In this document: positions 1 to 64,000 of the stretch, piece after piece | Position numbering within the stretch: the first letter of the stretch is position 1 | Layout: each line of letters starts with the position of its first letter | DNA from: an uncultured Cytophagia bacterium | Lineage (GTDB): Bacteria > Zhuqueibacterota > Zhuqueibacteria > Residuimicrobiales > Residuimicrobiaceae | Length of the DNA stretch: 64,000 nt | Direction: 5' to 3' | Assembly (NCBI GenBank): GCA_964387285.1 | Contig: CAYLWO010000003.1 | Span: 100,759 to 164,758, forward strand | The notes under the pieces: generated by a model | What the model was told of the DNA's origin: nothing | The model's database searches: none | Seen by the model: the letters and a program-made list of their open reading frames with translations, nothing else | Program-made: the position numbers and the translations under genes

Positions 1-2
1 AT

Positions 3-2930
3 AAAATCAAATACTATCCGCGTCCCGGCCTTCGCATCGGCGACAAGAAATCCGATGTGACCATCCAAAAGGGATTGCCCTGGGGCGGCGTCGGCATTCG
101 CGTACAGGCCAGAGGTTTTCAATGGAGCAATCCATCGGCTCAGGACGCTATTTTCTGGGAATACGGCATTGCCAATATTTCAGATTATAATTTGCCTGAA
201 ATGTATTTCGGCATGTACACCGATAACGCGGTAGGCGGTGAATCTGCCGACGGCGCCGACGATATCGCCTTTTACAACAAATCGTTGAATATGTGCTACT
301 CCTGGGATCTGGACGGCATTCCGGTCGGCGGCGGCACCGAACCGGGCGTATACGGATTGGCTTTTCTTGAAAGTCCCGGCATTGCCACGGACGGCGTCGA
401 CAATGATCATGACGGTTTGATCGATGAAAAGCGCGATAACAACGCAGGCCATTTGATCGGGCCGACAGACGGCATCCACAACCTGCGCGATTTTCTGACC
501 TATTACAGCCTCGAAGAAAGTCAGCTGAAAGCACACTGGGATGCTGATGAAGATCAGGACTGGCAGGATTGGGATGACGCCAACCAGAACGGACAATATG
601 ATCCCGGCGAAGATATGGGCGATGATGTCGGTCTGGATGGCGTGGGACCTTTTGATCTCAATTACAATGGTCCTGATGCGGACGGCACTGAGTGCAATCA
701 CAAGCCAGACCGCGTCGAAGGCATTGCGGAACCGAACTTTGCCGAAACCGATGTTACGGAATCCGATATGTTGGGCCTGACCTCCTTCCGTTACATTTTC
801 AACTGGGACGGCGACCACCATGGCGTGGCGGCTGACGAAAATCTTTTTAAACTGCACAACGAGCATGTCTTTGATGAAGCGCAGATGGTGCCGAGAAACT
901 TTGTCGAGCAATTTGCCTCCGGACTGTTCCCACTCGGCAAAGGATTGACCGAACGCATCTCCATGTCCGAATTGCATGCGTATGAAGTCCTGGCCGGTCT
1001 GAATTCGTCCACCCATGACGCCCCGGCGCTGTTCCGGCTCAAGGAAGTGGTGCAGCTGATTTATGAAACCGATTACCGTTTCGCACAGCCGCCCTTGATG
1101 CCGACCCTGACGGCCAATCCAGCCGACGGCAAGGTTTATCTCAGTTGGGATAATCAGGCGGATCAGCTGACGCGAGACAGTTTTGCCAAAAATATCAACG
1201 ATTTTGAGGGTTACAAACTGTATCGCTCAACCGATTCCTATCTGGCGGATCCGATGTACATTACCGACGGTTATGGCAGTCCGACGTTGCGCAAACCTGT
1301 TTTTCAATGTGATCTGATTGACGGCAAGAAGGGTTTTGCCGATTACGGCGAAGTCAACGGCATTGAATATTATCTCGGCAATGAATCGGGCATCACCCAT
1401 TCCTTCATCGACAACACCGTGCAGAACGGCCGCACCTATTATTATGTGCTGGTGGCGTATGATTACGGTTTGCCCAATGTCGGCGGCGGCATCGGACCGT
1501 CTGAAAACACGTTTGTGCTGGAAGTGGATGAAAACGAGCAGATCAAACGCATCTCGCGCAATGTGGCGATAGTTAAAGCCCATCAGTTCGCCGCCGGCTA
1601 TCCTGCTTCGGACGTCAAACTGGAGGAGAAAATCAACAGCGCCGCTGCGAAAAAAACCGATTTCCATGTGGAAATTTTTGATCGCACCAAGGCACGCAAA
1701 GGACATACCTATAAATTAAAGTTGGGCGTCAACACGCTCGGCTATACGCAAACCAACGCCCGCTTTCGCAGTCCCTACGACATCCTGTACATGAACGACG
1801 AGATTTTTGTTTACGATGCCACCAATAAGGATTCGCTGGTCTATCATGAGATGAAATTGGATCTGGCCGGTTCCAACTTTGACTCCAGTGAAACGCTGGG
1901 TTATGTGCATCTGACGACGGAGCGCGAAATCATTACCGAGCTTTTCGAAGGGTTGCGCCTGCGTTTCAAATTGCCGGCCTTTTTCCCGGTTCTGGACAGG
2001 GACCATACCGGCTGGGTGACCGGCAATTCGCCGATGCGCGTTCTATTAGCGCAACTGCAAAACACCACGGACAATCCGTTTGACCAGAATTGGCGTTTTT
2101 TCCCGTGGAACTATGAAATTGTCTTTACCGATAATCCGGCCTTTTATAAAACACGGAGCAATTTTCTGACAAAAATTCAGGATCAGCATCTGCGTTACCT
2201 GAGTACGACCAAAGACGTTCTGCTGAATCAATCGTTCAATTTTTATGTGGTCAACAAATCGTTTGTTGATTCCACCGGCAATTATCCGATCATGGATCTG
2301 ATCGTCAACGATATCAACCACAATGGCAAGTTTGACCGGGAGTTTGATTATATTCTGGTCGGCGATGCGGTGCCGGATGCAAGAACCAAGACCGTTCGCT
2401 GGGGCGGAACCATGTTTTCCATCGATTTCATCAATCTGACCAGCGAAAGTCAAATGCCCAAGGCCAACGACGTCTATCGCCTGGATTTCAAACGCGGTTT
2501 CCATCACAGTGATTCGCTGATGTTTACCATATCCGGCTTTGGCGACGATCTGGACAGAGAAAAACTGAAATCCGATATGGATCAAATCAAGGTTGTTCCC
2601 AATCCTTACGTGGTAACCAACACCATGGAACCGTCTGTGGCGAATTGGGATCGCAACCAGCGACGACAGATCATGTTTACGCATATCCCGGCGCAATGCA
2701 CGATCAGAATTTTTACCCTGAGCGGCATACTCGTTGATGAAATCACGGTGAACAATGACGAGAGCGTTAGAAAAAGCGGCTGGGATCTGAACTCTACCGC
2801 CAATGGCGCCTGTCACTGGGATTTGCGCAGCAAAGAAGGATTGGAAATCGCCGCCGGCTATTATATCTATCATGTCAAATCGACCGTAACCGGGGATGAG
2901 AAAATCGGCAAATTCGCGGTTATCAAATAA
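3..2930 (+). CDS. Large secreted protein, 5'-partial (frame is open to the window edge; the first in-frame start in the ORF track is GTG at 57). Asp-rich Ca-binding-like repeats and a C-terminal T9SS (Por) sorting domain.
   Basis: No stop codon upstream to position 3. DNDHDGLIDEKRDNN and DADEDQDWQDWDD acidic repeats. C-terminal ...KVVPNPYVV...CTIRIFTLSGILVDEI... matches the T9SS type-A C-terminal sorting domain pattern. Confidence 0.55.
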   Translation, partial: KIKYYPRPGLRIGDKKSDVTIQKGLPWGGVGIRVQARGFQWSNPSAQDAIFWEYGIANISDYNLPEMYFGMYTDNAVGGESADGADDIAFYNKSLNMCYSWDLDGIPVGGGTEPGVYGLAFLESPGIATDGVDNDHDGLIDEKRDNNAGHLIGPTDGIHNLRDFLTYYSLEESQLKAHWDADEDQDWQDWDDANQNGQYDPGEDMGDDVGLDGVGPFDLNYNGPDADGTECNHKPDRVEGIAEPNFAETDVTESDMLGLTSFRYIFNWDGDHHGVAADENLFKLHNEHVFDEAQMVPRNFVEQFASGLFPLGKGLTERISMSELHAYEVLAGLNSSTHDAPALFRLKEVVQLIYETDYRFAQPPLMPTLTANPADGKVYLSWDNQADQLTRDSFAKNINDFEGYKLYRSTDSYLADPMYITDGYGSPTLRKPVFQCDLIDGKKGFADYGEVNGIEYYLGNESGITHSFIDNTVQNGRTYYYVLVAYDYGLPNVGGGIGPSENTFVLEVDENEQIKRISRNVAIVKAHQFAAGYPASDVKLEEKINSAAAKKTDFHVEIFDRTKARKGHTYKLKLGVNTLGYTQTNARFRSPYDILYMNDEIFVYDATNKDSLVYHEMKLDLAGSNFDSSETLGYVHLTTEREIITELFEGLRLRFKLPAFFPVLDRDHTGWVTGNSPMRVLLAQLQNTTDNPFDQNWRFFPWNYEIVFTDNPAFYKTRSNFLTKIQDQHLRYLSTTKDVLLNQSFNFYVVNKSFVDSTGNYPIMDLIVNDINHNGKFDREFDYILVGDAVPDARTKTVRWGGTMFSIDFINLTSESQMPKANDVYRLDFKRGFHHSDSLMFTISGFGDDLDREKLKSDMDQIKVVPNPYVVTNTMEPSVANWDRNQRRQIMFTHIPAQCTIRIFTLSGILVDEITVNNDESVRKSGWDLNSTANGACHWDLRSKEGLEIAAGYYIYHVKSTVTGDEKIGKFAVIK

Positions 2931-2944
2931 GGGGTCTCATTTTA

Positions 2945-2990
2945 ATGAAAAGGGGATAATGGGTTCCAGCGCCATTATCCCCTTCATTTT
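2945..2990 (+). terminator. Rho-independent terminator after the first CDS.
   Basis: Perfect 11-bp stem GGGGATAATGG/CCATTATCCCC with a 9-nt loop, followed by TTCATTTT. Confidence 0.6.
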
Positions 2991-3063
2991 AAGACAACGT
3001 CAAAAATGCTATTAGAAGGTTTGTCGTAATCGACTTCAGGAATAAATTATCTCGGAGGAACCT

Positions 3064-5565
3064 GTGCGAGTATTGTTTCTTTTATTAATGACCATGATCA
3101 GCAGTATTCCGGAATTTTGCATCGCCGGTGAACAGAATAATACAATGGTGCTGCAACAGGGACTGATGTTGAAACTCAAGGGTTCCCGGTCGGCCGCCTT
3201 TCTCAACGACCCGGTGGAAAAAATGCTGGTGCAGGGAACCTGGTCGGCGCCGCATGCCGGCGATCTGCTGTTCGTTAAAAAGGATACGCTCAAATGGACC
3301 CCGATGAGCGCCGATTCAAACGGATGGTTCGCAAATGATGCCTTGCCCGGCAGCTATGTGTATTGCTCGTTGCAATCCGATAAAGAAAAAATCATGCTTC
3401 TCGAACAAAAAGGAAACGATCTTGTTTACTTGAACGGCGCACTGCGAACCGGCAACCGGTATGGCGTTAAGGATGCCTATGAAGACTGGGAGCCGAAATT
3501 CAATTATTCCATCCTGCCGGTCGATCTGCGCCGGGGCCGCAATGAATTTCTTTTTTATAATACCAGGACCGACCGCATCAAAGCCGTATTAAAGCCGGTT
3601 CAAGCACCGGTTTCCATGCATGGTTTCGACAATACCTTGCCGGATTTTCTGGTCGGCGAAATGATCGATGCCTGGGGCGCTTTGGTGGTGATTAATGCGC
3701 AGAAAAAAACGCTCTCCGACGCCAGGATGGAGGTGCGCATCTCCGGCGATGTCGCGGTCGACACGCCTCTGCCTCTCATCCAGGCGATGACGGTGCGCAA
3801 GGTGGGATTCCGGCTGAAGGGCCAGCCAAGGCCTGAATCCGGCAAGGTGCAGGTCGATGTTCGCCTTTTCAGCAAAACCGGCGAAATGCTCGATCACAAA
3901 ACGGTAGAGCTCGATGCAAAGCAATCCGATCAGACCCACAAACGCACTTTTGTCAGCAAAATCGACGGCAGTGTGCAATACTATGCGGTGAATCCTGCCC
4001 GCTCTGAGAACAAACAGAAAGAAAAAGCTCTCGTTCTATCTGTACATGGCGCCGGCGTAGAGGCTATCAATCAGGCCAATTCTTACAACGGCAAAACCTG
4101 GGCTTTTATTGTATCGCCCACTAATCGCCGGCCCTTTGGTTTTAACTGGGAAGATTGGGGCCGGATCGACGCCCTGGAGGTTCTTGAATTGGCGCAAAAA
4201 ACTCTGCCGATCGATCCGGAACGCATCTATCTAACCGGCCATTCCATGGGCGGTCACGGCGCCTGGCACATCGGCGCCATGCATCCGGACCGGTTTGCCG
4301 CCATTGGACCCAGCGCCGGCTGGATCAGCTTTTGGTCCTATCGGGTGCGCGATGACCAGGAAACCCCATCACCGATGCAAGAGATGCTTACCCGTTCCAG
4401 CAAACCCAGCCGGACCACAGAGTTGGCGGAGAATTATAAGCAACTCGGCATCTATATTCTTCACGGCGGCGCTGACGACAATGTCCGGCCTGATCAGGCG
4501 CAGCGCATGGTCGAACATTTAAAGCCGTTTCACCACGATTTTTATCATCATGAAGAACCGGGTCAGGGGCATTGGTGGGACCTCTCCGACGAACCCGGCA
4601 CCGATTGCGTGGACTGGCCGGCCATGTTTGATTTTTTCAGCCGACATTGCCGTCCGGAAAAGGAACGTATCCGCAAGATCGAATTCATCACCGCCAATCC
4701 GGGCATCTCTGCGCAGAACAACTGGCTGTCCATTGAAGCGCAAATCAAACCCCTGATGTTGAGCAAGGTCGCTGTTCAGGCTGATCCCGGTCAACGCCGG
4801 TTTGTTGGCCATACTGAAAATGTCGCACGCCTCGCATTCGATCTTTCCGTGCTGCCTCAGGATGGACTTGTGCAGATTCATCTCGATGAACAGCCATTGA
4901 AGGATGTGAGCCGGCCTGAGAAAGGGGAAAAGCTTTTTCTGGAAAAAAGCGGTCAACAATGGAAAATTATTCCACAACCGGATCTTCAGCAAAAAGGACC
5001 GCATCGCAACGGCACGTTTAAAGATGCTTTTAACAACCGCGTCATTTTTGTCTATGGTACCCACGGCGATCAGGGACAGAATGAGTGGGCTTTCAACAAG
5101 GCGCGTTATGATGCCGAGTATTTGTGGTACCAGGGCAACGGCTCGGTGGATGTGCTGGCTGATGACGATTTCGATCCGGCAAAAGAACCGGATCGCAACG
5201 TCGTTATCTATGGAAACAGCCAGACCAATTCTGCCTGGAAGAGTCTGCTCTCCGGCAGTCCGATTCAGGTTTTCAATGCGCAGGTGATGATCGGCGATAA
5301 AAAAATCAGCGGTAAAAATTTATCCTGTTTGTTTGTTCGACCGCGGCCCAACAGCGTTGTTGCTACGGTGGGCGTCGTCTCCGGAACCGGAGTCATCGGC
5401 ATGCGCATGACCAATCGCCGGCCCTATCTGAGCCCGGGCTTTGCTTATCCCGACTTTGTTTTTTCCACTGCCATGCTGGATGAGGGCGATAAGGCCGTTC
5501 AGGCGGCAGGATTTTTCGGTTTGGACTGGAAGCTGGAGAGCGGCGATGTTGTTTGGCAAAAGTGA
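3064..5565 (+). CDS. Secreted alpha/beta-hydrolase fold protein (esterase or S9-type peptidase-like).
   Basis: GTG start with a GGAGGA RBS. N-terminal signal peptide. GHSMGGHGAW nucleophile-elbow (GxSxG) motif in the C-terminal half. Confidence 0.6.
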   Translation: MRVLFLLLMTMISSIPEFCIAGEQNNTMVLQQGLMLKLKGSRSAAFLNDPVEKMLVQGTWSAPHAGDLLFVKKDTLKWTPMSADSNGWFANDALPGSYVYCSLQSDKEKIMLLEQKGNDLVYLNGALRTGNRYGVKDAYEDWEPKFNYSILPVDLRRGRNEFLFYNTRTDRIKAVLKPVQAPVSMHGFDNTLPDFLVGEMIDAWGALVVINAQKKTLSDARMEVRISGDVAVDTPLPLIQAMTVRKVGFRLKGQPRPESGKVQVDVRLFSKTGEMLDHKTVELDAKQSDQTHKRTFVSKIDGSVQYYAVNPARSENKQKEKALVLSVHGAGVEAINQANSYNGKTWAFIVSPTNRRPFGFNWEDWGRIDALEVLELAQKTLPIDPERIYLTGHSMGGHGAWHIGAMHPDRFAAIGPSAGWISFWSYRVRDDQETPSPMQEMLTRSSKPSRTTELAENYKQLGIYILHGGADDNVRPDQAQRMVEHLKPFHHDFYHHEEPGQGHWWDLSDEPGTDCVDWPAMFDFFSRHCRPEKERIRKIEFITANPGISAQNNWLSIEAQIKPLMLSKVAVQADPGQRRFVGHTENVARLAFDLSVLPQDGLVQIHLDEQPLKDVSRPEKGEKLFLEKSGQQWKIIPQPDLQQKGPHRNGTFKDAFNNRVIFVYGTHGDQGQNEWAFNKARYDAEYLWYQGNGSVDVLADDDFDPAKEPDRNVVIYGNSQTNSAWKSLLSGSPIQVFNAQVMIGDKKISGKNLSCLFVRPRPNSVVATVGVVSGTGVIGMRMTNRRPYLSPGFAYPDFVFSTAMLDEGDKAVQAAGFFGLDWKLESGDVVWQK

Positions 5566-5570
5566 ACCGA

Positions 5571-8218
5571 TGAAAAGTTTTATTTTTTTTCTGAACCTGC
5601 TGCTTCTGGTTTCTCCTCTGGTATCGCAGGACTTGCTTTATCGCAATCCAAGAGCGCCGGTCGAACAGCGCGTCGCTGATCTGCTTTCCAGAATGACGCT
5701 TGAGGAAAAACTCTGGCAATTGTTCATGATCCCCGGCGGACTGGAACCGGACAACAGCAAATATAAAAACGGCATCTTTGGTCTGCAGGTGGCGACTCGC
5801 GGAACCTCATCCGGCGTGTCAGAACAATTGCTGCGCTATGAAGGAAGCAGTACCGCAAGCGCGGTCGCAAATGAGATAAACGCTCTGCAGCGCTGGTTTG
5901 TTCAGGAAACCAGACTGGCTATTCCCATTATCCCTTTCGATGAAGCGTTGCACGGTCTGGTTAGAGACGGCGCAACGGCGTTCCCCCAGGCTATCGCGCT
6001 GGCCGCAACCTGGAATCCGGAACTCGTGCATCAGGTCGCGATGGCCATTGCCAAAGAAACCCGCAGCCGGGGCATCCGACAGGTTCTTTCCCCGGTTGTC
6101 AATATGGCCACCGATGTGCGTTGGGGACGCGTCGAAGAGACCTATGGGGAGGATCCGCTTTTATGCACGGCCATGGCGTTGGCGTTTGTTACGGCTTTCG
6201 AACAGAACGGCATCATTACCACGCCCAAACATTTTGTCGCTAATGTCGGCGACGGCGGACGCGACAGTTATCCGGTTTATCTCTCAGAACGATTGCTTGC
6301 GCAGTTGCATTTTCCGCCCTTTAAAGCCTGCTTTCAACAAGGCGGTTCCCGATCCGTGATGACCTCGTACAATTCCCTGAATGGCATGCCTTGCTCTGCG
6401 CAGGATTGGTTGCTAAACCAAAAGCTCAAAAAAGAGTGGGGTTTCGACGGATTTGTCATGGCTGATGCCGGCGCCGTGCCCGGTATGACGGATCTCCACG
6501 GCATCACCCGGAATTACCCCCAATCAGCGACGCTGGCTCTGAACAACGGCTTGGATGTCATTTTTCAAACGGATTACAGTCATTTCAAACTGTTATTTGA
6601 TTCCACTAGTAAAAACATCGATGCCAGGATCATTGATGCGGCTGTCAGCCGTGTGCTCAAGGTCAAGTTTGAACTCGGCTTGTTTGAAAATCCTTATTGT
6701 GATCCGGCTGAAGCTGATCGTCTGAATGCGCATCCTGCTCACCGGGAGTTGGCGAAAAAAGCTGCATTGGAATCCATTGTCCTGCTTAAAAACAAAAATC
6801 GTCTGCTTCCTTTACAGAAGCATTATGCCAAAATTGCCGTTATCGGCGTTGATGCGCAACAAGCCAGGCTGGGCGGCTACAGTGGCCCGGGCGTTAACAA
6901 GATCAGCATTCTGGACGGCATAAAAAATTGTGTGGACGATAAAACGGTAATTCAATATCATCCGGGATGCGGCAGACAATCGGTCAAATATGTAACTGTT
7001 CCCAGTAGAAATCTTACCTGTATATCGGATGGTAAAAAACAGGATGGCCTGCGGGCTGACTATTTTGACAACATTGAATTACAGGCGCCGGCGGCTTTTA
7101 CCCGAGTTGATCCTGTTATCGATTTCAGCTGGACCTTGTTTTCACCGCGACCGGATAAACTGGAAAGGGATTGGTATTCGGTGCGTTGGTCCGGCACGCT
7201 CCTGGCGCCGCAAACCGGGAAATTTAAAATCGGACTGCAAGGCAATGATGGGTATCGACTCTATATCGATGACCGGTTGTTGATTGACCATTGGGAAAAG
7301 GTCGGCTATCAAACTCGGCTGGTTGATTTTGATTTTGTGCAGAACCGGGCGTATCGCATCAAGGTCGAATTTTTTGAAGGCCGCGGCAATGCGCATCTCA
7401 ACCTGGTCTGGAATCTAGGCGTCAAGGATGATCATGAGCAAACCATCGCTGAGGCGGTCCAACTCGCTGCCAGCAGTGATCTGGCCATCGTTGTGCCCGG
7501 AATTGAAGAGGGCGAATTCCGGGACCGGGCGTTACTCGGTCTTCCGGGTTATCAGGAGGAACTAATCAAACAGGTGGCTGGTACAGGAAAACCGGTGGTG
7601 GTCGTATTGGTGGCCGGCAGCGCGGTGACCATGTCGAACTGGCTGGACCAGGCAGATGCGGTTCTGGACGTCTGGTATCCCGGAGAACAAGGCGGCCATG
7701 CGGTTGCGGACGTGCTGTTTGGCCGTTATAATCCGGCCGGACGACTGCCCATCACTTTTCCTCAGCACGAAGCGCAATTGCCGCTTTATTATAATCACGC
7801 TCCGACCGGACGAGGCGATGACTATGTCAATCTTACCGGCGAGCCGCTGTTTCCGTTTGGCTATGGTTTGAGTTATAGTGAATTTGTTTACGCTCGTTTG
7901 CAAATCGATTTGCTGAAAGACAGTGTGCGCGTTGCCTGTGATATTGCCAACGCCGGCGGCATGGACGGCGATGAGGTGGTGCAGTTGTACATCAAGGATA
8001 TGTGCTCTTCAATGGTCCGTCCGGTGATCGAACTCGCTGATTTTAAACGCGTCCATATTAAAGCGGGACAGCGTAGGACTGTTGTCTTTCGATTGCCTCC
8101 GGCTGCCTTCAGCCTTATTGATGAAACTTTATCTCCAATACTGGAAAGGGGAGAATATAAAATTTTGCTGGGCCGTTCCAGCCGGGATATCCGTTTGTCG
8201 GGTAAAGTTGTTTTATGA
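5571..8218 (+). CDS. Glycoside hydrolase family 3 beta-glucosidase (BglX-like) with an inserted PA14 domain.
   Basis: ATG at 5571 precedes the signal peptide MKSFIFFLNLLLLVSPLVS; the 5441 start would overlap the upstream gene. GH3 motifs LSPVVNMATDVRWGRVEETYGEDP and GFDGFVMADAG. PA14-like block DYFDNIELQ...WSGTL...GYRLYIDDRLLID. Confidence 0.8.
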
Positions 8219-8479
8219 ATACAACCTCATGGTGTTGTGGAACCGGTCAAACGTCGCTCCGCGACGTGAATGATTACATGATATCTGGAACCGTGGGTTG
8301 AAACCCACGATTACCATCACCTGGCCGCTCCGCGATTAGCGAGTACTGCAAATCCTGTGGAATCCAATGGTCGCGGAGCGACCATTGCCGGTAGCCGGGC
8401 GTTTCAACGCCCGGAAAGGGAAAGCGAGCAGCCACGTCGCGTAGCGACGTATGGAGAAAAAAATAATGCGGAAAGTAGA
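8219..8479 (+). promoter_or_regulatory. Hairpin-dense 260-nt noncoding region between GH3 and the next gene; candidate structured leader or small RNA.
   Basis: At least six perfect short hairpins, including four of the form (A)CGTCGC-NNN-GCGACG(T) at about 8254, 8325/8366 and 8436. Also CCGTGGGTT..AACCCACG and CCGGGCGTT..AACGCCCGG. Confidence 0.4.
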
Positions 8480-10726
8480 ATGAATTCAAAAAATAAAAGT
8501 AACTACCTGGTTGCGGTGATTTTTTTCCTTTGTACCGCAATGGTCCATGCGCAAGCTCCCCAATATCCTCCCGGCGTCAGAGGGAGCACACATGTGTTTC
8601 AGCCGGAGCAAGGGCCTTTTGCAGGAGACACCGGACTGGCGAAAACAACGGGTCATCGGATATCTGTTCAGAGCACATCGGTCGGCGGCTTGCTTGAATT
8701 GGATGCCTACATTCCGGCCAAGAACCATTTAGCTGTCAGGTTTGACCATCTTACACAAACCTTACAGACGCTCATATCTGAACCGGACAGTCTGTTTTCA
8801 CAAACCGTGCAATCCGCCATTGCCAAAGCGCCGCGCTGGTTGCAGAATGATCTGCGTCACGTCTTTCGTTATTTGCGATCCGAGTACCAGGTGAAATGGG
8901 CGGACGCCATTTTAGCGGCTCAGGATCCCTATATTGATGAAGTGGCTTTTTGTATCGCACATTTGTCGCCGCAATATTTAATGTCCTCTTATGCGTACCC
9001 GCAGTTGCTCGCAGACAATGCCAGATTGATATATGAAAATGACGCTTCCTTGTCTTTTGTGCGGGTTGTGGATTACGGTTCTTCACAGACCGATCCTGAT
9101 TATTATTCCACGACGGTGTATCGCAAAGCCAGATATATCGACACCACCGAGGTCACGGTGCCTAAAGAAATTTATTATTGGTATATTGTGCATCCGAAAA
9201 TTACCGATGAGATCCCTGCCTACATCAATCCCGATGTGGTAGAGGATAATTACTCGCATCGCAACAATATCACCACGGCCGCTAACGGTTTTTTTTGGCG
9301 TGATTTTTTATTTAATCGCAGCGATGCCGGTTATGCCAGCGTCAAAGACCTGCTTAAAAAATGCCGGGTTGTCTGGAATGCGTTTCCCAGTCCGCCTAAT
9401 GCCGCACCCCATGCCATGGAGATGCTCAACCGCTGGATGGGCAGCAGTATGAAGTTTACCTCCAATGAAGAACGACCCCATCAGCCGGTGCGTATTTATC
9501 GCAAGCACATCGGTCGCTGCGGAGAAAACGGCGACCTGCGCGTGGCCATTGCCCGTTCAGCGCTGATTCCTGCGGCCAGCGTCGCATCCTATTCCACTGA
9601 TCATGTCTGGGATGAGTTCTGGGAAGAAAAATGGATTCATTGGGATGATGCCATCAATACTCCTTTCATGTATGTTGATGATTGGAAAAAACAATTCGGC
9701 ACCGTGTTTAAATGGCGCAGCGACGGTTTTCTTTTTCCTGTGACCGAAAGATATGCCAGAGATTATTGCACTTTGCATATTTATGCCGTCGATGCTCAGG
9801 ATCGTCCCATTGACGGGGCTCGCGTTATCTTATATACCGCAGGTCTGGACAACACCATGTGGTTTGATACCTACGGCACGACGGATCTGGACGGCAAGGT
9901 CAGTTTCGTACTCGGCGTCGGCCGCAGTTATTCAGCGCGGATGAGTTGTGATCTGGGCTCAGTGCCGGAAAGCAGCGAACTGATGCTGCAGGTTGTCTCT
10001 GAAACAGAGGATGGCCGGGAGTATCTGGCGGTGATGAGAACCAAGTCGGCCAGGCCCTCTCTGCTTTGGCATGAGCACGCACAGCCGGTTTTTAGTCAAA
10101 ATTCTTTTTCTCTGGATATCGATGTGACGATAGAGGATCAGATACTGCGCGGCGCTGATCCGTTCGATGATCTGGATCAGAATGCCTGGCATTTTGTCGC
10201 ACAAAGCAAAGGCAAATGCAACTTTATCGTGATGAATGAATCCGAGTATGACCAATATCTGGCCTGCGGAGAGATCACCGGCTATAATGCATTGCAGCGC
10301 ATCGATTCGTTGGCCAGCAATTTTTCTTTTGACGGTTCATCTGATTTAATCTTTCTCTGGGATAATTCTGCTGCTTTACATACGGCTCAACATATAAAAG
10401 GCGCATTTAGGCTTTATGCCGCAGCCGATCCGTCTATCCAAAAGGTTTCCATTTTATCGAATTATCCCAATCCCTATCGTCCTGAAAGCGGCCAGACCAG
10501 CATTCAATTCCAATTGCCTGTTAAAGCAAAAACCGAGGTGTCGATTTTTAATATTTTGGGGCAAAAAGTCATTACTTTAATCGATGCAGAATTATATGCT
10601 GGTTCGCACAAGGTCCTGTGGAATGGCCAGGACCGGAATGACGTCTGGGTCGGCTCGGGCGTGTATTTTGCCCGAGTGCGGACTCTTCAAGGCGAGTGCA
10701 GTCAAAAAATGCTTGTCATTCATTGA
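8480..10726 (+). CDS. Transglutaminase-like cysteine protease superfamily protein with a C-terminal T9SS sorting domain.
   Basis: Start chosen at MNSKNKSNYLVAVIFFLCTAMVHAQA (signal peptide). Cys/His/Asp triad context GRCGENGDL...STDHVWDEFWE...WDDA. C-terminal ...YPNPYRPESGQTSIQFQLPVKAKTEVSIFNILGQKVITL...GVYFARV... matches the classic T9SS C-terminal domain. Confidence 0.65.
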   Translation: MNSKNKSNYLVAVIFFLCTAMVHAQAPQYPPGVRGSTHVFQPEQGPFAGDTGLAKTTGHRISVQSTSVGGLLELDAYIPAKNHLAVRFDHLTQTLQTLISEPDSLFSQTVQSAIAKAPRWLQNDLRHVFRYLRSEYQVKWADAILAAQDPYIDEVAFCIAHLSPQYLMSSYAYPQLLADNARLIYENDASLSFVRVVDYGSSQTDPDYYSTTVYRKARYIDTTEVTVPKEIYYWYIVHPKITDEIPAYINPDVVEDNYSHRNNITTAANGFFWRDFLFNRSDAGYASVKDLLKKCRVVWNAFPSPPNAAPHAMEMLNRWMGSSMKFTSNEERPHQPVRIYRKHIGRCGENGDLRVAIARSALIPAASVASYSTDHVWDEFWEEKWIHWDDAINTPFMYVDDWKKQFGTVFKWRSDGFLFPVTERYARDYCTLHIYAVDAQDRPIDGARVILYTAGLDNTMWFDTYGTTDLDGKVSFVLGVGRSYSARMSCDLGSVPESSELMLQVVSETEDGREYLAVMRTKSARPSLLWHEHAQPVFSQNSFSLDIDVTIEDQILRGADPFDDLDQNAWHFVAQSKGKCNFIVMNESEYDQYLACGEITGYNALQRIDSLASNFSFDGSSDLIFLWDNSAALHTAQHIKGAFRLYAAADPSIQKVSILSNYPNPYRPESGQTSIQFQLPVKAKTEVSIFNILGQKVITLIDAELYAGSHKVLWNGQDRNDVWVGSGVYFARVRTLQGECSQKMLVIH

Positions 10727-10775
10727 AATACCGTAGTATATTTAATGTACCCCAGAGATTGCCCAAAAAGTAATA

Positions 10776-10910
10776 CAACCGTTTCATTCTGAGTATCTTA
10801 TGACATAAATGCCATGATTACCAAAATAACACGAAAACCATGTCATTGCGATCGAAGGAACGGTTGCTGACAAGGTGGCTGTTCTACTCTGGAGTGAAGC
10901 AATTCCTAGT
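10776..10910. repeat. Intergenic repeat family 1, copy A (modules aatcg(c/t)tccattc(a/t)gag ... aaaaccatgtcattgcga ... ctggagtgaagcaat).
   Basis: A core of about 72 nt (10834-10905) is about 75% identical to 17278-17348. The 5' module gtttcattctgag resembles aatcgctccattcag at 17258 and 19186. Confidence 0.5.
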
Positions 10911-10988
10911 ACATCAAAGTGTTATTAGAAGACCGCTACAGCGATATATGGTAACATATATTTTCGTTTCATTCAGATTGGGAAGAAT

Positions 10989-12509
10989 ATGATAAGCAAT
11001 TTTAAATGGTCTATGGTAAAGCGATTTTTGTTTTTTGTAATTGCCCTGAATGTTCTCTCCTGCAGTAAAAAAACGGATGTTGTCGAGCCCAGGGAAAAAA
11101 TACTGGCCAAGATCGGGAGCGCGACCATCTCTGTTGATGAATTTATTCGCCGTGCAGAATATACCGTGCGTCCTCCGTACTGCCGGGGAAATCAGAATCT
11201 CGATAAAAAAATCGTCATGAATTCGTTGATCGCGGAAAAGCTTTTTTCCATTGAAGCCGGCGACACCAACAGCTTTATCCAATCAGATCGGGTGCAACGC
11301 CATTTGCAGGGCAGGAAAGAGCAAAACATGCGTCAATTGCTCTATGAACAGGAAGCGCGCAACAAGGCGGTCATCGATACGGCTCAGGCCGTCAAAACCG
11401 CCAGGGTGGCGGGAAGAAAATACAGAATCTTTTATTTTAGCGCATCGGACAGCGCCAGAATGGAACATATTAAGGATGAGATCCTTGCCACCGGCGCCTT
11501 TGAAAGCGTTTATTTTAAAGTCACGGGACTGGACACCCTGCCGCAACGGGAGGTCGAGTGGTCAAAACAGGAGCACGACAAAATACTGGATTCGCTTTTT
11601 TCCGCGCCTTTACAAAAAAATCAAGTGGTCGGTCCCATCAAGATCAGCAATCAGCAATATATGTTGATCAAGGTAAACGGCTGGATTGACCGTCCGGCCA
11701 TTACCCAGTCCATGTCCCAGGAAAGGTGGCGCAATATTACGGACGAATTTACCGAACGCGCCTCGACAAAATTGTATGATGATTTCATCCGTAAGGTTAT
11801 GAAATCTAAAAAGATCGAATTTAATCCGAGCACCATGTACAAGATCATTGATTTGATGGGCCCCAGGTATTTTAAAACCGCTGAGGAAAAGGCCAGAATA
11901 CAAGAGCAGTCCCTGGAAAAGCAGGTGGACGACCGTAGCGAGAATGCCGAGCTGGCAAAAGCCATGGAGCAGTTATATGATGAACCCTTTTTCAAGGTTG
12001 ACAACCAGGTGTGGACTGTCAAAATGTTCACCGATGAGTTGATGGTGCATCCGCTGGTTTTTCGCGAACAAAAATTTCCAAAGCAGGAATTTGGCAAGCA
12101 GCTGCAACTCGCCATCATGGATATGGTTCGGGATCGATTTTTGGCCGAAATCGCCTATGAGCGCGGCTATGATCGGATTAACGTAGTGCAACGCAATGTC
12201 AATATGTTCAAGGACAACATCAATTACCAATATCAAAAAACCAGATACTTGCATGGCGTGGTGCCGGACACGGTCGCTGAAATGAATTATATCCCGCTGA
12301 TCGAAAAATATCTCAATCCCTATGTGGATTCGTTACAACGAAAATATTCGGATCAAATCTATGTGGATGTTGCGGCGTTTAACGAAATTCGACTCACTCG
12401 CATCGATCTCAGCGTGACTCAGGAAAACGTGCCGTTCCCGCAAATGGTGCCGTCCTTCCCATTGGTCACGACCGACAACGCACTGGATTACGGCCATAAA
12501 ATGAAATAG
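10989..12509 (+). CDS. Hypothetical lipoprotein, possibly with a SurA-N-like chaperone domain.
   Basis: Lipobox ...ALNVLSCSKK. No confident family assignment from sequence alone. Confidence 0.45.
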   Translation: MISNFKWSMVKRFLFFVIALNVLSCSKKTDVVEPREKILAKIGSATISVDEFIRRAEYTVRPPYCRGNQNLDKKIVMNSLIAEKLFSIEAGDTNSFIQSDRVQRHLQGRKEQNMRQLLYEQEARNKAVIDTAQAVKTARVAGRKYRIFYFSASDSARMEHIKDEILATGAFESVYFKVTGLDTLPQREVEWSKQEHDKILDSLFSAPLQKNQVVGPIKISNQQYMLIKVNGWIDRPAITQSMSQERWRNITDEFTERASTKLYDDFIRKVMKSKKIEFNPSTMYKIIDLMGPRYFKTAEEKARIQEQSLEKQVDDRSENAELAKAMEQLYDEPFFKVDNQVWTVKMFTDELMVHPLVFREQKFPKQEFGKQLQLAIMDMVRDRFLAEIAYERGYDRINVVQRNVNMFKDNINYQYQKTRYLHGVVPDTVAEMNYIPLIEKYLNPYVDSLQRKYSDQIYVDVAAFNEIRLTRIDLSVTQENVPFPQMVPSFPLVTTDNALDYGHKMK

Positions 12510-12547
12510 CCTGTGTATTGCGCATAAATCCTTTCAAATTTCAAGGG

Positions 12548-14980
12548 ATGATTATGAAACGTCTCTTTTCCCTGTTCCTTTGTTTACCAACGTTGTTCAC
12601 TTGTTCGAGTTTCGGCGGCAAGATCACACTGCAATCAGATGCGTTGCAGCTTTCTTTAAATGCGCAAGGCCAGGTGGTTGCGCTGCGCGATCCAGCCGCC
12701 GGCATCAACTATCTTGCCAAGAATCACCCTGCGCCTTTGTTATCCGTTCGTGTGCACGGGCAAGTTCTGCAACCGGATCGGGTTCGCCGGCATAAAGATC
12801 AGCTGATTCTTGATTTTGAAAAAGTCACGACCATTTTCATCCGTACGATCGAACACGACCGTTATATCACTTTTGCGGTTGATTCGGCGACAAATGCAGA
12901 ACAGATTGAATTAGTCATCTGGGGTCCCTATCCGACTACTCTTGGCGAGGTTGTCGGTGAAACCGTAGGCGTGGTGCAAGGCAAGGAATACGCCCTCGCG
13001 ATTCAGGCTCTTAATCCCAAAACCATCGGTGGTTATCCCTGGAACGATAACGATTGTATGCCGCAGATCGATATCTTTGACCAGAAGGATCTGTCGGATA
13101 TGAAGGAAGATGGCAAGCGTTATGTGCTGTATCGCGTGGAGGCGGCCAAACCGGACAGCTTTGGCAGCACGCTACAGGCTTATTGCCGCAATCGCAACAG
13201 TGAGCGCATGATCCAAAATTTGGACCACGAACAATATCTGGCTTCGGCCTATGCTGACGGCGGCATCATCGGTTCCCGGATTGCGCTTTTTGGCTGTACG
13301 GTAAAGGATGTCCTGCCGACCCTAGCCGCTATTGAAATCAATGAAAATTTGCCCCATCCGCAGATCGATGGACAATGGGGTAAAACAGCCCCGACTGCTT
13401 CTGCCGCCTATCTGATAATGGAATTTGGCGAACAAAATATTGAACAGGCGCTGGCCATTACTAAAAAAGCCGGTCTGCGCTATCTCTACCATCCCGAGCC
13501 TTTTGAAACCTGGGGGCATTTTGTTCTGCGGAAAAACATGTTCCCGAACGGAGTGGCCGGCCTGCGGCGTTGTGTTCAGGCGGCCGAGCAAGCCGGAATC
13601 ATGCTTGGCGTACATACTCTGTCCAATTTTATTACTCCGAATGATTCCTATGTGACGCCGGTTCCTGATAAAAGATTGGCCAAAATAGGCGCAACACAAT
13701 TGGAAAACGACATTGATGCACAACAAACCGATATCCCGGTTCACTCGCCCGAACTGTTCAAACCGTCCAAAGGCGACAATCTCAAAACGGTTGTGATCGA
13801 TGATGAATTGGTGCAATATGCCAGGGTCAGTGAGCAAGCACCCTGGACGTTACTGCAGTGCAAGAGGGGCGCCTTCGCTACGCGTCCAGGCGCGCATTTA
13901 AAGGCTGCGGCTGTAGCCAAATTGGCAGATCACGGCTACAAGGTGTTTCTAAGCAACGCAGAGTTATCCATCGAGATGGCGGAACGTATTGCTGATCTCT
14001 TTAACGCCACGGGCTTGAGACAAATTTCCTTTGACGGATTGGAAGGCAATCGCTCCACCGCCATGGGCAACTATGGAGAAATTTTATTTACCACAGCCTG
14101 GTACGACAGGCTGGATGCAAAAATTCGACAGCATTATATTGCCGATGCCAGCCGCACCACGCACTATTTTTGGCATATCTATACGCGTATGAACTGGGGC
14201 GAACCCTGGTATGCGGGATTTCGCGAAAGCCAGACCGAATATCGTTTACGGAATCAACCCTATTTCAAGCGCAACCTCATGCCGGCCATGTTGGGCTGGT
14301 TTCAGATGAAACCGGAGACCAGTCTGGAAGACATGGAATGGATGTTGGCGCGCTCTGCGGGTTTTCATGCCGGATTCGGTCTCGTAGTCCATGAGGCTGC
14401 GCTGCAACAAAATGGCGAGGCGGAGCAGATACTGCAAAGCATTGCGCAATGGGAAAAAGCGCGCATGGCCCTTGCGTTTTCGGAAGAGCAAAAGTCAAGA
14501 ATGCAAAATGTGAAAAATGAATTTCATCTGCAAGCGGTGAACGATCATGAATGGCGACTGACGCCGATTCATTCCTACAAGCTGCAGCATGAGAATGTCC
14601 GCCAACCTGGCGAGCCGCGACAATCGACGCTTACATTTGTCGCTTCCTCTCATCACCAACAGGTCGAATTTCTGCTTACAGCAGACGGCAGCGGGGCGGA
14701 AAACATCGGCCTCGAAATCGATGGTTCTCCTCGCACGCGGCTGCCGGTCACGCTTCGAGATGGACAGGTGCTGCGGTATCGTGGAGGCAACAAGGCTATG
14801 CTGTTAAGTAAAAACTGGGAAAAATTGCAGGACGTTTCAGTTAATCCTGATCTGTTTAGTCTTGCGCAAGGTGAACACACAGTGTCCATTTCCTGTGCTT
14901 TTAAAAACACCGATGCCGGTCGCGTGAAATTGGAACTCAGAGTCTTGGACAACAGTGAAAAGGCAGCAAGGGGATTATGA
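12548..14980 (+). CDS. Hypothetical secreted protein of about 810 aa, presumed glycan-active but with no family recognised.
   Basis: Signal peptide MKRLFSLFLCLPTLFTCSS. Sits inside a run of secreted CAZyme-like genes. Confidence 0.45.
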   Translation: MIMKRLFSLFLCLPTLFTCSSFGGKITLQSDALQLSLNAQGQVVALRDPAAGINYLAKNHPAPLLSVRVHGQVLQPDRVRRHKDQLILDFEKVTTIFIRTIEHDRYITFAVDSATNAEQIELVIWGPYPTTLGEVVGETVGVVQGKEYALAIQALNPKTIGGYPWNDNDCMPQIDIFDQKDLSDMKEDGKRYVLYRVEAAKPDSFGSTLQAYCRNRNSERMIQNLDHEQYLASAYADGGIIGSRIALFGCTVKDVLPTLAAIEINENLPHPQIDGQWGKTAPTASAAYLIMEFGEQNIEQALAITKKAGLRYLYHPEPFETWGHFVLRKNMFPNGVAGLRRCVQAAEQAGIMLGVHTLSNFITPNDSYVTPVPDKRLAKIGATQLENDIDAQQTDIPVHSPELFKPSKGDNLKTVVIDDELVQYARVSEQAPWTLLQCKRGAFATRPGAHLKAAAVAKLADHGYKVFLSNAELSIEMAERIADLFNATGLRQISFDGLEGNRSTAMGNYGEILFTTAWYDRLDAKIRQHYIADASRTTHYFWHIYTRMNWGEPWYAGFRESQTEYRLRNQPYFKRNLMPAMLGWFQMKPETSLEDMEWMLARSAGFHAGFGLVVHEAALQQNGEAEQILQSIAQWEKARMALAFSEEQKSRMQNVKNEFHLQAVNDHEWRLTPIHSYKLQHENVRQPGEPRQSTLTFVASSHHQQVEFLLTADGSGAENIGLEIDGSPRTRLPVTLRDGQVLRYRGGNKAMLLSKNWEKLQDVSVNPDLFSLAQGEHTVSISCAFKNTDAGRVKLELRVLDNSEKAARGL

Positions 14981-17253
14981 TGTTTGCCAACAGGACGTTT
15001 TCAATTCTATATTTATTGACCACTGGCGTCTGCTCGGTTGTTTGTGGAGAAAAGATCACTCTGGTGGAAAATCACGCCTCTGTCTATAGAATTGTCAAAC
15101 CGTTTGCAGCGGATTCGCTGGAAGATCGGGCGGCTGTGGCGTTGCAGAGCTATCTTGCACAGATCAGCGGCGTCACCTTGTCCATCGTCGACGACCGGCA
15201 GCCGTTTGTTTCGCAGTCCATCCTGATCGGTCACAACAGCCATTTGCTGCGGGCAGGATTCGATCCTGAATCCTTGAATCCCGGCGATGACGGTTTCATC
15301 ATTAAAAGCTGTGGATCGACAGTGATCCTTTATGCAAAATCTTCCCAGGCCGTGCTTTATGCGGTATATGCATTTCTGGAGGATCATCTTGGTTGCCGTA
15401 TGTATGCGCCGGATGCGATTAAAATTCCCCGTCAAGAACAGCTTTCGTTTGATGAAATCGACGACCGACAGGCGCCCTTTTTTACCTGGCGGGAAACTCT
15501 GCACTACTTTCCCTATACCAGCCAGGTCTATTGCGACTGGCATAAATTGCAGAACCGCCGGTCATCCAGAGAAAAGTGGGGCATGTGGGTGCATACCTTC
15601 GACCGGCTGGTTCCGGCGGAAAAATATTTTACGCAACATCCCGAATATTTCAGCGAGATCAACGGCATTCGTTATCGCGACGGTCAGCTTTGCCTCACCA
15701 ATCCGGATGTGCTGAATACGGTCATCGAGAATTTGCGTGGAATGATCAAGGAAAAGCCGGATGCGCTTTACTGGTCGGTTTCACAAAATGACAATTATAA
15801 CTATTGCACCTGCCCGACGTGCCGAGCGCAGGATGAAAAACACGGTTCCCACAGCGGGTCTTTATTGAGCTTTGTCAACCAGGTGGCAGCCAGTTTTCCC
15901 GACAAGATCATTTCTACTCTGGCCTATCAATACACCCGCCAGGCGCCCCAGGATTTGCGGCCGCTAAAAAACGTCAATATCATGTTCTGCTCCATTGAAT
16001 GCAATCGCAGCAAACCGTTGGCCAGTGATCCGGGAGAGGCGGCGTTTCGCAGGGATTTGGAGGATTGGGGCGCGTTGACCTCCAACATCATTGTCTGGGA
16101 TTATGTCGTGCAGTTTCGCAATCTTTTGGATCCGTTTCCCAATTTACACGTGCTGCAACCCAATCTGCAATACTTTCGTGATCACAACTGTCGCCTGATG
16201 TTTCAGCAGGGGAGCGGCTACAATATCAGCGAGATGCATGAACTGCGCACCTATCTCATTGCCAAACTGCTGTGGAATCCGGATATTGATATCGAGAAAG
16301 TGAAACGGGATTTTCTCGAAGGATATTATGGCGCTGCCGGACGATATATCGGCGATTATCTTGATCTGTTGCACAAAAGCCTGATCGCCTCGGACGCCAA
16401 ACTGGATATTTATGGTTATCCGTTTGACGCCATCCATACCTATCTTACGCCTGAATTGCTGAGCTCTTATCAAACCTGTTTTGCGCAAGCGAGAAAAGCG
16501 GTGCAAAAAGACTCGCTTTTGTTGGCCCGGGTGGAACGGGCGGAATTGGCCGTCGAGTTTGCTGTTCTGGACATCTCTTTGCATGATATCAACAGCGAGC
16601 TTGCCTTTGTTCAGCAAAAGGCGGGAAAACGAATTCCGAATCAGGGCATGCTTCGACGCCTGGAAGAGTTTGTCCAAGCTTGTTCGCGACACGGCATTGA
16701 GCGTTTGGAAGAACACGGTTACTCGCCGCTAGAATTTCAAAAAAATATTCTGGCCATGGTCGCCAAAGCGACCAATCCTAACAAAGCGCATGGGAAACCG
16801 GTCCGGCTTTTGACTGCCTGCAGTGAAAAGTATCCGGCCGGCGGTGGGCCGGCATTAACTGACGGCAAATACGGCCAGGTGGATTATCACTATAACTGGC
16901 TCGGATTCGAAAATGCGCATCTCGAGGCAGTAATCGATTTGCAGAAGGAAACCGAAATTCAGGAAATCAGCGCTGATTTTTTACAGCACGATTTGGACTG
17001 GGTTTTTCTGCCGCTGGTAGTTGAATATGCCGTTTCCAGCGATGGAAAAAAGTTTAGTAAGGTTGGTCGCCTGGAGCACGCTGTTCAGCCCACCGGCGCT
17101 AAACGATTTTTGCACTCTTTTACTCAGCCGCTGGTTGGAATAAAAGCCCGCTACGTCAAGATACTTGCGGAATCGGTCAAGTTGTGTCCTGCCTGGCATC
17201 GCGGCTCTGGCCAGCCGGCGTGGATTTTTATTGATGAAGTGATTGTACGATAA
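14977..17253 (+). CDS. DUF4838-like protein with a C-terminal discoidin (F5/8 type C)-like carbohydrate-binding domain.
   Basis: Start overlaps the upstream stop (ATGA). N-terminal block KITLVENHASVYRIV...AAVALQSYLAQISG resembles Bacteroides DUF4838 glycan-locus proteins. C-terminal GGPALTDGKYGQVDYHYNWLGFENAHLEAVIDL is discoidin-like. Confidence 0.5.
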   Translation: MMFANRTFSILYLLTTGVCSVVCGEKITLVENHASVYRIVKPFAADSLEDRAAVALQSYLAQISGVTLSIVDDRQPFVSQSILIGHNSHLLRAGFDPESLNPGDDGFIIKSCGSTVILYAKSSQAVLYAVYAFLEDHLGCRMYAPDAIKIPRQEQLSFDEIDDRQAPFFTWRETLHYFPYTSQVYCDWHKLQNRRSSREKWGMWVHTFDRLVPAEKYFTQHPEYFSEINGIRYRDGQLCLTNPDVLNTVIENLRGMIKEKPDALYWSVSQNDNYNYCTCPTCRAQDEKHGSHSGSLLSFVNQVAASFPDKIISTLAYQYTRQAPQDLRPLKNVNIMFCSIECNRSKPLASDPGEAAFRRDLEDWGALTSNIIVWDYVVQFRNLLDPFPNLHVLQPNLQYFRDHNCRLMFQQGSGYNISEMHELRTYLIAKLLWNPDIDIEKVKRDFLEGYYGAAGRYIGDYLDLLHKSLIASDAKLDIYGYPFDAIHTYLTPELLSSYQTCFAQARKAVQKDSLLLARVERAELAVEFAVLDISLHDINSELAFVQQKAGKRIPNQGMLRRLEEFVQACSRHGIERLEEHGYSPLEFQKNILAMVAKATNPNKAHGKPVRLLTACSEKYPAGGGPALTDGKYGQVDYHYNWLGFENAHLEAVIDLQKETEIQEISADFLQHDLDWVFLPLVVEYAVSSDGKKFSKVGRLEHAVQPTGAKRFLHSFTQPLVGIKARYVKILAESVKLCPAWHRGSGQPAWIFIDEVIVR

Positions 17254-17254
17254 T

Positions 17255-17350
17255 GTAATCGCTCCATTCAGATAATATAAAAACCATGTCATTGCGAGCG
17301 GAGGCACAATCGCTGACAAAGGGAAGAGCTGCGCTGGAGTGAAGCAATCC
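17255..17350. repeat. Intergenic repeat family 1, copy B.
   Basis: taatgtaatcgctccattcagataatataaaaaccatgtcattgcgagcgg...gctggagtgaagcaatcc; homologous to 10776-10910 and shares its 5' module with 19181-19200. Confidence 0.5.
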
Positions 17351-17395
17351 TCTTATACAGCAAGAGATGTTATTAAATTCAAAAAATGGGTGACT

Positions 17396-17430
17396 AACCC
17401 CGGGGTCGCGTTTTTTGCGACCCCGGGTGT
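17396..17430. terminator. Strong palindromic stem-loop between the DUF4838-like and fucosidase genes; possible terminator.
   Basis: AACCCCGGGGTCGC-GTTTTTT-GCGACCCCGGGTG is a 12-13 bp stem. The T-run sits in the loop rather than 3' of the stem, so the call is tentative. Confidence 0.35.
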
Positions 17431-17492
17431 TCCATAGCTCTCTATTTGTGGGACAGCGATTCTTTCTCAAATATTCAAATAAGGATAATGTC

Positions 17493-18980
17493 ATGTTTAA
17501 AGAAATGCTGCTTCTTTTTACCTCTGTCCTGATCTGTGCTGCCGTCGCACAGCATGAGGAGCAAAAATATTTTCCTGATCCGAATCCGGTTGTTCAGAAA
17601 AGAATTCAGGAATGGCAAAACCTGAAATTCGGATTGCTCATGCACTGGGGCGGTTATAGTCAATGGGGCATTGTCGAATCCTGGTCCCTGTGTCCCGAGG
17701 ATTACGGCTGGTGCGAACGCAAGATGGGCGCCAACAGCCGCGACTATTTTTCCTATAAAAAAGAGTATGAAAATTTGAAACTCACCTTTAATCCCATCAA
17801 TTTCGATCCGAAAAAGTGGGCGCAGGCTGCCAAACAGGCCGGTATGCGCTATGTGGTCTTTACCACCAAACATCACGACGGATTTTGCATGTACGACACG
17901 AAGCAAACCGATTACAAAATTACCGATCAAGACTGCCCGTTTCACAGCCATGAGAACGCCGATGTGACCAAAGCCATTTTTAACGCCTTCCGTGAACAGG
18001 GAATGTGGACCGGCGCCTATTTCTCCAAGCCGGACTGGCATTGCGAGAACTATTGGCATCCCTATTATCCGCCGCTGGATCGCAATGTGAATTACGATCC
18101 TCTGGAATATCCCGAACGCTGGGAGAAGTATGTGCAGTTCACCCACAACCAGATCATGGAATTGATGAGCAACTATGGCAAAGTGGATATTCTGTGGTTG
18201 GACGGCGGTTGGGTGGCGAAACTGTCCAGGGAAGAGGTGCAGAATTATTGGAAAAAAGAAGTTGAAACAACGGCATCCGGTTTTATCAAATCCCGCATTG
18301 TGAATCAGGACATTCGCATGGACGAACTGGTGGCCAAAGCGCGCGCCAAACAACCCGAGTTGATTGTAGTGGACCGCGCGGTGCCGGGAGTGAACCAGAA
18401 TTATCTGACTCCGGAAAACCGCGTGCCGGAAAAAATGCTGCCTTATCCCTGGGAGTCCTGTATCATTATGGGCGGCGGCTGGGGCTGGGTGCCGAATCCG
18501 AAATTCATGAGCAGCCGCGAGCTGGTGCACATGCTGGTGGACATTGTGGCCAAGGGCGGCAATTTGCTGCTCAATCTGGGTCCGGCGCCGGACGGCAGCT
18601 GGCCTGAAGAAGCCTATGTCCGGCTGCAGAACATCGGCGAGTGGATGAAAGTTAACAGCAAAGCGATTTACGATTCCCGTCCCATTGCACCGTACAAGGA
18701 AGAACAGATTTGTCTGACCAAAAAACCTGACGGCAAGGTGTACGCCATTTATCTGGCAAAGGATGGCGAGAACGTGATGCCGGCAGAAATGCATCTGAAA
18801 TCTTTGCAATTGCAAAACGGCGCTGTGCTCAGGTTATTGGGTTATGCTAAACCGCTGCAATGGAAAAAAGCGGACCAGGGATTCACTGTATACCTGCCTA
18901 AATCTGTTTGCGCTGCGCCGCCGTGCCAGTATGCGTGGACCATAGAGATCTCGGGAGTAAAAGACCTCACAGGTCTGTGA
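17493..18980 (+). CDS. Alpha-L-fucosidase (GH29).
   Basis: AAGGA RBS 7 nt upstream of the ATG. Signal peptide. GH29 signature YVVFTTKHHDGFCMYDTKQTDYKI and LLMHWGGYSQWG. Confidence 0.8.
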   Translation: MFKEMLLLFTSVLICAAVAQHEEQKYFPDPNPVVQKRIQEWQNLKFGLLMHWGGYSQWGIVESWSLCPEDYGWCERKMGANSRDYFSYKKEYENLKLTFNPINFDPKKWAQAAKQAGMRYVVFTTKHHDGFCMYDTKQTDYKITDQDCPFHSHENADVTKAIFNAFREQGMWTGAYFSKPDWHCENYWHPYYPPLDRNVNYDPLEYPERWEKYVQFTHNQIMELMSNYGKVDILWLDGGWVAKLSREEVQNYWKKEVETTASGFIKSRIVNQDIRMDELVAKARAKQPELIVVDRAVPGVNQNYLTPENRVPEKMLPYPWESCIIMGGGWGWVPNPKFMSSRELVHMLVDIVAKGGNLLLNLGPAPDGSWPEEAYVRLQNIGEWMKVNSKAIYDSRPIAPYKEEQICLTKKPDGKVYAIYLAKDGENVMPAEMHLKSLQLQNGAVLRLLGYAKPLQWKKADQGFTVYLPKSVCAAPPCQYAWTIEISGVKDLTGL

Positions 18981-19063
18981 GATTTATCCTGATTATTCCT
19001 TAATTTGAACGATATGTGCTCAAAAAATAAACGTGAGGTTATCCAAAAAGCAAGTTTAGCAAA

Positions 19064-19200
19064 TAGTTTCGGTTTTTACCGGAATTTTCTCCGCTTAAAG
19101 TAGGCGGAACCAAGTGCCAATTAAAAAATATTAGGTTACGTATTGTTCGTATAGCAAACTTTTGGGACAACCTCAAGGAAAATGCAATCGCTCCATTCAG
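19064..19200. repeat. Intergenic repeat family 2, copy 1: a composite of the ccggaa(a/t)tttctccgc-taaag-ggcggaac hairpin module, aattaaaaa(a)tattaggtta, aactttt-gacaacc-caagg, and the 5' module of family 1.
   Basis: Module-by-module similarity to 50173-50322. The core hairpin is also at 36594-36625. Ends with aatgcaatcgctccattcag, which matches 17251-17270. Confidence 0.5.
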
Positions 19201-19288
19201 GTACTTGCCGGTTTTTTAAATTATGAACTGTCACTGGATTTAGTCTGAATTACTCTTCACAGCATAATTTTTATAGGAGGACAAAGCA

Positions 19289-20002
19289 ATGCATCGTTTT
19301 TCACGACTTTCTATCCTGCCTGTGGTTGTCGCTGTTGGTGCGGTGTTGCTTACACAATGCGGCTCATCCAACAAGTTGCACAATTACCAGTTCAACGAAC
19401 GCACCATTGCCACGCAAATGCTGACGCCGCCGGCTCCTATTGTATTCTCTGATTCCTTTATCTGGATCGACAAGGACGATCCCATCGGTTCGGTTCTCCG
19501 CATCGGCACGACCATCGCCAAAGAAATCGAGGCAAGCAAGGTGCGGGCGCGCCTGGACAGCGCCATGCAGCAGGTGGACATTCCGCTGCTGGTAGAGGAC
19601 ATGGTTGCGGAAAAAGGCGCCAAAGTGTTGCGTTGTCAAAATATCGCTGAACCGAAAAAGGCGGATTTTCTTTTAGACATTGACATCAAAAAATACGGCA
19701 TTGAAGCAGAATCGTGGTTTGCCACAACTCGCTTCCGCATGGAGATTGAGGTAACTTTGGTCGACAATGCCGCCACAGCGCGAATCTGGAAGAAAAAAGT
19801 CAAAGAGAACCTGAAGATTGCGCCCACGATTTTCGGCCTCGGTCAGTCGATCAACAATGTGGTCACAGCCGCGGCACTGGCCAACCTGTCTGTAGATGAA
19901 ATCGCCGCAGGATTGCGATCGCTGGCAGAAACCGCCGCTGACCGGATTGTCAAAAAGCTGCAGCAGGATTTGTACAAAGCCAATGAGAAAATCAGGGATT
20001 GA
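19289..20002 (+). CDS. Hypothetical lipoprotein.
   Basis: AGGAGG RBS. Signal ...VLLTQCGSS lipobox. Confidence 0.5.
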   Translation: MHRFSRLSILPVVVAVGAVLLTQCGSSNKLHNYQFNERTIATQMLTPPAPIVFSDSFIWIDKDDPIGSVLRIGTTIAKEIEASKVRARLDSAMQQVDIPLLVEDMVAEKGAKVLRCQNIAEPKKADFLLDIDIKKYGIEAESWFATTRFRMEIEVTLVDNAATARIWKKKVKENLKIAPTIFGLGQSINNVVTAAALANLSVDEIAAGLRSLAETAADRIVKKLQQDLYKANEKIRD

Positions 20003-20173
20003 CCTCACAAGAACTCGAGTCCTATTCTGAGATCATAATTTGGATTTTTCACCCGCCAAAATTCGGAGGAATGACAAACCAACCGGACTTTGCGCAGCTG
20101 TACTGGAGGTATAAATTCCATACCGACTTTGCGGAGACCTGGCCGGTGCGATCCAGGAGAGCAATTCGAGTAT

Positions 20174-21379
20174 ATGAGGATAATGATGAAGAGAGCCCAG
20201 CTTATAATCTGTCTTATTGTTTTAACAGCTTGGAACTGGTTCATCATGACGAGTTGCCGTTCAGGGCATATTGCTGAGCCCGAACAATCAATCGAAATAT
20301 CCATTCCGGCTGTCACCGACGATGGTTGGGAGGTAGCTTCACCGAGCAGCGTTGGTATGGACGCTGTCAAGTTCGGCCAGTTATTTATCCAACTGGATCA
20401 GATTGGCGAACATCGGATTCACAGCATTCTGGTTGTCAGAGATGATAAATTGGTTATTGAAAAATATTATGCCGGTCGCAAATTCAATCTGGGGCAATAT
20501 ACCGGCGGCGTTGGTTATGACCTCAATGACGTACATGTCCTCTGTTCAGCAACCAAAAGCGTCTGTTCAGCCCTTTTCGGCATCGCCATGGATCGCGGAT
20601 ATATACAGTCAATTGAACAAAAGGTTTTTGATTTTTTCCCAGAGTATGCCGACTTGGCAACGCCTGCTAAAGCCGGAATGACGATCAAGCACCTGCTCAC
20701 CATGACCTCCGGCTTTGCCTATGATGACGAGTCTTTGCCTTACACGGATCCCAGAAATGATATGAACCGTTTTTTTACTAGCCGTGATCCGATGTCGTTT
20801 CTGCTTGGGCTGCCGCTGTTTGCCGAACCTGGCGCTGTTTTCGATTACGATAATTGCAACACCAACATTATCGGACAAATCATTTCCAGGGCTGTCGGTG
20901 ATCGTTTGGATGTGTTTGCTAAAGAGGAATTGTTCGATAAACTGGGAATCCGGGAACATCAATGGCAAACGGTTCGCAACAATGTCATTCTCAGCTCCGG
21001 TGATTTGCATCTTCGGCCCAGAGATATGGCAAAATTGGGCCTGCTCTTTCTACACCGGGGCCAATGGAAAGGTACAACCATCATTTCGTCCGCCTGGTGT
21101 GATCGTTCAACCGCGACGATTCTCAATCCCAGTGAATATACAAATGAATTTCAAGCGGTCGACGGTTATGGTTTTCAATGGTGGCAAAAGAACTATACGC
21201 TCAATAAGAAAGTATATCATTCCTATTTTGCCTGGGGATGGGGTGGACAGACCATTATCATGATTCCGCCATTGAATCTGGTAATCGTCACCACAGCCGG
21301 CAACTGGTACGAGCCGGAGATTATCTCTCCGTTTACCCTTGTCGCCGATTATATCATTCCGTCGGTAAAAAGTAATTAA
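20174..21379 (+). CDS. Serine hydrolase of the beta-lactamase fold (class C / esterase-like) family; lipoprotein.
   Basis: S-x-x-K motif LCSATKSVCSALFGIAMDRG. Lipobox ...IMTSCRSG. Start chosen at the MRIMMKRAQL... region. Confidence 0.7.
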   Translation: MRIMMKRAQLIICLIVLTAWNWFIMTSCRSGHIAEPEQSIEISIPAVTDDGWEVASPSSVGMDAVKFGQLFIQLDQIGEHRIHSILVVRDDKLVIEKYYAGRKFNLGQYTGGVGYDLNDVHVLCSATKSVCSALFGIAMDRGYIQSIEQKVFDFFPEYADLATPAKAGMTIKHLLTMTSGFAYDDESLPYTDPRNDMNRFFTSRDPMSFLLGLPLFAEPGAVFDYDNCNTNIIGQIISRAVGDRLDVFAKEELFDKLGIREHQWQTVRNNVILSSGDLHLRPRDMAKLGLLFLHRGQWKGTTIISSAWCDRSTATILNPSEYTNEFQAVDGYGFQWWQKNYTLNKKVYHSYFAWGWGGQTIIMIPPLNLVIVTTAGNWYEPEIISPFTLVADYIIPSVKSN

Positions 21380-21536
21380 ATCAAGCCAGGATCTTAATCC
21401 CAGTGCATGCCTCTGTTCGCCAAAACGGTGTACATGATTTCATCTGGCTAAATAGAGCGATTTTTCATCGTTATTAAGTGTGCAAGTTGGGCTGGTCAAT
21501 CGGTCTGGAATTAAAAATATCAGGATTAACAAAAAA

Positions 21537-24518
21537 ATGAATTTAAAATCAAGTCGTGGTATTTCTGTTTTTATGCTGATCGGATTATCGGCAATGGACG
21601 TCCGTCTACACGCAAAAACGCCCGATGCTCTGGAAGAACGATTTTTGAATCCTCCTGCCATGGTCAAACCCTATGTCTGGTGGCACTGGATGGGTTCCAA
21701 CTTTTCCCAGCAAGGCATTACCAAAGATCTGGAAGCCATGAAGGCTGCCGGTATTGGCGGTGCGACTATTTTCAATCTGAGTTCGGCTGTGCAGGAATCG
21801 CACGCTCCCACGCTGAATAATCCCTGGCCTGAGCAAACCTATCGCAGTCCTGCTTATTGGCAAGCCATGAAACACGCCGTGGCTGAGGCTGCACGGCTGG
21901 GACTTGAAATCGGTCTTCATAACACCGTAGGCTATTCGACAACCGGCGGTCCGTGGATCGACGAAGAGCGCAGTATGCAGCACCTTGTTTGGAGCGATAC
22001 TACTGTAACAGGCGGTCATGAGATTGCGCTGGAATTAAAAAGGCCGGTGCTGATTGCTGACGAAGGTTGGGGAAAGACCGGGCGACAACTTTACTTGTAC
22101 AAAGATGTTGTCGTGCTGGCTGTACCTGCCGGAGAAAAAAAGATAGCGACAAATCAGGTTCGGAACATTACCACACGGTTTGATCCTGTACATGGCTTAA
22201 AGTGGAATGCTCCGCCAGGGAAATGGACTATTTACCGAATGGGACATGCTTCAACAGGCAGACCGCCGCATCCGGTTCCGGATGATCTATTGGGCCAGGT
22301 GTTGGAAGCGGACAAGATGAGCGTCAAGCAAACAACGTTTCATTGGGATCAGGTGCTTGATCCGTTGCAAGCCTATCTTGGCCCCTACCTGGGCAACTCC
22401 TTCAAACACATTTTGATTGACAGTTATGAAGCCGGTGATCAGAATTGGACGCCGGATTTTCGCGAGCAGTTTATCAAGCGCAAAGGCTATGATCCGATTC
22501 CCTGGCTGGTTTCTTTTTGCTTAACGGTCGGCGCCGGCAAAGAGCAGGATCGCCGGATATTGAATGATGCTGAGCAGTCCAGGCGTTTTGATTGGGATTA
22601 TTCTGATGTGATCGCGCAACTGTTTTTTGATAATGGCTGGAAAATCGGCAAAACAAAAGTGGCCCAGGCTGGTTTGTCGCTGCAGTTTGAGCCTTATGGC
22701 GGTCCCTTTGATACGGCGCAAGGCGTTTCCCTGGCTGATTTGCCCATGGCAGAATTCTGGACCGCCGGCGTCGGCGATGTATATCCGGTTGTACCGGCAG
22801 CGGCGAGAGCAAATGGGAAAACTGTTGTCGGCGCAGAAGCGTTTACCGGCCGGCCGGAGAAAAGTCAATACACTGAAGATCCTGCTTTTCTCAAACCATC
22901 AGCTGATAAGGCGTTTGCCGCCGGCATCAACCGCTTGATTCTGCACCATTGGGTGCATCAGCCCTTTGATGATCGCTATCAACCGTGCATGGGCATGGGC
23001 TGGTGGGGAACGCACTTTGGCCGCAATCAGACCTGGCTGAAACCGGCCAAGGCTTTCTTTACCTATTTGGCTCGTTGTCAGGCCTTGCTGCAATACGGCG
23101 AGCAGGCGGCTGATTATCTCTGCGTGGACCGGTTGCAAGGTTTTGCAGATTTAATTTCTACCAGAGATTTTTTAGAATATCAATTTAAAGTTGAAAAGGG
23201 AAAAATCGTTTTACCGAGTGGTCGCAGGTACTGTTTTGCGGCATTCAGCGACAGCGTCATGCTGCCGCAAACGGCGGAAAAAATCAAAGACCTGGTGTCA
23301 CAAGGCGCCATGATTGTTTCACCCAAACCAGTGAAATCACCCAGTCTGCAGGATTATCCGCGCTGCGATGCCAGGGTGCGCAAAACAGCTGCACAGGTCT
23401 GGGGTGAGCATGGACAAAACAGTTTTGGCAAGGGCTTTATATTCACAAAGCTCGATGATGCGGTCCGTAAAAGTGAAATCGCGCCTGATTTTTTTATTGA
23501 ACAGGCAGATTCTCCCGACGATATAAAGATGGTCCACCGCCATGCTGCGGACGCCGACATTTATTTTGTCCTCAATCAGTCCGCACAATTTCAACATCTG
23601 GTGGTTTCTTTTCGTATGTCCGGAAAACAGCCCGAACTATGGCACGCTGAAGACGGCAGCATAATCCCGGCGCCGGTGTGGCGCGAAAATAAAGGCCGGA
23701 CATCGGTCGATTTGACGTTGCATGCCGGCCAGACCATATTTGTGATTTTCTGCAAGCCCGCTTTACCTGTAGACCATCCGGTGCAGCTTGCGGTTATAGA
23801 TGCGGCCTCGTGTTGGCATATGGGCAACGACAAAACGGGACAGGCTTATTTATCCTCTGCCGACTCTTTTTCTGCTAAAGTGGATTATGCATCCGGTAAA
23901 AGTAAAACAGTCGCATTAACGCCAACGGCCCCCATTGAAATATCCGGTCCCTGGCAGGTTGCTTTTACACCACAAGTCGGTCAACGGTTTGAGATCGGTT
24001 TTCCCGTATTGATCGATTTTAGCACGCATGCCGACAAGGCGGTAAACTATTTCGCCGGGACAGCTGTATTTCTTAAAAAAATTTCTATCAAAGCTAGCAT
24101 GCTGAATAAAGACCGGCGCTGGCGTCTGGACTTGGGTGAAATGAACGATATCGCTGAGGTGGTTGTCAATGGAACAAGCCTCGGCGTGCTGTGGTATCCA
24201 CCCTATGCGATCGATGTCACGGCGGCAGTCCAGCCTGGTGAAAATGAAATTAAAATTATTGTGACCACCAACTGGGCAAACAGATTAATCGGCGATGAAC
24301 AGGAACCGGCAGATTTCGCATGGGGCCAGGACCGGGGCGAAAGCATGGGCCGGGCCATGTTGTCCTATCCTGATTGGTTTTTAAAAAATCTGCCTCGACC
24401 CTCGCAGGGCAGAAAAACATTTTCTATCTGGTATTATTATCGTCCAACGAGTCCGTTACAGCCTGCGGGATTGGTGGGGCCGGTGCGGCTGGTTTGTGAA
24501 GCTAGGAGCGATCTTTAG
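21537..24518 (+). CDS. Large secreted glycoside hydrolase, GH106-like (putative alpha-L-rhamnosidase-type) with a C-terminal galactose-binding-like domain.
   Basis: Signal peptide MNLKSSRGISVFMLIGLSA. C-terminal block LDLGEMNDIAEVVVNGTSLGVLWYPPYAIDVTAAVQPGENEIKIIVTTNWANRLIGDE is typical of the jelly-roll domain of GH106/GH2-associated enzymes. Family assignment is tentative. Confidence 0.4.
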   Translation: MNLKSSRGISVFMLIGLSAMDVRLHAKTPDALEERFLNPPAMVKPYVWWHWMGSNFSQQGITKDLEAMKAAGIGGATIFNLSSAVQESHAPTLNNPWPEQTYRSPAYWQAMKHAVAEAARLGLEIGLHNTVGYSTTGGPWIDEERSMQHLVWSDTTVTGGHEIALELKRPVLIADEGWGKTGRQLYLYKDVVVLAVPAGEKKIATNQVRNITTRFDPVHGLKWNAPPGKWTIYRMGHASTGRPPHPVPDDLLGQVLEADKMSVKQTTFHWDQVLDPLQAYLGPYLGNSFKHILIDSYEAGDQNWTPDFREQFIKRKGYDPIPWLVSFCLTVGAGKEQDRRILNDAEQSRRFDWDYSDVIAQLFFDNGWKIGKTKVAQAGLSLQFEPYGGPFDTAQGVSLADLPMAEFWTAGVGDVYPVVPAAARANGKTVVGAEAFTGRPEKSQYTEDPAFLKPSADKAFAAGINRLILHHWVHQPFDDRYQPCMGMGWWGTHFGRNQTWLKPAKAFFTYLARCQALLQYGEQAADYLCVDRLQGFADLISTRDFLEYQFKVEKGKIVLPSGRRYCFAAFSDSVMLPQTAEKIKDLVSQGAMIVSPKPVKSPSLQDYPRCDARVRKTAAQVWGEHGQNSFGKGFIFTKLDDAVRKSEIAPDFFIEQADSPDDIKMVHRHAADADIYFVLNQSAQFQHLVVSFRMSGKQPELWHAEDGSIIPAPVWRENKGRTSVDLTLHAGQTIFVIFCKPALPVDHPVQLAVIDAASCWHMGNDKTGQAYLSSADSFSAKVDYASGKSKTVALTPTAPIEISGPWQVAFTPQVGQRFEIGFPVLIDFSTHADKAVNYFAGTAVFLKKISIKASMLNKDRRWRLDLGEMNDIAEVVVNGTSLGVLWYPPYAIDVTAAVQPGENEIKIIVTTNWANRLIGDEQEPADFAWGQDRGESMGRAMLSYPDWFLKNLPRPSQGRKTFSIWYYYRPTSPLQPAGLVGPVRLVCEARSDL

Positions 24519-24754
24519 CATCCAGACCGAGGCTGTCCCAGAAGGATATTGTTTCAAACAAAGAGATCGCCCGGCATTTATCTGCGCCGCTGGGTATTGC
24601 AGCGGAATATTTATCCCGTAATCTGCGCAAGCGAGCGGAACCAAGCGGCTGTCGCTGACGCCGTTGGGACGAATGTCCCAATCCAATTGACGCACCGGAG
24701 GAATCTCCGGTGCGATCTTGGGTCTTCAAGACCTGTGAGGTCTGGGAGATCGAT

Positions 24755-25540
24755 CTAGACACCCAACCGTTTATAAGAAGCATAAAACAGATAGCGACCA
24801 AGCAGCTCGCTGCTTAGAACCGCCAAGCCGATGAGATAGATCAGCACTTGATTACGATGTGCTAAAATTGAAATGACCAATAGAGTCATGGCCATTGCCA
24901 AAAAGAAAAGGCGCATCCAGGTAAAAATGGCAAACCGGTTAAATTCAGAGCCCCCGTTAGCCCGACCATAGCCTGTTCGAAAAATCCATCCGCTCCACTG
25001 TACCAGGGTCAGAACAAAAAGCAGCAGTGATGCTTGTGTAGAGCTGTTAGCCAGTAACATATGCGGCAAGCATCCCAGCATCAAGGTCGTGAGAAAAAAC
25101 GAAATCACCGTATAGCCGGAATTCCACGGCGGCACGGTCCTGAGCAAATAAATTCTGGCCATGGAAAAAACACAGACAATCCCGCACAGCACTGAAGCGA
25201 GCCAGAACAGCTGCACGTAAAATCCGGCAACTGCCGAAAGACGGAGCAGGGACCAGATGAGTGTGAAAAAGGAAAACAACAGCAGGAACATGATCTCCCG
25301 GCTTAACCAGGATGTCCTGATATTGCAAATGGAATGATAAGCCTTGACTGGATTCCCCAGATGAAAAAAAGAGAGCAATATTCCGCTGAACAATAGAACG
25401 GCAATCAATGCGGTCAATATTAAAACAAGCGGATGATTGCCAACCAGAGTACTCCGGGATAACGGAAACAACAGCACAGTCCCGACAGCAGCCTGGCAGC
25501 AGAGTGTAAAAAGGATCAATGACCACTCTGGCTTTTTCAT
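24755..25540 (-). CDS. DMSO-reductase-family membrane anchor subunit (DmsC-like).
   Basis: Polytopic membrane protein. Start overlaps the stop of the upstream ferredoxin subunit. Third gene of an A-B-C operon. Confidence 0.6.
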   Translation of the reverse strand: MKKPEWSLILFTLCCQAAVGTVLLFPLSRSTLVGNHPLVLILTALIAVLLFSGILLSFFHLGNPVKAYHSICNIRTSWLSREIMFLLLFSFFTLIWSLLRLSAVAGFYVQLFWLASVLCGIVCVFSMARIYLLRTVPPWNSGYTVISFFLTTLMLGCLPHMLLANSSTQASLLLFVLTLVQWSGWIFRTGYGRANGGSEFNRFAIFTWMRLFFLAMAMTLLVISILAHRNQVLIYLIGLAVLSSELLGRYLFYASYKRLGV

Positions 25541-26154
25541 CAGACTTCCTCGCGGTTATTGATGATAGCCTGATCATTCTCTGCTTTGCAGGCGTTGCGA
25601 TGCGGTGTGATCACAATGGACGGATCGGTTAAGTGGCTTTGCGGCAGGGGGAAAATCGTATTGACGCCCTGATAACGCTGTTCCAATTCCACGCGTTCGC
25701 CAAAGGCAAGCACCCGCATGGGACAGGCAGCCACGCAGGCCGGCTCCTTGCCCGACTGCAGCTCGTCGATGCAAAAGGTGCATTTGCTCATGACCCCTGC
25801 CGCTGCGTCGAATCGGGGCGCGCCATGGGGACAGGCCCATTCGCAGTATCGGCAACCGACGCATTTTGTTGCATCCACCAGCACGATGCCCATGTCGGTT
25901 TTGTGCATGGCGCCGGTCGGACAGGTTTGCACACAGATCGGGTCGCTGCAGTGATGGCAGGCCATGGACATATAATAGCTGCGAACAGAGTGTCGCCAGG
26001 CTTTGCCTTCCTGAATCCACCGGCCGCCGCTTACCTCATAGACCCGGCGCCATAAAATTCCGACTGCCAGGCCATGTTTGTCTTTGCAGGCGATCTGGCA
26101 GGTTTTACAACCGCTGCAGCGATTGGCGTCGTAATAAAAGGCGATCTGTTTCAC
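25540..26154 (-). CDS. DMSO-reductase-family 4Fe-4S ferredoxin subunit (DmsB-like).
   Basis: Multiple CxxCxxCxxxCP clusters (CSGCKTCQIACKD, CHHCSDPICVQTCP, CVGCRYCEWACP). Probable GTG start VKQIAFYYD overlapping the DmsA stop. Confidence 0.75.
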   Translation of the reverse strand: MKQIAFYYDANRCSGCKTCQIACKDKHGLAVGILWRRVYEVSGGRWIQEGKAWRHSVRSYYMSMACHHCSDPICVQTCPTGAMHKTDMGIVLVDATKCVGCRYCEWACPHGAPRFDAAAGVMSKCTFCIDELQSGKEPACVAACPMRVLAFGERVELEQRYQGVNTIFPLPQSHLTDPSIVITPHRNACKAENDQAIINNREEV

Positions 26155-28445
26155 GCTTTCACCACCTCCACCATGATCGTATGTTGCGCATTGCCGAAAG
26201 CCAGCGGCGTCCATTTCTCCGATGTCAAGACATTGATATTGCCGCGGCGATCAAGCCCGTTTTCATCCGGGCTCCACCAGGCGCCTTGCGGAATATCGAT
26301 GACTCCGGGCATGATCTTTAACGTGACACGGCAGGGTATCATTAATGCGCCGCGGTCGTTAAATACTTTGACCAGGTCGCCGTCATGTATGCCGCGAGCC
26401 TCGGCATCCAGGGGATTGAGAAACACTCTTTGCGGAAATGCTTCGTTAGCCCAATCGTTGTTGTCGTGAATGGAATGTACCCGGCCCATAGTGTGATGAC
26501 CAATGGCCTGCAATGGATAGACAGCTGCTTCCGGCCCGAAAGGGCTTTCCCATTCCTGAATATATTTGGCTACTGCCGGAACCCATTGCGGATTGTTCAT
26601 ATCCTGCAGGGTCTTGGAAAAAAGTTCGATCTTGCCCGAAGGGGTATTGAGTGGAAATTTAACCGGATCACGCCTAAAGTCGGCAAAGGCGATTTCGGCT
26701 TCGGTTACCGGTGTTGTGTAAACGCCGACATTGCCATCAATCAGGGTTTGCAGGTCGGGTAAATTCGGAAAGCCGTCACGCCGATATTGCGTCAGCGACC
26801 ACTCGACCCAGCTTTTTTCGTCTCTGCCTTCAGAGTATTGCGCGCCCACGCCCAGACGGTCGGCCAACTCGCAACAGATTTGATAATCCGATTTTGTTTC
26901 ACCGAGTGGTTTTACGACCGGCGGCGCCAGTATCACCTCCTGGCCGTATTTCCAGCCGTCCTGCAGTCCCCACATTTCAAACTGCGTGCAAACAGGCAAA
27001 ACCATATCTGCAAACCGCGCGGTCGGCGTCAGGAACTGTTCATGGACGACAAAAAACTCGACCCGGGATTCGTCGCGCATGATCTCAGCCGTGCGGTTGA
27101 CATTGGCATGTTGATTAATGATGGCGTTGGAAGCCACTGCGTAAATCAGTTTGATATCGTTGGCCAATTTTTCAGCGCCAAGCACGCCGTCGCGCGCAGT
27201 CATTTCTTTACCGCGCAGCACCGCTTCGGTCCATAAAAAAGTAGGGATTTTTTCCTTAATCGGATTTTCACCCTGAGGAAATACCAGCCAGCGTGGACCG
27301 CCGCGGTCCGGCTGGCGGGCAATGCCGCCGGCAAAACCGCCGCTGATGCCGACATTGCCGGTTATGGCGGCCAGCGTGCAGCCGGCCAGGACCGCGGACT
27401 CGCCAAAAGCCCGGCGCTGCATGCCGTAGCCCTGATACAACATGGCCGGTTTGGTGAGTGCATATTCCCTGGCCAGACGCACGATGGTTTCTTGTGGGAC
27501 GGTTGTAATCTCTTCCGCCCAGGCCGGCGTTTTGGCAATGCCGTCGCGAAGGCCAAAAATATAATCCGAATAGCTTTCCGCTGTTTCAGCGCCGGCCGGC
27601 ATCTGCGATGCGTCAAAACCGATGCAGTATTTTTTGATAAAGGCAGCGTCGTATAATTTTTCGGATATCATGACATGCGCCATGGCGCTCATCAAGGCCG
27701 CGTCGGTGCCGGGCCGGATGGGAATCCATTCGTCAGCCAGCGCCACCGCACTCATGCTCATGCGCGGATCGATGCAGACGATTTTGGCGCCGTTCTCTTT
27801 GGCTTTTTTCAAAAAATATTCGCTGTTGGTGCCGTCGCGCATTTCACAGGGATTCCAGCTCCACATGAGTATATATTTGGCATGCACCCAATCCTGTCGC
27901 TGGTTTCCTGTATACTCGGTGCCATATACATACGGCGTAGCCTTGGAAATGGCTGCCCAGCTATAACTGTTGTAATAGCCCAGAAAACCGCCGATCAGAT
28001 TGAAAAGTCGCACCGCTGTTTGTCGGCCATTGGTCTGATTATAGCTACCGGTTCCATAGGGCACATAGATGGCGCTGTTGCCGTACTCACGGATGATTCT
28101 TTTTATTTCAAAGGCAATCTCATCCAGGGCTTCCGGCCAGGAAATCCGTGCAAATCCGGCCTCGCCCCGACGGCCGATGCGTTTCATGGGATGCTGCAAG
28201 CGATCCGGATGGTGTTGACGCCGGGCATAGGAACGGCCGCGCATGCAGGCGCGCAGCTGAGGATCGTCGATCCCGTCGTAAGGCCGGTCGTCGGTTTCAA
28301 TGCGAATGATTTTATCGTCCTGGACATGCACTTTGAGCAGACATCGTCCACCGCAATTATGCGCCGGGCACCCGGTGCGCACCATTTTTATTTCAGAGGC
28401 GCTGCTCGTCGGTTTACGTGTTGATTTTTTTGCAAAGAAAGGCAA
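26151..28445 (-). CDS. Molybdopterin (bis-MGD) oxidoreductase catalytic subunit, DmsA-like. No recognisable Tat signal.
   Basis: N-terminus ...GCPAHNCGGRCLLKVHVQDDKIIRIETDD...LRACMRGRS aligns with the mature N-terminus of E. coli DmsA (CTVNCGSRCPLRMHVVDGEIKYVETDN...VRACLRGRS). Only about 24 residues precede the first Cys and there is no RR motif. Confidence 0.8.
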   Translation of the reverse strand: MPFFAKKSTRKPTSSASEIKMVRTGCPAHNCGGRCLLKVHVQDDKIIRIETDDRPYDGIDDPQLRACMRGRSYARRQHHPDRLQHPMKRIGRRGEAGFARISWPEALDEIAFEIKRIIREYGNSAIYVPYGTGSYNQTNGRQTAVRLFNLIGGFLGYYNSYSWAAISKATPYVYGTEYTGNQRQDWVHAKYILMWSWNPCEMRDGTNSEYFLKKAKENGAKIVCIDPRMSMSAVALADEWIPIRPGTDAALMSAMAHVMISEKLYDAAFIKKYCIGFDASQMPAGAETAESYSDYIFGLRDGIAKTPAWAEEITTVPQETIVRLAREYALTKPAMLYQGYGMQRRAFGESAVLAGCTLAAITGNVGISGGFAGGIARQPDRGGPRWLVFPQGENPIKEKIPTFLWTEAVLRGKEMTARDGVLGAEKLANDIKLIYAVASNAIINQHANVNRTAEIMRDESRVEFFVVHEQFLTPTARFADMVLPVCTQFEMWGLQDGWKYGQEVILAPPVVKPLGETKSDYQICCELADRLGVGAQYSEGRDEKSWVEWSLTQYRRDGFPNLPDLQTLIDGNVGVYTTPVTEAEIAFADFRRDPVKFPLNTPSGKIELFSKTLQDMNNPQWVPAVAKYIQEWESPFGPEAAVYPLQAIGHHTMGRVHSIHDNNDWANEAFPQRVFLNPLDAEARGIHDGDLVKVFNDRGALMIPCRVTLKIMPGVIDIPQGAWWSPDENGLDRRGNINVLTSEKWTPLAFGNAQHTIMVEVVKA

Positions 28446-28716
28446 GGATATTTTTAAACCTTAATGCTTAACAACGTGATTCATTGCCAGGTTCAATTAT
28501 ATTTTCTGGGCTTTGCTTCGACTCTTGCAAAGGGATCGTAGCCATGCATGCGGCCGATGCCGCTCACTGTTGGGGTCGTTATTCTCAAAATGTCTTTTTG
28601 TCTCGTCTAAAAAATTTGGACGAGACCAGGGTTCGGCCATGCCAAGACCTGCAGTAACTCCTGGCCTCGGAATTTCAGATAGCAGATGATCATTCTCCCG
28701 GCACTGGTCCAAAAGG

Positions 28717-29535
28717 TCACAGTTGGAGATAATACCCATCCATTAAAAGCTGCAAGAACCATTCACTGGGATCCGCGTCATCCTTTTTAATGTGCCAGTG
28801 AATCTGCTGGTCGCCGTTCAAGGCGACAATTGTATTGGCAAGCGTGCTTCCTTCTCCTGTATAATTGCCGAGACCGTCATCGCCAATATCCAAATAGCAT
28901 GTTTGATTGTCGACTGTGTTCCAATTCGCCGGATCAGTGGAGAGATATAACCGTATGACCGGAGAACCTGACTGTGATGTCAACCGGGCATACAAAATCG
29001 CTCTAATCTGAATATGAGTGGCATTTGACGGCAACGAGTGACCGATCAACGTTTCTATATCCAAAGTCGCCCCCTCATCGGCACTGGTGGATAACGTCGT
29101 CACATTGCGAAGCGTCGCTGAAAACGGGACGAAAACAAGGGAACCGGGAATAGGGAGAGGAATGCGTACGGTGTTGCCTCTGGCAATCGACAAGAGAGCG
29201 CCGGGTTGCCCGTCTCGATTCAATGAAAGGGTCTGGTTGTCCGTGTCAATGAATTGGGGCTGCGTGCTCAAATTGCCCACAGCGTCGGCGATTAGCATCT
29301 GTTGATGACCGTTTGCCAGGTCGGAAATGCGCACATTGCCGGCCACGTCTAAACTGGCTTGCGGTAAGGTCGTTCCGATGCCCAACCTGCCGTCATTGGT
29401 CATGCGGACGGTTTCGCTTTGTGAATTGAGAATTACTAATTGCGCGAAAGACGGACGAAAAGTCATCAGGCAACTTAACGCCAGACCATAATAAAGGGAT
29501 GAGATTCTCAAATATCGATTTGTATAAAGTACCAT
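28717..29535 (-). CDS. Small secreted protein, paralog 1 of 3 (tail-fibre-like N-terminal motif family).
   Basis: Signal peptide. Conserved G-LGIGTT-PQA-LDV-GN-RI block and a DNQTLSL...GNTV block shared with the next two genes. Confidence 0.5.
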   Translation of the reverse strand: MVLYTNRYLRISSLYYGLALSCLMTFRPSFAQLVILNSQSETVRMTNDGRLGIGTTLPQASLDVAGNVRISDLANGHQQMLIADAVGNLSTQPQFIDTDNQTLSLNRDGQPGALLSIARGNTVRIPLPIPGSLVFVPFSATLRNVTTLSTSADEGATLDIETLIGHSLPSNATHIQIRAILYARLTSQSGSPVIRLYLSTDPANWNTVDNQTCYLDIGDDGLGNYTGEGSTLANTIVALNGDQQIHWHIKKDDADPSEWFLQLLMDGYYLQL

Positions 29536-29601
29536 CTCAAACTCCTGGTTGTTTCAATATGAATTTTGAACAGTTTGCTGTTCATGAAAAAGTTGACATA
29601 T

Positions 29602-30396
29602 CTAATACGCGACAAAATAACCTTCCAGATATACGTCCATCCTCAGGAAAAAATTATGACCCATTGTGTTGTCGACATTGTCAGATTCTACCGAGTATTG
29701 AAATTCATAGTTGGCCGCGGATTCGAGAACGACGGTAGCTGTTTGTGAATTCTCCCAGCAATCGCTATCATAAACCTGATGGCCGGCATCGATGTATAAC
29801 ACGCGTGTATCATCGGTAAATGAGCCGGAACGATCGATCCAGACATTTAAGATGGGATTATCGTATGTAAGTTTCCTTACATGAGCGTTAATACGAAGCA
29901 TGAGATGCTGGGTGTTGTCGGGAAAGTTGAATCCAGGTATTTTTTCCTGCAACCAGGTCAGCACATTGAATGTGCCTTGCTTTTTGTTGATGGCGTAAAG
30001 TTGTCCAAGATATCGACGAAGTGGAAAAAAAGCTCTGGCTCCTGTTGGTGCTGTGGGCAGCACGACGGTGTTTCCGTTGGAAATGCTTAGATTTTGTCCG
30101 TTTATGGATAATGTCTGTTGATCCGTATCGACGGGAATGGTCTCAACAGACAACAGTCCATTGGTCTCAACCGTTACCATGCGCTGCGGCGATGAACTCA
30201 GGCTGGAGATGCGCGCATTGCCATTCACATCCAATTGCGCATTTGGTTGCGTGGTGGCCAATCCCAGTCGGCCTTGCTCCGAGATGCGGACAATCTCGGC
30301 GCCCGAACCATTCCAAATTCGAATCTGCGCAATGCCGGCAACAACCGCACCGAGGAGCAGAATAATATTGATTGTTTGTTTTAGTAGGTTCAGCAT
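29602..30396 (-). CDS. Small secreted protein, paralog 2 of 3.
   Basis: GRLGLATTQPNAQLDVNGNARIS and DQQTLSINGQNLSISNGNTVVLP. C-terminus LEGYFVAY. Confidence 0.5.
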   Translation of the reverse strand: MLNLLKQTINIILLLGAVVAGIAQIRIWNGSGAEIVRISEQGRLGLATTQPNAQLDVNGNARISSLSSSPQRMVTVETNGLLSVETIPVDTDQQTLSINGQNLSISNGNTVVLPTAPTGARAFFPLRRYLGQLYAINKKQGTFNVLTWLQEKIPGFNFPDNTQHLMLRINAHVRKLTYDNPILNVWIDRSGSFTDDTRVLYIDAGHQVYDSDCWENSQTATVVLESAANYEFQYSVESDNVDNTMGHNFFLRMDVYLEGYFVAY

Positions 30397-30421
30397 GTTG
30401 ATACCCCTAAGTAGATTTCAC

Positions 30422-31228
30422 TCAGTTTAATTGTTTGTAATAGCCATCGATGTACACCATGGCAAAATACTTGCACGCCGCGTTGCCGGAACCCGACTTG
30501 CGAAATGAAAAGTTGAGGGTCTTGCTGTCTCCCAAAGCGATGATCTTGGAACAGCTGGTGTCTTTTTCCGGCGTCCTGAGATTATGGACGCCGTCTGCCG
30601 GATAACCATAATCAACATAAGCGATCATTTTTTCCAGAGAGATGGCGACATCCGGAGCGGTCATGACGTACAGCTGAAAATTGGGATTTGCCGCGCCTGT
30701 CGCGTCACCGTCAGCGATTACGCGCAACAGGATATGACTGGCATCAGCAGGGAGCAGCGCTCCCAAGATGTCACCTACATTAACGGAAAAATTAAAAGGA
30801 GTTGTATCCCTGGTTTCCGATTGATAGAGAAATTTACGCAACGGGTAAAATAGCAAAGCCGGTGCTGAGGGCATGCCCAGGCTCACTTCATTCCCGTCGG
30901 TAATACCGAGCATGTAGCCCAGATTGACGTCCGAACGAAGGTAGAGAGTCTGGTCGTCTGTATTTTGTGGAATGGCCATGGCCGACAATTCACCATTGGC
31001 ATCGGCGATCACCATTCTTTTTGCACCGCCCAGCAGATTCTGTACACGCATGGTGCCGACCACATCAAGACGCGCTTGCGGGTTTGTGGTCCCCAGTCCC
31101 AGAGAACCTGAGGAGGTGATCACTCCCAAGTTGCTTGCTCCTTCCTTGAACAATATTTGGGCAAAGAGATATTGAGTTACCAGCAACTTGAGCAAGAGAA
31201 TCAATATCAAGTTTTTCATTTTTAACAT
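30422..31228 (-). CDS. Small secreted protein, paralog 3 of 3.
   Basis: GSLGLGTTNPQARLDVVGTMRVQ and DDQTLYLRSDVNLGYMLGITDGNEVSLG. C-terminus IDGYYKQLN. Confidence 0.5.
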   Translation of the reverse strand: MLKMKNLILILLLKLLVTQYLFAQILFKEGASNLGVITSSGSLGLGTTNPQARLDVVGTMRVQNLLGGAKRMVIADANGELSAMAIPQNTDDQTLYLRSDVNLGYMLGITDGNEVSLGMPSAPALLFYPLRKFLYQSETRDTTPFNFSVNVGDILGALLPADASHILLRVIADGDATGAANPNFQLYVMTAPDVAISLEKMIAYVDYGYPADGVHNLRTPEKDTSCSKIIALGDSKTLNFSFRKSGSGNAACKYFAMVYIDGYYKQLN

Positions 31229-31770
31229 TTTTTCTCCTTTTCATTAAAAAGTTACATCAATAAATGGGGTAGAAAATTCTGGTTATTTCACGTTTTTATG
31301 GTGAAAAGACGAAACCAAAAAAAGAATGATTTTTTAATAACTTGTTAATGTTGAACGTAAAGGGAGTGATAAAATTTATTAAACTGCTGCAGGTGAACTA
31401 TACAAATAACGTGCCAATTGATAAGAAAGATTTAATTTAGGTGATATGTAAAAAAATTTTGTTTGTGGGAACGGTGAGTTTCAATTTTAATTCTATTAGA
31501 GTTATCATCGGATGGTCTGAAAACGATTTGGCTTTGCCAGTAAATAATTCGAAAAAAAGAGCAGATGACAGCACGCAGAGCCACCATCTACTTATCCTGT
31601 GGATATTTGATATAGATTTATAACAATGATCTATCTCCTTTTTGTTGCGAGTCGGTATTTTGGGGACTAAGCCAAGACAAATTCTATAATATCAATTTTT
31701 TATACAATGATAATTTTACAATTGTTTTGAAATTAATAAGTATTGCTTGTCTTGGTCCGAGCCCGTATAT

Positions 31771-32916
31771 CTATTTCCGATTTGGATTGTACCGGATGGG
31801 TTTTCCTTCCACCCGCTCAATTGGATCATTGACAAAAACTCTGCCGAGTCCGATGGCAGAGGTGAGCGTGCCGCCTTTTTTGTCCTCGCTGATGCCGTCC
31901 GAGTAACCCAGATCCACCGGAACTTTGCCTCTGCCGCCCTGAGCATCTACCACATAAGTGGGTCGGAGAAATCCGGTGGTGGCGCCGCATAGGTCGCGAC
32001 AAATTTCTTTCCCTTTATTGACCGGTGTTCTGAAATGGCCCGTGCCTTCCACCAGATCAGCATAATAGAGATAATAGGGCCTGACGCCCATTTTCCCGAG
32101 ACTGTGCACAAGGTTGCGCATGACATCCGTATCATCGTTAACGCCTTTAAGCAAAACCGACTGGTTTCCTAATGGGATGCCCACTTGCCGCAATATTTGC
32201 ACAGCCTGCCAGCTTTCCTCAGTTATCTCATTGGGATGATTAAAATGGGTATTGATGAAAAGCTGTGGATCCTTGAACGATCGTGGCGTGTGACTCTTGA
32301 GCACCTCGATCAGTTCCGTATCCTCGACAATTTTCTGCGGCCAGACGCAGGGCACGCGGGTGCCGATGCGAATGACATCCAGGTGATCGATCTTTTTGAG
32401 CTTGCCTAAAATTTCATCGAGACGTTTGTTCGAAATGAGCAAAGGATCTCCGCCGGAGATCAGCACATCCCGGATCTCCTCATGGCCGGCAACATAGTCA
32501 ACGCCCTTCATGATCTCTTCGATAGCCGGATTTTTGTGGTCGTCGCCGACCTTGCGTTTTCTGGTGCAGAACCGGCAATACATGGCGCACTCGTTGGATA
32601 CGAACAACAGCACGCGGTCTGGATAACGGTGGATGATGGTTCTGGGACCTCCCAATGGAATATCACCCTCCTCATCCAGGGGATCCTCGCTCAAATCCAT
32701 GTAATGCTCGAGCTCTTCCACATCGGGAATGGCTTGTTTCCAGATGCCGTCGTTTATTTTTTGAATAAGGCTGAGATAATAGGTATTCACCCGCATCGGA
32801 TATTTGGCAATGACCTGCTCAAGCTGCGGATCAACGCGCGCACCCTGTCCTGTGAGCCATTTTTCCAGGTCTGCAAAGGTCTTGATCGCATTTTTTAGAA
32901 TATCTTTATAGGCCAT
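31771..32916 (-). CDS. KamA-family radical SAM aminomutase (lysine 2,3-aminomutase-like), C-terminally shorter than canonical KamA.
   Basis: CAMYCRFCTRKR (CxxxCxxC). Extensive similarity to Clostridium KamA (TPYYLSL..., NTHFNHPNEITEES..., LGNQSVLL.GVND, RPYYLY, HFRTPV). Lacks the C-terminal Cys-rich zinc tail. Confidence 0.8.
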   Translation of the reverse strand: MAYKDILKNAIKTFADLEKWLTGQGARVDPQLEQVIAKYPMRVNTYYLSLIQKINDGIWKQAIPDVEELEHYMDLSEDPLDEEGDIPLGGPRTIIHRYPDRVLLFVSNECAMYCRFCTRKRKVGDDHKNPAIEEIMKGVDYVAGHEEIRDVLISGGDPLLISNKRLDEILGKLKKIDHLDVIRIGTRVPCVWPQKIVEDTELIEVLKSHTPRSFKDPQLFINTHFNHPNEITEESWQAVQILRQVGIPLGNQSVLLKGVNDDTDVMRNLVHSLGKMGVRPYYLYYADLVEGTGHFRTPVNKGKEICRDLCGATTGFLRPTYVVDAQGGRGKVPVDLGYSDGISEDKKGGTLTSAIGLGRVFVNDPIERVEGKPIRYNPNRK

Positions 32917-32951
32917 GTCACGTTCTCCTCCCGTATTGTTTTTTTAAAACC

Positions 32952-33857
32952 TTACTGGTTTATAAATTCGGTGAGATCCAATTTCGGTAAATCCAATCCG
33001 ATTACCACCAGTTGATTTTTCCCCACCTGGCCGGTTGGGAACAACGTCTCCTGCCATGTGTCCTGGCCTGCATCAATATAATAGCACTGATTCTCGATAG
33101 TGACAAATCCCTTGGCGCGCAACTGGCTGCCCTGTATTTTTTGGACCAGCCTTTGCCACGCAGCGCGAGTAAAGATACCATCCGTTTGCAGGGTAAGGGA
33201 TTGCACCGGATCCGGACGCCCATCGCCCAATTCGCCAACCGGTGCAGGCCGCGGACGACGCAGACGCTGCAGCAGGTCCAGAGAAAAATTTGCGTATTGG
33301 GTTTCAATGACCTGCGCTCGCGGCGCCAGTTCTGCCAGAGCCTGACGTGTTGCGTCTAGAGCTTCTGCAGAAGCCAAATCGGTTTTATTCAGCAGGATCA
33401 GATCAGCGTTCACAACCTGTGAAATCGGCGCTTGCAGAAATTTAACGATTTTGAAAAAATTCGTCGCATCCACCAAAGCAACACAGGCCTGCAAATCAAT
33501 GCGCCGGATGAGATTAGGCAAGGCCAGCATTTTTTCCATCTCGGACGTATCGGCCAGACCTGTGGCTTCGATCAACAACAGCTCCGGCCTGAGCTGCACG
33601 GCGATGCGTTCGATTTCGTCGATAAAATCGGTGCGCACACAGATGCAGAACAGGCTGCCCTTGTTTAATTCTACCAGTTGATAATCGCCTTTGAGCAACA
33701 ATGCGCCGTCAATGCCCACCTGACCGAATTCATTGACCAGCAACACGGTGCGCCGGCTGCGATAATGCTCGATCAGCCGGTTCAGCAACGTGGTTTTGCC
33801 GGCAGCGAGAAAACCGGTGAGTAAAATGGTGGGAATCAATCCATGCTTTTCAGCCAT
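32952..33857 (-). CDS. COG0523 / CobW-family G3E GTPase (putative metallochaperone).
   Basis: P-loop GFLAAGKTTLLNRL, switch region LLVNEFGQVGIDG, and a C-terminal CobW_C-like region. Confidence 0.7.
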   Translation of the reverse strand: MAEKHGLIPTILLTGFLAAGKTTLLNRLIEHYRSRRTVLLVNEFGQVGIDGALLLKGDYQLVELNKGSLFCICVRTDFIDEIERIAVQLRPELLLIEATGLADTSEMEKMLALPNLIRRIDLQACVALVDATNFFKIVKFLQAPISQVVNADLILLNKTDLASAEALDATRQALAELAPRAQVIETQYANFSLDLLQRLRRPRPAPVGELGDGRPDPVQSLTLQTDGIFTRAAWQRLVQKIQGSQLRAKGFVTIENQCYYIDAGQDTWQETLFPTGQVGKNQLVVIGLDLPKLDLTEFINQ

Positions 33858-35455
33858 TCCTTGATGACCTCCACCGAAGGCACGCGACCATCCGCTTTAA
33901 CCTGCTCGACCACGCTGATGATAGCCGGCAATTCGTTGATCTGATAACCGGCGATTTTTTTCTTGTCAATGATTTTGTGGATTTCCACCCGACTGCCCAG
34001 TTCTTTCTGCGCCTGGCGTACGTTTTCCATTGCTTGACGACTGGCTTCGCTGTCGTCGGCCAAAACCAGCAACCGGCCGCGGTTTTGCCACATTTTAAGC
34101 GAATACTTTTCATTGATGCGTTGCTGAATGGCTTTGATCAATTCCTGGCGGGAAGGGATGATGCTGACGAATTTGATCTGTCCGTCGATGCAGATGGTGG
34201 GTATATTTTTCACCATCAGGCCCATCATAAACTCGATGGATTCCCGTTCCTTGATTTTGTGCTCGCGCCAGATGACCAGTCCGTGGAAACTTTCGACTGC
34301 TGAGCGCACCGCCTCCACCATATACTGGCAGGGTGCGCAGGATTCCGAATCCAGCGTCACCACATCGACGATGACCTGATCGGAGCGACCGTACTCGCTG
34401 AGATTAATGGTCTCCTCCGTTGCCTGTTCTTTGACCTGCAGCTCTTTTGCGACCTGTCGCTGATACGGATCTTGCACAAGGCCGGTGATCAGCTGCAGGT
34501 GATGAGGCGGCGTGGCAAAAGGCAAATCGCAACCCGGCGCCAGGATAAAGCCGGCATCCCCGCCGATCTCCAGACACTCCAGCGCATTGCGCGTCACGTC
34601 CGATTCTTTACCGAGCAGCAGGACCACGGTCAATTGCAGATTGCCGCCGAACGAGACCTTGTGTTTTTGACAAATGCTTTTGACAAAATCGAGGGGAATG
34701 TTTTCATCCACGGAAATGTTATCCGGCCCGGTCAGGCACATGTTTTCCACATTTTTCTGCGCATGACCGCAGACAAAAAACGAGCTCGGTTTCTTTCTAT
34801 TGCGCACATGCCGGAAAAAATCAGAAGCGTAAGGTGTCACGTATTCCTGAAACGCTTCGGGTGAAATCTGGCTGGTCATGGGATCGACAATGGAAATGAT
34901 GTCGCAGTTATGATCAATATAAATATCGGCCATGCTTTTGGCCACGGTGGTGCAATAAGCCAACAAGGCTTTAACCTCATCAGGCCGGTCATACATGTCG
35001 ATAAAAATGGAAGTGCCTTTCAGATGCAAAGCCAGAGTAAAAGGACCGGTGATCAAACCATAGAGGGCCACATCCGGAGCTGATTTTTGTATCTGCTGCA
35101 AAGCGTACAGGATAACAGGGATTCGACCGGCTGTGGCGGACAATGGCGGCAGGTCCTGCAGTTGTTTTTCATCCAAAACATGGCTCTGTACTGCCGGTGG
35201 ATTTTCCGGGGCCCACTGCAGCTTACAGCCGAGAATTTCCGCTTCAACCGAGAGATCGAAATAAACCGGAATGCCGTCCGGTTTATACAGCTCGATGGCC
35301 TTTAAGATGCCTTTGGTCAATAAATCGCCGGATTTTAGAAATGACTCGGCATCTGTTTGGATCAACGAAGCGCCGTGACAACCAACGAACGGCACCCAGG
35401 GCGTCCGTTCGGTTTTTTTACCGTGGATGGCGTCTAACAGGAGGCTTTTGCCCAT
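33836..35455 (-). CDS. URO-D/MtaA-like (uroporphyrinogen decarboxylase family) domain fused to two tandem thioredoxin-fold (redox-active disulfide protein 2-like) domains.
   Basis: URO-D-like N-terminus KSLLLDAIHGKKTERTPWVP; ...APGCDLPFATPP. C-terminal domain 1 has CAPC (CxxC). Domain 2 (...GYQINELPAIISVVEQVKADGRVPSVEVIKEWL) matches the MTH895-type thioredoxin fold but lacks CxxC. Confidence 0.55.
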   Translation of the reverse strand: MGKSLLLDAIHGKKTERTPWVPFVGCHGASLIQTDAESFLKSGDLLTKGILKAIELYKPDGIPVYFDLSVEAEILGCKLQWAPENPPAVQSHVLDEKQLQDLPPLSATAGRIPVILYALQQIQKSAPDVALYGLITGPFTLALHLKGTSIFIDMYDRPDEVKALLAYCTTVAKSMADIYIDHNCDIISIVDPMTSQISPEAFQEYVTPYASDFFRHVRNRKKPSSFFVCGHAQKNVENMCLTGPDNISVDENIPLDFVKSICQKHKVSFGGNLQLTVVLLLGKESDVTRNALECLEIGGDAGFILAPGCDLPFATPPHHLQLITGLVQDPYQRQVAKELQVKEQATEETINLSEYGRSDQVIVDVVTLDSESCAPCQYMVEAVRSAVESFHGLVIWREHKIKERESIEFMMGLMVKNIPTICIDGQIKFVSIIPSRQELIKAIQQRINEKYSLKMWQNRGRLLVLADDSEASRQAMENVRQAQKELGSRVEIHKIIDKKKIAGYQINELPAIISVVEQVKADGRVPSVEVIKEWLKSMD

Positions 35456-35707
35456 ATGAAACGACCTTTCTTATGATTTACAACTTTTGAGCGGCTTTGT
35501 CCGTATTGCGATTTATATATCAAGGAGTGCAAAGCAAACACTCAGCAGGTTAGCTGATTAATATGGTTTTAAATTATGAATTTCAAGGGGTTCAGACAAG
35601 CATTATTTTTCTGTGCGTCAGGTCAAATTCTTAAAATAAAGAATTTGCGAAAACTGATTAGAATGACTAAATTTATATCTAAATTTTTCATCAAGAAGGG
35701 AGCAAGT

Positions 35708-36430
35708 ATGCGTAGTAAAATTCTAGTGTGTGCGGCAGTGGTGGCGATGATGATCAATTCGGTTTATGCGGATATCATGATGAAGCGAAAAATACATACT
35801 GATGCCATGAAGATGATGGGCATGACCACGCCGGCCAAAGATGAAATCAGCACCACCTGGATCGCTGAGGGCAAAATGAGCAATGACAGTCCGGAGAGCA
35901 TGGTGATCCTGCGCAGCGATAAAGAGGTCATTTATACCATTTCGAAAAAAGATAAAAAGTATGTGGAAATTCCGTTCAGCACGCTTACCAGTGTTGCCGC
36001 TGATCCTCAAATGGATGAGGTCATGAAGGGCATGGCCGGTCAGATAAAAATCTCCATTACCGAAACGGCAGAGACCAAGGACATCAACGGATGGAAATGC
36101 CGTAAATATAACCAGGTGATGACCATGCCCATGGTCGGACCCGTGACCAGTGAAGTGTGGGCCAGCCCGGACATCAAGGTCGATTTTGAAATGTATATGA
36201 AAGCGTCGGCTGCCTTGTATGCGCGCATGCCGGGCATGGGCAGCGCTTTGCAGGATATCATTAAAGAGATGAAAAAAATGAAAGGCATTCCGGTTCTGAC
36301 CACGACGACCATGAAAATGATGGGCGCTGAGATGAAAACCAGCGACGAACTGCTGGAAGTCAAAGAGGATAAAGCGCCGGCCGGCGTGTTTGAGATTCCG
36401 GCCGGATACAAAAAGACGGATATGAAATAA
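35708..36430 (+). CDS. DUF4412-like periplasmic protein.
   Basis: Start at MRSKILVCAAVVAMM after AAGAAGGGA. Met-rich MKMMGMTTPAKDE region typical of DUF4412. Confidence 0.5.
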   Translation: MRSKILVCAAVVAMMINSVYADIMMKRKIHTDAMKMMGMTTPAKDEISTTWIAEGKMSNDSPESMVILRSDKEVIYTISKKDKKYVEIPFSTLTSVAADPQMDEVMKGMAGQIKISITETAETKDINGWKCRKYNQVMTMPMVGPVTSEVWASPDIKVDFEMYMKASAALYARMPGMGSALQDIIKEMKKMKGIPVLTTTTMKMMGAEMKTSDELLEVKEDKAPAGVFEIPAGYKKTDMK

Positions 36431-36478
36431 TTTTTCATTATCCTGCTTGCAGGATATCGTTGATTTTACAATGTAAAA

Positions 36479-36511
36479 AACGTCGAATATCAGGTTCGGC
36501 GTTTTTTTTTT
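36479..36511 (+). terminator. Rho-independent terminator.
   Basis: AACGTCGAA-tatcaggt-TTCGGCGTT stem (one G-U pair) followed by T10. Confidence 0.7.
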
Positions 36512-36593
36512 GAGATTTTCAAAAAGATCGCTCAGCTGATTCCTGTCGAGGGAAAGTTGAAGAGGTCGTCCAAAAGAGACTTGCGCATATAGT

Positions 36594-36625
36594 GCCGGAA
36601 ATTTCTCCGCCTAAAGGCGGAACTA
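36594..36625. repeat. Intergenic repeat family 2, copy 2 (core only).
   Basis: gccggaaatttctccgcctaaaggcggaacta is 32/32 identical to 50187-50218. Confidence 0.5.
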
Positions 36626-36710
36626 GCTGCTCATTACGACTTTGAACGGGGAGGAAGAACGTCCTGTCCCAACTCTGGCGCCGGAGGATTTACCGGCGCG
36701 ATCATGATCC

Positions 36711-37712
36711 TTACGGATATACCTCCAGCGCCCTGCTTTGCGCCAGCAAATTCTCTGGCGGCGTGCCATCCGGAATTTCGCAACCAGCGGCGCTAAAGCA
36801 GGTTTCCCCACCGTTGATAATACAGTCGCCGACCGCTTTGCTTACTTTTGCCGGTGAACCGAAACGCATGATGCTTACCGGATTCTGATTGCCGCACACA
36901 GCGGCCTGAGGAGTGAAAATGTGCGCCGCCCTTTTCAGATCCACCATCCAATCAACATCGATGATGTCTGCGTCGGACAAAACCATGTCCGATAAAATCG
37001 CACTGGTGTCGCCGCAAATATGCAAACGTGTTAATGCACCGGCTTTTTTAACTGCGCTAAAAATTCGCTGTTCATAGGGCAAGGCATACCGTTGATAGAA
37101 TAGTGGAGATATCTGCGAAGCAATGGCATCGCCGAGGCCGATGATATCGGCCCCGGCCTGCACTTGCGCAAGGGCAAACGCGGTTTCCTGTTCACAGGCA
37201 AAAGCCAACAGATCCTGCAGCCATGCCGGCTCGTCGCACAGAGCGGTCAAAAGCTGCGTTACGCCCATCAGGGTTGCACTCAGCGCCAATGCCCCTTCCA
37301 CCCATCCCATACTCATTACCTCCGGTCTCTGCTGATGAAAGAGGGCAATAGCCTGTAATCGGTCTGCCATACGTGGACCGGATTCCGGTTGAACCATTCT
37401 GAGGGATAGAATGTCCTGCGGTGTGTTGATGAGCGGAGTTGTGCAAACCGGCAGGTCGTCCTGGGGAAAATGAATCCTGCTGCCCAAATCATGCGCTTCG
37501 CGATAGGGATCCGAGATGGCCTGCAGTACATCGAGTTGAAAATCCCGCTGCGCGTGAAAATTGGCCTCAGCTAAAACGCGGTAGTCCTGGTAATATTCAG
37601 ACAACGGTCGCTGTATATGGTGGCAGGCAAAGATCATCATGATGTTGAAATTGGGGACACGGTCCACCGTCTTGCCCTGCAGCCGGTGTTGCACTCTCTC
37701 TTTACTGTTCAC
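36711..37712 (-). CDS. MtaA/CmuA-family zinc methyltransferase (URO-D superfamily).
   Basis: GTG start 8 nt after the aclA stop gives MNSKERVQHRLQGKTVDRVP; the annotated 37823 start would overlap aclA by 104 nt. Zinc motif LHICGDTSAIL and downstream GCEIP. Confidence 0.65.
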   Translation of the reverse strand: MNSKERVQHRLQGKTVDRVPNFNIMMIFACHHIQRPLSEYYQDYRVLAEANFHAQRDFQLDVLQAISDPYREAHDLGSRIHFPQDDLPVCTTPLINTPQDILSLRMVQPESGPRMADRLQAIALFHQQRPEVMSMGWVEGALALSATLMGVTQLLTALCDEPAWLQDLLAFACEQETAFALAQVQAGADIIGLGDAIASQISPLFYQRYALPYEQRIFSAVKKAGALTRLHICGDTSAILSDMVLSDADIIDVDWMVDLKRAAHIFTPQAAVCGNQNPVSIMRFGSPAKVSKAVGDCIINGGETCFSAAGCEIPDGTPPENLLAQSRALEVYP

Positions 37713-37719
37713 AATCGTC

Positions 37720-40443
37720 TCAGATAACGAATTGAATTTTATCCTGCGGCGTACGGCAATCCATATCCAGGCCGCGATCACGATGATCCGCGATTTCCGC
37801 AGCAATGCCGATGGCGCGACCATACAGGAATTGTGTAAACGATAAATCCTGCACCATGCTGATGGTGATGCGTTTGGAATGCAAATCCTTCCACACCAGT
37901 TTTAAAATAATCACGGCCAGCACCGCATCGATATTGACGCAAAAGACGTTTTTGGTGACGCCTTCATTGAAAAGCTCTTTGACCAACAGTCGGTAAAACT
38001 CGTGAAAGGCGTTATAGATGCCGCGTTGCGCCATTTCGTCATAGATGAATTTTTCGCGCGGATCGATGTTGACGGCATTGCCTTTAAAAACCGGATGGTT
38101 GATGCAGGGAATGCGTTTGATCGGTTGCTCGGTTTGTTCTTTTTCCGTTTTTTTATAATCGCGATAATGGCAGGCCGCATCATGGGCGAGCTTTTTTAAA
38201 TCGAGATTATGGTTGCGGTCGCCCGGGTCTGCCTCGATCGTGGGGAAATTCTCCAGCAGAAAAGCAATGGCCTCAAATCCATTGCCGCCATGGGCCAGCC
38301 CCGTGCTGGTCAGAAAACCGAGAAACGCCGTGGCAATGTGATTGCGCGCACTGACCGATTGCTTGGCCCCTTTGGCCGACAGGGTGCCGGGTCCGTTGGT
38401 CAGGGTCAATCCGATCAGGGACTGGAATTCGAACAGCTCGGTCTCATTCGGCTTGCGATTGAACAAGATCGCAAAAGCGTTTTCGGTAAAACTGTTGTTC
38501 AGGTTGTCGATTTTGGCGTCTATCAGTTCCCGCCAGTATTGGTTCTGTTTACGATCAATAACCGAATAAGCCACAATGCGGCTGATGATGTAAAAATAGG
38601 TTACCGCGTCCTCGACCACCTGTCGACTGATTCGTTTTTCCAGCATGGGCTTCCAGAACAGCGCCACGGCAATGCCGCCCATCAAAAACTCGTATTGATC
38701 ACGAATGTCTTTATTTTTCTCTTCTGCCAGATGAATGATGTGCTGCAATACCCGGATGGGAAAAGATTTCTTGGACGATTTTTTGATCTCTTTAAGAAAA
38801 AGCTCGGAAACGTCGGTTTTGCGTATGGGTTCATCGGTGAGCAAATGCACATCAAGATATTCATCCAGGGCCTGCGGAAACGCTTTGGTCACATCGCTGA
38901 TTTCGAATTCGCGGATCAAATCGATTAGGAAACAGGCCGCATCGCGCGCTTTGGCCAGCATTTGTCGATTGCCGATAAGGGCGATCTGCGAGCCGATGTA
39001 GGCGTTGGGCGTGCAACCGTTGCTGCGCGCCACATCCACGAGGTCCATGCGTCGCTCGTCCATTTTCAAAAACAGATTCAGCAAGAGATTAATGGTGGCT
39101 ACATCGTCCGCTTCCGGCATCACCTTGGCCAGACTGAAATAAATGTTCTCTTCCATGGAATGTTTGGCCAGTTCCAGAATGGACCGGCCATGCAATTCCG
39201 AAACCTGGGTCTTGGGATCCATGCGCGAGGCGCCGGATTTGTCCGCCATATTCTGTCGTAAAAAATGCGCGCCCACCTGTTTGTTGATCTCTTTGATCTG
39301 CTGATCATAGGGCGGCATGGCAGTTACCACCGGCATATCCAATTCTTTGGGCATTTTTATCCAGGAATCGCTGATCCATAGTTTCAGCGACAGATCGCCC
39401 TGGCTTTTAAAATCGCTCTCTTCGCCCATAGCCGCAAACACGGCTTTCATGGCATCAGGAAAGTGCTGGATGGAAGCCACGCGCACGCCACGCTTGCCCA
39501 CCTCTATCCTGGCCGGATTGAAAACCGGCACGCCGAAATAGTCGTCGAACCACTTTTCTTTGGATTCGGCGTCGTCGCCGCTGCCGGCCAATGCACCGGC
39601 ATGGCCGCACGAGCGCTGAATGTCTTTTTTCCAGCGACCGGTAACGCAAACCACAATGGGTTTGTTAAAACCGAACCGTCGTTCCGCAATCCAGTCCAGC
39701 GCCATTTTTTCATAATAACCGCCCGGCTCCACATAGAGCGCCACGGCCTTGGTGCGCGGATCGTTTTGTGCGGCATATAAAAACTCGGGCAGGGCGAAAT
39801 GAATGTAAATATCCTTGCCGGAACTCACCGCTGTGCTGATGCCGAATCCGGCAGAGCGCAGGTACTCGGCAATGGTGGTGGTGAAATTGCCGGAATTGGA
39901 ATGCAACGCCACCGATCCTTTTACCAGCGCTTCTGCGGGATTGTCGCCGCCCAGGGCGCCGCCGACGCGTACGTGATCCCACACATTGGCCACGCCCAGA
40001 CAATTGGCGCCGATGATGTCTACCCCTGCCTCCTGACAGACAAAGCGACAATTGCGCGAATCCCGGGCCGGCACTTTTTCGGTGACGATGACCACTCGTT
40101 TGAGTTTATCGTTATAATAGGCCAGTTCGGCAACCGCCTGACTCACCGCCAACGGCGGCAAATAGATGACGCCGATGTCAAAAAAAATGCCTTGTTCCAT
40201 GACATCTCGAATACTGCTGTACACCGGGATGGGACCGATCCTGGTCTCCAGTTCGCCTTTGCGTCCATATTGTACGCCGGCAACAATATTGCCGCCGCTG
40301 TATTCGTGCGACACCGGTGTGACCTTGCGGCTCTCGTTGCCCAATATATTGATGACGCACACGCGCGAATCCCGCGTGGCCATTTCTTCCAGAGAATGAA
40401 CGCCGAGAAAGTAAGGAAACGGTTTGGTCTTTTGTGGTCTCAT
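37720..40443 (-). CDS. ATP-citrate lyase alpha-like subunit: SucD-like CoA-binding/ligase domain fused to a citrate-synthase-like domain (AclA-like, about 908 aa).
   Basis: Start chosen at MRPQKTKPFPYFLG (ATG 40443) to avoid overlap with aclB. Phospho-His loop SCGHAGALAGSGDD (compare SucD MGHAGAI). C-terminal STGLAHGGNGFEAIAFL resembles the citrate synthase GPxHGGANE motif. Confidence 0.6.
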   Translation of the reverse strand: MRPQKTKPFPYFLGVHSLEEMATRDSRVCVINILGNESRKVTPVSHEYSGGNIVAGVQYGRKGELETRIGPIPVYSSIRDVMEQGIFFDIGVIYLPPLAVSQAVAELAYYNDKLKRVVIVTEKVPARDSRNCRFVCQEAGVDIIGANCLGVANVWDHVRVGGALGGDNPAEALVKGSVALHSNSGNFTTTIAEYLRSAGFGISTAVSSGKDIYIHFALPEFLYAAQNDPRTKAVALYVEPGGYYEKMALDWIAERRFGFNKPIVVCVTGRWKKDIQRSCGHAGALAGSGDDAESKEKWFDDYFGVPVFNPARIEVGKRGVRVASIQHFPDAMKAVFAAMGEESDFKSQGDLSLKLWISDSWIKMPKELDMPVVTAMPPYDQQIKEINKQVGAHFLRQNMADKSGASRMDPKTQVSELHGRSILELAKHSMEENIYFSLAKVMPEADDVATINLLLNLFLKMDERRMDLVDVARSNGCTPNAYIGSQIALIGNRQMLAKARDAACFLIDLIREFEISDVTKAFPQALDEYLDVHLLTDEPIRKTDVSELFLKEIKKSSKKSFPIRVLQHIIHLAEEKNKDIRDQYEFLMGGIAVALFWKPMLEKRISRQVVEDAVTYFYIISRIVAYSVIDRKQNQYWRELIDAKIDNLNNSFTENAFAILFNRKPNETELFEFQSLIGLTLTNGPGTLSAKGAKQSVSARNHIATAFLGFLTSTGLAHGGNGFEAIAFLLENFPTIEADPGDRNHNLDLKKLAHDAACHYRDYKKTEKEQTEQPIKRIPCINHPVFKGNAVNIDPREKFIYDEMAQRGIYNAFHEFYRLLVKELFNEGVTKNVFCVNIDAVLAVIILKLVWKDLHSKRITISMVQDLSFTQFLYGRAIGIAAEIADHRDRGLDMDCRTPQDKIQFVI

Positions 40444-40505
40444 GAAAAAATTTACCCTTGCAAAGGTTGCTGATTTGATGAAATACGAATTTTGTGTTCG
40501 CTTTT

Positions 40506-41795
40506 CTAAATTAAAACCGGATTTTCGCTCAAGCGCTGACTCCAGTTTATATAGTCTGTCCTGCCTATTTCTCGCCACCAGCTATCCACGCGTTTGGCAT
40601 ATTCCAGCACCTGGATCATCGATGTGTCGTAACCGAACATCTTGTAGGGCAACTTTAAGGTGTCCAGAATGTCCTTGCCGTAAAACATGCCCTTGATCAG
40701 ATTGGGACCGCCGCGTCCCACAACGGTATAAATGGGAGTTTTACCGTGATGCGACATGTGGTCGCGTAAAGCGTCAAAAATCCCTTTGAAGGTGACATAG
40801 ATATCCGTGTTGTTGGCTTTGCCGCCGATGATGAGGAGAACACTGGCTTTGTTGAGCCAATGCTTGAAAACAATGCGGCTGATTTCGTACATTTTTTCAT
40901 AAGGCGGATTGCCGCCGAAATCGGACGCAAAAATAGCGGACGCGCCCAAAGTTTCTGTGGCCGCTGAATTGGCGCCGCCGCCGAACATAAAAGGCATGAT
41001 GCTGCCGTTGGGATTGAGTTCCAGCACGTCACTCTGTCCCTGATAGGTGCGCAGCTGATTGATTTCGGATTCGAACGGAGAGATATCGGATTGAAAAATG
41101 GTTGCCGGCAATCCCAGCCGCTTCCAGGCAGGATTGTCCTGATCGAACTGCGCTTTGAGATCACAGGCTATGGGGATCAGTTTGCCGTCGCTTTTCATCA
41201 TGCGAATGGGATTGATTTCCAGCGTGGTCAGGCCATAGTTGTCGTACAGACTCCACAGCTTGGGCAGATTTTGCACCAGCGGTGAGATATACGCTTCCGG
41301 ACAACCGGTATCGGTCAACGCATTGGTGATGTCAAAGGATTTCAAGCCGATAAAAGGATCGATCCAGATGACCTGCTTTTTATCAAAGGACAGGCTTTCG
41401 ATGTCCATGCCGCCAAATGGTGAAATGGTAAAGATGGGTTTACGGTGGGCCGTGGAAGCTGCGATACTAAAGTACACCTCAATCTCGGAGGGGATGAACG
41501 CTTCAAAAGTCACGCCGTTGGCATAGACGGTCTTGCTGCCGTATTGATGGCCGGCAAAGTACAACTCTTTTTTGGCCTGTAAGGCATCGAGCACATTGTC
41601 GACGATGCGCACCAGTCCGGCTTTGCCCTTTTTACCTACGCCGCCTGAAAAAAAAGGCTTCACTACCAGTTTTTTATGCTGAGTAAGAAGCCTTTGAATT
41701 TGTTCCTTGGTGGCGTCGGCTGTCAGAAATGGGGCATAGGGAAACTCGACCAGATCCAGCAGCTGAGCGCCGTACTTGAGTCCGGAGATTTGCAT
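40506..41795 (-). CDS. ATP-citrate lyase beta-like subunit (SucC-like ATP-grasp, AclB-like).
   Basis: LVVKPFFSGGVGKKGKAGLVRIV aligns with ACLY/AclB LVVKPDQLIKRRGKLGLV. Full SucC-like length, immediately upstream of the SucD+CS fusion. Confidence 0.65.
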   Translation of the reverse strand: MQISGLKYGAQLLDLVEFPYAPFLTADATKEQIQRLLTQHKKLVVKPFFSGGVGKKGKAGLVRIVDNVLDALQAKKELYFAGHQYGSKTVYANGVTFEAFIPSEIEVYFSIAASTAHRKPIFTISPFGGMDIESLSFDKKQVIWIDPFIGLKSFDITNALTDTGCPEAYISPLVQNLPKLWSLYDNYGLTTLEINPIRMMKSDGKLIPIACDLKAQFDQDNPAWKRLGLPATIFQSDISPFESEINQLRTYQGQSDVLELNPNGSIMPFMFGGGANSAATETLGASAIFASDFGGNPPYEKMYEISRIVFKHWLNKASVLLIIGGKANNTDIYVTFKGIFDALRDHMSHHGKTPIYTVVGRGGPNLIKGMFYGKDILDTLKLPYKMFGYDTSMIQVLEYAKRVDSWWREIGRTDYINWSQRLSENPVLI

Positions 41796-42229
41796 AGTAT
41801 CCTTTGATAATACTGAGGTTACCTATTATTCCAATACAAAAAAACCACAAATATTAGTTTAGGAATTTTCCGGGAAATATCCAAAGGTTTATTGGACTGA
41901 TTTATGCAGGGAACATCAAATTTCAAGGAGCACTTTGCTCATTAAATTTATATTGTTGGAGCCGCTTCCGAGTGGCGACCGTCGGTCAGGATCTTAAAAA
42001 ATCGCGATCGCGGAGAATGATATACTGGATTGGATTTTTACTGCTTGTCTCTTCTTGTCGCGCATGGCAACGAAATTTGGATAAAAACCAATTTTTTAAA
42101 ACTGTCTTTCAAACAAAGATTGAACCGTAACCTTTTTCTCAACTTCATCTGACTTTTTACTAAAGTAATATGACTCTTCCAATATTTATATTTTTTCGTA
42201 TTTCATATTTCCCCTGAAATCCAGTGTTT

Positions 42230-43177
42230 TTAAAAATATCCCCACGTCCTCAACAAGAATATCCCGATGGCTATGGTTACGGAACTAGCTAAAGTGGACA
42301 ACAGAATGATATTCCCTGCCAACCGACCGTTGCTGCCCATGGCTTCAGCCATGATATAGCTCGCCACCGCAGCGGGGGAGGCAAAAAAGAAAAACAGAGC
42401 GGCCAGTTCGTGTTTGCTGAAATGCATATACAACGCAGCCAATATGACCATGATCGGAGAAAGAATCAATTTGATAAAAGAGGCGAACGCAGCCAGCCTG
42501 AAATCCTGTTTGACGCCGGTAAAGCTCAGGCTGCCGCCGATGCCGATAAGCGCCAACGGCAGCGTGATGGTTGCGAGTTGATTAGTAGCAGAATACATAA
42601 TTTCTGGAATGGTAATTTTAAAAATAGAAAAAGGCAGAGCGGCGGCAGCGGCCAGAATCAAAGGATTAGTCGCTACATCTTTGGCGATCTTTTTCCAGGG
42701 CAGCTGTTTTTCGCTGTGTTGCGTGACAGTCAGGGCAACGATAGCCAGCAGATTATAAGGCGGCATCATAAAACTGAGCAGCACTGCTGCGTTGGCCAGA
42801 GGTGCATCGCCAAAAGCGCTTTTAATCATGGCAAAACCGAGAATGGCAAAATTGCCGCGAAAGCTGCCCTGGATAAAAGCACCGCGGTCCCGTCCATCCG
42901 GCGCCAGCAGGACGCCGACGATCCAGGAGAGTGAAAAGACCACGGCTATGGCGGCATAGGTGAACAACACCAGCCGGCCGTTGAAAGCAGCGCCAAAATC
43001 GGTAACCGCGATTTTACTGAACAGCAGCGCCGGCAGAGCGACGAGAAAAACAAATCGCGATGACACGCGATTAAAGTGATCGTCGATAATATTTTTGCGC
43101 TTCAACCATACGCCCAACAGCACAATGATAAAAATCGGCGCAACGATTTTTACGGCGAAAATGATATTTTGTATCAT
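42230..43177 (-). CDS. AEC-family (auxin efflux carrier / malate permease-like) transporter.
   Basis: 10-TM protein with the characteristic N-terminal MIQNIIFAVKIVAPIFIIVLLGVWLKR. Confidence 0.7.
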   Translation of the reverse strand: MIQNIIFAVKIVAPIFIIVLLGVWLKRKNIIDDHFNRVSSRFVFLVALPALLFSKIAVTDFGAAFNGRLVLFTYAAIAVVFSLSWIVGVLLAPDGRDRGAFIQGSFRGNFAILGFAMIKSAFGDAPLANAAVLLSFMMPPYNLLAIVALTVTQHSEKQLPWKKIAKDVATNPLILAAAAALPFSIFKITIPEIMYSATNQLATITLPLALIGIGGSLSFTGVKQDFRLAAFASFIKLILSPIMVILAALYMHFSKHELAALFFFFASPAAVASYIMAEAMGSNGRLAGNIILLSTLASSVTIAIGIFLLRTWGYF

Positions 43178-43199
43178 GAATCAAACCTGTACGGGGTTT

Positions 43200-43246
43200 G
43201 GAACGCGGGCGTCCCGCCCGCAGAGGCAACAGGAACGCCCGCGTTC
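43200..43246. other. Perfect 13-bp inverted repeat (hairpin) between the MFS stop and the AEC start; terminator or attenuator candidate.
   Basis: GGAACGCGGGCGT ... ACGCCCGCGTTCC with a 21-nt GC-rich loop that is itself hairpin-forming. Adjacent tandem heptamer AACGTTC x2.6 at 43264-43284 overlaps the MFS stop. Confidence 0.4.
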
Positions 43247-43261
43247 CAGTCAGTAAATTGT

Positions 43262-44710
43262 TTAACGTTCAACGTTCAACGTGGTACGTATCTCTCCTCT
43301 GGCCAGTGAAGCGACTACGCCAATGGAACACAGCGCTGCCGCTGCCCAAAGAATATAATGCATGCTGTCGATAAAACGGCCGTGCAATTCCGGCGTAATA
43401 ATCCGCCGTCCCACGAAAACGTTCAGCACCAGCGCGGCCAGTCCCATGCTGAACATTTGTCCCAGTAAACGCATGGTGCTGACCATGGCTGAGGCGGCGC
43501 CGTAATGTCGCTTGCTCACCGAGCTCATGACGGCATTGGTGTTGGGCGAGGAAAAGAGCCCGAATCCTACGCCGAGGATGACCAGATTAAAAACGATGTA
43601 CCAGAGCGGTGAGTCAATGGTTACAAAACTCAATAATAAAAGTCCGATTACATTCAACATCATGCCAAAAGAGGCGGGCAGTCGCGGCTCGATGCGGTCC
43701 GAGAGCCGACCGGCAATGGGCGAGGCCAGGGTTTGCACCAGCGGCTGCGCCATCATCAGCAATCCGGCCGTACGCGGCGGCAGTTCTTTGATATATTGCA
43801 GATAAAGACTGACGACGAAAACGACCGCGGTCGTCGCCCCGTAATTGATCAAAGCCGCCAGGTTGGAAAAAGTGAAAGCACGATTTTGGGTAAACAGCTG
43901 CAGATCGACGAGCGGATGATGCAATCGTTTCTGGCGCAAAACAAACAACAGCATGCAGGTCACGCCGCAGGCCATAAGGGCCAGTCCCTTGGGTTGCGGT
44001 AAAATGGAAAAACCATACAGCAGCGTGCACAGGGCAGCAGCCAATAAAAGCGATCCGGCAACATCAAATCGTTCATTGGGAGATTCGGTCCATTCGTATT
44101 GCAGGTATCGGCGAATGATATAAAGGATGACAAGGCAGACCGGCACGACAAAGATAAAAATGGCGCGCCAGCCGAACCATTGGGTCAACAGGCCGCCCAG
44201 GACCGGGCCGACGGACAACCCCAGATAAACCGCAGCTACATTCATCCCCAGTGCCCGACCCCGTTCACCCAAAGGGAACGCAGAGGTCAGCATGGCCACG
44301 CCGTTGGCAAACATCATGGCGCTGCCGATTCCCTGCATGGTCCGGCTAAGCAACAGCCAGAAAATGGACGGCGCTGCGGCCGCCAGTATCGAGGCCAGCA
44401 TAAAGAGAATGAGACCATGGCTGAAAATTCGTTTACGGCCGTAAATGTCTGCCAGTCGGCCAAAAGCCAGGACCAGAACGGCTGAGGATAACAGATAAGA
44501 GGTGGCGATCCAGCTCATCAACACGGCATCCAGATGAAATGTGCGGCTTATGGCCGGCAAGGCGATGTTGATTCCTGAGGCCATGATGGGAATAAATGCA
44601 GAACTGGCTGTGACTACAATAAGCAGAGCGCGTCTTTGTCTAAGGTCATTCATGCGACTGTCTTTCCGAATTCTGGATAAAATGTTCAGTAACCCTGAAC
44701 CATCCGGCAA
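43262..44710 (-). CDS. MFS transporter, DHA2 (EmrB/QacA-like, 14-TM) drug:H+ antiporter family.
   Basis: 14 predicted TM segments. Conserved motif LADIYGRKRIF (motif A-like). True start may be the internal MNDLRQRRALL (44653). Confidence 0.7.
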   Translation of the reverse strand: MPDGSGLLNILSRIRKDSRMNDLRQRRALLIVVTASSAFIPIMASGINIALPAISRTFHLDAVLMSWIATSYLLSSAVLVLAFGRLADIYGRKRIFSHGLILFMLASILAAAAPSIFWLLLSRTMQGIGSAMMFANGVAMLTSAFPLGERGRALGMNVAAVYLGLSVGPVLGGLLTQWFGWRAIFIFVVPVCLVILYIIRRYLQYEWTESPNERFDVAGSLLLAAALCTLLYGFSILPQPKGLALMACGVTCMLLFVLRQKRLHHPLVDLQLFTQNRAFTFSNLAALINYGATTAVVFVVSLYLQYIKELPPRTAGLLMMAQPLVQTLASPIAGRLSDRIEPRLPASFGMMLNVIGLLLLSFVTIDSPLWYIVFNLVILGVGFGLFSSPNTNAVMSSVSKRHYGAASAMVSTMRLLGQMFSMGLAALVLNVFVGRRIITPELHGRFIDSMHYILWAAAALCSIGVVASLARGEIRTTLNVER

Positions 44711-45339
44711 ATTTCCTGCAAAGCCTTGCGGCCGGAAGGCTTTTCCCGCTCCTGCAGATCCTGGTCGAGTTGTTTGACATCGCCGTAATGACCAATCGCC
44801 ACGGCGGCTATGATTTCATATTCATTTTTATCGAGCTGCAACACGTCATAGGCCCGATCATGATCAAAGCCGGCCATGGGATGTGTAAACAAACCCAAAT
44901 GGTATGCCTCCAAGGCCAGGGACATAAACGCCGAGCCGCAATCGAATTGAAAGGTGGCGTTGTCACGGCCGCTTTTTGCCCATTTTTTTCGACCCGCCAC
45001 ATAGAGCAACAGCGGCGCTCGATTGGCCCAGCGCTGGTTGGACGGATTGAGCAGACTGCGAAATTGCTGCAATGCCTCAGGGCCGTCCGGCAACAGAAAA
45101 CACCAGGGCTGTTCATTGCCGGCAGACGGCGCCCAGCGGGCCGCTTCCAGGAGAGCCAGCATTTTTTCCTGTTCTATGGGTGTATCGCTAAAAGCGCGTG
45201 GTGACCAGCGCTCGAGAAATTGGCGGTTTATATCGTATTCTGATTGACGATGGTTATGATAAGGCGTCATACGGGCCATTCCTATTGTTAAAAAAGCTGA
45301 TGTGATTAATATATACAGATTTGATTTGAAACGCAACAA
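44686..45339 (-). CDS. Nitroreductase-family protein.
   Basis: ...FLERWSPRAFSDTPIEQEKMLALLEAARWAPSAGNEQPWCFLL is the nitroreductase signature. Confidence 0.7.
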   Translation of the reverse strand: MLRFKSNLYILITSAFLTIGMARMTPYHNHRQSEYDINRQFLERWSPRAFSDTPIEQEKMLALLEAARWAPSAGNEQPWCFLLPDGPEALQQFRSLLNPSNQRWANRAPLLLYVAGRKKWAKSGRDNATFQFDCGSAFMSLALEAYHLGLFTHPMAGFDHDRAYDVLQLDKNEYEIIAAVAIGHYGDVKQLDQDLQEREKPSGRKALQEICRMVQGY

Positions 45340-45469
45340 GGGCTATTACACGATGAAGCGAATTGAAACATATTGCTTCCTGAATAGCAGGCAATTTCGT
45401 GTTGTGGGTAATGTGTTTCTGCCAGATTTCTGATTAGAAAAATTTTAATGATGCCGGATCCGCCTCGAA

Positions 45470-46150
45470 CTAGGGATTTCTCAGCAGCAGCGGCGTTACC
45501 TGGGCGGTGTTGTCCAGAATCAGATCCGCGCCTGCCCGCTCCAGTTCCGCACGTTCGCCAAATCCGCATAAAACCCCTACGGTCTGACAACCGGCTGCCT
45601 TGCCGGCGCGAATATCGACCGTGGTATCGCCGATCATGACGCAAGCGGCCGGATCGATGTTCAACTCTTTGGCTGCCAATAACACGGGCCTGGGACTGGG
45701 TTTTATTTTAATGCAAGAGTGGGTGGTGATCACGGAAGAAAAATATTCGTTCAATCCATACTGGCTTAAAAATTCTCTGGTGCCTCTTTCACCCCGGCTG
45801 CTGACGATGGCAAGAGCGTAATGACTATGCAGTGTTTGCAGCATGCTCTTTACGCCGGATATGATTAAAAACGGCGCCAGCGGCTTTTCCCTATTGCTGC
45901 GGATTTTGCAAAGCCATTTGAAGCATTCGTCCAGGTAGAGGCGATCCGACCATTGGTGCAGAAAATTGGTCGGTGTTTCCAGACTCATGACCAGCCAACG
46001 CGCTGCCCGGCCATGATCGCGGTCCGGCAACAAGGGCCCTAGCGGACGCAGCCAGCGGGTCAGACATTGCACGTAGAGATCATCGGTGTCGCACAAGGTC
46101 CCGTCCATATCGAATAACAGGCCCTGGATGCGGGATACGTCGAGAGGCAT
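45470..46150 (-). CDS. HAD-superfamily hydrolase (phosphatase, beta-PGM-like subfamily).
   Basis: Start MPLDVSRIQGLLFDMDGTL with a GGAG RBS. DxDGT motif I. ...IGDTTVDIRAGKAAG motif IV. Confidence 0.7.
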   Translation of the reverse strand: MPLDVSRIQGLLFDMDGTLCDTDDLYVQCLTRWLRPLGPLLPDRDHGRAARWLVMSLETPTNFLHQWSDRLYLDECFKWLCKIRSNREKPLAPFLIISGVKSMLQTLHSHYALAIVSSRGERGTREFLSQYGLNEYFSSVITTHSCIKIKPSPRPVLLAAKELNIDPAACVMIGDTTVDIRAGKAAGCQTVGVLCGFGERAELERAGADLILDNTAQVTPLLLRNP

Positions 46151-46219
46151 GAGAACTCCGTAAAAAAAACAATATACACAGAAAAAAAGCCTTGACAAAC
46201 AGGAAAAAATACCATAAAT

Positions 46220-46250
46220 TTAACCAATTAGTTAAACTAAATAGTTAGTT
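46220..46250. promoter_or_regulatory. Candidate TetR operator: imperfect palindrome TTAACCAATTAGTTAA followed by a TAGTTAGTTAA repeat upstream of the TetR gene.
   Basis: 14/16 self-complementary positions, 30 nt upstream of the start codon. A location typical of autoregulatory TetR boxes. Confidence 0.35.
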
Positions 46251-46268
46251 AAAAACACGGAGACGACC

Positions 46269-46910
46269 ATGCCTGTTAATCAGGTCGGCGGCGAATCCAC
46301 GCGGGAGAAAATAAAAACCGCGGCGGCCGAAATATTCATTGAAAAGGGCTATGCAGCGGCGCGCATGCAAGAGATCGCAGATCGGGCGCAGGCCAATAAG
46401 GCCATGATCTATTACTATTTTTCTTCCAAAGACGCCCTGTTCGAGTCCATTATCCGCGAGGCGTTTGAAGAACTGTTCAGCATGTTTACCGGTCTCCAGC
46501 AAGGCCCGGAATGCGATCTGCCGACTCTGATCGCCAGACTGGTGCACACCCATTTTCATTTCCTGCAAACGCATCCGCAATTGCCGCGTCTGATTGCCCG
46601 TGAATTGAACAGTGATAACCCGATACCGCAAAAAGTGTTGACCGACGTTATCAGGCGCCACGGCAAGGAACGATTAGAAAGTCTGCAAAATATGTTGAGC
46701 CGGGCCATAAGCGACGGCCGGCTGCGATCTGTCGACGTCAAACACACTTTGTGGAACATTGTCTCCTTGAATGTTTTTACTTTTATTGTTTCCCCGGTAT
46801 TTCAAAACGTTTGGCCGGAAGAGTACAAGAATTCTGATCGCTTGATGAAAAAACGGGAAAAAGCCATTGTGGATTTGATTTTGTACGGCATTCTGCCGCG
46901 TAAAGGATGA
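46269..46910 (+). CDS. TetR/AcrR-family transcriptional regulator.
   Basis: HTH TREKIKTAAAEIFIEKGYAAARMQEIADRAQANKAMIYYYFSSKDALF. Confidence 0.8.
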   Translation: MPVNQVGGESTREKIKTAAAEIFIEKGYAAARMQEIADRAQANKAMIYYYFSSKDALFESIIREAFEELFSMFTGLQQGPECDLPTLIARLVHTHFHFLQTHPQLPRLIARELNSDNPIPQKVLTDVIRRHGKERLESLQNMLSRAISDGRLRSVDVKHTLWNIVSLNVFTFIVSPVFQNVWPEEYKNSDRLMKKREKAIVDLILYGILPRKG

Positions 46911-46918
46911 GGAAGGTC

Positions 46919-48262
46919 ATGGAAAAGAAAATTTTGATAATCCTGGCGTGCGTGTCGGCATTACCGGTCCGAGGGCAGATCACTTTACCGGATTTGGTGC
47001 ACCAGGCGTTGGCCAACAATCCAGGCCTGGCGCTGGGGCAGGCTGATTCATTGAACGCCGCGGAAGAGGTGACGCAAGCGCGTGCGTCCCGTTTGCCTTC
47101 CCTGGATTTCAGCGGTTCCTATCGCCGGCAAAGCACGGTGCCTGAAATAAAAATCGCACCGGTCACGTTGCCGTTCGGCGCCGGCATCTATTCTCCGATT
47201 CCAGGCGGCGCCATGCAAATGGGCACACTGGATAATTTTGATTTCCGCTTGACCGTTGCGCAACCGCTGTTTACCGGTTTTCGTCTCGCGCAAAAAGTGG
47301 CTGCCAGCCGAGCTAACCAGGATGGGAAAGCAGCAGATCTGCGTCGGCAACGCTGTGAGTTGATCGGCCAGGTCGAGAAAGCCTATGGTCAGGTTTTAAA
47401 AACCTTAAAATATGTGGACATTGCCCGTACCAGTCGCGACCAGGTCGCTGCGCATGTACGGGACGTGAAAAAAATGGTGGACCAGGGCATATTAAAAAGG
47501 GAAGAAGTCCTTAAAACCGACGTACGACTCTCCGAAGCAGAGTTGGCCATTGTGCAGGCGGAGAACGGCCTGGCCATGAGTCGCAGTGTGCTGGAAAATC
47601 TGCTGGCGAAAAAGCTGCCGACCGATGCTCCGTTCAGCGCTATGCCGACGCCTGATGCTTTTGATCTCAACAAAGAGACTACATTAGAAACGGCTTGGGC
47701 CAATCGTGCAGAATTACAGACATTGCATTCGGCGCAACAGGCCAGCCGCTCCGTCACCCGCATGGCCAAAGGCGGTCGTCTGCCCAATCTGGCAGCCTTT
47801 GGTTCTGTCGGTTACGGCAAACCGGGTCTGGATATGCTCAAGAAAGAGTGGATGGACTATTGGTTGGTCGGCGTGGGCATGGAATGGAATATCTGGAATT
47901 GGGGCAAAACCCGCTCGCAGATCCAGCAAACGGAAATCAAGCAGCGCGCCCTTGCCCACACGGAACGACAGTTGCGCGATGCCATTGAATTGGATGTGAC
48001 GCAAGCTTTGCTGCAAGTGCAGGAAGCGATGCAACGCCGTGATTTATGTGTTACACTGACCAGCCAGGCGGAAGAAAGTTTTCGCGTGGCGGAGAAACAG
48101 TATTTGCAGGGCATGGCGACACACACCGAATATTTTGACGCCCAATCCGCTTTGACCCGCGCCCGGTTGGGCCAGGCTCAGGCGGATATCGATTATAATT
48201 TGGCTCTGGCAAATCTTCGTCGCGCTCAAGGCGTGAATGATAAACCTTATGTCACTCATTGA
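46919..48262 (+). CDS. TolC-family outer-membrane efflux protein.
   Basis: Signal peptide. Two tandem coiled-coil / beta-barrel repeats of the TolC type (e.g. ...LTVAQPLFTGFRL..., ...WLVGVGMEWNIWNWGKT...). Confidence 0.7.
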   Translation: MEKKILIILACVSALPVRGQITLPDLVHQALANNPGLALGQADSLNAAEEVTQARASRLPSLDFSGSYRRQSTVPEIKIAPVTLPFGAGIYSPIPGGAMQMGTLDNFDFRLTVAQPLFTGFRLAQKVAASRANQDGKAADLRRQRCELIGQVEKAYGQVLKTLKYVDIARTSRDQVAAHVRDVKKMVDQGILKREEVLKTDVRLSEAELAIVQAENGLAMSRSVLENLLAKKLPTDAPFSAMPTPDAFDLNKETTLETAWANRAELQTLHSAQQASRSVTRMAKGGRLPNLAAFGSVGYGKPGLDMLKKEWMDYWLVGVGMEWNIWNWGKTRSQIQQTEIKQRALAHTERQLRDAIELDVTQALLQVQEAMQRRDLCVTLTSQAEESFRVAEKQYLQGMATHTEYFDAQSALTRARLGQAQADIDYNLALANLRRAQGVNDKPYVTH

Positions 48263-48276
48263 AATAGAGGAATTCT

Positions 48277-49164
48277 ATGAAGCATGGCTTGATATCTTTG
48301 GGAGTGGCGGTTGTGCTGCTCATGAGCGGTTGCTCGGATAAAAAGAACGATGCAACATCCGGCTCCGGCACCCTGGAGGCGACCGAGGTGCTCTTGAGCA
48401 GCAAAACGGCCGGCACGGTCGTCAGTATGCAGGTGCGGGAAGGCGATCTGGTCGCCTCCGGTCAGATCGTAGCGCTGATCGACAGCGAAAAAGTCTTTTT
48501 GCAAAAACAGCAATTATTGGCCGGCATGCAGGAACTGCGCTTTAACATGATCAATGCCAAGCGAGCCGTCCAACTCAGCCAGGATCATTTCGACAACGTT
48601 GCCAAAAAATTTCAACGCATCAAAATACTGTGGCAGGACAGCAGCGCCACGTTACAGCAATTTGAAGATATCGAAACCGCCTATAAGGCAGCCTCCACCC
48701 AATTTGAAAATAGCCGCACGGCTTATGACGCCTTGACAGCGCGACAGTCGCAATTGCAGGCCCAGCTCGCTTTGCTTAGCAGCCAATTGGCGGATTGTCG
48801 CGTAGTGGCGCCTATCGTGGCTACGGTGTTGGAAACCTATATTGAAAAAGGTGAGATCGCCAGACCGGCCGGTCCGATTGTTAAACTGGCGGACTTGACG
48901 CGCATGTGGATTAAAATTTATGTGACCGAAGCCGAACTGGGGCGCATCAAAATCGGTGCAACGGCAGAGGTGCAGATCGCTTCTCAGCCGGAAAAAAGGT
49001 TCCCGGGACAGGTTTCCTGGATATCCCCGCGCGCTGAATTCACGCCGAAAAATGTGCAGACCAAAGAGGCGCGCGCCGATTTGGTTTACGCCGTTAAAAT
49101 AACCACAGCGAATCCGGACGGCGTGTTGAAAATCGGCATGCCGGCAGATGTGTATTTGCGCTGA
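48277..49164 (+). CDS. HlyD-family periplasmic adaptor (membrane fusion protein).
   Basis: Lipobox LLMSGCSDKK. Biotin-lipoyl-like hairpin and a coiled coil. C-terminal ...GMPADVYL. Confidence 0.7.
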   Translation: MKHGLISLGVAVVLLMSGCSDKKNDATSGSGTLEATEVLLSSKTAGTVVSMQVREGDLVASGQIVALIDSEKVFLQKQQLLAGMQELRFNMINAKRAVQLSQDHFDNVAKKFQRIKILWQDSSATLQQFEDIETAYKAASTQFENSRTAYDALTARQSQLQAQLALLSSQLADCRVVAPIVATVLETYIEKGEIARPAGPIVKLADLTRMWIKIYVTEAELGRIKIGATAEVQIASQPEKRFPGQVSWISPRAEFTPKNVQTKEARADLVYAVKITTANPDGVLKIGMPADVYLR

Positions 49165-49242
49165 ATGGTCCATGTTTTATAAACAACCAACAGGGATTGA
49201 ACAGATTGGGATTGTTTGTTAATTTTTTCCGGGCCGTATGCA

Positions 49243-50157
49243 ATGAATAAACTTATTGAAATACAGGGTCTGTACAAATCATTTGGCGATACCACCGCCG
49301 TCGCCGGCATGGATTTGTGCGTTTATGAAGGCGAGATGCTGGGATTGATCGGCCCTGATGGCGCCGGCAAAACCACCACCTTGCGCATATTATGCGGTTT
49401 GTTGCGTCCTGATCAGGGCGCTGCGACGATGGCCGGCTGGCAGGTTGCTACCGAAATGAAAAAAATCCGTCACATCATCGGCTATATGCCGCAACGTTTT
49501 TCCCTGTATCCGGATTTAACCGTAGCGGAAAACCTGCGCTTCTTCAGTGACCTGTTCCAGGTAAGCAAACAAGAACGTGAATCGCGATTGCAGAGATTGC
49601 TGGAATTCAGCCGTCTGGGCCCTTTTGCCGATCGCCAGGCCCATGCCTTGTCCGGCGGCATGAAACAGAAACTGGCCTTGTCCTGTACGTTGATTCATAC
49701 GCCCAAGATTTTGCTTTTGGACGAACCGACCACCGGCGTGGATCCGGTTTCTCGCCGGGAATTCTGGGACATCCTCGCCGAGCTGCGCAGCCAGGGCGTG
49801 ACCATCGTCGTCACCACGCCGTACATGGATGAAGCGGCGCGCTGCGACCGTGTGGCGTTCATTCACCGCGGCAAGATACTGTCCGTGAGCAGACCGGATG
49901 AAATAGCAAAAATGTACGCCGGCACTTTGCTGGAAATTCGTTGTCGGAATAATGTTGCCGCTGCTGCAAAGTTGACCGCCAGCGGCCGATTCGCTTCCGT
50001 GCAAATTTTCGGCGACCGACTGCATGTCGCCGGATCCGAATCGGCGGAATGTATGCAAATGATGGTGCAGGAACTCCTCGGTCCGGAAGATGATGCTTTA
50101 TCAATCAAGAAAATTCCGGCAGGCATCGAGGACGTATTTGTCGAAATGCTCAAGTAA
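49243..50157 (+). CDS. ABC transporter ATP-binding protein (corresponds to the N-terminal nucleotide-binding domain of the fused E. coli YbhF).
   Basis: Walker A GPDGAGKTTT, signature LSGGMKQK, Walker B LLLDEPTTGVD. Confidence 0.8.
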   Translation: MNKLIEIQGLYKSFGDTTAVAGMDLCVYEGEMLGLIGPDGAGKTTTLRILCGLLRPDQGAATMAGWQVATEMKKIRHIIGYMPQRFSLYPDLTVAENLRFFSDLFQVSKQERESRLQRLLEFSRLGPFADRQAHALSGGMKQKLALSCTLIHTPKILLLDEPTTGVDPVSRREFWDILAELRSQGVTIVVTTPYMDEAARCDRVAFIHRGKILSVSRPDEIAKMYAGTLLEIRCRNNVAAAAKLTASGRFASVQIFGDRLHVAGSESAECMQMMVQELLGPEDDALSIKKIPAGIEDVFVEMLK

Positions 50158-50172
50158 AGCAACCTTTGTAGG

Positions 50173-50322
50173 TAGTCACGGCTTTAGCCGGAAATTTCTC
50201 CGCCTAAAGGCGGAACTACATGCTAATTAAAAATATTAGGTTATTTTTTGTTCCCCTATTAGTGTTCTTGCTGCTTATTTAATACTGTTAACAAATAGCG
50301 AACTTTTTAGACAACCGCAAGG
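50173..50322. repeat. Intergenic repeat family 2, copy 3 (composite). Fills the 196-nt gap between the two ABC ATPase genes.
   Basis: The core is 32/32 identical to 36594-36625. The modules ctaattaaaaatattaggtta and aactttttagacaaccgcaagg match 19116-19138 and 19156-19177. Confidence 0.5.
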
Positions 50323-50353
50323 TTCAAGGTGCTCGATTTAACCAAGAAAAAAT

Positions 50354-51103
50354 ATGGATAAAAACTATTCGGTCGAGGTAACAGACCTGACCAAACAATT
50401 CGGTCATTTTCTGGCTGTCGATCATATCAGCTTTCAGGTTCATGACGGCGAGATTTTCGGTTTTTTAGGCGCTAACGGCGCCGGCAAAACCACCACCATA
50501 AAAATGTTGTGCGGCTTGTTGTTGCCCACTTCCGGCCAGGGACAGGTTGAAGGACTGGACATCTATACACAGACCGAAGCCATTAAACAGATCATCGGCT
50601 ATATGTCGCAAAAATTTTCTCTTTATGATGATCTTACCGTTGCTGAAAATCTCCGGTTTTACGGTGGCATTTACGGCATGAAGGCCGGTCAATTGACGGT
50701 GGCATGCGAAAGTCTTTGCGATGAGATGGGCTTGCGACCGCATCTGAGCAAATTGACGCGCTCCATTCCCACCGGCTGGAAGCAACGGCTGGCGCTCAGC
50801 TGCGCTATTTTGCATCAACCGAAAATACTTTTTCTGGATGAACCCACCGGCGGCGTGGATCCGATTTCCAGACGCGAATTCTGGGACATTATCTATCGCC
50901 TGGCAGAGCAGGGTACGACGGTATTTGTCACCACCCATTATATGGATGAGGCCGAGTATTGCAACCGTTTGTCCATCATGCATGACGGACGCATCGTCGC
51001 CATGGGTTCTCCCGCGGAACTGAAACAGCGCTATCATAAAAATACGATTGAAGATGTCTTTATCGATCTGGTTAAACGCAGCCGGCCGACGGAGCCATTA
51101 TGA
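50354..51103 (+). CDS. ABC transporter ATP-binding protein (second nucleotide-binding domain).
   Basis: Walker A GANGAGKTTT, signature (Q-loop) context, Walker B LFLDEPTGGVD. Confidence 0.8.
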   Translation: MDKNYSVEVTDLTKQFGHFLAVDHISFQVHDGEIFGFLGANGAGKTTTIKMLCGLLLPTSGQGQVEGLDIYTQTEAIKQIIGYMSQKFSLYDDLTVAENLRFYGGIYGMKAGQLTVACESLCDEMGLRPHLSKLTRSIPTGWKQRLALSCAILHQPKILFLDEPTGGVDPISRREFWDIIYRLAEQGTTVFVTTHYMDEAEYCNRLSIMHDGRIVAMGSPAELKQRYHKNTIEDVFIDLVKRSRPTEPL

Positions 51104-52209
51104 AACCGAGAGTCTTTTGCATCATGCACAAAGAGTTCATTCATATTATGCGCGATCCGCGCAGTTTGGCCATCGTGTTTTTATTGCCGGTCATGATGAT
51201 TCTCCTATACGGCTATGCCATCACCTTTGACATTAAAAACATCACCCTGGCTATTCTGGATCAGGATCGCTCTGCCGCCTCGCGCCGTCTGGTGGAGCGA
51301 TTGACCAGTTCCGATTATTTTCGGGTTACGGCGCACTTGCAGGAGCGTCGTGAAATCGAGACCGGCTTCATGCAGCGACGCATGCGGGCGACTCTGGTCA
51401 TTCCTGTGGATTTCGAGAAAGGGTTGACGCAACGACCGGAAACGGCAATACAACTGGTGGTGGACGGCGCCAATGCCAATACCGCTACCATTGCCATTAA
51501 TTATCTAAAGAGCTTTTTGCTCAATTACTCCCTGGAATTGAATCAGGGCAGCCTGCAACCGCCGTTGCGCATAGAACCGCGCGTCTGGTACAATCCGGAC
51601 CTGAAAAGCGCTCACTTTATTGTTCCCGGACTGGTCGCCATTATTATGATGATGATCTGTGCTTTGTTGACCTCTATGACCATTGCCCGCGAGCGCGAAA
51701 CCGGAACCCTGGAGCAGATTTTTGTCTCACCCGTTCGACCGGCGGAAATCATTGTCGGCAAAACCGCGCCCTATATCGTGCTGGCGCTGCTGGATGCTCT
51801 GGTGATAATCGTTTTTGGCGGTCAGGTTTTCGGCGTACCGGTGGCAGGAAGTTTCATCTTGCTGATGGCCTTTGTGTTGATTTTCATTTTTGCGTCTTTG
51901 AGCATCGGCGTGTTCATTTCAACTCGGGCGCGTACCCAGCAGGTGGCCTTGCTCGCAGCCATGGCCGGCACGTTGCTGCCGTCCATCTTGTTGTCCGGTT
52001 TTGTTTTTCCCATTTTCGCCATGCCCCAGGTACTGCAATGGTTGACCTATATTGTGCCGGCCAAGTATTTTCTCATCCAGGCGCGCGGCGTCATGCTTAA
52101 AGGAGTCGGCTGGAATTATCTTTACGAACCGACCATATTTTTGCTGGCCGTCGGCATGCTGCTGTTGGCTGTGAGCGTCAAGCGGTTCAAGACGAATCTG
52201 GAAGGCTGA
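51100..52209 (+). CDS. ABC-2 type transporter permease.
   Basis: Six TM segments in the C-terminal half. N-terminus MHKEFIHIMRDPRSLAIVFLLPV is characteristic of the ABC-2 family. Confidence 0.75.
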   Translation: MKPRVFCIMHKEFIHIMRDPRSLAIVFLLPVMMILLYGYAITFDIKNITLAILDQDRSAASRRLVERLTSSDYFRVTAHLQERREIETGFMQRRMRATLVIPVDFEKGLTQRPETAIQLVVDGANANTATIAINYLKSFLLNYSLELNQGSLQPPLRIEPRVWYNPDLKSAHFIVPGLVAIIMMMICALLTSMTIARERETGTLEQIFVSPVRPAEIIVGKTAPYIVLALLDALVIIVFGGQVFGVPVAGSFILLMAFVLIFIFASLSIGVFISTRARTQQVALLAAMAGTLLPSILLSGFVFPIFAMPQVLQWLTYIVPAKYFLIQARGVMLKGVGWNYLYEPTIFLLAVGMLLLAVSVKRFKTNLEG

Positions 52210-52211
52210 AC

Positions 52212-53333
52212 GTGACAAAAATATTGCACATGATACGCAAAGAGTTCATCCAAATCAAACGCGATCGCGCCATGCGCGGCCTGATATTGCTCATGCCGAT
52301 ATTGCAATTGCTGCTCCTCGGTTATGTCATTTCCTCCGAGGTGCGCCATGTCAGCGTGGTCATCTGCGATTTGGATCAGACGGTAACCAGCAGACGGTTG
52401 ATTGACCGTCTGCGCAATACGGTTTATTTTGATGTGAAATATTTCGACAACGAGGAGGCCGGTTTATACAAATATCTGGATCGCGGTGATGTGGCCATGG
52501 CGCTGGTGCTGCCGGTGAATTTCGAGAGAAACCTGCAAAATTTGCAACCGAGCGCCGTTCAGGTTTTAATGGATGGCCAGGACGTCAACACCTCCGGCAT
52601 TGCCCTGGGCTATGCGGCCGGCATTCTGGAAAGTTTTGTTGCGGATCAGCTGACCGCACTGGCCGCCCATGCCGCGATGGACCATATTCACTTATTAACC
52701 CCGTCTTTGCAGGTGTGGTACAATCCCGATTTGAAACCCAGTGATTATATGATTCCCGGCATTGTTGTTTTTTTATTGACCATGATCACCGCGCTGATCA
52801 GTGCCATGGGTTTGGTGCGCGAACGTGAAATCGGCACACTGGATCAATTGCTGGTGGCGCCGATGAAAAAAACCGAGTTGCTAATCGGCAAGATCATTCC
52901 CTTCGCCATTTTGGGACTGGTCGAGTTGGCGCTCTCCATCGCTTTTGCCCGGTTATGGTATCATATCCCTGTTGCCGGCAATCTGCTGTTGTTTTTCCTT
53001 TTTGCGGTTATTTATCTGTTTACGACTCTGGGACTGGGATTGTTCGTTTCTGCTTCTTCCCGAACCCAACAGCAGGCCATGTTTCTGACCTGGTTTTTCA
53101 TGATGTTCATTCTACTGATGTCCGGATTTCTTTTTCCCATTGAAAACATGCCCAATTTTGCCCAATATCTGACGTGGTTGAATCCCATGCGCTATTTTAT
53201 GCTGGTCACGCGCGAACTGTTTATCAAAGGCGCGGGCTTGCATCAATTGTACGGACAGGGGATTGCGCTGTGTGTTTTTGGCGGTTTGATTTTTACCTTT
53301 GCCGCATTGCGCTTCCAGAAGAGGATGAGTTGA
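52212..53333 (+). CDS. ABC-2 type transporter permease (paralog).
   Basis: MIRKEFIQIKRDRAMRGLILLMPI and the same topology as the preceding gene. GTG start. Confidence 0.75.
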   Translation: MTKILHMIRKEFIQIKRDRAMRGLILLMPILQLLLLGYVISSEVRHVSVVICDLDQTVTSRRLIDRLRNTVYFDVKYFDNEEAGLYKYLDRGDVAMALVLPVNFERNLQNLQPSAVQVLMDGQDVNTSGIALGYAAGILESFVADQLTALAAHAAMDHIHLLTPSLQVWYNPDLKPSDYMIPGIVVFLLTMITALISAMGLVREREIGTLDQLLVAPMKKTELLIGKIIPFAILGLVELALSIAFARLWYHIPVAGNLLLFFLFAVIYLFTTLGLGLFVSASSRTQQQAMFLTWFFMMFILLMSGFLFPIENMPNFAQYLTWLNPMRYFMLVTRELFIKGAGLHQLYGQGIALCVFGGLIFTFAALRFQKRMS

Positions 53334-53334
53334 G

Positions 53335-54156
53335 ATGCCGGAATTGCCCGAAGTGGAAACCATACGCCGCTGCCTGAACCCCTTGACAGTTGGACGAAAA
53401 ATCACGGCTGTTCGCGTCTATGATAAACGGTTGCGGTGGCCGGTGCAGCCGGCCAGATTGAAAAAATGGCTGATTGGCAGCCGTTTCCTCGGTCTGGAGC
53501 GCAGAGGAAAATATTTGCTCTGGCGTTTAAGCAATGATGCCCGACTCTTGGTTCATCTCGGCATGAGCGGTCGGTTATGTTGTACGCCGGTAAAGGCGGA
53601 TCGAGAACCGCACACACACGTGGTGGTAACCCTTGATAACGGCCATGAGCTGCGTTATCGTGATCCGCGCAGGTTCGGTTGCATTCTGCTTCGGCGGCCT
53701 GGTGATATAGAGTTCGCGATGCTGAATCGTCTCGGCGTCGAACCGCTGTCTGGGGATTTCACTGCCGATTATTTGCGTTCTCATGCCGGTAATTCCATAC
53801 GGTCGATTAAAGCAGTGTTGCTGGATGGCCGTGTGACGGTCGGCATTGGCAACATTTATGCCAGCGAGACGCTTTTTCACGCCGGCATTGCACCAACCAG
53901 ATCCGCCGCAAGTTTATCCATGGACGAATGGCGGGCGATGCGTGACGCCGCTGTGCAGGTGCTGCAGCAGGCCATAGACAAGGGTGGCACGACGTTGCAG
54001 GATTATCGCAATGGTCTGGGTGAACCGGGCTTTTTTCAAATAGAGCTGGCAGTTTACGGCCGGGAAAATGAGCCGTGTACGCGTTGCGGTCAGGCCATCT
54101 GTCGTGTTGTACAGCAGGGGAGGAGTACATTTTACTGCGCATTTTGTCAGAGATGA
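53335..54156 (+). CDS. mutM: Formamidopyrimidine-DNA glycosylase.
   Basis: N-terminal MPELPEVE catalytic Pro/Glu, H2TH region, and C-terminal zinc finger CTRCGQ...CAFCQ. Confidence 0.85.
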   Translation: MPELPEVETIRRCLNPLTVGRKITAVRVYDKRLRWPVQPARLKKWLIGSRFLGLERRGKYLLWRLSNDARLLVHLGMSGRLCCTPVKADREPHTHVVVTLDNGHELRYRDPRRFGCILLRRPGDIEFAMLNRLGVEPLSGDFTADYLRSHAGNSIRSIKAVLLDGRVTVGIGNIYASETLFHAGIAPTRSAASLSMDEWRAMRDAAVQVLQQAIDKGGTTLQDYRNGLGEPGFFQIELAVYGRENEPCTRCGQAICRVVQQGRSTFYCAFCQR

Positions 54157-54232
54157 ATCAGTAAAAAAAGTGTTTTATTTATTCGGAAAATACAGCTATA
54201 TTACCGATTGGAAAAATTGGAATTGGTTTTAG

Positions 54233-55018
54233 ATGAGAAAACGCAATAGATTTTTTACCAAAATTGGCGAACACGCCATTGTTTTTTTTACCAATGTATT
54301 TGAAATCTGGCGTCTGGCCCTGCAGACATTCAAGATGACGCCGCATTTGTGGTTTTATCGACGCCAATTGATCGAACAGATTTATATCTTCTCCGTCAAG
54401 ACCCTGCCCATTGCGGCGATTATTGCGGTTTTTATCGGTCTGGGCGCCACGGTTCAGGGAACCTATCAATCCTCGGCGCTGGTGCCGCGCTATATGGTAG
54501 TCAATGTGATCTTTAAAAGCACCATTCTCGAACTTTGTCCTATTGTTTTGTCTCTGGTCTTGGCCGGCAAGTTGGGCGCCTCGCTGGCGGCCGAGATCGG
54601 CAGCATGAAAATCTCCGAACAGATTGAAGCCCTGGAAACCCTGTCGCTGGATCCGATCGGATTTCTGGTGATGCCGCGGGTTATTGCCGGAGTGCTCATG
54701 TTGCCGGTGATCACCATCTTTGCCAATTTCCTGGCTATTTTCAGCGGTTTTTTTGTTTCAGCGGTCACCTCGGAATGGATCTCTCCGCAGGAATATTACA
54801 GCGGTCTGGAAATGGATTTCCGGCTTTTTGAAATTTACTTCGGCAGCCTGATCAAACCGGCTGTCTATGGATTCATGATCGCCCTGATCGGCAGCTATTT
54901 CGGACTGCGCACCAGCGGCGGCGCCCGCGGCGTGGGCGAGTCTTCCACCAATGCCGTGGTGGTTTCGGCCGTGTTGATCGTTATAATGGATTATTATCTT
55001 GGCCGGCTTTTCCTCTAG
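54233..55018 (+). CDS. mlaE: MlaE-type ABC permease (phospholipid transport system).
   Basis: YrbE/MlaE family topology and conserved ...LPIAAIIAVFIGLGATVQG... Followed by an ATPase and an MCE protein. Confidence 0.75.
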   Translation: MRKRNRFFTKIGEHAIVFFTNVFEIWRLALQTFKMTPHLWFYRRQLIEQIYIFSVKTLPIAAIIAVFIGLGATVQGTYQSSALVPRYMVVNVIFKSTILELCPIVLSLVLAGKLGASLAAEIGSMKISEQIEALETLSLDPIGFLVMPRVIAGVLMLPVITIFANFLAIFSGFFVSAVTSEWISPQEYYSGLEMDFRLFEIYFGSLIKPAVYGFMIALIGSYFGLRTSGGARGVGESSTNAVVVSAVLIVIMDYYLGRLFL

Positions 55019-55036
55019 TCATTATGAGATGGATGA

Positions 55037-55747
55037 ATGATTTACGTAAATGGTTTGAAAAAAAGTTTTGACGGCGTGCCGGTGCTCAAAGGCATCAATT
55101 TGGAAATACGCGATAATGAAACGCTGGTCATTCTCGGCCCCAGTGGACAGGGCAAGACGGTGTTCATTAAAACCCTGGTGCGATTAATTCAACCGGATGG
55201 CGGCGCCATAGAATATGATCAGGACGACATTCTGCAGTTTTCCCGCAAGCAGTTGTTCGAATTTCAGAATCGCATTGCCTTTGTATTTCAAAACGGCGCA
55301 TTGCTGGATTTTCTCAGCGTCGAAGATAATCTGAAACTGTTTCTGGTGATGCATAAAACGCTGCCGCATGCGGAAATTCATAAAAGAGCGATGGACGCCT
55401 TGCATTTCGTCGGATTGGACGACGATGTGTTGGATAAATACCCTGAAGAATTAAGCGGCGGTATGCGAAAACGCGTCGCCATCGCCCGCGCCATGATCAA
55501 ACGGCCCAATTATATTTTTTACGACGAACCCACCACCGGCCTCGATCAAACCAACGCCGAAAAGGTCAGTGAGTTGATAAAAATGCTGAAAAAAGAGATT
55601 TCGGCCACATCCATCATCGTCACGCATGACATCAAGTTGATGCGCGACGTGGCGGATCGCGTCGCCCTGCTCAAAGAAGGCCAGGTCAGTTTTGTCGGCC
55701 GGCGCGACGAGGTGTCTGAACAAATGTTGGACTTTTTATACGAGTAA
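55037..55747 (+). CDS. mlaF: MlaF-type ABC ATPase.
   Basis: Walker A GPSGQGKT, signature LSGGMRKR, Walker B IFYDEPTTGLD. Confidence 0.8.
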   Translation: MIYVNGLKKSFDGVPVLKGINLEIRDNETLVILGPSGQGKTVFIKTLVRLIQPDGGAIEYDQDDILQFSRKQLFEFQNRIAFVFQNGALLDFLSVEDNLKLFLVMHKTLPHAEIHKRAMDALHFVGLDDDVLDKYPEELSGGMRKRVAIARAMIKRPNYIFYDEPTTGLDQTNAEKVSELIKMLKKEISATSIIVTHDIKLMRDVADRVALLKEGQVSFVGRRDEVSEQMLDFLYE

Positions 55748-55756
55748 GAGGAAATC

Positions 55757-56635
55757 ATGACCTATAATAAAATGAGCTATATATCCGGCATCATCATTTT
55801 TTTCGCCGCCATTATTCTGCTCACCAGCATCCTGTGGCTGTCCGGATCGCGCATCATTTCCACCAAGGAGTACAAGATCTATTTCCGCTTCAAGGACATT
55901 GTCGGCCTGCGCGATAGAGCCCAGGTTTACATGCGCGGTTATCGTGTGGGTTGGTCCAAAGACGTCACTTTTGAAAAAGAGGACGTGCTGGTTCGCGTGG
56001 ATATAAAAAAACGCTTCCGCATTCCCAAGGATTCCAAGATCGAGATCAACACGCTTAACTTTATCGGAGAAAAAGCCATTACCATCACGCCGGGCGTGTC
56101 TGAAGATTATATGAAACCGGGCGACATTCTGCAGGGCGAGAACAAAGACCTGATGATTGTCGCCAGCAGCATACTCAACACGCTCAAAACAAAATTGACG
56201 ACCGGCGACCTCGACAAGAAAGCGCTGGAGCTGGCGCAAACCCTGTCAACCATTAAAGATTTGGTGTTCAAAATGGACCGGCAGGTTGATAAAGTGGACA
56301 TGGCGATGGTCAACCAACAAATCGTCGAGATCGGCCATGCGGCTAAAAGCATGCGCGATCTGGCGCTAACCGCTAAAGAGGATGTGCATAAAGTTAGCGT
56401 GGAGAGCAGCGCCGGTCTGACCAAAGTGAGCGATGCGGCAAAAAATCTCAGTGAACTTTCCGTTCAATTGACGCAGTTGACCAGCAACCTGAACAAAGGC
56501 GAGGGCACGGTCGGCGAGCTGATGAAAAACAAGGAATATATTCAGAATTTAAACACCACCGTCACCGAATTGAATCTGCTGATCAAAGACCTGCAAAAGA
56601 ATCCCGGCAAGTATATGAGTTTTTCGGTGTTTTAA
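55757..56635 (+). CDS. mlaD: MCE-family substrate-binding protein (MlaD-like).
   Basis: N-terminal TM anchor plus MCE domain (...YKIYFRFKDIVGLRDRAQVYMRGYRVG...). Long C-terminal coiled coil. Confidence 0.7.
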   Translation: MTYNKMSYISGIIIFFAAIILLTSILWLSGSRIISTKEYKIYFRFKDIVGLRDRAQVYMRGYRVGWSKDVTFEKEDVLVRVDIKKRFRIPKDSKIEINTLNFIGEKAITITPGVSEDYMKPGDILQGENKDLMIVASSILNTLKTKLTTGDLDKKALELAQTLSTIKDLVFKMDRQVDKVDMAMVNQQIVEIGHAAKSMRDLALTAKEDVHKVSVESSAGLTKVSDAAKNLSELSVQLTQLTSNLNKGEGTVGELMKNKEYIQNLNTTVTELNLLIKDLQKNPGKYMSFSVF

Positions 56636-56665
56636 CGTAATAAATAACTTGTAATACAATGTTGC

Positions 56666-57043
56666 TTAATGGATCTGGTTCCGCCAGCTTGCCACCGTCA
56701 GTGCGGACAGGGCGTTGTCATAATCAATGGCCGCATCAGGCTTGATGTCATGACGGCCCATCGTGCGGTAAATCAGCTCCATGACGACCGAACCGATGGC
56801 GTGTATCGCTTCATGCCGGTCCAAACCGCCTGCCATCAATTCGTCCAGTTTCGCTGCTACAGCCGCAACCTCCTCGGCCAACTGGTTTTCCACCACAACA
56901 TGAATAAGGGAGTGTCGGCGCACCTCCATATCCGACAGACCGAGCCGCTGGTGATAGGCGATCACAGAATCGAGCCGGTCCTGCTCCGGGCAGGCCAGCC
57001 AGACGCGATAGTCCGGTTCATGAACAGGAGAGTAAAGAAACAT
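56666..57043 (-). CDS. Hypothetical protein (125 aa).
   Basis: ORF with reasonable codon usage between convergent/divergent genes. No family recognised. Confidence 0.3.
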   Translation of the reverse strand: MFLYSPVHEPDYRVWLACPEQDRLDSVIAYHQRLGLSDMEVRRHSLIHVVVENQLAEEVAAVAAKLDELMAGGLDRHEAIHAIGSVVMELIYRTMGRHDIKPDAAIDYDNALSALTVASWRNQIH

Positions 57044-57289
57044 ATTTTCTCCTTCTGTAAAAAATTTGGCTTGTTTAGGTAAAATTTCGATCCCAGATCA
57101 TTCTGCCCGGTTCAACCGTCAAATTCCTGCGGGTATGTTAGTAATTTAAAGTTTGACCTGCAAGTAAAATTACTAAATTCTGTAAATTCATTTGGGAAAT
57201 GAAATATTTTTTGTATCTTGTACGATTGATGCTGTTTTTCGCGTCGGCAATCGTCTTGCCGGCCAACGTTTGCAAATGAGGAGCGGGAA

Positions 57290-59242
57290 ATGGACTTGCT
57301 GCGTACATGGGACTATGTGATTTTCGTGTTGTATTTTGCCATACTCATCGGTATCGGCAGTTATTTTCGCAAAAAAGCGGCGACTAATTTAGAGCACTAT
57401 TTGCTTGCCGGTCGCAGCATGCCGTGGTGGATTTTGGGTCTGTCGCAGATGTCTTTCTGGTTCGACATGACCGGCACCATGATCATCACCTCCTTTCTCT
57501 ACCTGCTGGGTCCACGCGGCATCTATATCGAGTTTCGCGGCGGCGCCGGCCTGATGCTGGTGTTTTTCATGTTGTGGGCCGGCAAATGGCACCGCCGCTC
57601 CGGCGTTATGACTGCGGCTGAATGGATGATCTATCGTTTCGGCAAGGATTTCTGGTCCCATTTTGCCAGACTGACAGCGGTGGTAGCCAATGTGGTGCTG
57701 AATATCGGCATGTTGGCCTATTCCTTCAAGGGCGCCGGTTTGTTTTTATCCATGTTCTTGCCCTTTTCGCCGTGGGTGTGTACGTTGATCATGATGGTGA
57801 TCACCGCCATCTATACCATCGAGGCCGGATTTTACGGCGTGGTGTTCACGGATGTCTTTCAATCGCTGTGTATTTGGTTGGGCGTCGGATTTGTCGTCTA
57901 TGTGGCGGTGAGCAAACTAGCCGGAATCGGTGATCTCAGTGTACTGGCCACCTCGGTTACCGGTAATCCCGACTGGACGAGTTCTCTGCCGAGCTTTCAA
58001 ACCTTTATGCCGGCCGGCTATGAACAGTACAGTTGGGTTTTCATGCTCATGTTGTTCTATTTCGGCAAGACCATGTTGCAGGGACTCGGCTCCGGCGCTG
58101 ATCCCCGCTTTTTCGGCGCGCGCAGTGATCGCGATTGCGGTCTGTTGAGCTTTACCGCCGGCTGGACCATGATGCTGCGCTGGCCGCTCATGATCAGCTT
58201 TGCCGTGCTCGGACTTTTTCTGGTCAAGGATTTTTTTCCGGACCAGGCTGTGTTGTTGCAGGCTGCCAATCTGATTAAATCGCACGTCGGCGCCGTGGCC
58301 ATAAACGAATGGCCTGAACTGATCGCCAATATTATGAATCATCCGGAAACTTTTCCTGCAGCACTCACCTCCGGACTCGCGCAACTTTTAGGACCCGATT
58401 GGAGTTCCAAACTTAATTTGCTCAGCTATCATGGCACCATCGATCCGGAACGGATTCTCCCCGGCGTGTTGTTGCACAGCATCCCGTCCGGCATCCGCGC
58501 TCTGATTATGGTGGCCTTGATGGCTGCTGCCATGTCCACTTTTAACGCCATCACCAATGCCACTACCGGATTTCTCACCCGTGATTTGTATCAGGGCTAT
58601 ATCCGTCCGCAAGCCGGCAATAAAGAATTGATTTACTCGACCTACCTCTTTGGCGCTCTGGTCAACGTCATCGGTTTCCTCATGGCCTATTCCACGGACA
58701 GCATCAACGACATCTGGGGCTGGATCACCATGGGACTGGTGGGCGGCATTACCGTGCCCATTGTGCTGCGCTTGTATTGGTGGCGATTCAACGCCGGCGG
58801 CTTTGCCATCGGTACGCTCATCGGACTGGTGGCTGCACTGCTGCAACGCTATTTTTTCCCCGCCATGCCCGAATGGCAGCAACTGGTTTGGACCATTGTT
58901 TTCGGCACTTCCGGCAGCATCCTCGGCACCTATCTCACCCCTGCCACCGACCGTCAGGTGCTGGAGCATTTTTATCGTACCACGAAACCATTTGGATTAT
59001 GGAAACCGCTTGCTGGAGTTCTGTCTTTGGACGAGACCGTGGTCATGAAAAACGAGCACCGTTACGATTTAATTTCTTTGCCCATTGCATTGGTGTGGCA
59101 GTTCACCTTGCTCATGTTGCCCATGCAACTGGTCATCAAAGAATATCGCAGCGCAGTTTGGACCGCTGCGGCGCTGGCGCTGTCGTTGGTGGGATTATAT
59201 TTCTTCTGGTACAAAAAATTGCCGCCGGCCGATAGCAAATAA
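57290..59242 (+). CDS. Sodium:solute symporter (SSS) family transporter.
   Basis: N-terminal ...DYVIFVLYFAILIGIGSYFRKKAATNLEHYLLAGRSMPWW is the SSS family signature. 13-14 TM helices. Confidence 0.75.
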   Translation: MDLLRTWDYVIFVLYFAILIGIGSYFRKKAATNLEHYLLAGRSMPWWILGLSQMSFWFDMTGTMIITSFLYLLGPRGIYIEFRGGAGLMLVFFMLWAGKWHRRSGVMTAAEWMIYRFGKDFWSHFARLTAVVANVVLNIGMLAYSFKGAGLFLSMFLPFSPWVCTLIMMVITAIYTIEAGFYGVVFTDVFQSLCIWLGVGFVVYVAVSKLAGIGDLSVLATSVTGNPDWTSSLPSFQTFMPAGYEQYSWVFMLMLFYFGKTMLQGLGSGADPRFFGARSDRDCGLLSFTAGWTMMLRWPLMISFAVLGLFLVKDFFPDQAVLLQAANLIKSHVGAVAINEWPELIANIMNHPETFPAALTSGLAQLLGPDWSSKLNLLSYHGTIDPERILPGVLLHSIPSGIRALIMVALMAAAMSTFNAITNATTGFLTRDLYQGYIRPQAGNKELIYSTYLFGALVNVIGFLMAYSTDSINDIWGWITMGLVGGITVPIVLRLYWWRFNAGGFAIGTLIGLVAALLQRYFFPAMPEWQQLVWTIVFGTSGSILGTYLTPATDRQVLEHFYRTTKPFGLWKPLAGVLSLDETVVMKNEHRYDLISLPIALVWQFTLLMLPMQLVIKEYRSAVWTAAALALSLVGLYFFWYKKLPPADSK

Positions 59243-59608
59243 CGCCCGGGAACGCGGACGTCTCGTCCGCGGCTCGTTGATGCCAGTCATCCGTCATGAA
59301 GGTCTTCTGATTTGTTTTTCAGAAAGACCCTTAGTGGCACAAGCCTCCGGCTTGTATACCGGTTCTTTGCCGGTATGGTCCTTTCCGCCGGGCAGAGCTG
59401 AATGATTTGCTGTAAAGAGCATTCGTGGCACATGCCTCTGGCTTGTGTCGCAAGCTTTAAAATGATTTAGGAGGGGGAAGTCTCCCCCTCGCTGCGGCCT
59501 CCTCGGGCCGGCTCGCACCAGTTGCCAATTTCTTGTCGCTTTAGTGCCGGACGCCGGCCCTGCGGGGTCCTCCGCTACCCCCTCTATGGAAAAAAAAGAA
59601 AGTGATTT

Positions 59609-60826
59609 ATGAAGAACTTTTTAATTTTTATTTTTTTCTGTACCTTTGCTGTATGGGCGCAAAACCCGGCCATAAAAAACATGCGCGATTTTGGCGTTCT
59701 GCCCGACCATACGCCCGATGCCAATAAAATTAATTTGCAGAAAGCTATTGACTGGGCAAGCGGGCAAGGAGCGGCTTTGTACGTAGAGCCCTGTGAACAG
59801 GGATACCCCATGGCCGGAGGATTGGTGCTGCGCCAGAACACCAGCTTGATCGGCGCTCATGGTCCGGTTGGTCGCGGCACAAGACATGCGACACAGCAAC
59901 GACCGGTGGGCAGCGTGTTCATCATTACCGATGAAAAGCAACCGTTTCTCACCGTGGAAAGCGCCACGCAAATCCGCGGCCTGCAGTTCTGGTATCCCAA
60001 TCAGACTCTGAAAGATTCTGCTAAAATTATCCCCTATCCGCCAACCATTCAGGTATCAAAAGAAAAATCGGTGTTCGGCGTAACGCTGTCTTGCCTGACT
60101 TTTTTCGGCGAATATCTGGCCATGGATTTTGCCGCCAACGGTAAAACGATTTGTGAACAAATTCTGTTTGAACACTGCTATGGGTATCCTTTAAGCGGCC
60201 AGTTTATTCGCATCGATTACTGTTACGACATTCCCCGCATTCTGCATTGCCATGTGAATCCGGCCAATCGCCGCCTTATTTACGGTGACGGCAGTAAAGA
60301 GGTCATCGATGCCGTGGTGAAGAAGAAAACGTTTTGTTATCAGATCGATCATACGGACAATGCTCAGGTGATGGATGTGTTCTGTTTTGGCGTGTATGGC
60401 GGCATATACCTGGGCCCGGCCACTTATGGCCAATTGACCAATTTCAATCTGGACTGCGTTACCGTGGGTCTTTATAAAACCGGCGACGGCAGTTTTAACC
60501 GCAACTGGCAGATCAGCCAGGGTTCCATCATCGCCAATACCGGTGCATCTCTCGATGAGGTGCATCCGATCATTATCGAGGGCAAAGGCCACACCTCGTT
60601 GACCAATGTCGAGTCTTTTTCCGGTGCCAACGGCGCTTTGTCAACATTAAACCGCTCGCAGGATTTTTTGCTGGTGCGTGGCAGTGAAAAGTTGACGATC
60701 AGTCTGTTCGGCTGCCGCATGCGCAATTACGTTGCTGCACAGCCCATCACGGTGCAAAATCCAAAAGCCGTGATCCAGGCAGTGGCGTGTTATGACAAGG
60801 ATGAAAATCCATGGCAGATGCCGTAA
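59609..60826 (+). CDS. Secreted right-handed parallel beta-helix (pectin-lyase fold) protein; putative GH28-like or polysaccharide lyase.
   Basis: Signal peptide. RDFGVLPD...NLQKAIDWASGQGAALYV resembles the N-terminal cap of pectin-lyase-fold glycanases. Confidence 0.45.
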   Translation: MKNFLIFIFFCTFAVWAQNPAIKNMRDFGVLPDHTPDANKINLQKAIDWASGQGAALYVEPCEQGYPMAGGLVLRQNTSLIGAHGPVGRGTRHATQQRPVGSVFIITDEKQPFLTVESATQIRGLQFWYPNQTLKDSAKIIPYPPTIQVSKEKSVFGVTLSCLTFFGEYLAMDFAANGKTICEQILFEHCYGYPLSGQFIRIDYCYDIPRILHCHVNPANRRLIYGDGSKEVIDAVVKKKTFCYQIDHTDNAQVMDVFCFGVYGGIYLGPATYGQLTNFNLDCVTVGLYKTGDGSFNRNWQISQGSIIANTGASLDEVHPIIIEGKGHTSLTNVESFSGANGALSTLNRSQDFLLVRGSEKLTISLFGCRMRNYVAAQPITVQNPKAVIQAVACYDKDENPWQMP

Positions 60827-60994
60827 AGGCGATGGAGTAGTGAGTCGTACTGCGGCACTTGTCCGTGTTGACCAAAAACACTAAAAAATGAACTCGCGCA
60901 AAGACGCAGAGTACGCCAAGAAAGATTTCTTTTTTTTCTCACCGACCCGGCGTCTTTGCGGGAGAATTCTTTTACCATTAATGAAATAGGTCTC

Positions 60995-63205
60995 ATGAAA
61001 AAACAGACCAGCTTAATTCTAATGGGGTTGATGATGATCCTTTCACAGACTATTTCCGCTCCGTTATCCAGTCGGGTGCAAATGCATCTCGGCCGGCCCA
61101 CGCTGTTCATCAACGATCAGCCCTGCTATCCCATGATCTATGCCCTGACCGATGTGCCCGGCGGACGCTGGTCCTGGGAAGAAGTTCCACAACGCAATAT
61201 CAAACTGTTCAGCGACGCCGGGGTGCATCTGTTTCAGGTGGACCTGTTCCTCGAACATCTCTGGTTCGAGGATGGCCGCTTCGACATATCGCTGGCGCAA
61301 AAACAGATTCGCGGCGTGCTGGAGGTCTGCCCAGAAGCAGCAGTCATAATCCGTTTTCACGTCAACTCGCCCAAATGGTGGATCAAACGTTATCCGCAGG
61401 AGAACACCGTTTATGCCGATGCTGCCGCTCAACCCGATACGCCCTGGGGACTGCTGCGCATAATCGAAGATGATGCGGCCACACCCATGCGCACCAGTCT
61501 GGCATCGAAGAAATGGCTGGCCGAATCAGGTGAAATGCTCAAACGATTTTGCCGTGAATTAGCTGCCACGCCGGAAGGCGGTGCTTTGTTCGCTTTGCAA
61601 CTAGCTGGCGGTATTTACGGCGAATGGCACTATTGGGGATTGTTGCACAACGAACCGGATATGTCTGAGCCTATGCAGGAGTATTTTCGCCTCTGGCTTG
61701 AAAAAAAGTACGGCAGTGATCGTAAGTTGCAACAGGCCTGGCAGGATCCTACTGCAAGGTTGTCTATCGTTCAAGTCCCTGATTTGCAGGAGCGGTTAAA
61801 CACCCAACACGGCATTTTTCGCGACCCGCAAACCGAGGCCCGCATCATTGAGTATTATCAATGTCAGCACGAACTTGTGGCGGACGATATTCTATATTTC
61901 TGTAAAATCGCTAAACAGAACTGGCCCCGTCCCTTGGTCGTAGGCGCCTTCTACGGCTACTATTTCTCCTGCTTTGGCCGTGAAGCCACTGGCGGTCATC
62001 TCGCTCTGCGAAAAGTGCTGCAATCTCCTGATATCGATTTTCTCTGCGGCCCCAATGCTTATTATCCCAACACCTCAGCCGTAGGCGATCCTTATCGCTC
62101 GCGCGGCTTGTTGGAGAGCATCCGTTTGCACGGCAAGTTGTGGCTGGATGAAATGGACCAACAACCTTATCTCAATTCCAGGCGAGCTCCTGACTATCCG
62201 CAAAGCGTGGCGAACAGCATCAGTCATGTCCGTCGCAATACGCTGTTCACATATACCAAAGGAATGGGATTATGGTTTTATGATTTCGGCGCTGCCGGAC
62301 AACGGTTGAATTCCACTGCTGCAGAATTTGTTACCGGCTGGTGGGATCATCCGGATCTGATGCAGGATATCGCGGCCATGAAACGGTTTCTTGATCAGGC
62401 GTGGCAAAAGCCCTATCGCTCCGCAGCGGACGTGCTCATGGTGTTTGGTACAGAGAACTATTATCATATGGCCATCAAACCGGAGTTGAATCCCATTGGC
62501 GAGACTGTCGTTAACACCACCACTCTGGCTGCTTATCAGGCCGGCGTGGTCTTTGACGCCATTCATGTCGATGATGTGTCGCAGGTTGCTTTGCAGCAAT
62601 ATAAAGTGGTGGTCTTTGTCAATACATTTATCCTTTCAGAATCGCAACGACAGTGGATTCGAAAAAATGTGCTGGCAAATGGTCGCCACGCCATGTTTAT
62701 TTATGCACCTGGCTTTGGCGATGGTCAACGTTTGGATACAAAGTATATGCAGCAATTAACCGGTATTTCACTCGCGAGTTGTGCTTTGCAGCAAGCGCCA
62801 GAGATTTATGTGCCAGCGATAAACCTTAACTGGAAAACTGGAGAAAAGCCTTTTAAGCCGAGCTTTTGCGTGAACGATGCACAGGCCGTCAGCCTGGGAA
62901 CCTATACGGAAAACGGTTCTACCGCTCTGGCGAAAAAACAATTAAAAGAGGCAACCAGTTGGTTTGTCGCCATGCCGCCCATTGACGCCGCCCTGCTGCG
63001 TTATTTATTACAGCAGTGCGACGTGCATTTTTATGCCGAACCGGGCGATGTTTTTTACGCCTGCAGCAACACAGTGGTGCTGCATAGTAAAACTGGAGGT
63101 CCTAAAAAAATCACTCTGAAAAATGGTAGAATTGTATCTCTCGAATTACCCCCGGGCGGTTGTACGAAAATATTGGATGCAGAGAGCGGGGAGGTGTTGT
63201 TTTAA
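60995..63205 (+). CDS. Secreted putative glycoside hydrolase (TIM barrel plus a GH42-like trimerisation/GATase-like domain).
   Basis: Signal peptide MKKQTSLILMGLMMILSQTISA. Weak GH42/GH35-like features. Family uncertain. Confidence 0.35.
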   Translation: MKKQTSLILMGLMMILSQTISAPLSSRVQMHLGRPTLFINDQPCYPMIYALTDVPGGRWSWEEVPQRNIKLFSDAGVHLFQVDLFLEHLWFEDGRFDISLAQKQIRGVLEVCPEAAVIIRFHVNSPKWWIKRYPQENTVYADAAAQPDTPWGLLRIIEDDAATPMRTSLASKKWLAESGEMLKRFCRELAATPEGGALFALQLAGGIYGEWHYWGLLHNEPDMSEPMQEYFRLWLEKKYGSDRKLQQAWQDPTARLSIVQVPDLQERLNTQHGIFRDPQTEARIIEYYQCQHELVADDILYFCKIAKQNWPRPLVVGAFYGYYFSCFGREATGGHLALRKVLQSPDIDFLCGPNAYYPNTSAVGDPYRSRGLLESIRLHGKLWLDEMDQQPYLNSRRAPDYPQSVANSISHVRRNTLFTYTKGMGLWFYDFGAAGQRLNSTAAEFVTGWWDHPDLMQDIAAMKRFLDQAWQKPYRSAADVLMVFGTENYYHMAIKPELNPIGETVVNTTTLAAYQAGVVFDAIHVDDVSQVALQQYKVVVFVNTFILSESQRQWIRKNVLANGRHAMFIYAPGFGDGQRLDTKYMQQLTGISLASCALQQAPEIYVPAINLNWKTGEKPFKPSFCVNDAQAVSLGTYTENGSTALAKKQLKEATSWFVAMPPIDAALLRYLLQQCDVHFYAEPGDVFYACSNTVVLHSKTGGPKKITLKNGRIVSLELPPGGCTKILDAESGEVLF

Positions 63206-63284
63206 CCTTGGTCTCGCGTGTTTTATGATGATTCTGTTGTTTCAGGCGAGATGGGATGTATGATCTTCTGGAAGGAGCAGACAT

Positions 63285-63671
63285 ATGTTGTATGAAGAAA
63301 TTACAGGGAAAATACTATCAACCGCATTTGATGTGGCGCATGAACTGGGCAGTGGTTTTATAGAATCGGTCTACGAGAAGGCCTTAAAGATCGCTATGCA
63401 GGAAAAGGGATTACAGGTAAAAGAACAGCATCCAATAACGGTCTTTTTTCGGGGACAGGATGTCGGTGATTTCTATGCTGATCTTTTTGTAGAAGAAAAG
63501 GTGATCGTTGAATTAAAAGCTGTTAAAACTCTGGCGCCGGAACATCAAGCTCAAGTGATCAATTATCTAAAGGCAAGCGGCATAGAGGTCGGACTGTTGA
63601 TCAACTTTGGTCCGCCAAAAATCGAATATAAAAGATTAGTTCGCTACAAGACGAATCAGGATGAAAAATAA
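63285..63671 (+). CDS. GxxExxY-family protein (PD-(D/E)xK-like small protein).
   Basis: ITGKILSTAFDVAHELGSGFIESVYEKAL...DLFVEEKVIVELKAVK...QVINYLKASGIEVGLLINFG matches the GxxExxY family. Confidence 0.75.
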   Translation: MLYEEITGKILSTAFDVAHELGSGFIESVYEKALKIAMQEKGLQVKEQHPITVFFRGQDVGDFYADLFVEEKVIVELKAVKTLAPEHQAQVINYLKASGIEVGLLINFGPPKIEYKRLVRYKTNQDEK

Positions 63672-63716
63672 CTGGTATGAAAAAGTATTTACAAATCGAT
63701 ATCTCCTTCTGATTCA

Positions 63717-63803
63717 GTTATAGTTTTAATTGACATGGATGGACAGTATGTACAGGATAAATTAATGACTAAATTTTCCCTGTATATCCTGCCTATCCAT
63801 GTT
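63717..63803 (+). repeat. Structured repeat unit R1 (about 90 nt, nested hairpins).
   Basis: agttatagttttaattgacatggatgg...gtacaggata...tgtatatcctgcctatccatg. Outer stem CATGGAT-GG/CC-ATCCATG, inner stem ACAGGATA/TATCCTGT-like. A second copy is at 63902-63990. Confidence 0.4.
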
Positions 63804-63837
63804 TAAAAAAAGTCTCAATTTGTCGTTCTATGTTTCC

Positions 63838-63859
63838 AACCTTCGCAAGGTTCTTTTTT
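63838..63859 (+). terminator. Rho-independent terminator between the two R repeat copies.
   Basis: AACCTT-cgc-AAGGTT followed by CTTTTTTG. Confidence 0.5.
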
Positions 63860-63901
63860 GAACACATATCGTTCAATTTGAATAACTGTTACCTTTCTAT
63901 C

Positions 63902-63990
63902 TAGTTATGTTTTAATCGACATGGATAAGCAAGAGGTACAGGATAAAAGAATTTTTGAATTTCTCTTGTATATCCATTCCATCCATATTA
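63902..63990 (+). repeat. Structured repeat unit R2 (second copy; the window ends at 64000).
   Basis: ctagttatgttttaatcgacatggataag...gtacaggata...tgtatatccattccatccatat. About 70% identical to R1 with the stems largely preserved. Confidence 0.4.
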
Positions 63991-64000
63991 ATAATATGTC

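Follow-up and report, generated by a model that had tools for sequence, protein, structure and literature searches.

Two intergenic hairpin repeats, probable relatives of CGTC-tagged REPs and Ssn-related motifs

Two intergenic copies and a recurrent short motif

The window, by which we mean the whole 64-kb stretch of DNA that was analysed, carries two intergenic copies of a repeat, at ~10771–10930 (copy 1) and ~17257–17374 (copy 2), both in sense orientation between co-directional genes. Neighbouring genes encode a transglutaminase/Por_Secre_tail protein, a DUF4838 protein and a fucosidase, and copy 2 starts 4 nt past the TAA (17251–17253) that ends the DUF4838 gene; the proteins encoded at 10989 and 19289 had no Pfam match. 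This annotation of the neighbours confirmed what a first-pass annotation of the sequence had claimed, namely that the copies occupy gaps between functionally unrelated genes. Neither element is likely to have a function tied to a particular gene at its site.

The same first-pass annotation had described two long copies (10776–10910 and 17255–17350) that share a core of about 72 nt at about 75% identity and a conserved ATTGC...GCAAT closing stem, a description that held up except for the ends, which were slightly off, as copy 1 reaches ~10930 and copy 2 ~17374. A repeat search of the window paired 10826–10873 with 17272–17319 at 81% identity, and global alignment of the cores (10834–10905 against 17280–17350) gave 57 of 72 matching positions (79%) with a single 1-nt indel, the identity over ~105 nt being 75%. 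Two tracts, AAAACCATGTCATTGCGA (18 nt) and CTGGAGTGAAGCAAT (15 nt), are identical in both copies, as are the arms ATTGC and GCAAT of the stem (10845–10849 with 10899–10903 in copy 1; 17291–17295 with 17344–17348 in copy 2). A search profile built solely from seven copies of an unrelated KSB1 genome, with the window sequences left out, also recovered copy 1 (10773–10906, E = 3.1e-15, model positions 6–140) and copy 2 (17277–17351, E = 3.6e-12, model positions 65–140), and it found no further match at E ≤ 10 anywhere in the 64-kb window, position 19181 included; two copies in all were seen in the 64 kb.

A third locus, thought at first pass to carry the 5' module alone, fared differently. The 15-nt motif itself, AATCGCTCCATTCAG, is indeed present as an exact 15-mer on the + strand at both 17257–17271 and 19186–19200 (24 of 30 positions identical when flanks are included), but the first of these lies outside the KSB1-homologous region, where the profile leaves it unaligned, and the second is no member of the family. 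Since 19181 has no family-profile match and the motif recurs elsewhere, this locus looks like a separate short motif rather than a copy of the element. The pattern CG[CT]T[CT]CATTCAG was found at 10965, 17260, 19189, 43242 and, on the − strand, 21448; five of its nine near-matches are intergenic, whereas the intergenic share of the window is only 13%. One related motif, CGTTTCATTCAG (10965–10976, + strand), lies 13 nt before the ATG at 10989, and a similar one, CGTTTCATTCTGAG, stands at the head of copy 1 (10779–10792). The window has 14 exact direct repeats that are 15 nt or longer, where ~3 would be expected, and several fall within coding DNA. The 19186 site is itself embedded in a mosaic of other small repeats (19002–19148).

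Modular anatomy and covarying stems

Structurally, copy 1 (10771–10930, + strand) is the full composite: a degenerate module A comes first, followed by an A-rich linker and then module B, with a closing outer stem. Its core hairpin unit (10841–10906) reads TGTC-ATTGC-GA, a 45-nt apical insert, GAA-GCAAT and the tail TCC, with the tag TGTC at 10841–10844 and with T instead of the usual C directly 3' of the palindrome (10904). Copy 2 (17257–17374, + strand) lacks the module A hairpin but has the short motif, module B and the outer stem; its core unit (17287–17351, tag at 17287–17290) has a 44-nt insert between the same flanking elements and the tail CCT, and retains the C after the palindrome (17349). 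Having lost this key 3' C, copy 1 is probably decaying. The outer stem is predicted by folding to pair AATAACAC (10825–10832) with GTGTTATT (10919–10926) in copy 1, and GATAATAT (17271–17278) with ATGTTATT (17367–17374), through two G-T wobbles, in copy 2. When set against the KSB1 arms AAGGACAT/ATGTCCTT, the copy 1 outer stem differs at three pairs, each altered on both sides with pairing kept.

The core reads TGTC-ATTGC-GA...GAA-GCAAT-C; there is no variation in its lower stem and internal loop, and its apical part is hypervariable. More generally, the unit runs from an unpaired (T/C)GTC tag at the 5' end through a stem starting with AT, a GA//GAA internal loop and a 2-bp covarying helix to a 3' C. 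As RNA, copy 1 folds at −31.2 kcal/mol (z = −3.1), a value equalled by none of 200 shuffles, whereas copy 2 folds no better than its shuffles (z = −0.9 and 0.0). The two copies fold into a common three-helix layout, and between them one helix changes from TACT/AGTA to GCTG/CAGC with full compensation, as does the outer stem; the KSB1 MAG copies do not conserve a 5' hairpin that is specific to the window. In an alignment of the KSB1 and window copies, 95.5% of cells are paired (88.6% in shuffles), and 7 of 11 pairs show changes on both sides, which none of 500 shuffles attained; slid controls gave 17–60%. The base pairs of the structure covary. In the cross-phylum set, 98 of 140 units have a canonical 2-bp helix, a number that drops to 61 when partners are shuffled, and the apical inserts are frequently perfect hairpins.

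The strands are not equivalent: owing to G-U pairs, the + strand of the copy 1 core folds at −22.5 kcal/mol and the other strand at −13.4 kcal/mol, and in 87 of 95 units the tagged strand outfolds its complement, as would suit a substrate that is single-stranded and strand-specific. The known Ssn-related motif discussed below has neither the additional covarying outer stem nor the two-hairpin fold of the window copies, features that could reflect a role at the RNA level.

Distribution beyond the window and linked GIY-YIG genes

At least 15 related copies lie on seven contigs of the MAG JAFGSU01, in arrays and inverted pairs, and homologous copies of the KSB1 MAG occupy many unrelated intergenic sites. 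Module combinations vary, locus L043 having A-A-B arrays and window copy 2 only B, which bears out the module shuffling noted at first pass. The pattern GTCATTGCGA-N25-55-GGAGTGAAGCAAT occurs at no fewer than 71 loci in at least 13 phyla; among the matches listed are Bacteroidota, Cyanobacteria, Planctomycetes, Chloroflexi, Proteobacteria and CPR, and also Omnitrophota, Firmicutes, Actinomycetota, Fibrobacter, KSB1 and others. A shortened version of the pattern was found in 24 viral contigs. Among 181 units from other genomes, GTC is preceded by C in 107 and by T in 65, GCAAT is followed by C in 176, and the 3-nt tails include CTC (58), CTT (32), CCA (29) and CCC (18). Nested units were seen at loci L095 and L096.

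In these other genomes, the unit occurs in both orientations and in arrays. Flanking genes at 55 loci are co-directional in 31 cases, convergent in 17 and divergent in only 7, a scarcity of divergent sites that has also been reported for tagged REPs. Relative to co-directional genes, orientation is unbiased (38 versus 33), and the neighbouring genes represent 168 Pfam families, none of which exceeds three loci.

Among small ORFs near the units, the top Pfam family is that of single-domain GIY-YIG proteins (~98 aa). In six genomes (L001, L003, L032, L042, L056 and L066) the GIY-YIG gene is flanked by units on both sides, and in L026 it has a unit on one side. At 45% identity (E = 1e-25), the protein of L003 matches the single 94-aa SsnA homologue of N. 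gonorrhoeae, which is itself embedded in nine exact NTS repeats, NTS-ssnA-NTS being the published layout in Neisseria (PMC11893778). Searches with tblastn of the window and of the KSB1 loci examined found no GIY-YIG/Ssn-like ORF.

Interpretation and comparison with known repeat classes

We consider it likely that the two copies are diverged members of a 115–160-nt non-coding dispersed repeat of a KSB1-like lineage and, jointly with this, that their core belongs to the CGTC/TGTC-tagged REP superfamily, whose architecture is also that of Ssn-related motifs (type: Neisseria NTS/dRS3). Within the window they are probably orphan members of this KSB1-like repeat. The broader first-pass picture of a non-coding, dispersed, modular and hairpin-forming element unrelated to its flanking genes is supported. 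Mechanistically, hairpin recognition and cutting have been shown for Neisseria and three homologues, and by analogy we posit that, whenever the + strand becomes single-stranded, as in replication, repair or incoming DNA, the unit would fold into a hairpin whose stem, GTC tag and 3' C could be read by an Ssn-family nuclease, a small protein with GIY-YIG as its single domain, which would then cut a few nucleotides upstream, while the repeats would build up and recombine in intergenic DNA as BIME-like mosaic arrays.

Because both copies lie in sense orientation between co-directional genes, they would also form stable hairpins in any read-through mRNA. The element might instead act as RNA, either as a small RNA or as an intercistronic or 3'-UTR structure that, in the way of E. 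coli REPs, blocks exonucleases, terminates transcription in part or serves as a processing site, and so tune the flanking glycan-degradation genes. The sense orientation of both copies, the stable fold of copy 1, the compensated three-helix layout common to both copies and the better folding of the + strand through G-U pairs are all consistent with such a role, and tagged REPs are thought to be transcribed (PMC3733652). We nevertheless regard it as unlikely, since copy 2 folds like its shuffles, the window 5' hairpin is not kept in the KSB1 MAG copies, and the stem sequence that is invariant across phyla points to a sequence-specific protein, SsnA being without RNA binding. A gene-specific regulatory RNA, where the first pass had suggested a structured RNA or regulatory module, is likewise improbable given the unrelated neighbours, the unbiased orientation and the outcome of the Rfam search, in which no family reached the gathering threshold in the window, 10700–11000 gave only chance-level matches (E above 0.7) and 18 repeat-rich loci yielded only a tRNA.

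The first-pass suggestion of a MITE-like element finds less room still, and we judge it very improbable that the copies are deletion derivatives of a DDE or HUH insertion sequence that moved via TIRs and left TSDs. Dispersal over unrelated intergenic sites would suit such an origin, the 8-bp inverted arms around module B can be read as TIRs, and a 10-nt direct repeat, CGTTTCATTC (10779 and 10965), flanks most of copy 1. However, the arms vary between lineages by compensation and are not conserved, the direct repeat is internal to the element as defined in KSB1, and copy 2 has none; no TIR or TSD defines the element. No transposase family is enriched near the units and no parent element was seen; tblastn with an IS200 sequence, a query of limited sensitivity for RAYTs, found no IS200/RAYT-like TnpA in the window or in ~100 loci, and CGTC-type repeats have been reported without a dedicated transposase (PMC3733652). 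As for a small protein (MSLR...) or the remnant of a duplicated gene start, we give it hardly any credence, although every unit starts with an ATG after an A-rich stretch and the modules of the KSB1 MAG are short ORFs that end at module borders. The reading frames differ, through the 1-nt indel between copies 1 and 2 and a 1-nt insertion in b-type KSB1 copies; the peptides measure 50 aa (copy 1), 18 aa (copy 2) and 26 aa, with no conserved middle, and those of the window diverge past four residues because of the indel, just as the first-pass annotation had it. Conservation tracks base pairs, not codons, and the occurrence of the unit in both orientations and in arrays is equally at odds with a protein.

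Compared with known repeats, the tagged hairpin unit has several counterparts. Small dispersed repeats (SDRs) of Nostocaceae, reportedly described by Elhai and co-workers, share with it very small units with constant ends, a variable centre, hairpins and nesting; they are reported from Nostocaceae only, whereas the window-type unit is found across phyla.

GTAG-tagged REPs, REPINs and BIMEs, with their RAYT/TnpA(REP) transposases, resemble the unit in being short extragenic hairpins with an unpaired 5' tetranucleotide, in their inverted doublets and mosaic arrays with other motifs, and in having a single-copy, repeat-flanked cognate nuclease gene, as the unit has in other genomes; recognition as ssDNA would be a further shared trait (Bertels and Rainey 2011, PMC3116915; Quentin et al. 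2018, PMC6006769). The gene linked to the units encodes a GIY-YIG protein, however, and RAYT is an HUH-Y1 transposase. Identity with REPIN/RAYT systems was rejected, the tag being (C/T)GTC-A and not GT[AG]G and the window copies being single and both on the + strand.

A further counterpart is the superfamily of CGTC-tagged REPs, which includes Rickettsia RPE-4/6 and Neisseria dRS3 (Di Nocera, De Gregorio and Rocco 2013, BMC Genomics 14:522, PMC3733652). These have an unpaired CGTC tag, often TGTC or else CCTC, stems starting with AT and an unpaired 3-nt tail, mostly CCA, and their families, known from five phyla with KSB1 not among them, have uninterrupted stems of 8–9 bp and loops of 4–5 nt (PMC3733652). 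Both window copies carry TGTC followed by ATTGC...GCAAT, that is, a C/TGTC tag and a stem starting with A-T and T-A pairs; a short tail starting with C is typical of the unit, the tails in the window being TCC (copy 1) and CCT (copy 2). Like these REPs, both copies are extragenic, lie between genes of the unidirectional/convergent kind and have no linked transposase, and in other genomes the unit often forms dimers of opposite orientation. The unit departs from them in its 5-bp stem, GA//GAA loop and further 2 bp, with apical parts of 45 and 44 nt in the window. Neither ATTGC nor GCAAT occurs in the text of PMC3733652, and GTCATTGC, ATTGCGAG and GAAGCAAT are absent from its supplements, the consensus figure aside.

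There remain the Ssn-related motifs (SRMs), inverted repeats of 20–50 nt that form a hairpin on one strand and, only as ssDNA and on the tagged strand, are bound by ~94-aa GIY-YIG nucleases and cut a few nucleotides upstream (Chenal et al. 2025, Nat Commun 16:2388, PMC11893778). By definition they flank a single-domain GIY-YIG gene of the cd10448 type (ssnA) in their own genome. The Neisseria repeats act as single-stranded DNA, not RNA (PMC3733652, PMC11893778); cutting by SsnA depends on three nucleotides upstream, and binding hinges above all on the C that directly follows the palindrome, within the SRM tail RNCYNB (PMC11893778). The full SRM string, HGTCWYN(0-2)YYVSBRHN(0-5)WNVSBRGN(0-2)RNCYNB, matches the Neisseria NTS, but neither the minimal unit, either copy or the rest of the window, nor the units around the GIY-YIG genes. 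Of its parts, the tag is present as TGTCAT at 10841 and 17287, and the tail fits in copy 2 (ATCCTC) but not in copy 1, with its T at 10904. The differences extend to the stem, ATTGC-GA..GAA-GCAAT with an internal loop in the window and ATTCCCGCG..GCGGGAAT in NTS, to an apical part that ranges from 3 to more than 50 nt, to a length of 62–63 nt from the first stem base in the window, above the 20–50 nt of SRMs, to the enclosure of the window unit by a larger covarying stem and its junction with another module, and to the lack of an ssn gene within the 64 kb. In common with SRM/NTS, the unit has an unpaired (C/T)GTC followed by AT, a hairpin, a C after the palindrome (in copy 2 and in most units elsewhere, though not in copy 1) and a strand-specific fold; it has hundreds of clustered intergenic copies in many phyla; and in other genomes units of the window type flank SsnA homologues on both sides. 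Since repeats of this class are Ssn recognition sites in other bacteria, the window repeat is probably not a new system; what is specific to the lineage is the ~45-nt apical insert, the 8-bp covarying outer stem and, sometimes, a second module preceding the unit.

Two intergenic copies of a KSB1 repeat family

The window holds two long intergenic copies of one repeat, copy 1 at about 10771-10930 and copy 2 at about 17257-17374, both on the forward strand, and the pair described in the first-pass annotation is real: a repeat search of the window matched 10826-10873 to 17272-17319 at 81% identity, the copies share an exact 18-mer (AAAACCATGTCATTGCGA) and an exact 15-mer (CTGGAGTGAAGCAAT), and global alignment gave 57 identical positions of 72 in the core, with one 1-nt indel, and 75% identity over ~105 nt. 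The surrounding genes likewise agree with that description. Copy 1 lies between a gene (8357-10726) whose transglutaminase-core product carries a weak T9SS sorting domain and an unannotated lipoprotein-like ORF (10989-12509), and copy 2 begins directly after the stop codon of a DUF4838 gene (14977-17253), upstream of an alpha-L-fucosidase gene with a likely start at ATG 17493. A small protein was discarded as an explanation, since reading frames are not conserved among the copies: reading both confirmed that their MSLR ORFs (50 codons in copy 1, 18 in copy 2) have only the first four residues in common.

A nucleotide profile built solely from seven copies in JAFGSU01, a KSB1 MAG, and run on the 64-kb window located exactly two sites: 10773-10906, covering modules A and B at E=3.1e-15, and 17277-17351, covering only module B at E=3.6e-12. 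Both copies are thus homologous to a dispersed KSB1 family, whose JAFGSU01 members resemble them in core and flanks. In that MAG, module A comprises TGTCATCGCGAG, a small hairpin and AAGGACA, followed by an A-rich linker, and module B comprises TGTCATTGCGA...GAAGCAATCTCCGCC and ATGTCCTT. The module shuffling proposed earlier is borne out, with A-A-B type arrays (and inverted neighbours) in the KSB1 MAG, an A-B arrangement with a degenerate module A in copy 1, and B alone in copy 2. Metagenome scans gave no match to the KSB1-type pattern and three to the window-type pattern, namely two coding coincidences and one generic unit, with no additional copy from the source organism among them.

CGTTTCATTC, present at 10779 and 10965, was considered as a target-site duplication around copy 1 but discarded, since the aligned KSB1 copies extend upstream of the left repeat. 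The DUF4838-fucosidase spacer measures 60 nt in L073, a locus from a relative, against 239 nt in the window, a weak hint of insertion since borders are not mappable at 63% protein identity; the DUF4838 protein of the window has its nearest database relatives at 61-63% identity, one of them named KSB1, so the organism is KSB1-like and has no close relative in the databases. In relatives that share the window's glycan-degradation genes, the intergenic gaps hold other small hairpin repeats (ccaggcggagcctgg, ccacgagctttagctcgtgg and gacaggat-type runs, at L073:9389-10001, L074:7327-7879 and L074:13738-14233), several of which we take to be cross-phylum. A perfect 12-bp palindrome, ACCCCGGGGTCGC-GTTTTTT-GCGACCCCGGGT, lies 23 nt past copy 2 at 17397-17428, with no U-tract after it on either strand, and a Logan contig from the same sample as SRR12133404_266352 ends within this region, at ~17420.

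A third locus, at 19181-19200, had also been assigned to the element. Its 15-mer (19186-19200) is indeed an exact match to 17257-17271, and near-matches to CG[CT]T[CT]CATTCAG are intergenic in five of nine cases, against an intergenic fraction of 13% for the window; the motif occurs at 10965, 17260, 19189 and 43242 on the forward strand and 21448 on the reverse, recurring upstream of or between several genes, with one copy 13 nt upstream of ATG 10989. Membership in the element did not hold: because the KSB1-only profile has no third match in the window up to E=10, nothing of the element is placed at 19181, and the motif falls outside the KSB1-homologous region. A lone 15-mer is weak evidence, as chance predicts ~3 exact direct repeats of 15 nt or more in the window, which contains 14, several of them in coding DNA. 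The 19186 motif is treated here as a separate short motif, and CG[CT]T[CT]CATTCAG may be regulatory or may be a fragment of a repeat.

The intergenic region around 19186 is a patchwork of other small repeats. A second family has three intergenic copies (19002-19148, 36594-36660 and 50187-50253), with a 32-nt exact core, GCCGGAAATTTCTCCGCCTAAAGGCGGAACTA, bearing a CCGCC/GGCGG hairpin and followed by AAAAATATTAGGTTA. Near the window's end lies a PDDEXK_3 (GxxExxY, PF13366) gene (63285-63671), and after it come two 92-nt palindromic repeats of the GGATGGACAGGAT type (63723-63814 and 63909-64000; 73% identical). The 34-nt segment 63846-63879 between these repeats is 19002-19035 in inverted form. 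Just beyond the second repeat, at about window position 64097, is the end of Logan contig SRR12133404_266352, and short-read contigs also end in related repeat zones of the source genome. Adjacent paralogous ABC-transporter ATPase genes, with ~75% identical stretches at 49321-49549 and 50438-50666 (spacing 1,117 nt), are an ordinary tandem gene duplication.

A folded core unit found across phyla

The core ends of the window copies are identical to those of a unit, written (C/T)GTCATTGCGA...GAAGCAATC, that extends far beyond KSB1. Scanning one genome per species with GTCATTGCGA-N25-55-GGAGTGAAGCAAT placed it at no fewer than 71 genome loci, and a shorter pattern matched 24 viral contigs. The genome matches listed, seven of them from JAFGSU01, cover Bacteroidota, Cyanobacteria, Planctomycetes, Chloroflexi, several Proteobacteria classes, CPR groups, Omnitrophota, Firmicutes, Actinomycetota, Fibrobacter, Calditrichia, KSB1 and others. 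The flanking genes among the matches listed are co-directional in 31 cases, convergent in 17 and divergent in 7, and the unit shows no preferred orientation relative to co-directional genes (38 versus 33). Opposite-orientation pairs and arrays are frequent. GTC is preceded by C or T in 172 of 181 units, and the tail starts with C in 176.

In its minimal form the unit is a 26-mer, GTCATTGCGAAC-NNN-GTGAAGCAATC; longer units carry inserts in place of the three loop bases, which are often perfect hairpins and in some cases a nested hairpin repeat of another kind. Structurally, the dinucleotide following GCGA pairs with the one preceding GAAGCAAT in 98 of 140 distinct units, compared with a mean of 61 and a maximum of 72 when partners are shuffled. 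Among 95 long-insert units, the ATTGC/GCAAT stem appears in the minimum-energy fold of 81, and in 87 the tagged strand folds more stably than the complementary one. Readings of the core as a k-turn, loop E, hammerhead, attC or CsrA site were dropped because the defining nucleotides are absent or unconserved and the loop varies among units.

Several loci show further repeat architecture. In viral contig L095 (7159-7208), the apical loop of an ATTGCGA..GAAGCAAT hairpin holds a nested GTCATCCTGAGC..GTCGAAGGA unit, which is of another repeat class but shares the GTCAT head and GA/GAA layout, and in viral contig L096 (7196-7233) a GCGAAGC mini-hairpin occupies the equivalent loop. Locus L029 (1500-2600; Bacteroidia bacterium PG1894_169) holds a ~465-nt tandem unit made of CAGTAAA/CAGTCAA heptamer runs, an inverted hairpin-unit pair and a 300-nt palindromic segment. 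Units in L027, L028, L054, L059 and L061 are bordered by heptamer runs of a similar kind. The unit at 7366-7422 of L021, an 8-kb Omnitrophica locus, lies inside an opposite-strand ORF of more than 2,600 codons. It may represent an intragenic copy of the sort described for tagged REPs; alternatively, the arrangement may be an artefact of calling ORFs from stop to stop.

Within the KSB1-like family the hairpins are conserved and covary, and the compensatory changes that the first-pass annotation had proposed looking for were found. When 15 sequences, KSB1 and window copies together, were aligned, pairing in the consensus helices came to 95.5%, against 88.6% after column shuffling, and none of 500 shuffles attained the observed value; 7 of 11 pairs show changes on both sides (2.1 expected), and pairing falls to 17-60% when partners are slid by 1-3 columns. 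A 2-bp helix beside the internal loop occurs as AC/GT, GT/AC and GC/GC, and an 8-bp outer stem around module B covaries across lineages, its arms being AAGGACAT/ATGTCCTT in KSB1, AATAACAC/GTGTTATT in copy 1 and GATAATAT/ATGTTATT in copy 2. The copy 1 RNA folds at -31.2 kcal/mol (z=-3.1); copy 2 adopts the same three-helix layout, with a fold no better than shuffles. A long-range pairing of the copy 1 5' module with GGAGTGAAGC was discarded, not being conserved in KSB1 copies.

GIY-YIG genes beside the unit

A first survey of neighbouring genes, which took the longest ORF on each side of a unit, found no enriched family and missed small GIY-YIG genes. When the survey was repeated on ORFs 75-240 aa long and no more than 700 nt from a unit, GIY-YIG ranked first among Pfam families. 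By tblastn, such genes adjoin units in seven loci from Bacteroidota and one CPR genome (L001, L003, L026, L032, L042, L056 and L066), and in six of the seven an ATTGCGA...GAAGCAAT unit stands on both sides of the gene. Three of these, L001, L032 and L042, seem to represent one locus beside dnaG that three Pedobacter species share, which leaves ~5 independent cases among roughly 85 loci. The L003 protein has a single match place in N. gonorrhoeae, at 45% identity, where the ORF encodes 94 aa (BLASTP E=1e-25) among nine exact copies of the Neisseria type repeat (NTS), which is the published layout of the ssnA locus. A link to IS200/RAYT was rejected, tblastn with an IS200 TnpA sequence as query having given no match in the window or the roughly 100 loci.

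The unit is therefore physically linked to SsnA homologues in other genomes. Chenal et al. 2025 (PMC11893778) describe ssnA as a 94-aa single-domain GIY-YIG gene flanked by the Neisseria NTS CGTCATTCCCGCGMAVGCGGGAATCYRG and, in many phyla, by Ssn-related motifs (SRMs). SsnA binds and cuts its motif solely as single-stranded DNA and solely on the tagged strand; cutting depends critically on the three bases upstream of the palindrome and binding on the C that follows it, and such strand-specific activity is reported for Neisseria and three homologues (PMC11893778). Because the window-type unit flanks SsnA homologues elsewhere, it is the putative motif that partners a sister clade of the Ssn nucleases. 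Tag and first stem arm are TGTC-ATTGC in both window copies; after the palindrome, copy 2 keeps the key C at 17349, and copy 1 has T at 10904 in its place.

Functionally, we posit that the source organism carries a cognate nuclease, that copy 2 may still be recognisable by it while copy 1 would be decaying, and that the copies, probably without a gene-specific role at either site, would be present as hairpins within read-through mRNA. Both window copies are most likely passive relics. A broader reading, which we regard as possible but rather doubtful, is that ATTGC-GA...GAA-GCAAT hairpins form a distinct, widespread Ssn-type clade (at least 13 phyla plus phages) missed by the SRM string, with an apical loop that tolerates or attracts insertions, including nested hairpin repeats, and that in the KSB1-like lineage they were built into a larger covarying three-helix element, maybe with a second, RNA-level role in read-through polysaccharide-utilisation transcripts. 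If such a clade exists, its cognate GIY-YIG nucleases would represent new ssDNA cleavage specificities, and should they cut the ATTGC-type hairpin, the nuclease family now being developed into ssDNA tools would gain specificities.

Comparison with known repeat classes

The repeat finding is real and is explained by a known kind of element; what is new is the lineage and the unusual expanded, composite form. For annotation, this accounts for a recurrent intergenic sequence from which gene callers make spurious MSLR... and VIA...KQS mini-ORFs. Rfam, suggested as a check in the first-pass annotation, returned no family, either at gathering thresholds for the window and 18 loci or at permissive E-values for copy 1, and searching the literature by sequence string gave primer coincidences only. 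Two classes from the literature match, the Ssn-related motifs and a REP superfamily defined by Di Nocera et al. 2013 (PMC3733652). Members of the latter, among them Neisseria dRS3 and Rickettsia RPE-4/6, have an unpaired CGTC (often TGTC) tag, stems beginning with A-T pairs and a 3-nt tail, commonly form dimers, and are sited between unidirectional and convergent genes without a linked transposase.

The published degenerate SRM string matches neither the unit, nor the window copies, nor any other place in the window, and tblastn found no GIY-YIG ORF in the window or the KSB1 loci examined. On these grounds, and given the short, interrupted stem, the long apical part and the T at 10904, we file the window element as a variant that would work like an SRM or CGTC-REP, not as a strict member. 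A unit with the critical GTC tag and 3' C nonetheless occurs from Cyanobacteria to CPR bacteria and phages and flanks SsnA homologues, which indicates a broader Ssn-motif range than the current search motif covers, and the KSB1-like lineage now joins the hosts of tagged palindromic repeats. The result matters most for indicating that a large clade escapes the SRM definition in current use. Only the head (HGTCWY) and tail (RNCYNB) of its string fit the unit, which differs from the defined CGTC families in a short, interrupted stem and a far longer apical part.

Follow-up and report, generated by a model that had tools for sequence, protein, structure and literature searches.

We identified a family of three short intergenic repeats, designated family 2, in a relative of candidate division KSB1; the family is probably specific to its lineage and represents an interspersed repeat of the MITE or REP-REPIN kind, non-coding and non-autonomous. 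All three copies are non-coding and intergenic and are found within the window (the whole 64-kb stretch of DNA that was analysed), in the gaps 18981-19288 (copy 1), 36431-36710 (copy 2) and 50158-50353 (copy 3). A 32-nt core, GCCGGAAATTTCTCCGCCTAAAGGCGGAACTA, is identical at 32 of 32 positions between 36594-36625 and 50187-50218, and this match between copies 2 and 3 reaches 43 nt at 93% (self-BLAST E = 5e-11). The corresponding segment of copy 1 (19078-19111) agreed with the core in 27 of 34 alignment columns, the differences being four substitutions and one 3-nt insertion, and copies 1 and 3 were 81% identical over 70 nt (self-BLAST E = 9e-6). Two blocks are common to copies 1 and 3, both above shuffle expectation: AAAAATATTAGGTTA, at 19124 and 50229, and AACTTTT..GACAACC.CAAGG, at 19157 and 50301. 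Repeat identity is far beyond chance. When a profile was made from the three copies, nhmmer detected no fourth copy in the window. In these respects (core identities, homology of copies 1 and 3, number of copies) an earlier note on this DNA was accurate, as it was on the TCCGCC-TAAA-GGCGGA hairpin, which is carried by copy 2 (36606-36621) and copy 3 (50199-50214). Its description of the hairpin core as invariant applies to copies 2 and 3 but not to copy 1, which differs, and the core is in fact the spacer plus the right half of a larger palindrome.

Pairwise and multiple alignments showed that the full element is approximately 142 nt long and has 17-nt terminal inverted repeats (TIRs) and two short hairpins; only copy 1 (19034-19175, plus strand, as are the other features given here unless noted) preserves it whole. 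Its order is left TIR (TGAGGTTATCCAAAAAG, 19034-19050), left spacer, hairpin 1 (CGGT-TTTT-ACCG, 19070-19081), spacer, hairpin 2 (TCCGCTTA-AAG-TAGGCGGA, 19090-19108), AT-rich middle block and right TIR (CTTTTGGGACAACCTCA, 19159-19175). The two 17-nt arms are 88% complementary, and the right one lies inside the second common block, which had been listed previously as a separate module. Concerted changes in this diverged copy preserve both hairpins: both arms of hairpin 1 differ from the CGGC/GCCG arms of copy 3 with pairing kept, and in hairpin 2 the 3-nt insertion and a C-to-T change give a longer stem with one G.T (G.U) pair. The RNA fold of the whole element is closed by its ends (z = -3.3), and the long form joining the two hairpins is weak in copy 1, though both short hairpins are present. 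No direct repeat abutted the ends of copy 1, that is, no target-site duplication was observed, and homologues of the downstream lipoprotein were at most 51% identical and had no synteny, so there was no usable empty site for this copy.

Copies 2 and 3 derive from this element by deletion or insertion. Copy 2 (36562-36636) is decayed; it aligns with copy 1 from GAGGT..TCC through ..ATTA. What remains is the left TIR (36562-36578), followed by the left spacer and by the core, which includes hairpin 2. Hairpin 1 is without its left arm, and everything to the right of the core is gone, neither the middle block nor the right TIR being recognisable. It is located downstream of a terminator-like hairpin (36475-36507) and ahead of a convergent URO-D-family gene, consistent with the earlier placement between a terminator and a convergent mtaA-like gene. 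Copy 3 (50165-50322) comprises the palindromic core, the middle block and the right TIR (50303-50318). Its left TIR is lost or eroded to a vestige, and 47 nt (50254-50300) are present against 8 nt in copy 1, a net gain of 39 nt. Thus, homologues of the TIR ends occur on the right in copy 3 and on the left in copy 2, and because each of these copies is without one end, neither would be mobile as a TIR element.

The core of copy 3 belongs to an imperfect palindrome (50165-50226, either strand) with 28-nt arms at 50165-50192 and 50199-50226. It is composed of hairpin 1 (50179-50190, CGGC-TTTA-GCCG) and the inverted hairpin 2 (50199-50214), closed by GTAGT/ACTAC, and the loops of the two hairpins (TTTA and TAAA) are mutually complementary. 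The long hairpin had a predicted energy of -13.5 kcal/mol as DNA (z = -4.0) and -26.3 kcal/mol as plus-strand RNA (z = -5.1), the minus strand being similar. Several candidate features of this copy were rejected. A CAACC repeat (50160 and 50312) is not a target-site duplication, since the second CAACC is inside the right TIR; none was seen at copy 3, and the search for such duplications suggested by the earlier note was thus negative at both copy 1 and copy 3. A 17-mer at 63837 (CAACCTTCGCAAGGTTC), which equals the joined flanks of copy 3 and was considered as a footprint, was dismissed because 19 of 500 random controls did likewise. A hydrophobic ORF of 20 aa at 50220-50282 in copy 3 is disrupted in copies 1 and 2, and there is no conserved ORF across the three copies.

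Gene neighbours of the three copies, as judged by Pfam, are functionally unrelated, which favours duplication over common ancestry of the loci, and duplicative spread is the best reading of family 2. In Logan assemblies from two sequencing runs (SRR12133403 and SRR12133404), copy 1 was found entire, spanned end to end by an independent contig, and copies 2 and 3 were represented by their left halves up to the common core. No presence/absence polymorphism was observed between the two runs. Logan contigs of this region also terminate in repeats. We consider it extremely improbable that family 2 is an assembly artefact or a chance similarity. Short-read assemblies do break within the common 32-mer, implying that the MAG assembler had to resolve a repeat there; however, the two self-BLAST E values, the independent contig with copy 1 whole and the gene order at copy 3 all speak against such an artefact. 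The join at copy 3 is correct on this last ground, since the two genes it unites lie side by side in 59 of the 76 related operons.

These two genes encode ABC ATPases (Pfam ABC_tran). ABC ATPase 1 (49243-50157), whose 304-aa product is on record as an exact match, has an intact C-terminus that aligns to residue 313 of the relatives' long ORF, and ABC ATPase 2 (50354-51103) has an intact N-terminus, with relatives aligning from residues 1-7. Copy 3 does occupy the 196-nt gap between them, as had been noted, but the accompanying idea that it splits a normally fused double-ATPase gene is not borne out: the genes were separate in all 76 related loci, fused in none, and mostly abutting or overlapping. 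The gap was at most 64 nt in 56 of the 76 loci, 31 of which had genes that overlap or abut. The nearest relative is a KSB1 MAG, with 65% and 72% aa identity for the two proteins; there the genes share an ATGA overlap. Relatives thus have the pair translationally coupled or separated by only a few bases. These sequence comparisons identify copy 3 as a derived insertion placed where the two ATPase genes meet, and it is the only copy for which presence/absence at an orthologous site was seen, against distant relatives (none with an empty site nearer than 65-72% aa identity). In further support of insertion, this junction has acquired other selfish DNA independently in three lineages, namely a perfect palindrome of 23 bp in one case, a hairpin in another and a GxxExxY gene in the third.

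Comparison of copies 2 and 3 showed an uneven distribution of substitutions, with the core identical at 32/32 positions versus 12/15 in the next 15 nt. This difference counts against the interspersed-repeat reading, as it hints that selection or gene conversion may act on the core rather than plain decay. Two alternatives give the core a function. In one, which we regard as unlikely, the conserved part is a structured RNA under selection (a small RNA, or an element for stabilisation or processing located between cistrons or in the 3' UTR), and repeat spread is secondary or a means of dissemination. The core identity and the less conserved flanking bases agree with such an RNA, as do the co-orientation of all three copies with the gene immediately upstream, the somewhat better fold of the plus strand (z = -3.0 versus -2.0 in copy 1; -26.3 versus -23.8 kcal/mol in copy 3) and the pairing kept by copy 1 changes, including G.U pairs valid on plus-strand RNA only. 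However, Rfam gave no family at threshold and only weak matches that vary by copy, the core has no flanking site that resembles a promoter or a terminator, copy 2 sits past a terminator-like hairpin without half of the structure, and the flanking genes are functionally unrelated. In addition, with n = 3 sequences covariation is inseparable from palindrome-templated change.

The second functional alternative treats TCCGCC-TAAA-GGCGGA, a 16-bp perfect palindrome, as a duplex DNA site bound by a dimeric regulator or a nucleoid protein, with the three loci forming one regulon. The perfect 6-4-6 symmetry in two copies and the position of copies 1 and 3 upstream of same-strand genes would suit an operator, yet we find this very improbable. 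The 3-nt insertion of copy 1 falls between the half-sites, where it ruins operator spacing and lengthens the hairpin, a pattern expected of a hairpin rather than of a duplex operator. Copy 2, between convergent genes and behind a terminator, has no promoter to control. Moreover, homology goes 70-140 nt beyond an operator-sized site, and the distance to the downstream start codon differs, being approximately 180 nt from copy 1 and approximately 140 nt from copy 3.

We further checked how family 2, here taken as an interspersed repeat, is connected with other repeats of the window. Only two short pieces tie it to them. One is a 20-nt block, AATGCAATCGCTCCATTCAG (19181-19200), which begins 2 nt past copy 1 and matches the 5' edge of family 1 (17252-17271) at 19 of 20 positions, with the family-1 body absent; copy 1 indeed runs into the family-1 5' module, as the earlier note reported. 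The other is a 23-nt block just upstream of copy 1 (19005-19027, minus strand), which is the reverse complement of 63854-63876 at 22 of 23 positions. It had been proposed that families 1 and 2 draw on a common pool of some five modules, independent of one another and freely recombining in order, and this we judge improbable. The edge block after copy 1 with no family-1 body, the inverted recurrence at 63854-63876 and a weak left-end-like motif with three mismatches ahead of family 1 (10755-10770) are what such a pool might leave behind. On the other hand, the block order of family 2 is the same in every copy, the two families are joined at one junction only, and extra motif matches, once the family is removed, are not above shuffle expectation (3 found versus 0.84 expected). 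What fits instead is a single element of approximately 142 nt whose copies are related as ((copy 2, copy 3), copy 1), three deletions and one insertion on this tree explaining the differences between copies.

Clustering and nesting of small repeats explains the two linking pieces as well as module shuffling does. Small repeats of pneumococcus, the BOX, RUP and SPRITE elements, cluster and nest, with different small families adjoining or nesting in one intergenic region (PMC10969869), and such nesting accounts for the mosaic around copy 1, in which an I1-block, family 2 and a family-1 edge follow one another at 19.0-19.2 kb. Family 2 differs from these elements in that it has no sequence relationship to them and does not show the A-B(n)-C module grammar of BOX.

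Searches of RNA families, enzymes and public collections revealed no known relative. Rfam 15 had no match at the gathering threshold in the window, so that the Rfam check advised at the outset returned no family; scans of individual copies gave weak sub-threshold matches only, inconsistent between copies. No tRNA or tmRNA was found in the window, giving no support for such an origin. The core pattern TTTCTCCGCNTAAAGN{0,2}GGCGGAAC was absent from 185,579 species-representative genomes, the source MAG not being one of them, and from IMG/VR. Its sole match in JGI metagenomes was within a 1205-aa ORF and was discarded as a chance match. Plasmid and phage collections contained no match to family 2, BLASTN of all repeat blocks against approximately 1 Mb of relatives' loci found nothing beyond the source organism's own contigs, and a protein search with a chimeric translation of the element in six frames, meant to reveal spurious ORFs overlying other copies, had no match at E <= 10. 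A Pfam scan of the approximately 45 ORFs of the window detected no transposase, of IS200/IS605 type or other, and no RAYT or IS.

Among known systems, family 2 has the features of TIR-type MITEs: TIRs (17 nt, 88%, in copy 1), a short length of about 142 nt and no coding capacity. According to two sources on Correia (CREE) and ERIC/IRU elements, these are likewise non-coding and intergenic, approximately 100-200 nt long, with inverted ends by which the whole element folds back and with length variants arising through internal deletions or insertions (PMC10969869; PMC2649163). The same sources state that Correia and ERIC copies are often within operons and co-transcribed, the hairpin altering mRNA processing (PMC10969869; PMC2649163). 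In contrast to them, family 2 has no target-site duplication that we could see, no sequence similarity to known elements and no promoter-like site among the features found; two of its three copies within the 64 kb are without one end.

Family 2 also resembles the REP/REPIN-RAYT system, whose extragenic imperfect palindromes (PMC3337134, PMC3479197) are comparable to our three copies, all intergenic. REPINs have two related inverted hairpins with a short spacer and the possibility of one long hairpin, and REP singlets resemble decayed doublets (PMC3337134, PMC3479197), as does copy 2. A doublet of this type is clear in copy 3; copy 1 has two hairpins and a weak long form, and copy 2 has one hairpin. 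In REP sequences the foot of the hairpin bears a conserved 5' tetranucleotide, GTAG or, more generally, GT[A/G]G (PMC3479197). In family 2 the palindrome of copy 3 has the feet GTAGT/ACTAC, with GTAG on both sides, whereas copy 2 has ATAGT/ACTAG and copy 1 ATAGT/ACCAA, so that ATAGT, CTAGT or TTGGT stands in place of GTAG in these two. In addition, single hairpins of family 2 are much shorter than those of REP (4-6 bp stems), its homology continues for approximately 80 nt past the palindrome and includes TIRs, which REPINs do not have. REP systems comprise tens to hundreds of copies per genome and a cognate RAYT gene (Y1 transposase) with the repeats at its flanks; the 64-kb window has three copies of family 2 and no RAYT.

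As an interspersed repeat, family 2 would have spread by means of an enzyme encoded elsewhere in the genome. A candidate is a DDE transposase that would read the inverted ends; alternatively, a single-strand, hairpin-recognising enzyme of the Y1/RAYT type may act on the palindrome. Insertion of copy 3 may have uncoupled translation of the two ATPase genes and is predicted to place a stable hairpin of approximately 20 bp within the polycistronic mRNA. REP, ERIC and Correia elements have a similar effect on operon mRNA in other bacteria. A more specific version, which we think quite unlikely, is that the palindromic doublet, formed by the two hairpins and their spacer and footed by GTAG in the best-preserved copy, is the substrate of an undescribed, single-strand RAYT-like transposase of the KSB1 lineage that recognises hairpins, and that copies were co-opted as intercistronic RNA structures. 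If this were true, the copy between the ATPase genes would set the ratio of the halves of an ABC transporter.

In biological terms, a family like this is nothing unusual in a bacterial genome, barring later demonstration of a new mobilising enzyme or of a function as RNA. Repeats of this kind break short-read assemblies, as in the two runs here, and are usable as strain markers. The analysis also corrects a tempting over-reading: the two ATPase genes did not arise by the splitting of a fused gene, and most of the "modules" result from decay of a single element. With family 2, a small palindromic repeat family is on record for a KSB1-like phylum that is uncultured and little studied, and its third copy provides a clean example of a repeat element inserted exactly at a translationally coupled gene junction.

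We identified three copies of a hairpin repeat, family 2, which is a real, lineage-specific MITE/REP-like repeat. Direct reading showed an identical 32-nt core at 36594–36625 (copy 2) and 50187–50218 (copy 3), and self-BLAST matched these copies over 43 nt at 93% (E = 5e-11). Copy 1 (19078–19111) was diverged, with 27 of 34 alignment columns equal to the core, four substitutions and a 3-nt insertion; it matched copy 3 over 70 nt at 81% in self-BLAST (E = 9e-6) and shared with it a second block, AACTTTT..GACAACC.CAAGG. The motif TCCGCC-TAAA-GGCGGA occurred exactly twice (near-matches expected, 0.47), and a search with a profile made from the three copies found no fourth copy in the 64 kb. Copy 1 was followed by the 20-mer AATGCAATCGCTCCATTCAG, a family-1 5' block which occurred again at 17252–17271 with one mismatch. 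The earlier note, which had described the core, the diverged copy 1, the blocks common to copies 1 and 3 and the adjoining family-1 block, was therefore accurate on all of these observations.

Logan assemblies of SRR12133404 and SRR12133403 also contain sequence of the source NCBI MAG. Copy 1 was spanned entirely by independent Logan contigs. At copies 2 and 3 contigs ended inside the shared core, which is where an exact repeat of 32 nt should break an assembly made with k = 31. At copy 3, however, the contig end lay 8 nt before the point predicted if copy 2 were the only other sequence sharing the core, and another copy or a variant may be present in the sample. Conserved operon order in relatives validated the join at copy 3.

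Pairwise local alignments revealed a left part common to copies 1 and 2 (GAGGTYRTCCAAAAG...ATAGT), previously missed; homology between copies 1 and 3 took in hairpin 1 and the core, together with an AT-rich middle block and a right block, and that between copies 2 and 3 was limited to the core region. The ends of copy 1 (19034–19050 and 19159–19175) were 17-nt inverted repeats (88% complementary), and in the predicted fold (z = −3.3) their pairing enclosed all 142 nt of the element. The left end was present again in copy 2 (36562–36578) and the right end in copy 3 (50303–50318). A combinatorial set of modules, as proposed earlier, was an overstatement: block order was identical in all three copies, and therefore a simple history, ((copy 2, copy 3), copy 1), explains the "modules". 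This history involves loss of the 5' part in copy 3, which has 47 nt at the place of 8 nt in copy 1, and loss of the right side plus a deletion of ~10 nt in hairpin 1 in copy 2.

The arms of copy 3 (50165–50192 and 50199–50226) were inverted repeats which could fold either as two small hairpins with complementary loops (CGGC-TTTA-GCCG and TCCGCC-TAAA-GGCGGA) or as a single long hairpin with GTAGT/ACTAC pairing at its base. This long form was far more stable than shuffled sequences on both strands, as DNA (z = −4.0 and −4.3) and as RNA (z = −5.1 and −4.8). Copy 1 kept both small hairpins via concerted changes: both arms of hairpin 1 were altered (C to T on one, G to A on the other), and in hairpin 2 a C-to-T change and a 3-nt insertion gave a stem of 8 pairs. 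The palindrome could also be read as a duplex operator, but these hairpin-2 changes, which preserve the hairpin, would wreck the half-site spacing. A REPIN consists of two REPs in inverted orientation, and REP singlets are what remains after such doublets decay (PMC3337134). Copy 2 had hairpin 2 only and copy 3 had the doublet; what was called the "invariant hairpin core" is thus the right half of a REPIN-like doublet together with the spacer.

Family 1 (10826–10903 and 17272–17348; 80% over 70 nt, motif CATGTCATTGCGA...GGAGTGAAGCAATCC) had no Rfam match and resembles a short repeat of many bacterial phyla; judging by its outer arms, ATTGC/GCAAT, it may form a hairpin into which an inner stem has been inserted. 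The copy 1 intergenic region contained the 20-nt edge block of family 1 but not the body of that repeat, and a 23-nt block near copy 1 was found inverted at 63854–63876. In pneumococcus, unrelated small repeats are known to cluster and to nest within one another (PMC10969869), and this is sufficient to explain the mosaic; there is little evidence that modules shuffle freely. Another intergenic sequence, GCGAGCGGAACCAAGCGGCTGTCGCTGAC (24610–24660), matched copy 1 over 11 nt (GCGGAACCAAG), had family-1-like arms (GCGAGCGGA...TCGCTGAC), and may be a decayed repeat remnant.

The earlier note had also proposed an Rfam scan and a search for a transposase or nuclease elsewhere in the genome. No Rfam family was detected in the window at the gathering threshold, permissive scans of the copies gave only weak matches that differed between copies, and neither transposase nor tRNA was found in the 64-kb window. 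No promoter-like or terminator-like sites flanked the cores. A coding reading was rejected, since no ORF was conserved across copies; a 20-codon ORF of copy 3 (50220–50282), specifying a very hydrophobic peptide (MLIKNIRLFFVPLLVFLLLI), was not conserved in copies 1 and 2. Family 2 had no match in plasmid and phage collections, the core pattern was absent from GTDB representative genomes and IMG/VR, and no repeat blocks were found in ~1 Mb of relatives' DNA. A single core match in JGI metagenomes lay within coding sequence and was dismissed as chance. The 17-mer CAACCTTCGCAAGGTTC (63837–63853), equal to the sequences on either side of copy 3 (50160–50166 and 50316–50325) when joined, was rejected as an empty site: the match was marginal, with equally long joined matches in 19 of 500 random controls.

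Flanking proteins indicated an uncultured, KSB1-like bacterium of the FCB group; among named homologues, the nearest were KSB1 and Calditrichaeota MAG proteins. The window was ordinary chromosome with flat GC content (about 50%), containing glycoside hydrolases, a molybdopterin oxidoreductase, URO-D-type methyltransferases, ATP-citrate-lyase-type domain genes, an OEP/HlyD/ABC efflux operon and an Mla system. Two adjacent minus-strand genes (37720–41795) carried domains of the ATP-citrate-lyase type (ATP-grasp_2, Citrate_bind, Succ_CoA_lig and Citrate_synt) and may be relevant to carbon metabolism of the lineage. Three tandem minus-strand ORFs (28717–31228; 272, 264 and 268 aa) had no Pfam match and may form a lineage-specific paralogous family.

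A GxxExxY/PD-(D/E)XK_3 gene was present at 63285–63671, followed by a long-hairpin repeat of ~95 nt in two copies (77% identical), at 63716–63814 (fold z = −5.9) and 63903–64000, with the repeat region continuing ~96 nt past the window (L091). The 23-nt block found inverted next to copy 1 lay between them. On an unrelated metagenome contig (L096/L097), a match to 28 nt of this repeat lay close behind the 3' end of a GxxExxY gene with 85% identity, and thus the hairpin may travel with the gene. The same contig had adjoining bAvd and reverse transcriptase genes (L096, 11872–13617), which look like a diversity-generating retroelement unrelated to family 2.

The two ABC ATPase genes flanking copy 3 had been taken for a normally fused gene, which was wrong. 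Among 80 loci with relatives of ATPase 1 (the 5' gene), 76 also had ATPase 2 downstream, and the two were separate genes in every case (fusions, 0/76). By estimated intergenic distance, the gap was at most 64 nt in 56 loci (31 overlapping or abutting), more than 1.2 kb in 17 with a different gene order, and 112–513 nt in three, each with a different insert. The closest relative of the operon, a KSB1 MAG (65% and 72% amino acid identity), had an ATGA stop/start overlap. In the window both proteins were full-length and their genes were separated by 196 nt, mostly copy 3, showing that copy 3 is an insertion at a site empty in relatives. On mobility, the earlier interpretation was partly right. 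No target-site duplication was visible at copy 1 or copy 3.

Unrelated hairpin inserts were observed at this junction in other lineages (loci L018, 6949–7230, and L051, 6898–7009). The insert in a Calditrichaceae MAG was a 23-bp perfect palindrome, that in Winogradskyella a hairpin with a 10-bp stem, and that in a Prolixibacteraceae MAG a complete GxxExxY (PDDEXK_3) gene of 119 aa (L054, 6973–7332), whose product was 41% identical to that of the GxxExxY gene in the window. The last lay exactly between the two ABC ATPase genes, which in most relatives adjoin each other, direct evidence that small nuclease-like GxxExxY genes insert as mobile units. Given different inserts in three relatives, small selfish DNA evidently is tolerated at the ATPase junction and has entered it repeatedly.

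Family 2 combines repeated sequence, inverted ends, a palindromic interior and maintained hairpins, and would have spread via an enzyme acting in trans from a gene elsewhere. A DDE-type transposase (MITE) is suggested by the inverted ends, and a RAYT-like Y1 enzyme by the palindromic doublet, which in copy 3 has GTAG feet; RAYTs require a 5' GTAG and an imperfect hairpin (PMC3479197). For the ATPase operon, the likely consequence of copy 3 would be that translation of the two genes is no longer coupled and that a stable hairpin lies between the cistrons, similar to the hairpin effects in operons described for Correia and ERIC elements (PMC10969869).

What the first reader, a model, noticed from the sequence alone, without database searches (positions are those of the whole stretch)
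28717..31770. Three tandem, highly diverged paralogs of a small secreted protein with a tail-fibre-like N-terminal motif, downstream of a 540-nt AT-rich region
All three proteins are 264-272 aa with signal peptides. They share the block G(R/S)LG(I/L)(G/A)TT-P(Q/N)A-LDV-G(N/T)-R(I/V) and a second block D-QTL(S/Y)(L/I)...GN(T/E)V-(I/L)P. These resemble the N-terminal motif and the first repeat of the long 'tail fibre domain-containing' surface proteins of Flavobacteriia. Here, though, the proteins stop after a roughly 130-aa C-terminal domain ending in an aromatic-rich tail (DGYYLQL, LEGYFVAY, IDGYYKQLN). They have no T9SS CTD and no S74 chaperone domain.

Identity between paralogs is low (roughly 30%), which suggests diversifying selection on a surface or adhesin-like unit. 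The unusually long AT-rich upstream region (31229-31770) could carry a complex promoter.
Basis: partly seen in the sequence, partly recalled or inferred. Interest (0 to 1): 0.55.

Follow-up and report, generated by a model that had tools for sequence, protein, structure and literature searches.

The report
Three tandem secreted mini-fibre proteins
Three neighbouring genes encode small exported proteins, each joining one unit of a phage-tail-fibre-type stalk to a very rare, undescribed jelly-roll head domain; they are most likely short adhesin or lectin fibres, a minimal variant of a known kind of bacterial surface fibre.

Summary
Three co-oriented minus-strand genes (30422-31228, 29602-30396, 28717-29535) encode 268, 264 and 272 aa paralogs with Sec-type signal peptides and Shine-Dalgarno-like sites. 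They are separated by only 25 and 66 nt.

Each protein has two modules:
- **Stalk (~95 aa, 42-50% identical between paralogs).** It carries one copy of the 'GxLGIGTTxPxAxLDVxG' repeat of trimeric beta-helical fibres. In the PDB the profile hits only the Bdellovibrio MAT fibres (Bd2133, E 7e-9), and it weakly hits PHROG tail-fibre families.
- **Head (~146 aa, 20-28% identical).** It belongs to a domain family with no Pfam, NCBIfam or PDB sequence match. An exhaustive search of 1.84 billion representatives found only six other credible proteins. AlphaFold models it confidently (pLDDT 90.8) as an eight-stranded jelly-roll. It resembles phage fibre or baseplate tips, the Bd2133 tip and TNF-like lectins only loosely (TM about 0.5).

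No S74 domain, T9SS CTD or phage neighbours were found. No orthologs exist in any collection searched.

The AT-rich upstream stretch is real (26% GC, the window minimum), but its distal part holds a terminator for the upstream operon.

Trimerisation, cell location, ligand and diversifying selection remain untested. Verdict: a new minimal variant of cell-encoded tail-fibre-like adhesins, of moderate interest.

The parts
30422..31228 (-). Gene C, first of the array (268 aa). Signal peptide residues 1-23 (31160-31228), stalk 24-118 (30875-31159), jelly-roll head 119-268 (30425-30874).
   Evidence: ORF. AGGAG lies 6 nt before the ATG. Alignment. Head boundaries. Present in the protein collection as P0029.
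29602..30396 (-). Gene B (264 aa). Signal peptide 1-23 (30328-30396), stalk 24-114 (30055-30327), head 115-264 (29605-30054). The spacer to gene C is 25 nt.
   Evidence: AGGGG lies 8 nt before the ATG. P0002.
28717..29535 (-). Gene A, last of the array (272 aa). Signal peptide 1-31 (29443-29535), stalk 32-126 (29158-29442), head 127-272 (28720-29157). The spacer to gene B is 66 nt.
   Evidence: AGGAG lies 7 nt before the ATG. P0001. AlphaFold model of the head has pLDDT 90.8.
31229..31559 (-). AT-rich leader and putative promoter region of the array (about 330 nt). It holds the GC minimum of the window and is rich in A/T tracts.
   Evidence: GC is 26% at 31199-31498. Two sigma-70-like matches lie at 31484-31456 and 31424-31397, but at chance frequency. 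No Rfam family. No Bacteroidota-type TAnnTTTG motif. The promoter function is inferred, not shown.
31560..31592 (-). Terminator-like hairpin (13-bp stem followed by a U7 tract). It most likely ends the upstream radical-SAM / CobW / URO-D operon, which makes the array a separate transcription unit.
   Evidence: Fold energy -18 kcal/mol, z = -2.7, and 0 of 200 shuffles fold as well.

Best explanation
The three genes form one small operon encoding Sec-exported 'mini-fibres'.

**Stalk.** After signal-peptide cleavage (..A|Q) each mature protein of about 240 aa starts with a stalk of about 95 aa. The stalk is made of modules that build the shafts of trimeric beta-helical fibres. These are one 'GxLGIGTTxPxAxLDVxGxxR' unit, an 'RMVIADxNGxLS' connector, and one 'DTDxQTLSL...GNxVxLP' unit.

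**Head.** The stalk is followed by a C-terminal eight-stranded jelly-roll head of about 146 aa from a very rare domain family.

**Proposed mechanism.** By analogy with the C-terminal ends of Bdellovibrio MAT fibres and phage receptor-binding proteins, the stalk would drive trimerisation. The head trimer would then bind a ligand, most plausibly a glycan. Gene duplication has produced three heads of different specificity on a conserved stalk.

**Shown here:** paralogy, module homology of the stalk, the fold class of the head, rarity, and the lack of phage context.

**Inferred:** export, trimerisation, ligand binding, location outside the cell, and co-transcription.
For: - **Operon layout.** The genes are tight and co-oriented, each with a Shine-Dalgarno-like site. 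A terminator lies upstream.
- **Signal peptides.** They end in A|Q, as in at least five other secreted proteins of the window (GH3, transglutaminase-like, fucosidase, TolC, ORF 59609-60826). This is the Q-rule pattern of PMC5837995 and indicates native Sec/SPI substrates.
- **Stalk homology.** The five best PDB sequence hits, four of them at E<=1.4e-3, are all Bdellovibrio MAT fibre fragments (8OND E 7.4e-9; 8OML, 8OJN, 8OL4; 8ON4 at E 0.051). All align on the motif. PHROG tail-fibre families are also hit. The same motif is repeated many times in S74-ended viral fibres. The connector and second block recur in front of unrelated C-terminal domains in metagenomic proteins.
- **Precedent for a short construct.** In the 152-residue chain 8OJN, the motif lies near the N-terminus (chain residues ~19-40). 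Its length matches the Bd2734 691-843 construct that PMC10769870 describes as a TNF-like tip; that identification is my inference (PMC10769870, read).
- **Head model.** pLDDT 90.8 and pTM 0.84, all-beta. Foldseek neighbours are the phage KP1 baseplate cup, the cyanophage A4 tail, the cyanophage A-1(L) short-tail-fibre CBD, the Bd2133 tip, the trimeric TNF-like lectins BC2L-C-N and PLTL, BxpB and Pgp3.
- **Divergence pattern.** The head diverges far more than the stalk.
- **Relatives of the head are also extracytoplasmic.** P0033 has a signal peptide ending GA|Q and P0035 has an N-terminal membrane anchor. P0033 lies 2.6 kb from an S74 fibre gene.
Against: - No trimer prediction could be run.
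- The full-length model leaves the stalk unresolved (pLDDT <50).
- Structural matches of the head are only generic (TM 0.45-0.58, 10-16% identity). Viral capsid jelly-rolls score about the same.
- The proteins lack the ~130-aa N-terminal anchoring domain of MAT fibres, any lipobox conserved across the three, a T9SS CTD and an S74 chaperone. How they would cross or attach to the outer membrane is therefore unknown.
- Relatives carry the head domain two to four times in tandem within one chain, so it is not obligatorily a terminal trimer tip.
- No ligand is indicated.
Confidence: 0.5

Rival explanations
1. The three chains assemble into one obligate A/B/C heterotrimer. This would resemble C1q, whose three chains are encoded by three tandem genes. 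The result would be a single asymmetric fibre with a composite head, not three separate homotrimers.
For: - There are exactly three paralogs of nearly equal length (264-272 aa) in one tight operon, which would give equal dosage.
- The stalk is kept in register, with only one 5-residue indel in block 2, while the heads diverge.
- One distant relative (P0034) carries three head copies in a single chain.
Against: - There is no direct evidence.
- Other relatives carry one, two or four copies.
- The solved MAT fibres and TNF-like lectins that match are homotrimers (PMC10769870; PDB descriptions).
- Multimer modelling was not available.
Confidence: 0.12
2. The proteins are monomeric periplasmic or secreted carbohydrate-binding proteins of a polysaccharide-degrading bacterium. 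On this view the fibre motif is a vestigial linker with no trimerising role.
For: - The neighbourhood is rich in glycoside hydrolases: GH3, GH106 and fucosidase.
- The proteins have only a Sec signal and no surface-targeting signal.
- The head domain occurs in tandem in single chains, as CBMs do.
Against: - The array is flanked by unrelated operons (DmsABC, radical SAM/CobW/URO-D) and is not inside a hydrolase operon.
- Top structural neighbours are fibre tips, TNF-like lectins and capsid jelly-rolls. No CBM families appear among the 50 best PDB matches.
- The stalk is the better-conserved half of the proteins, which argues that it has a function.
Confidence: 0.2
3. The genes are remnants of a prophage or tailocin: receptor-binding proteins left in the chromosome.
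For: - Weak PHROG tail-fibre hits.
- Phage tips are among the structural neighbours.
- Codon usage and GC3 are slightly atypical.
- The flank is AT-rich.
Against: - The annotated ORFs of the window (about 28 kb upstream and 35 kb downstream) showed no phage family; several ORFs have no family hit and a few were not scanned.
- tblastn against 50,697 phage genomes finds no match.
- The viral contig scan hits only the generic stalk motif.
- The proteins carry host-type Q-rule signal peptides, which I would not expect on virion proteins (my inference).
- The codon deviation is within the range of other short genes of the window, such as DmsB and DmsC.
Confidence: 0.05

Closest known systems
Bdellovibrio bacteriovorus MAT ('mosaic adhesive trimeric') fibres, NS74 subgroup (Bd2133, Bd2734, Bd2439; Caulton et al. 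2024, PMC10769870)
   Same: - Both are chromosomally encoded and carry a Sec signal peptide.
- Both have the shaft repeat 'E+MRIxxxGNVGIGTxxPxxxLxVxG'. The trio profile hits 8OND at E 7.4e-9 and four further MAT fragments.
- Both end in a non-S74 beta-sandwich or TNF-like tip that varies between paralogs ('tip swapping').
- The Bd2133 tip is among the structural neighbours of the head.
   Different: - MAT fibres are about 1,000 aa with long beta-helices and a conserved ~130-aa N-terminal domain after the signal peptide.
- Here only 12-15 residues precede a single repeat, and the whole mature protein is about 240 aa.
- The head shows no sequence similarity to any MAT tip.
- The host belongs to an unnamed lineage whose closest named relatives are Ignavibacteria, Melioribacteraceae, KSB1 and Calditrichota. 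It has no known predatory lifestyle.
S74-type tail fibres and the 'tail fiber domain-containing' proteins of Bacteroidota, phages and giant viruses (Peptidase_S74, PF13884)
   Same: The same stalk repeats occur. They are seen in P0018 and P0019 with S74, in the viral 2,790-aa and 2,455-aa fibres, and in P0008, P0009 and P0014 with the 'DNQTLSLxGxxLSIxGGNxVxL' repeat.
   Different: - The trio has no S74 intramolecular chaperone.
- It has one copy of each repeat instead of many.
- It ends in a jelly-roll head of another family.
Trimeric TNF/C1q-like bacterial lectins and heads (BC2L-C N-terminal domain 2WQ4/6ZZW, Photorhabdus PLTL 9IB7, B. anthracis BxpB, Chlamydia Pgp3 C-terminal domain)
   Same: - The fold class is shared: a compact jelly-roll. 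TMq/TMt is 0.54/0.58 to 6ZZW.
- The head sits at the end of a fibrous or oligomerising segment.
   Different: - Sequence identity is 10-15% and there is no profile match.
- The similarity is no better than to viral capsid jelly-rolls.
- Trimer and sugar binding are unknown here.
The head-domain family itself (P0031/P0037, P0033, P0034, P0035, P0036), an unnamed family
   Same: - Shared signature: FxP ... GxLDLxxLxGxxIPxNATHVxLR ... VVPL ... W ... I(E/D)GY(Y/F).
- The whole-protein E-values run from 1.6e-8 to 3.4e-4, and the matches to P0031, P0033, P0035 and P0037 cover nearly the whole domain.
   Different: - Identity is 17-25%.
- In those proteins the domain is repeated in tandem, or follows a signal peptide or membrane anchor directly. 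In one case it follows RCC1 repeats.
- None of them has the fibre stalk.

Membership tests
Bdellovibrio-type MAT fibres (PMC10769870) | Sec signal peptide | tested here: met
   Judged by inspection only. All three have a basic n-region, a hydrophobic core and A|Q. No signal-peptide predictor was available.
Bdellovibrio-type MAT fibres (PMC10769870) | [quoted passage not shown] | tested here: not met
   Only 12-15 residues lie between the predicted cleavage site and the GIGT motif, so there is no room for such a domain.
Bdellovibrio-type MAT fibres (PMC10769870) | Beta-helical shaft built from GxxGIGT-type repeats | tested here: inconclusive
   The motif is homologous (8OND E 7.4e-9). Only one copy is present, however, and the stalk was not modelled with confidence (pLDDT <50).
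Bdellovibrio-type MAT fibres (PMC10769870) | Variable C-terminal tip (S74, or non-S74 adhesive fold) | tested here: met
   The head is a confident jelly-roll with fibre-tip and TNF-like lectin neighbours. The heads are 20-28% identical between paralogs.
Bdellovibrio-type MAT fibres (PMC10769870) | Homotrimeric assembly | not testable with these tools
   Only monomer prediction was available.
S74 tail fibres / endosialidase-chaperone proteins | C-terminal Peptidase_S74 intramolecular chaperone domain (PF13884) | tested here: not met
   There is no Pfam hit at E<=10 for any of the three. The same library does detect S74 in P0018, P0019 and the L002 neighbour.
T9SS cargo proteins of Bacteroidota | C-terminal T9SS sorting domain | tested here: not met
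   There is no NCBIfam or Pfam hit at E<=10. The C-terminus is the last strand of the jelly-roll.
TNF/C1q-like lectin superfamily | TNF-like jelly-roll fold | tested here: inconclusive
TNF/C1q-like lectin superfamily | Trimer with a ligand site at protomer interfaces | not testable with these tools
   No multimer modelling or docking was available.
Phage or prophage tail fibre | Location among phage structural genes, or a match to phage genomes | tested here: not met
   Neighbours are metabolic and transport genes. tblastn against phage genomes finds nothing. PHROG hits are limited to the stalk motif.
Anti-phage defence systems (PADLOC) | Match to a defence-protein model | tested here: not met
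   No family at E<=1.

The most novel reading that the evidence does not exclude
The three paralogs are the three chains of one heterotrimeric, C1q-like bacterial lectin fibre. It would be built on a minimal phage-fibre stalk and carry a previously undescribed jelly-roll head family. This would be a natural minimal scaffold showing how little shaft a trimeric receptor-binding fibre needs, and a case of convergent 'three tandem genes, one fibre' organisation.
Probability: 0.1. Interest if true: 0.6.

Novelty: new variant of a known kind. Interest (0 to 1): 0.38.

Why it matters
Cell-encoded, phage-fibre-like adhesins were characterised structurally in the 2024 Bdellovibrio study. There they are about 1,000 aa long and their tips are swapped between paralogs.

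This locus shows the same building logic reduced to about 240 residues: one shaft repeat plus a tip. It sits in a non-predatory, glycan-degrading anaerobe of a poorly known lineage, and it is triplicated with diverged tips.

It also adds an unannotated head-domain family, now with a confident model, that occurs in only a handful of proteins among billions. If the proteins are trimeric lectins, they would be compact and easily expressed scaffolds for studying or engineering receptor-binding tips.

If they are not trimeric, the locus is simply a lineage-specific set of secreted proteins of unknown role.

Tried and rejected
**Searches that found nothing beyond the stalk motif**
- Orthologs and copy-number variation. 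The word-indexed search of 5.8 billion proteins found only the trio itself at full length.
- The exhaustive HMMER search of 1.84 billion representatives with the head profile found the trio plus eight weak hits, of which six are credible.
- The GTDB genome scan with protein A found nothing.
- Two JGI metagenome scans found only stalk-motif matches.
- A second word-indexed search with the 16-domain profile returned only P0001.

**Synteny**
- 38 DmsA-containing loci from Ignavibacteriota, Bacteroidales, Acidobacteriota and others share only dmsABC. None has the trio.
- The closest AclB-bearing contigs (about 87-88% identity) have different neighbours.
- Insertion boundaries therefore could not be defined.

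**Selection**
- dN/dS was not attempted because the paralogs are too diverged.
- The only second copy (Logan SRR12133403) differs by 5 SNPs in 14.9 kb.

**Alternative origins and roles**
- Horizontal transfer: GC3 and codon usage are only mildly atypical, within the range of other short genes.
- Regulatory RNA or repeats in the AT-rich region: the only Rfam hit in the scanned interval (28300-32000) is a sub-threshold serC-leader match at 29612-29666 inside gene B (E 0.79); nothing lies in the AT-rich region itself. Only chance-level short repeats were found.
- There is no Bacteroidota-type -7 box.
- Invertible or shufflon-like organisation: there are no meaningful inverted repeats, and all genes share one orientation.
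- Defence system: no PADLOC hit.
- Homology of the head to the C-terminal domains of other short stalk-bearing proteins (P0003, P0014, P0027): hhalign probability is below 1%.

Full report
**1. What is in the sequence**

Three minus-strand ORFs occupy 30422-31228 (C, 268 aa), 29602-30396 (B, 264 aa) and 28717-29535 (A, 272 aa). They are separated by 25 and 66 nt. Each is preceded by an AGGAG or AGGGG motif 6-8 nt before the ATG.

The proteins align over their full length with 31-34% identity and 49 invariant columns. tblastn between copies gives E 1e-22 to 1e-33, so the paralogy is real. No other ORF in the 64-kb window matches either half of the proteins.

Each starts with a basic n-region, a hydrophobic core and '..A|Q' (SFA|Q, GIA|Q, LFA|Q). 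The same A/G/S|Q junction is seen in at least five other secreted proteins of the window: GH3, the transglutaminase-like protein, fucosidase, TolC and ORF 59609-60826. This is the 'Q-rule' pattern described for signal peptidase I substrates (PMC5837995, found). The trio therefore looks like native Sec substrates of this host. No signal-peptide predictor was available, so this rests on inspection.

**2. Two modules with different histories**

Identity between paralogs is 42-50% in the ~95-aa segment after the signal peptide (the stalk). It is only 20-28% in the C-terminal ~146 aa (the head).

*Stalk.* A profile of the three proteins finds many database proteins, but they match only residues ~30-125. 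The matches fall on the unit 'GxLGIGTTxPxAxLDVxGxxR' and the unit 'DTDxQTLSLxGxxLSIxxGNxVxLP'. In those proteins both units are repeated many times (P0008, P0009, P0014).

- Some of those proteins end in Peptidase_S74 (P0018, P0019).
- Viral contigs carry the first unit dozens of times in S74-ended fibres of 2,790 and 2,455 aa.
- PHROG tail-fibre families are hit weakly (phrog_9942 at E 8e-5, phrog_18345 at E 1.9e-4).
- Against all PDB sequences, the five best hits, four of them at E<=1.4e-3, are all fragments of Bdellovibrio MAT fibres: 8OND/Bd2133 at E 7.4e-9, then 8OML, 8OJN, 8OL4, and 8ON4 at E 0.051. All align on this unit.
- In those crystal structures the unit belongs to trimeric beta-helices that precede a variable tip (PMC10769870).
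- In the 152-residue chain 8OJN, a single unit lies near the N-terminus (chain residues ~19-40). Its length matches the Bd2734 691-843 construct that the paper describes as a TNF-like tip, though I inferred that identification rather than reading it from the entry.
- Metagenomic proteins show the same 'VRIxDLxGxGxRMVIADANGDLSTQ' connector directly before unrelated C-terminal domains.

*Head.* Pfam, NCBIfam, PHROGs (beyond the stalk) and PADLOC give nothing. PDB sequence search with a 16-domain profile gives nothing.

An exhaustive HMMER scan of 1.84 billion representatives with the head profile found the three proteins themselves and only eight others at E<=1e-3. Two of these (P0030, P0032) are repetitive proteins with fragmentary matches, which I discount. 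The six credible ones are:

| Protein | Length | Layout |
|---|---|---|
| P0031, P0037 | 640 aa | two copies |
| P0033 | 286 aa | signal peptide plus two copies |
| P0035 | 191 aa | membrane anchor plus one copy |
| P0034 | 1,527 aa | RCC1 repeats plus three copies |
| P0036 | 1,138 aa | three to four copies |

.

The 16 domain copies share the signature FxP ... GxLDLxxLxGxxIPxNATHVxLR ... VVPL ... W ... I(E/D)GY(Y/F).

With this alignment AlphaFold gives a confident model (pLDDT 90.8, pTM 0.84) of eight long strands, a jelly-roll sandwich. The full-length model from three sequences had already given the head pLDDT ~70-76, but it left the stalk below 50.

Foldseek against the PDB puts these on top:
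- phage tail and baseplate proteins (9F4B, 9K09, and 8KE9, the CBD of the cyanophage A-1(L) short tail fibre);
- the Bd2133 fibre tip (8OND, 8OK3);
- the trimeric TNF-like lectins BC2L-C-N and PLTL;
- BxpB and Pgp3.

**3. Context**

Downstream on the same strand, after 270 nt, lies dmsABC. Upstream lies an operon of a KamA-like radical SAM enzyme, CobW and a URO-D/thioredoxin fusion. The annotated ORFs across the rest of the window encode glycoside hydrolases, ATP-citrate lyase, efflux and transport genes, and none is phage-related; several ORFs have no family hit and a few were not scanned.

The 542-nt gap upstream of gene C is the most AT-rich stretch of the window (26% GC over 31199-31498). 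At 31592-31560 it contains a 13-bp hairpin followed by U7 (z = -2.7, no shuffle as stable). I read this as the terminator of the upstream operon. That leaves about 330 nt as promoter and leader of the trio.

Promoter-like hexamers occur at chance level. There is no Rfam match and no Bacteroidota-type -7 box. No classical terminator follows gene A, so read-through into dmsABC cannot be excluded. A functional link is unlikely, however, because 38 dmsABC loci in other genomes lack the trio.

The organism is an unnamed lineage. AclB is 85-90% identical to proteins of unnamed MAGs and 73-78% to Ignavibacteria, Melioribacteraceae, KSB1 and Calditrichota. DmsA is 74-76% identical to Melioribacter and Ignavibacteriales.

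The only other public copy of the locus is the same strain (5 SNPs in 14.9 kb). Composition and codon usage of the trio are only mildly atypical.

**4. Interpretation**

The most economical reading is a small operon of Sec-exported mini-fibres. Each would have one shaft unit that trimerises, as in MAT and S74 fibres, capped by a jelly-roll head that binds a ligand. Duplication would then have produced three diverged heads.

This works like the distal end of a MAT NS74 fibre. It is not a member of that family, because the defining N-terminal domain and long shaft are absent. It is also not an S74 fibre, a T9SS cargo or a prophage gene.

Untested links are trimerisation, passage to the cell surface and the ligand. 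The tandem occurrence of the head domain in single chains elsewhere keeps a monomeric carbohydrate-binding role alive as a rival. The three-gene, equal-length layout keeps an A/B/C heterotrimer alive as the most novel reading.

**5. Verdict**

This is a new minimal variant of a known kind (cell-encoded tail-fibre-like adhesins) carrying a very rare, undescribed head domain. Interest is moderate. It would be mildly surprising to specialists and useful as a compact model if the proteins are trimeric, but no new principle is shown.

Noticed in passing
window 31560-31592 (-): A strong terminator-like hairpin (13 bp plus U7, z -2.7) sits inside the 'AT-rich upstream region', about 180 nt after the stop of the KamA-like gene. 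It splits the region into a 3' UTR of the upstream operon and about 330 nt of leader for the trio.
   Followed up: yes
window, N-termini of ORFs 5441-8218, 8357-10726, 17415-18980, 46907-48262, 59609-60826 and the trio: Most SPI-type signal peptides in the window end in (A/G/S)|Q, the 'Q-rule' reported as specific to Bacteroidetes rather than the whole FCB group (PMC5837995). Yet the closest named relatives of marker proteins are Ignavibacteria, Melioribacteraceae, KSB1 and Calditrichota.
   Followed up: partly
window 26151-28445 (-), dmsA-like gene: Relatives align only from residue ~20 (MVRTGCPAHNCGG...), and no twin-arginine motif is visible at the N-terminus. The catalytic subunit of this DmsABC-type enzyme may therefore lack a Tat signal. 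Homologs at 65-77% identity are spread over Ignavibacteriota, Bacteroidales, Acidobacteriota, Aminicenantes and Anaerolineales with no shared flanks, which suggests a mobile operon.
   Followed up: no
window 31771-35455 (-): The operon consists of a KamA-like radical SAM enzyme, a CobW GTPase and a 539-aa fusion of a URO-D/MtaA-like domain with a C-terminal thioredoxin domain. A second URO-D-like gene lies at 36711-37823. This is an unusual combination whose function was not examined.
   Followed up: no
window 37720-41795 (-): ATP-citrate lyase genes (aclB and aclA-like) lie in a genome region otherwise rich in glycoside hydrolases (GH3, GH106, fucosidase). This hints at a reductive or reversible TCA cycle in a glycan degrader.
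   Followed up: no
L002 8001-8861 and 11479-12789 (GCA_021777105.1, JAIQZQ010000071.1): The distant head-domain relative P0033 (signal peptide plus two head copies) lies 2.6 kb from a 436-aa Peptidase_S74 fibre protein that carries the GIGT motif. Both genes are flanked by intergenic gaps of about 0.4-1.5 kb, next to sugar-modifying genes (DegT, Asn synthase, radical SAM/SPASM).
   Followed up: partly
L044 8001-12584 (JGI 3300041085): A 1,527-aa protein combines RCC1/WD40-like repeats, a long Ser-rich linker and three tandem copies of the head domain. It is followed by two more very large unannotated ORFs (956 aa and over 1,997 aa).
   Followed up: no
L043 3-401 (-) and 571-5680 (+): The 640-aa two-copy head-domain protein P0031 sits beside a UvsX-like recombinase fragment and two large ORFs with no family hit. 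This may be a viral contig, but that is unproven.
   Followed up: partly
window 29412-29711: A secondary GC dip (36%) spans the 3' end of gene B, the B-A spacer and the signal-peptide region of gene A.
   Followed up: no
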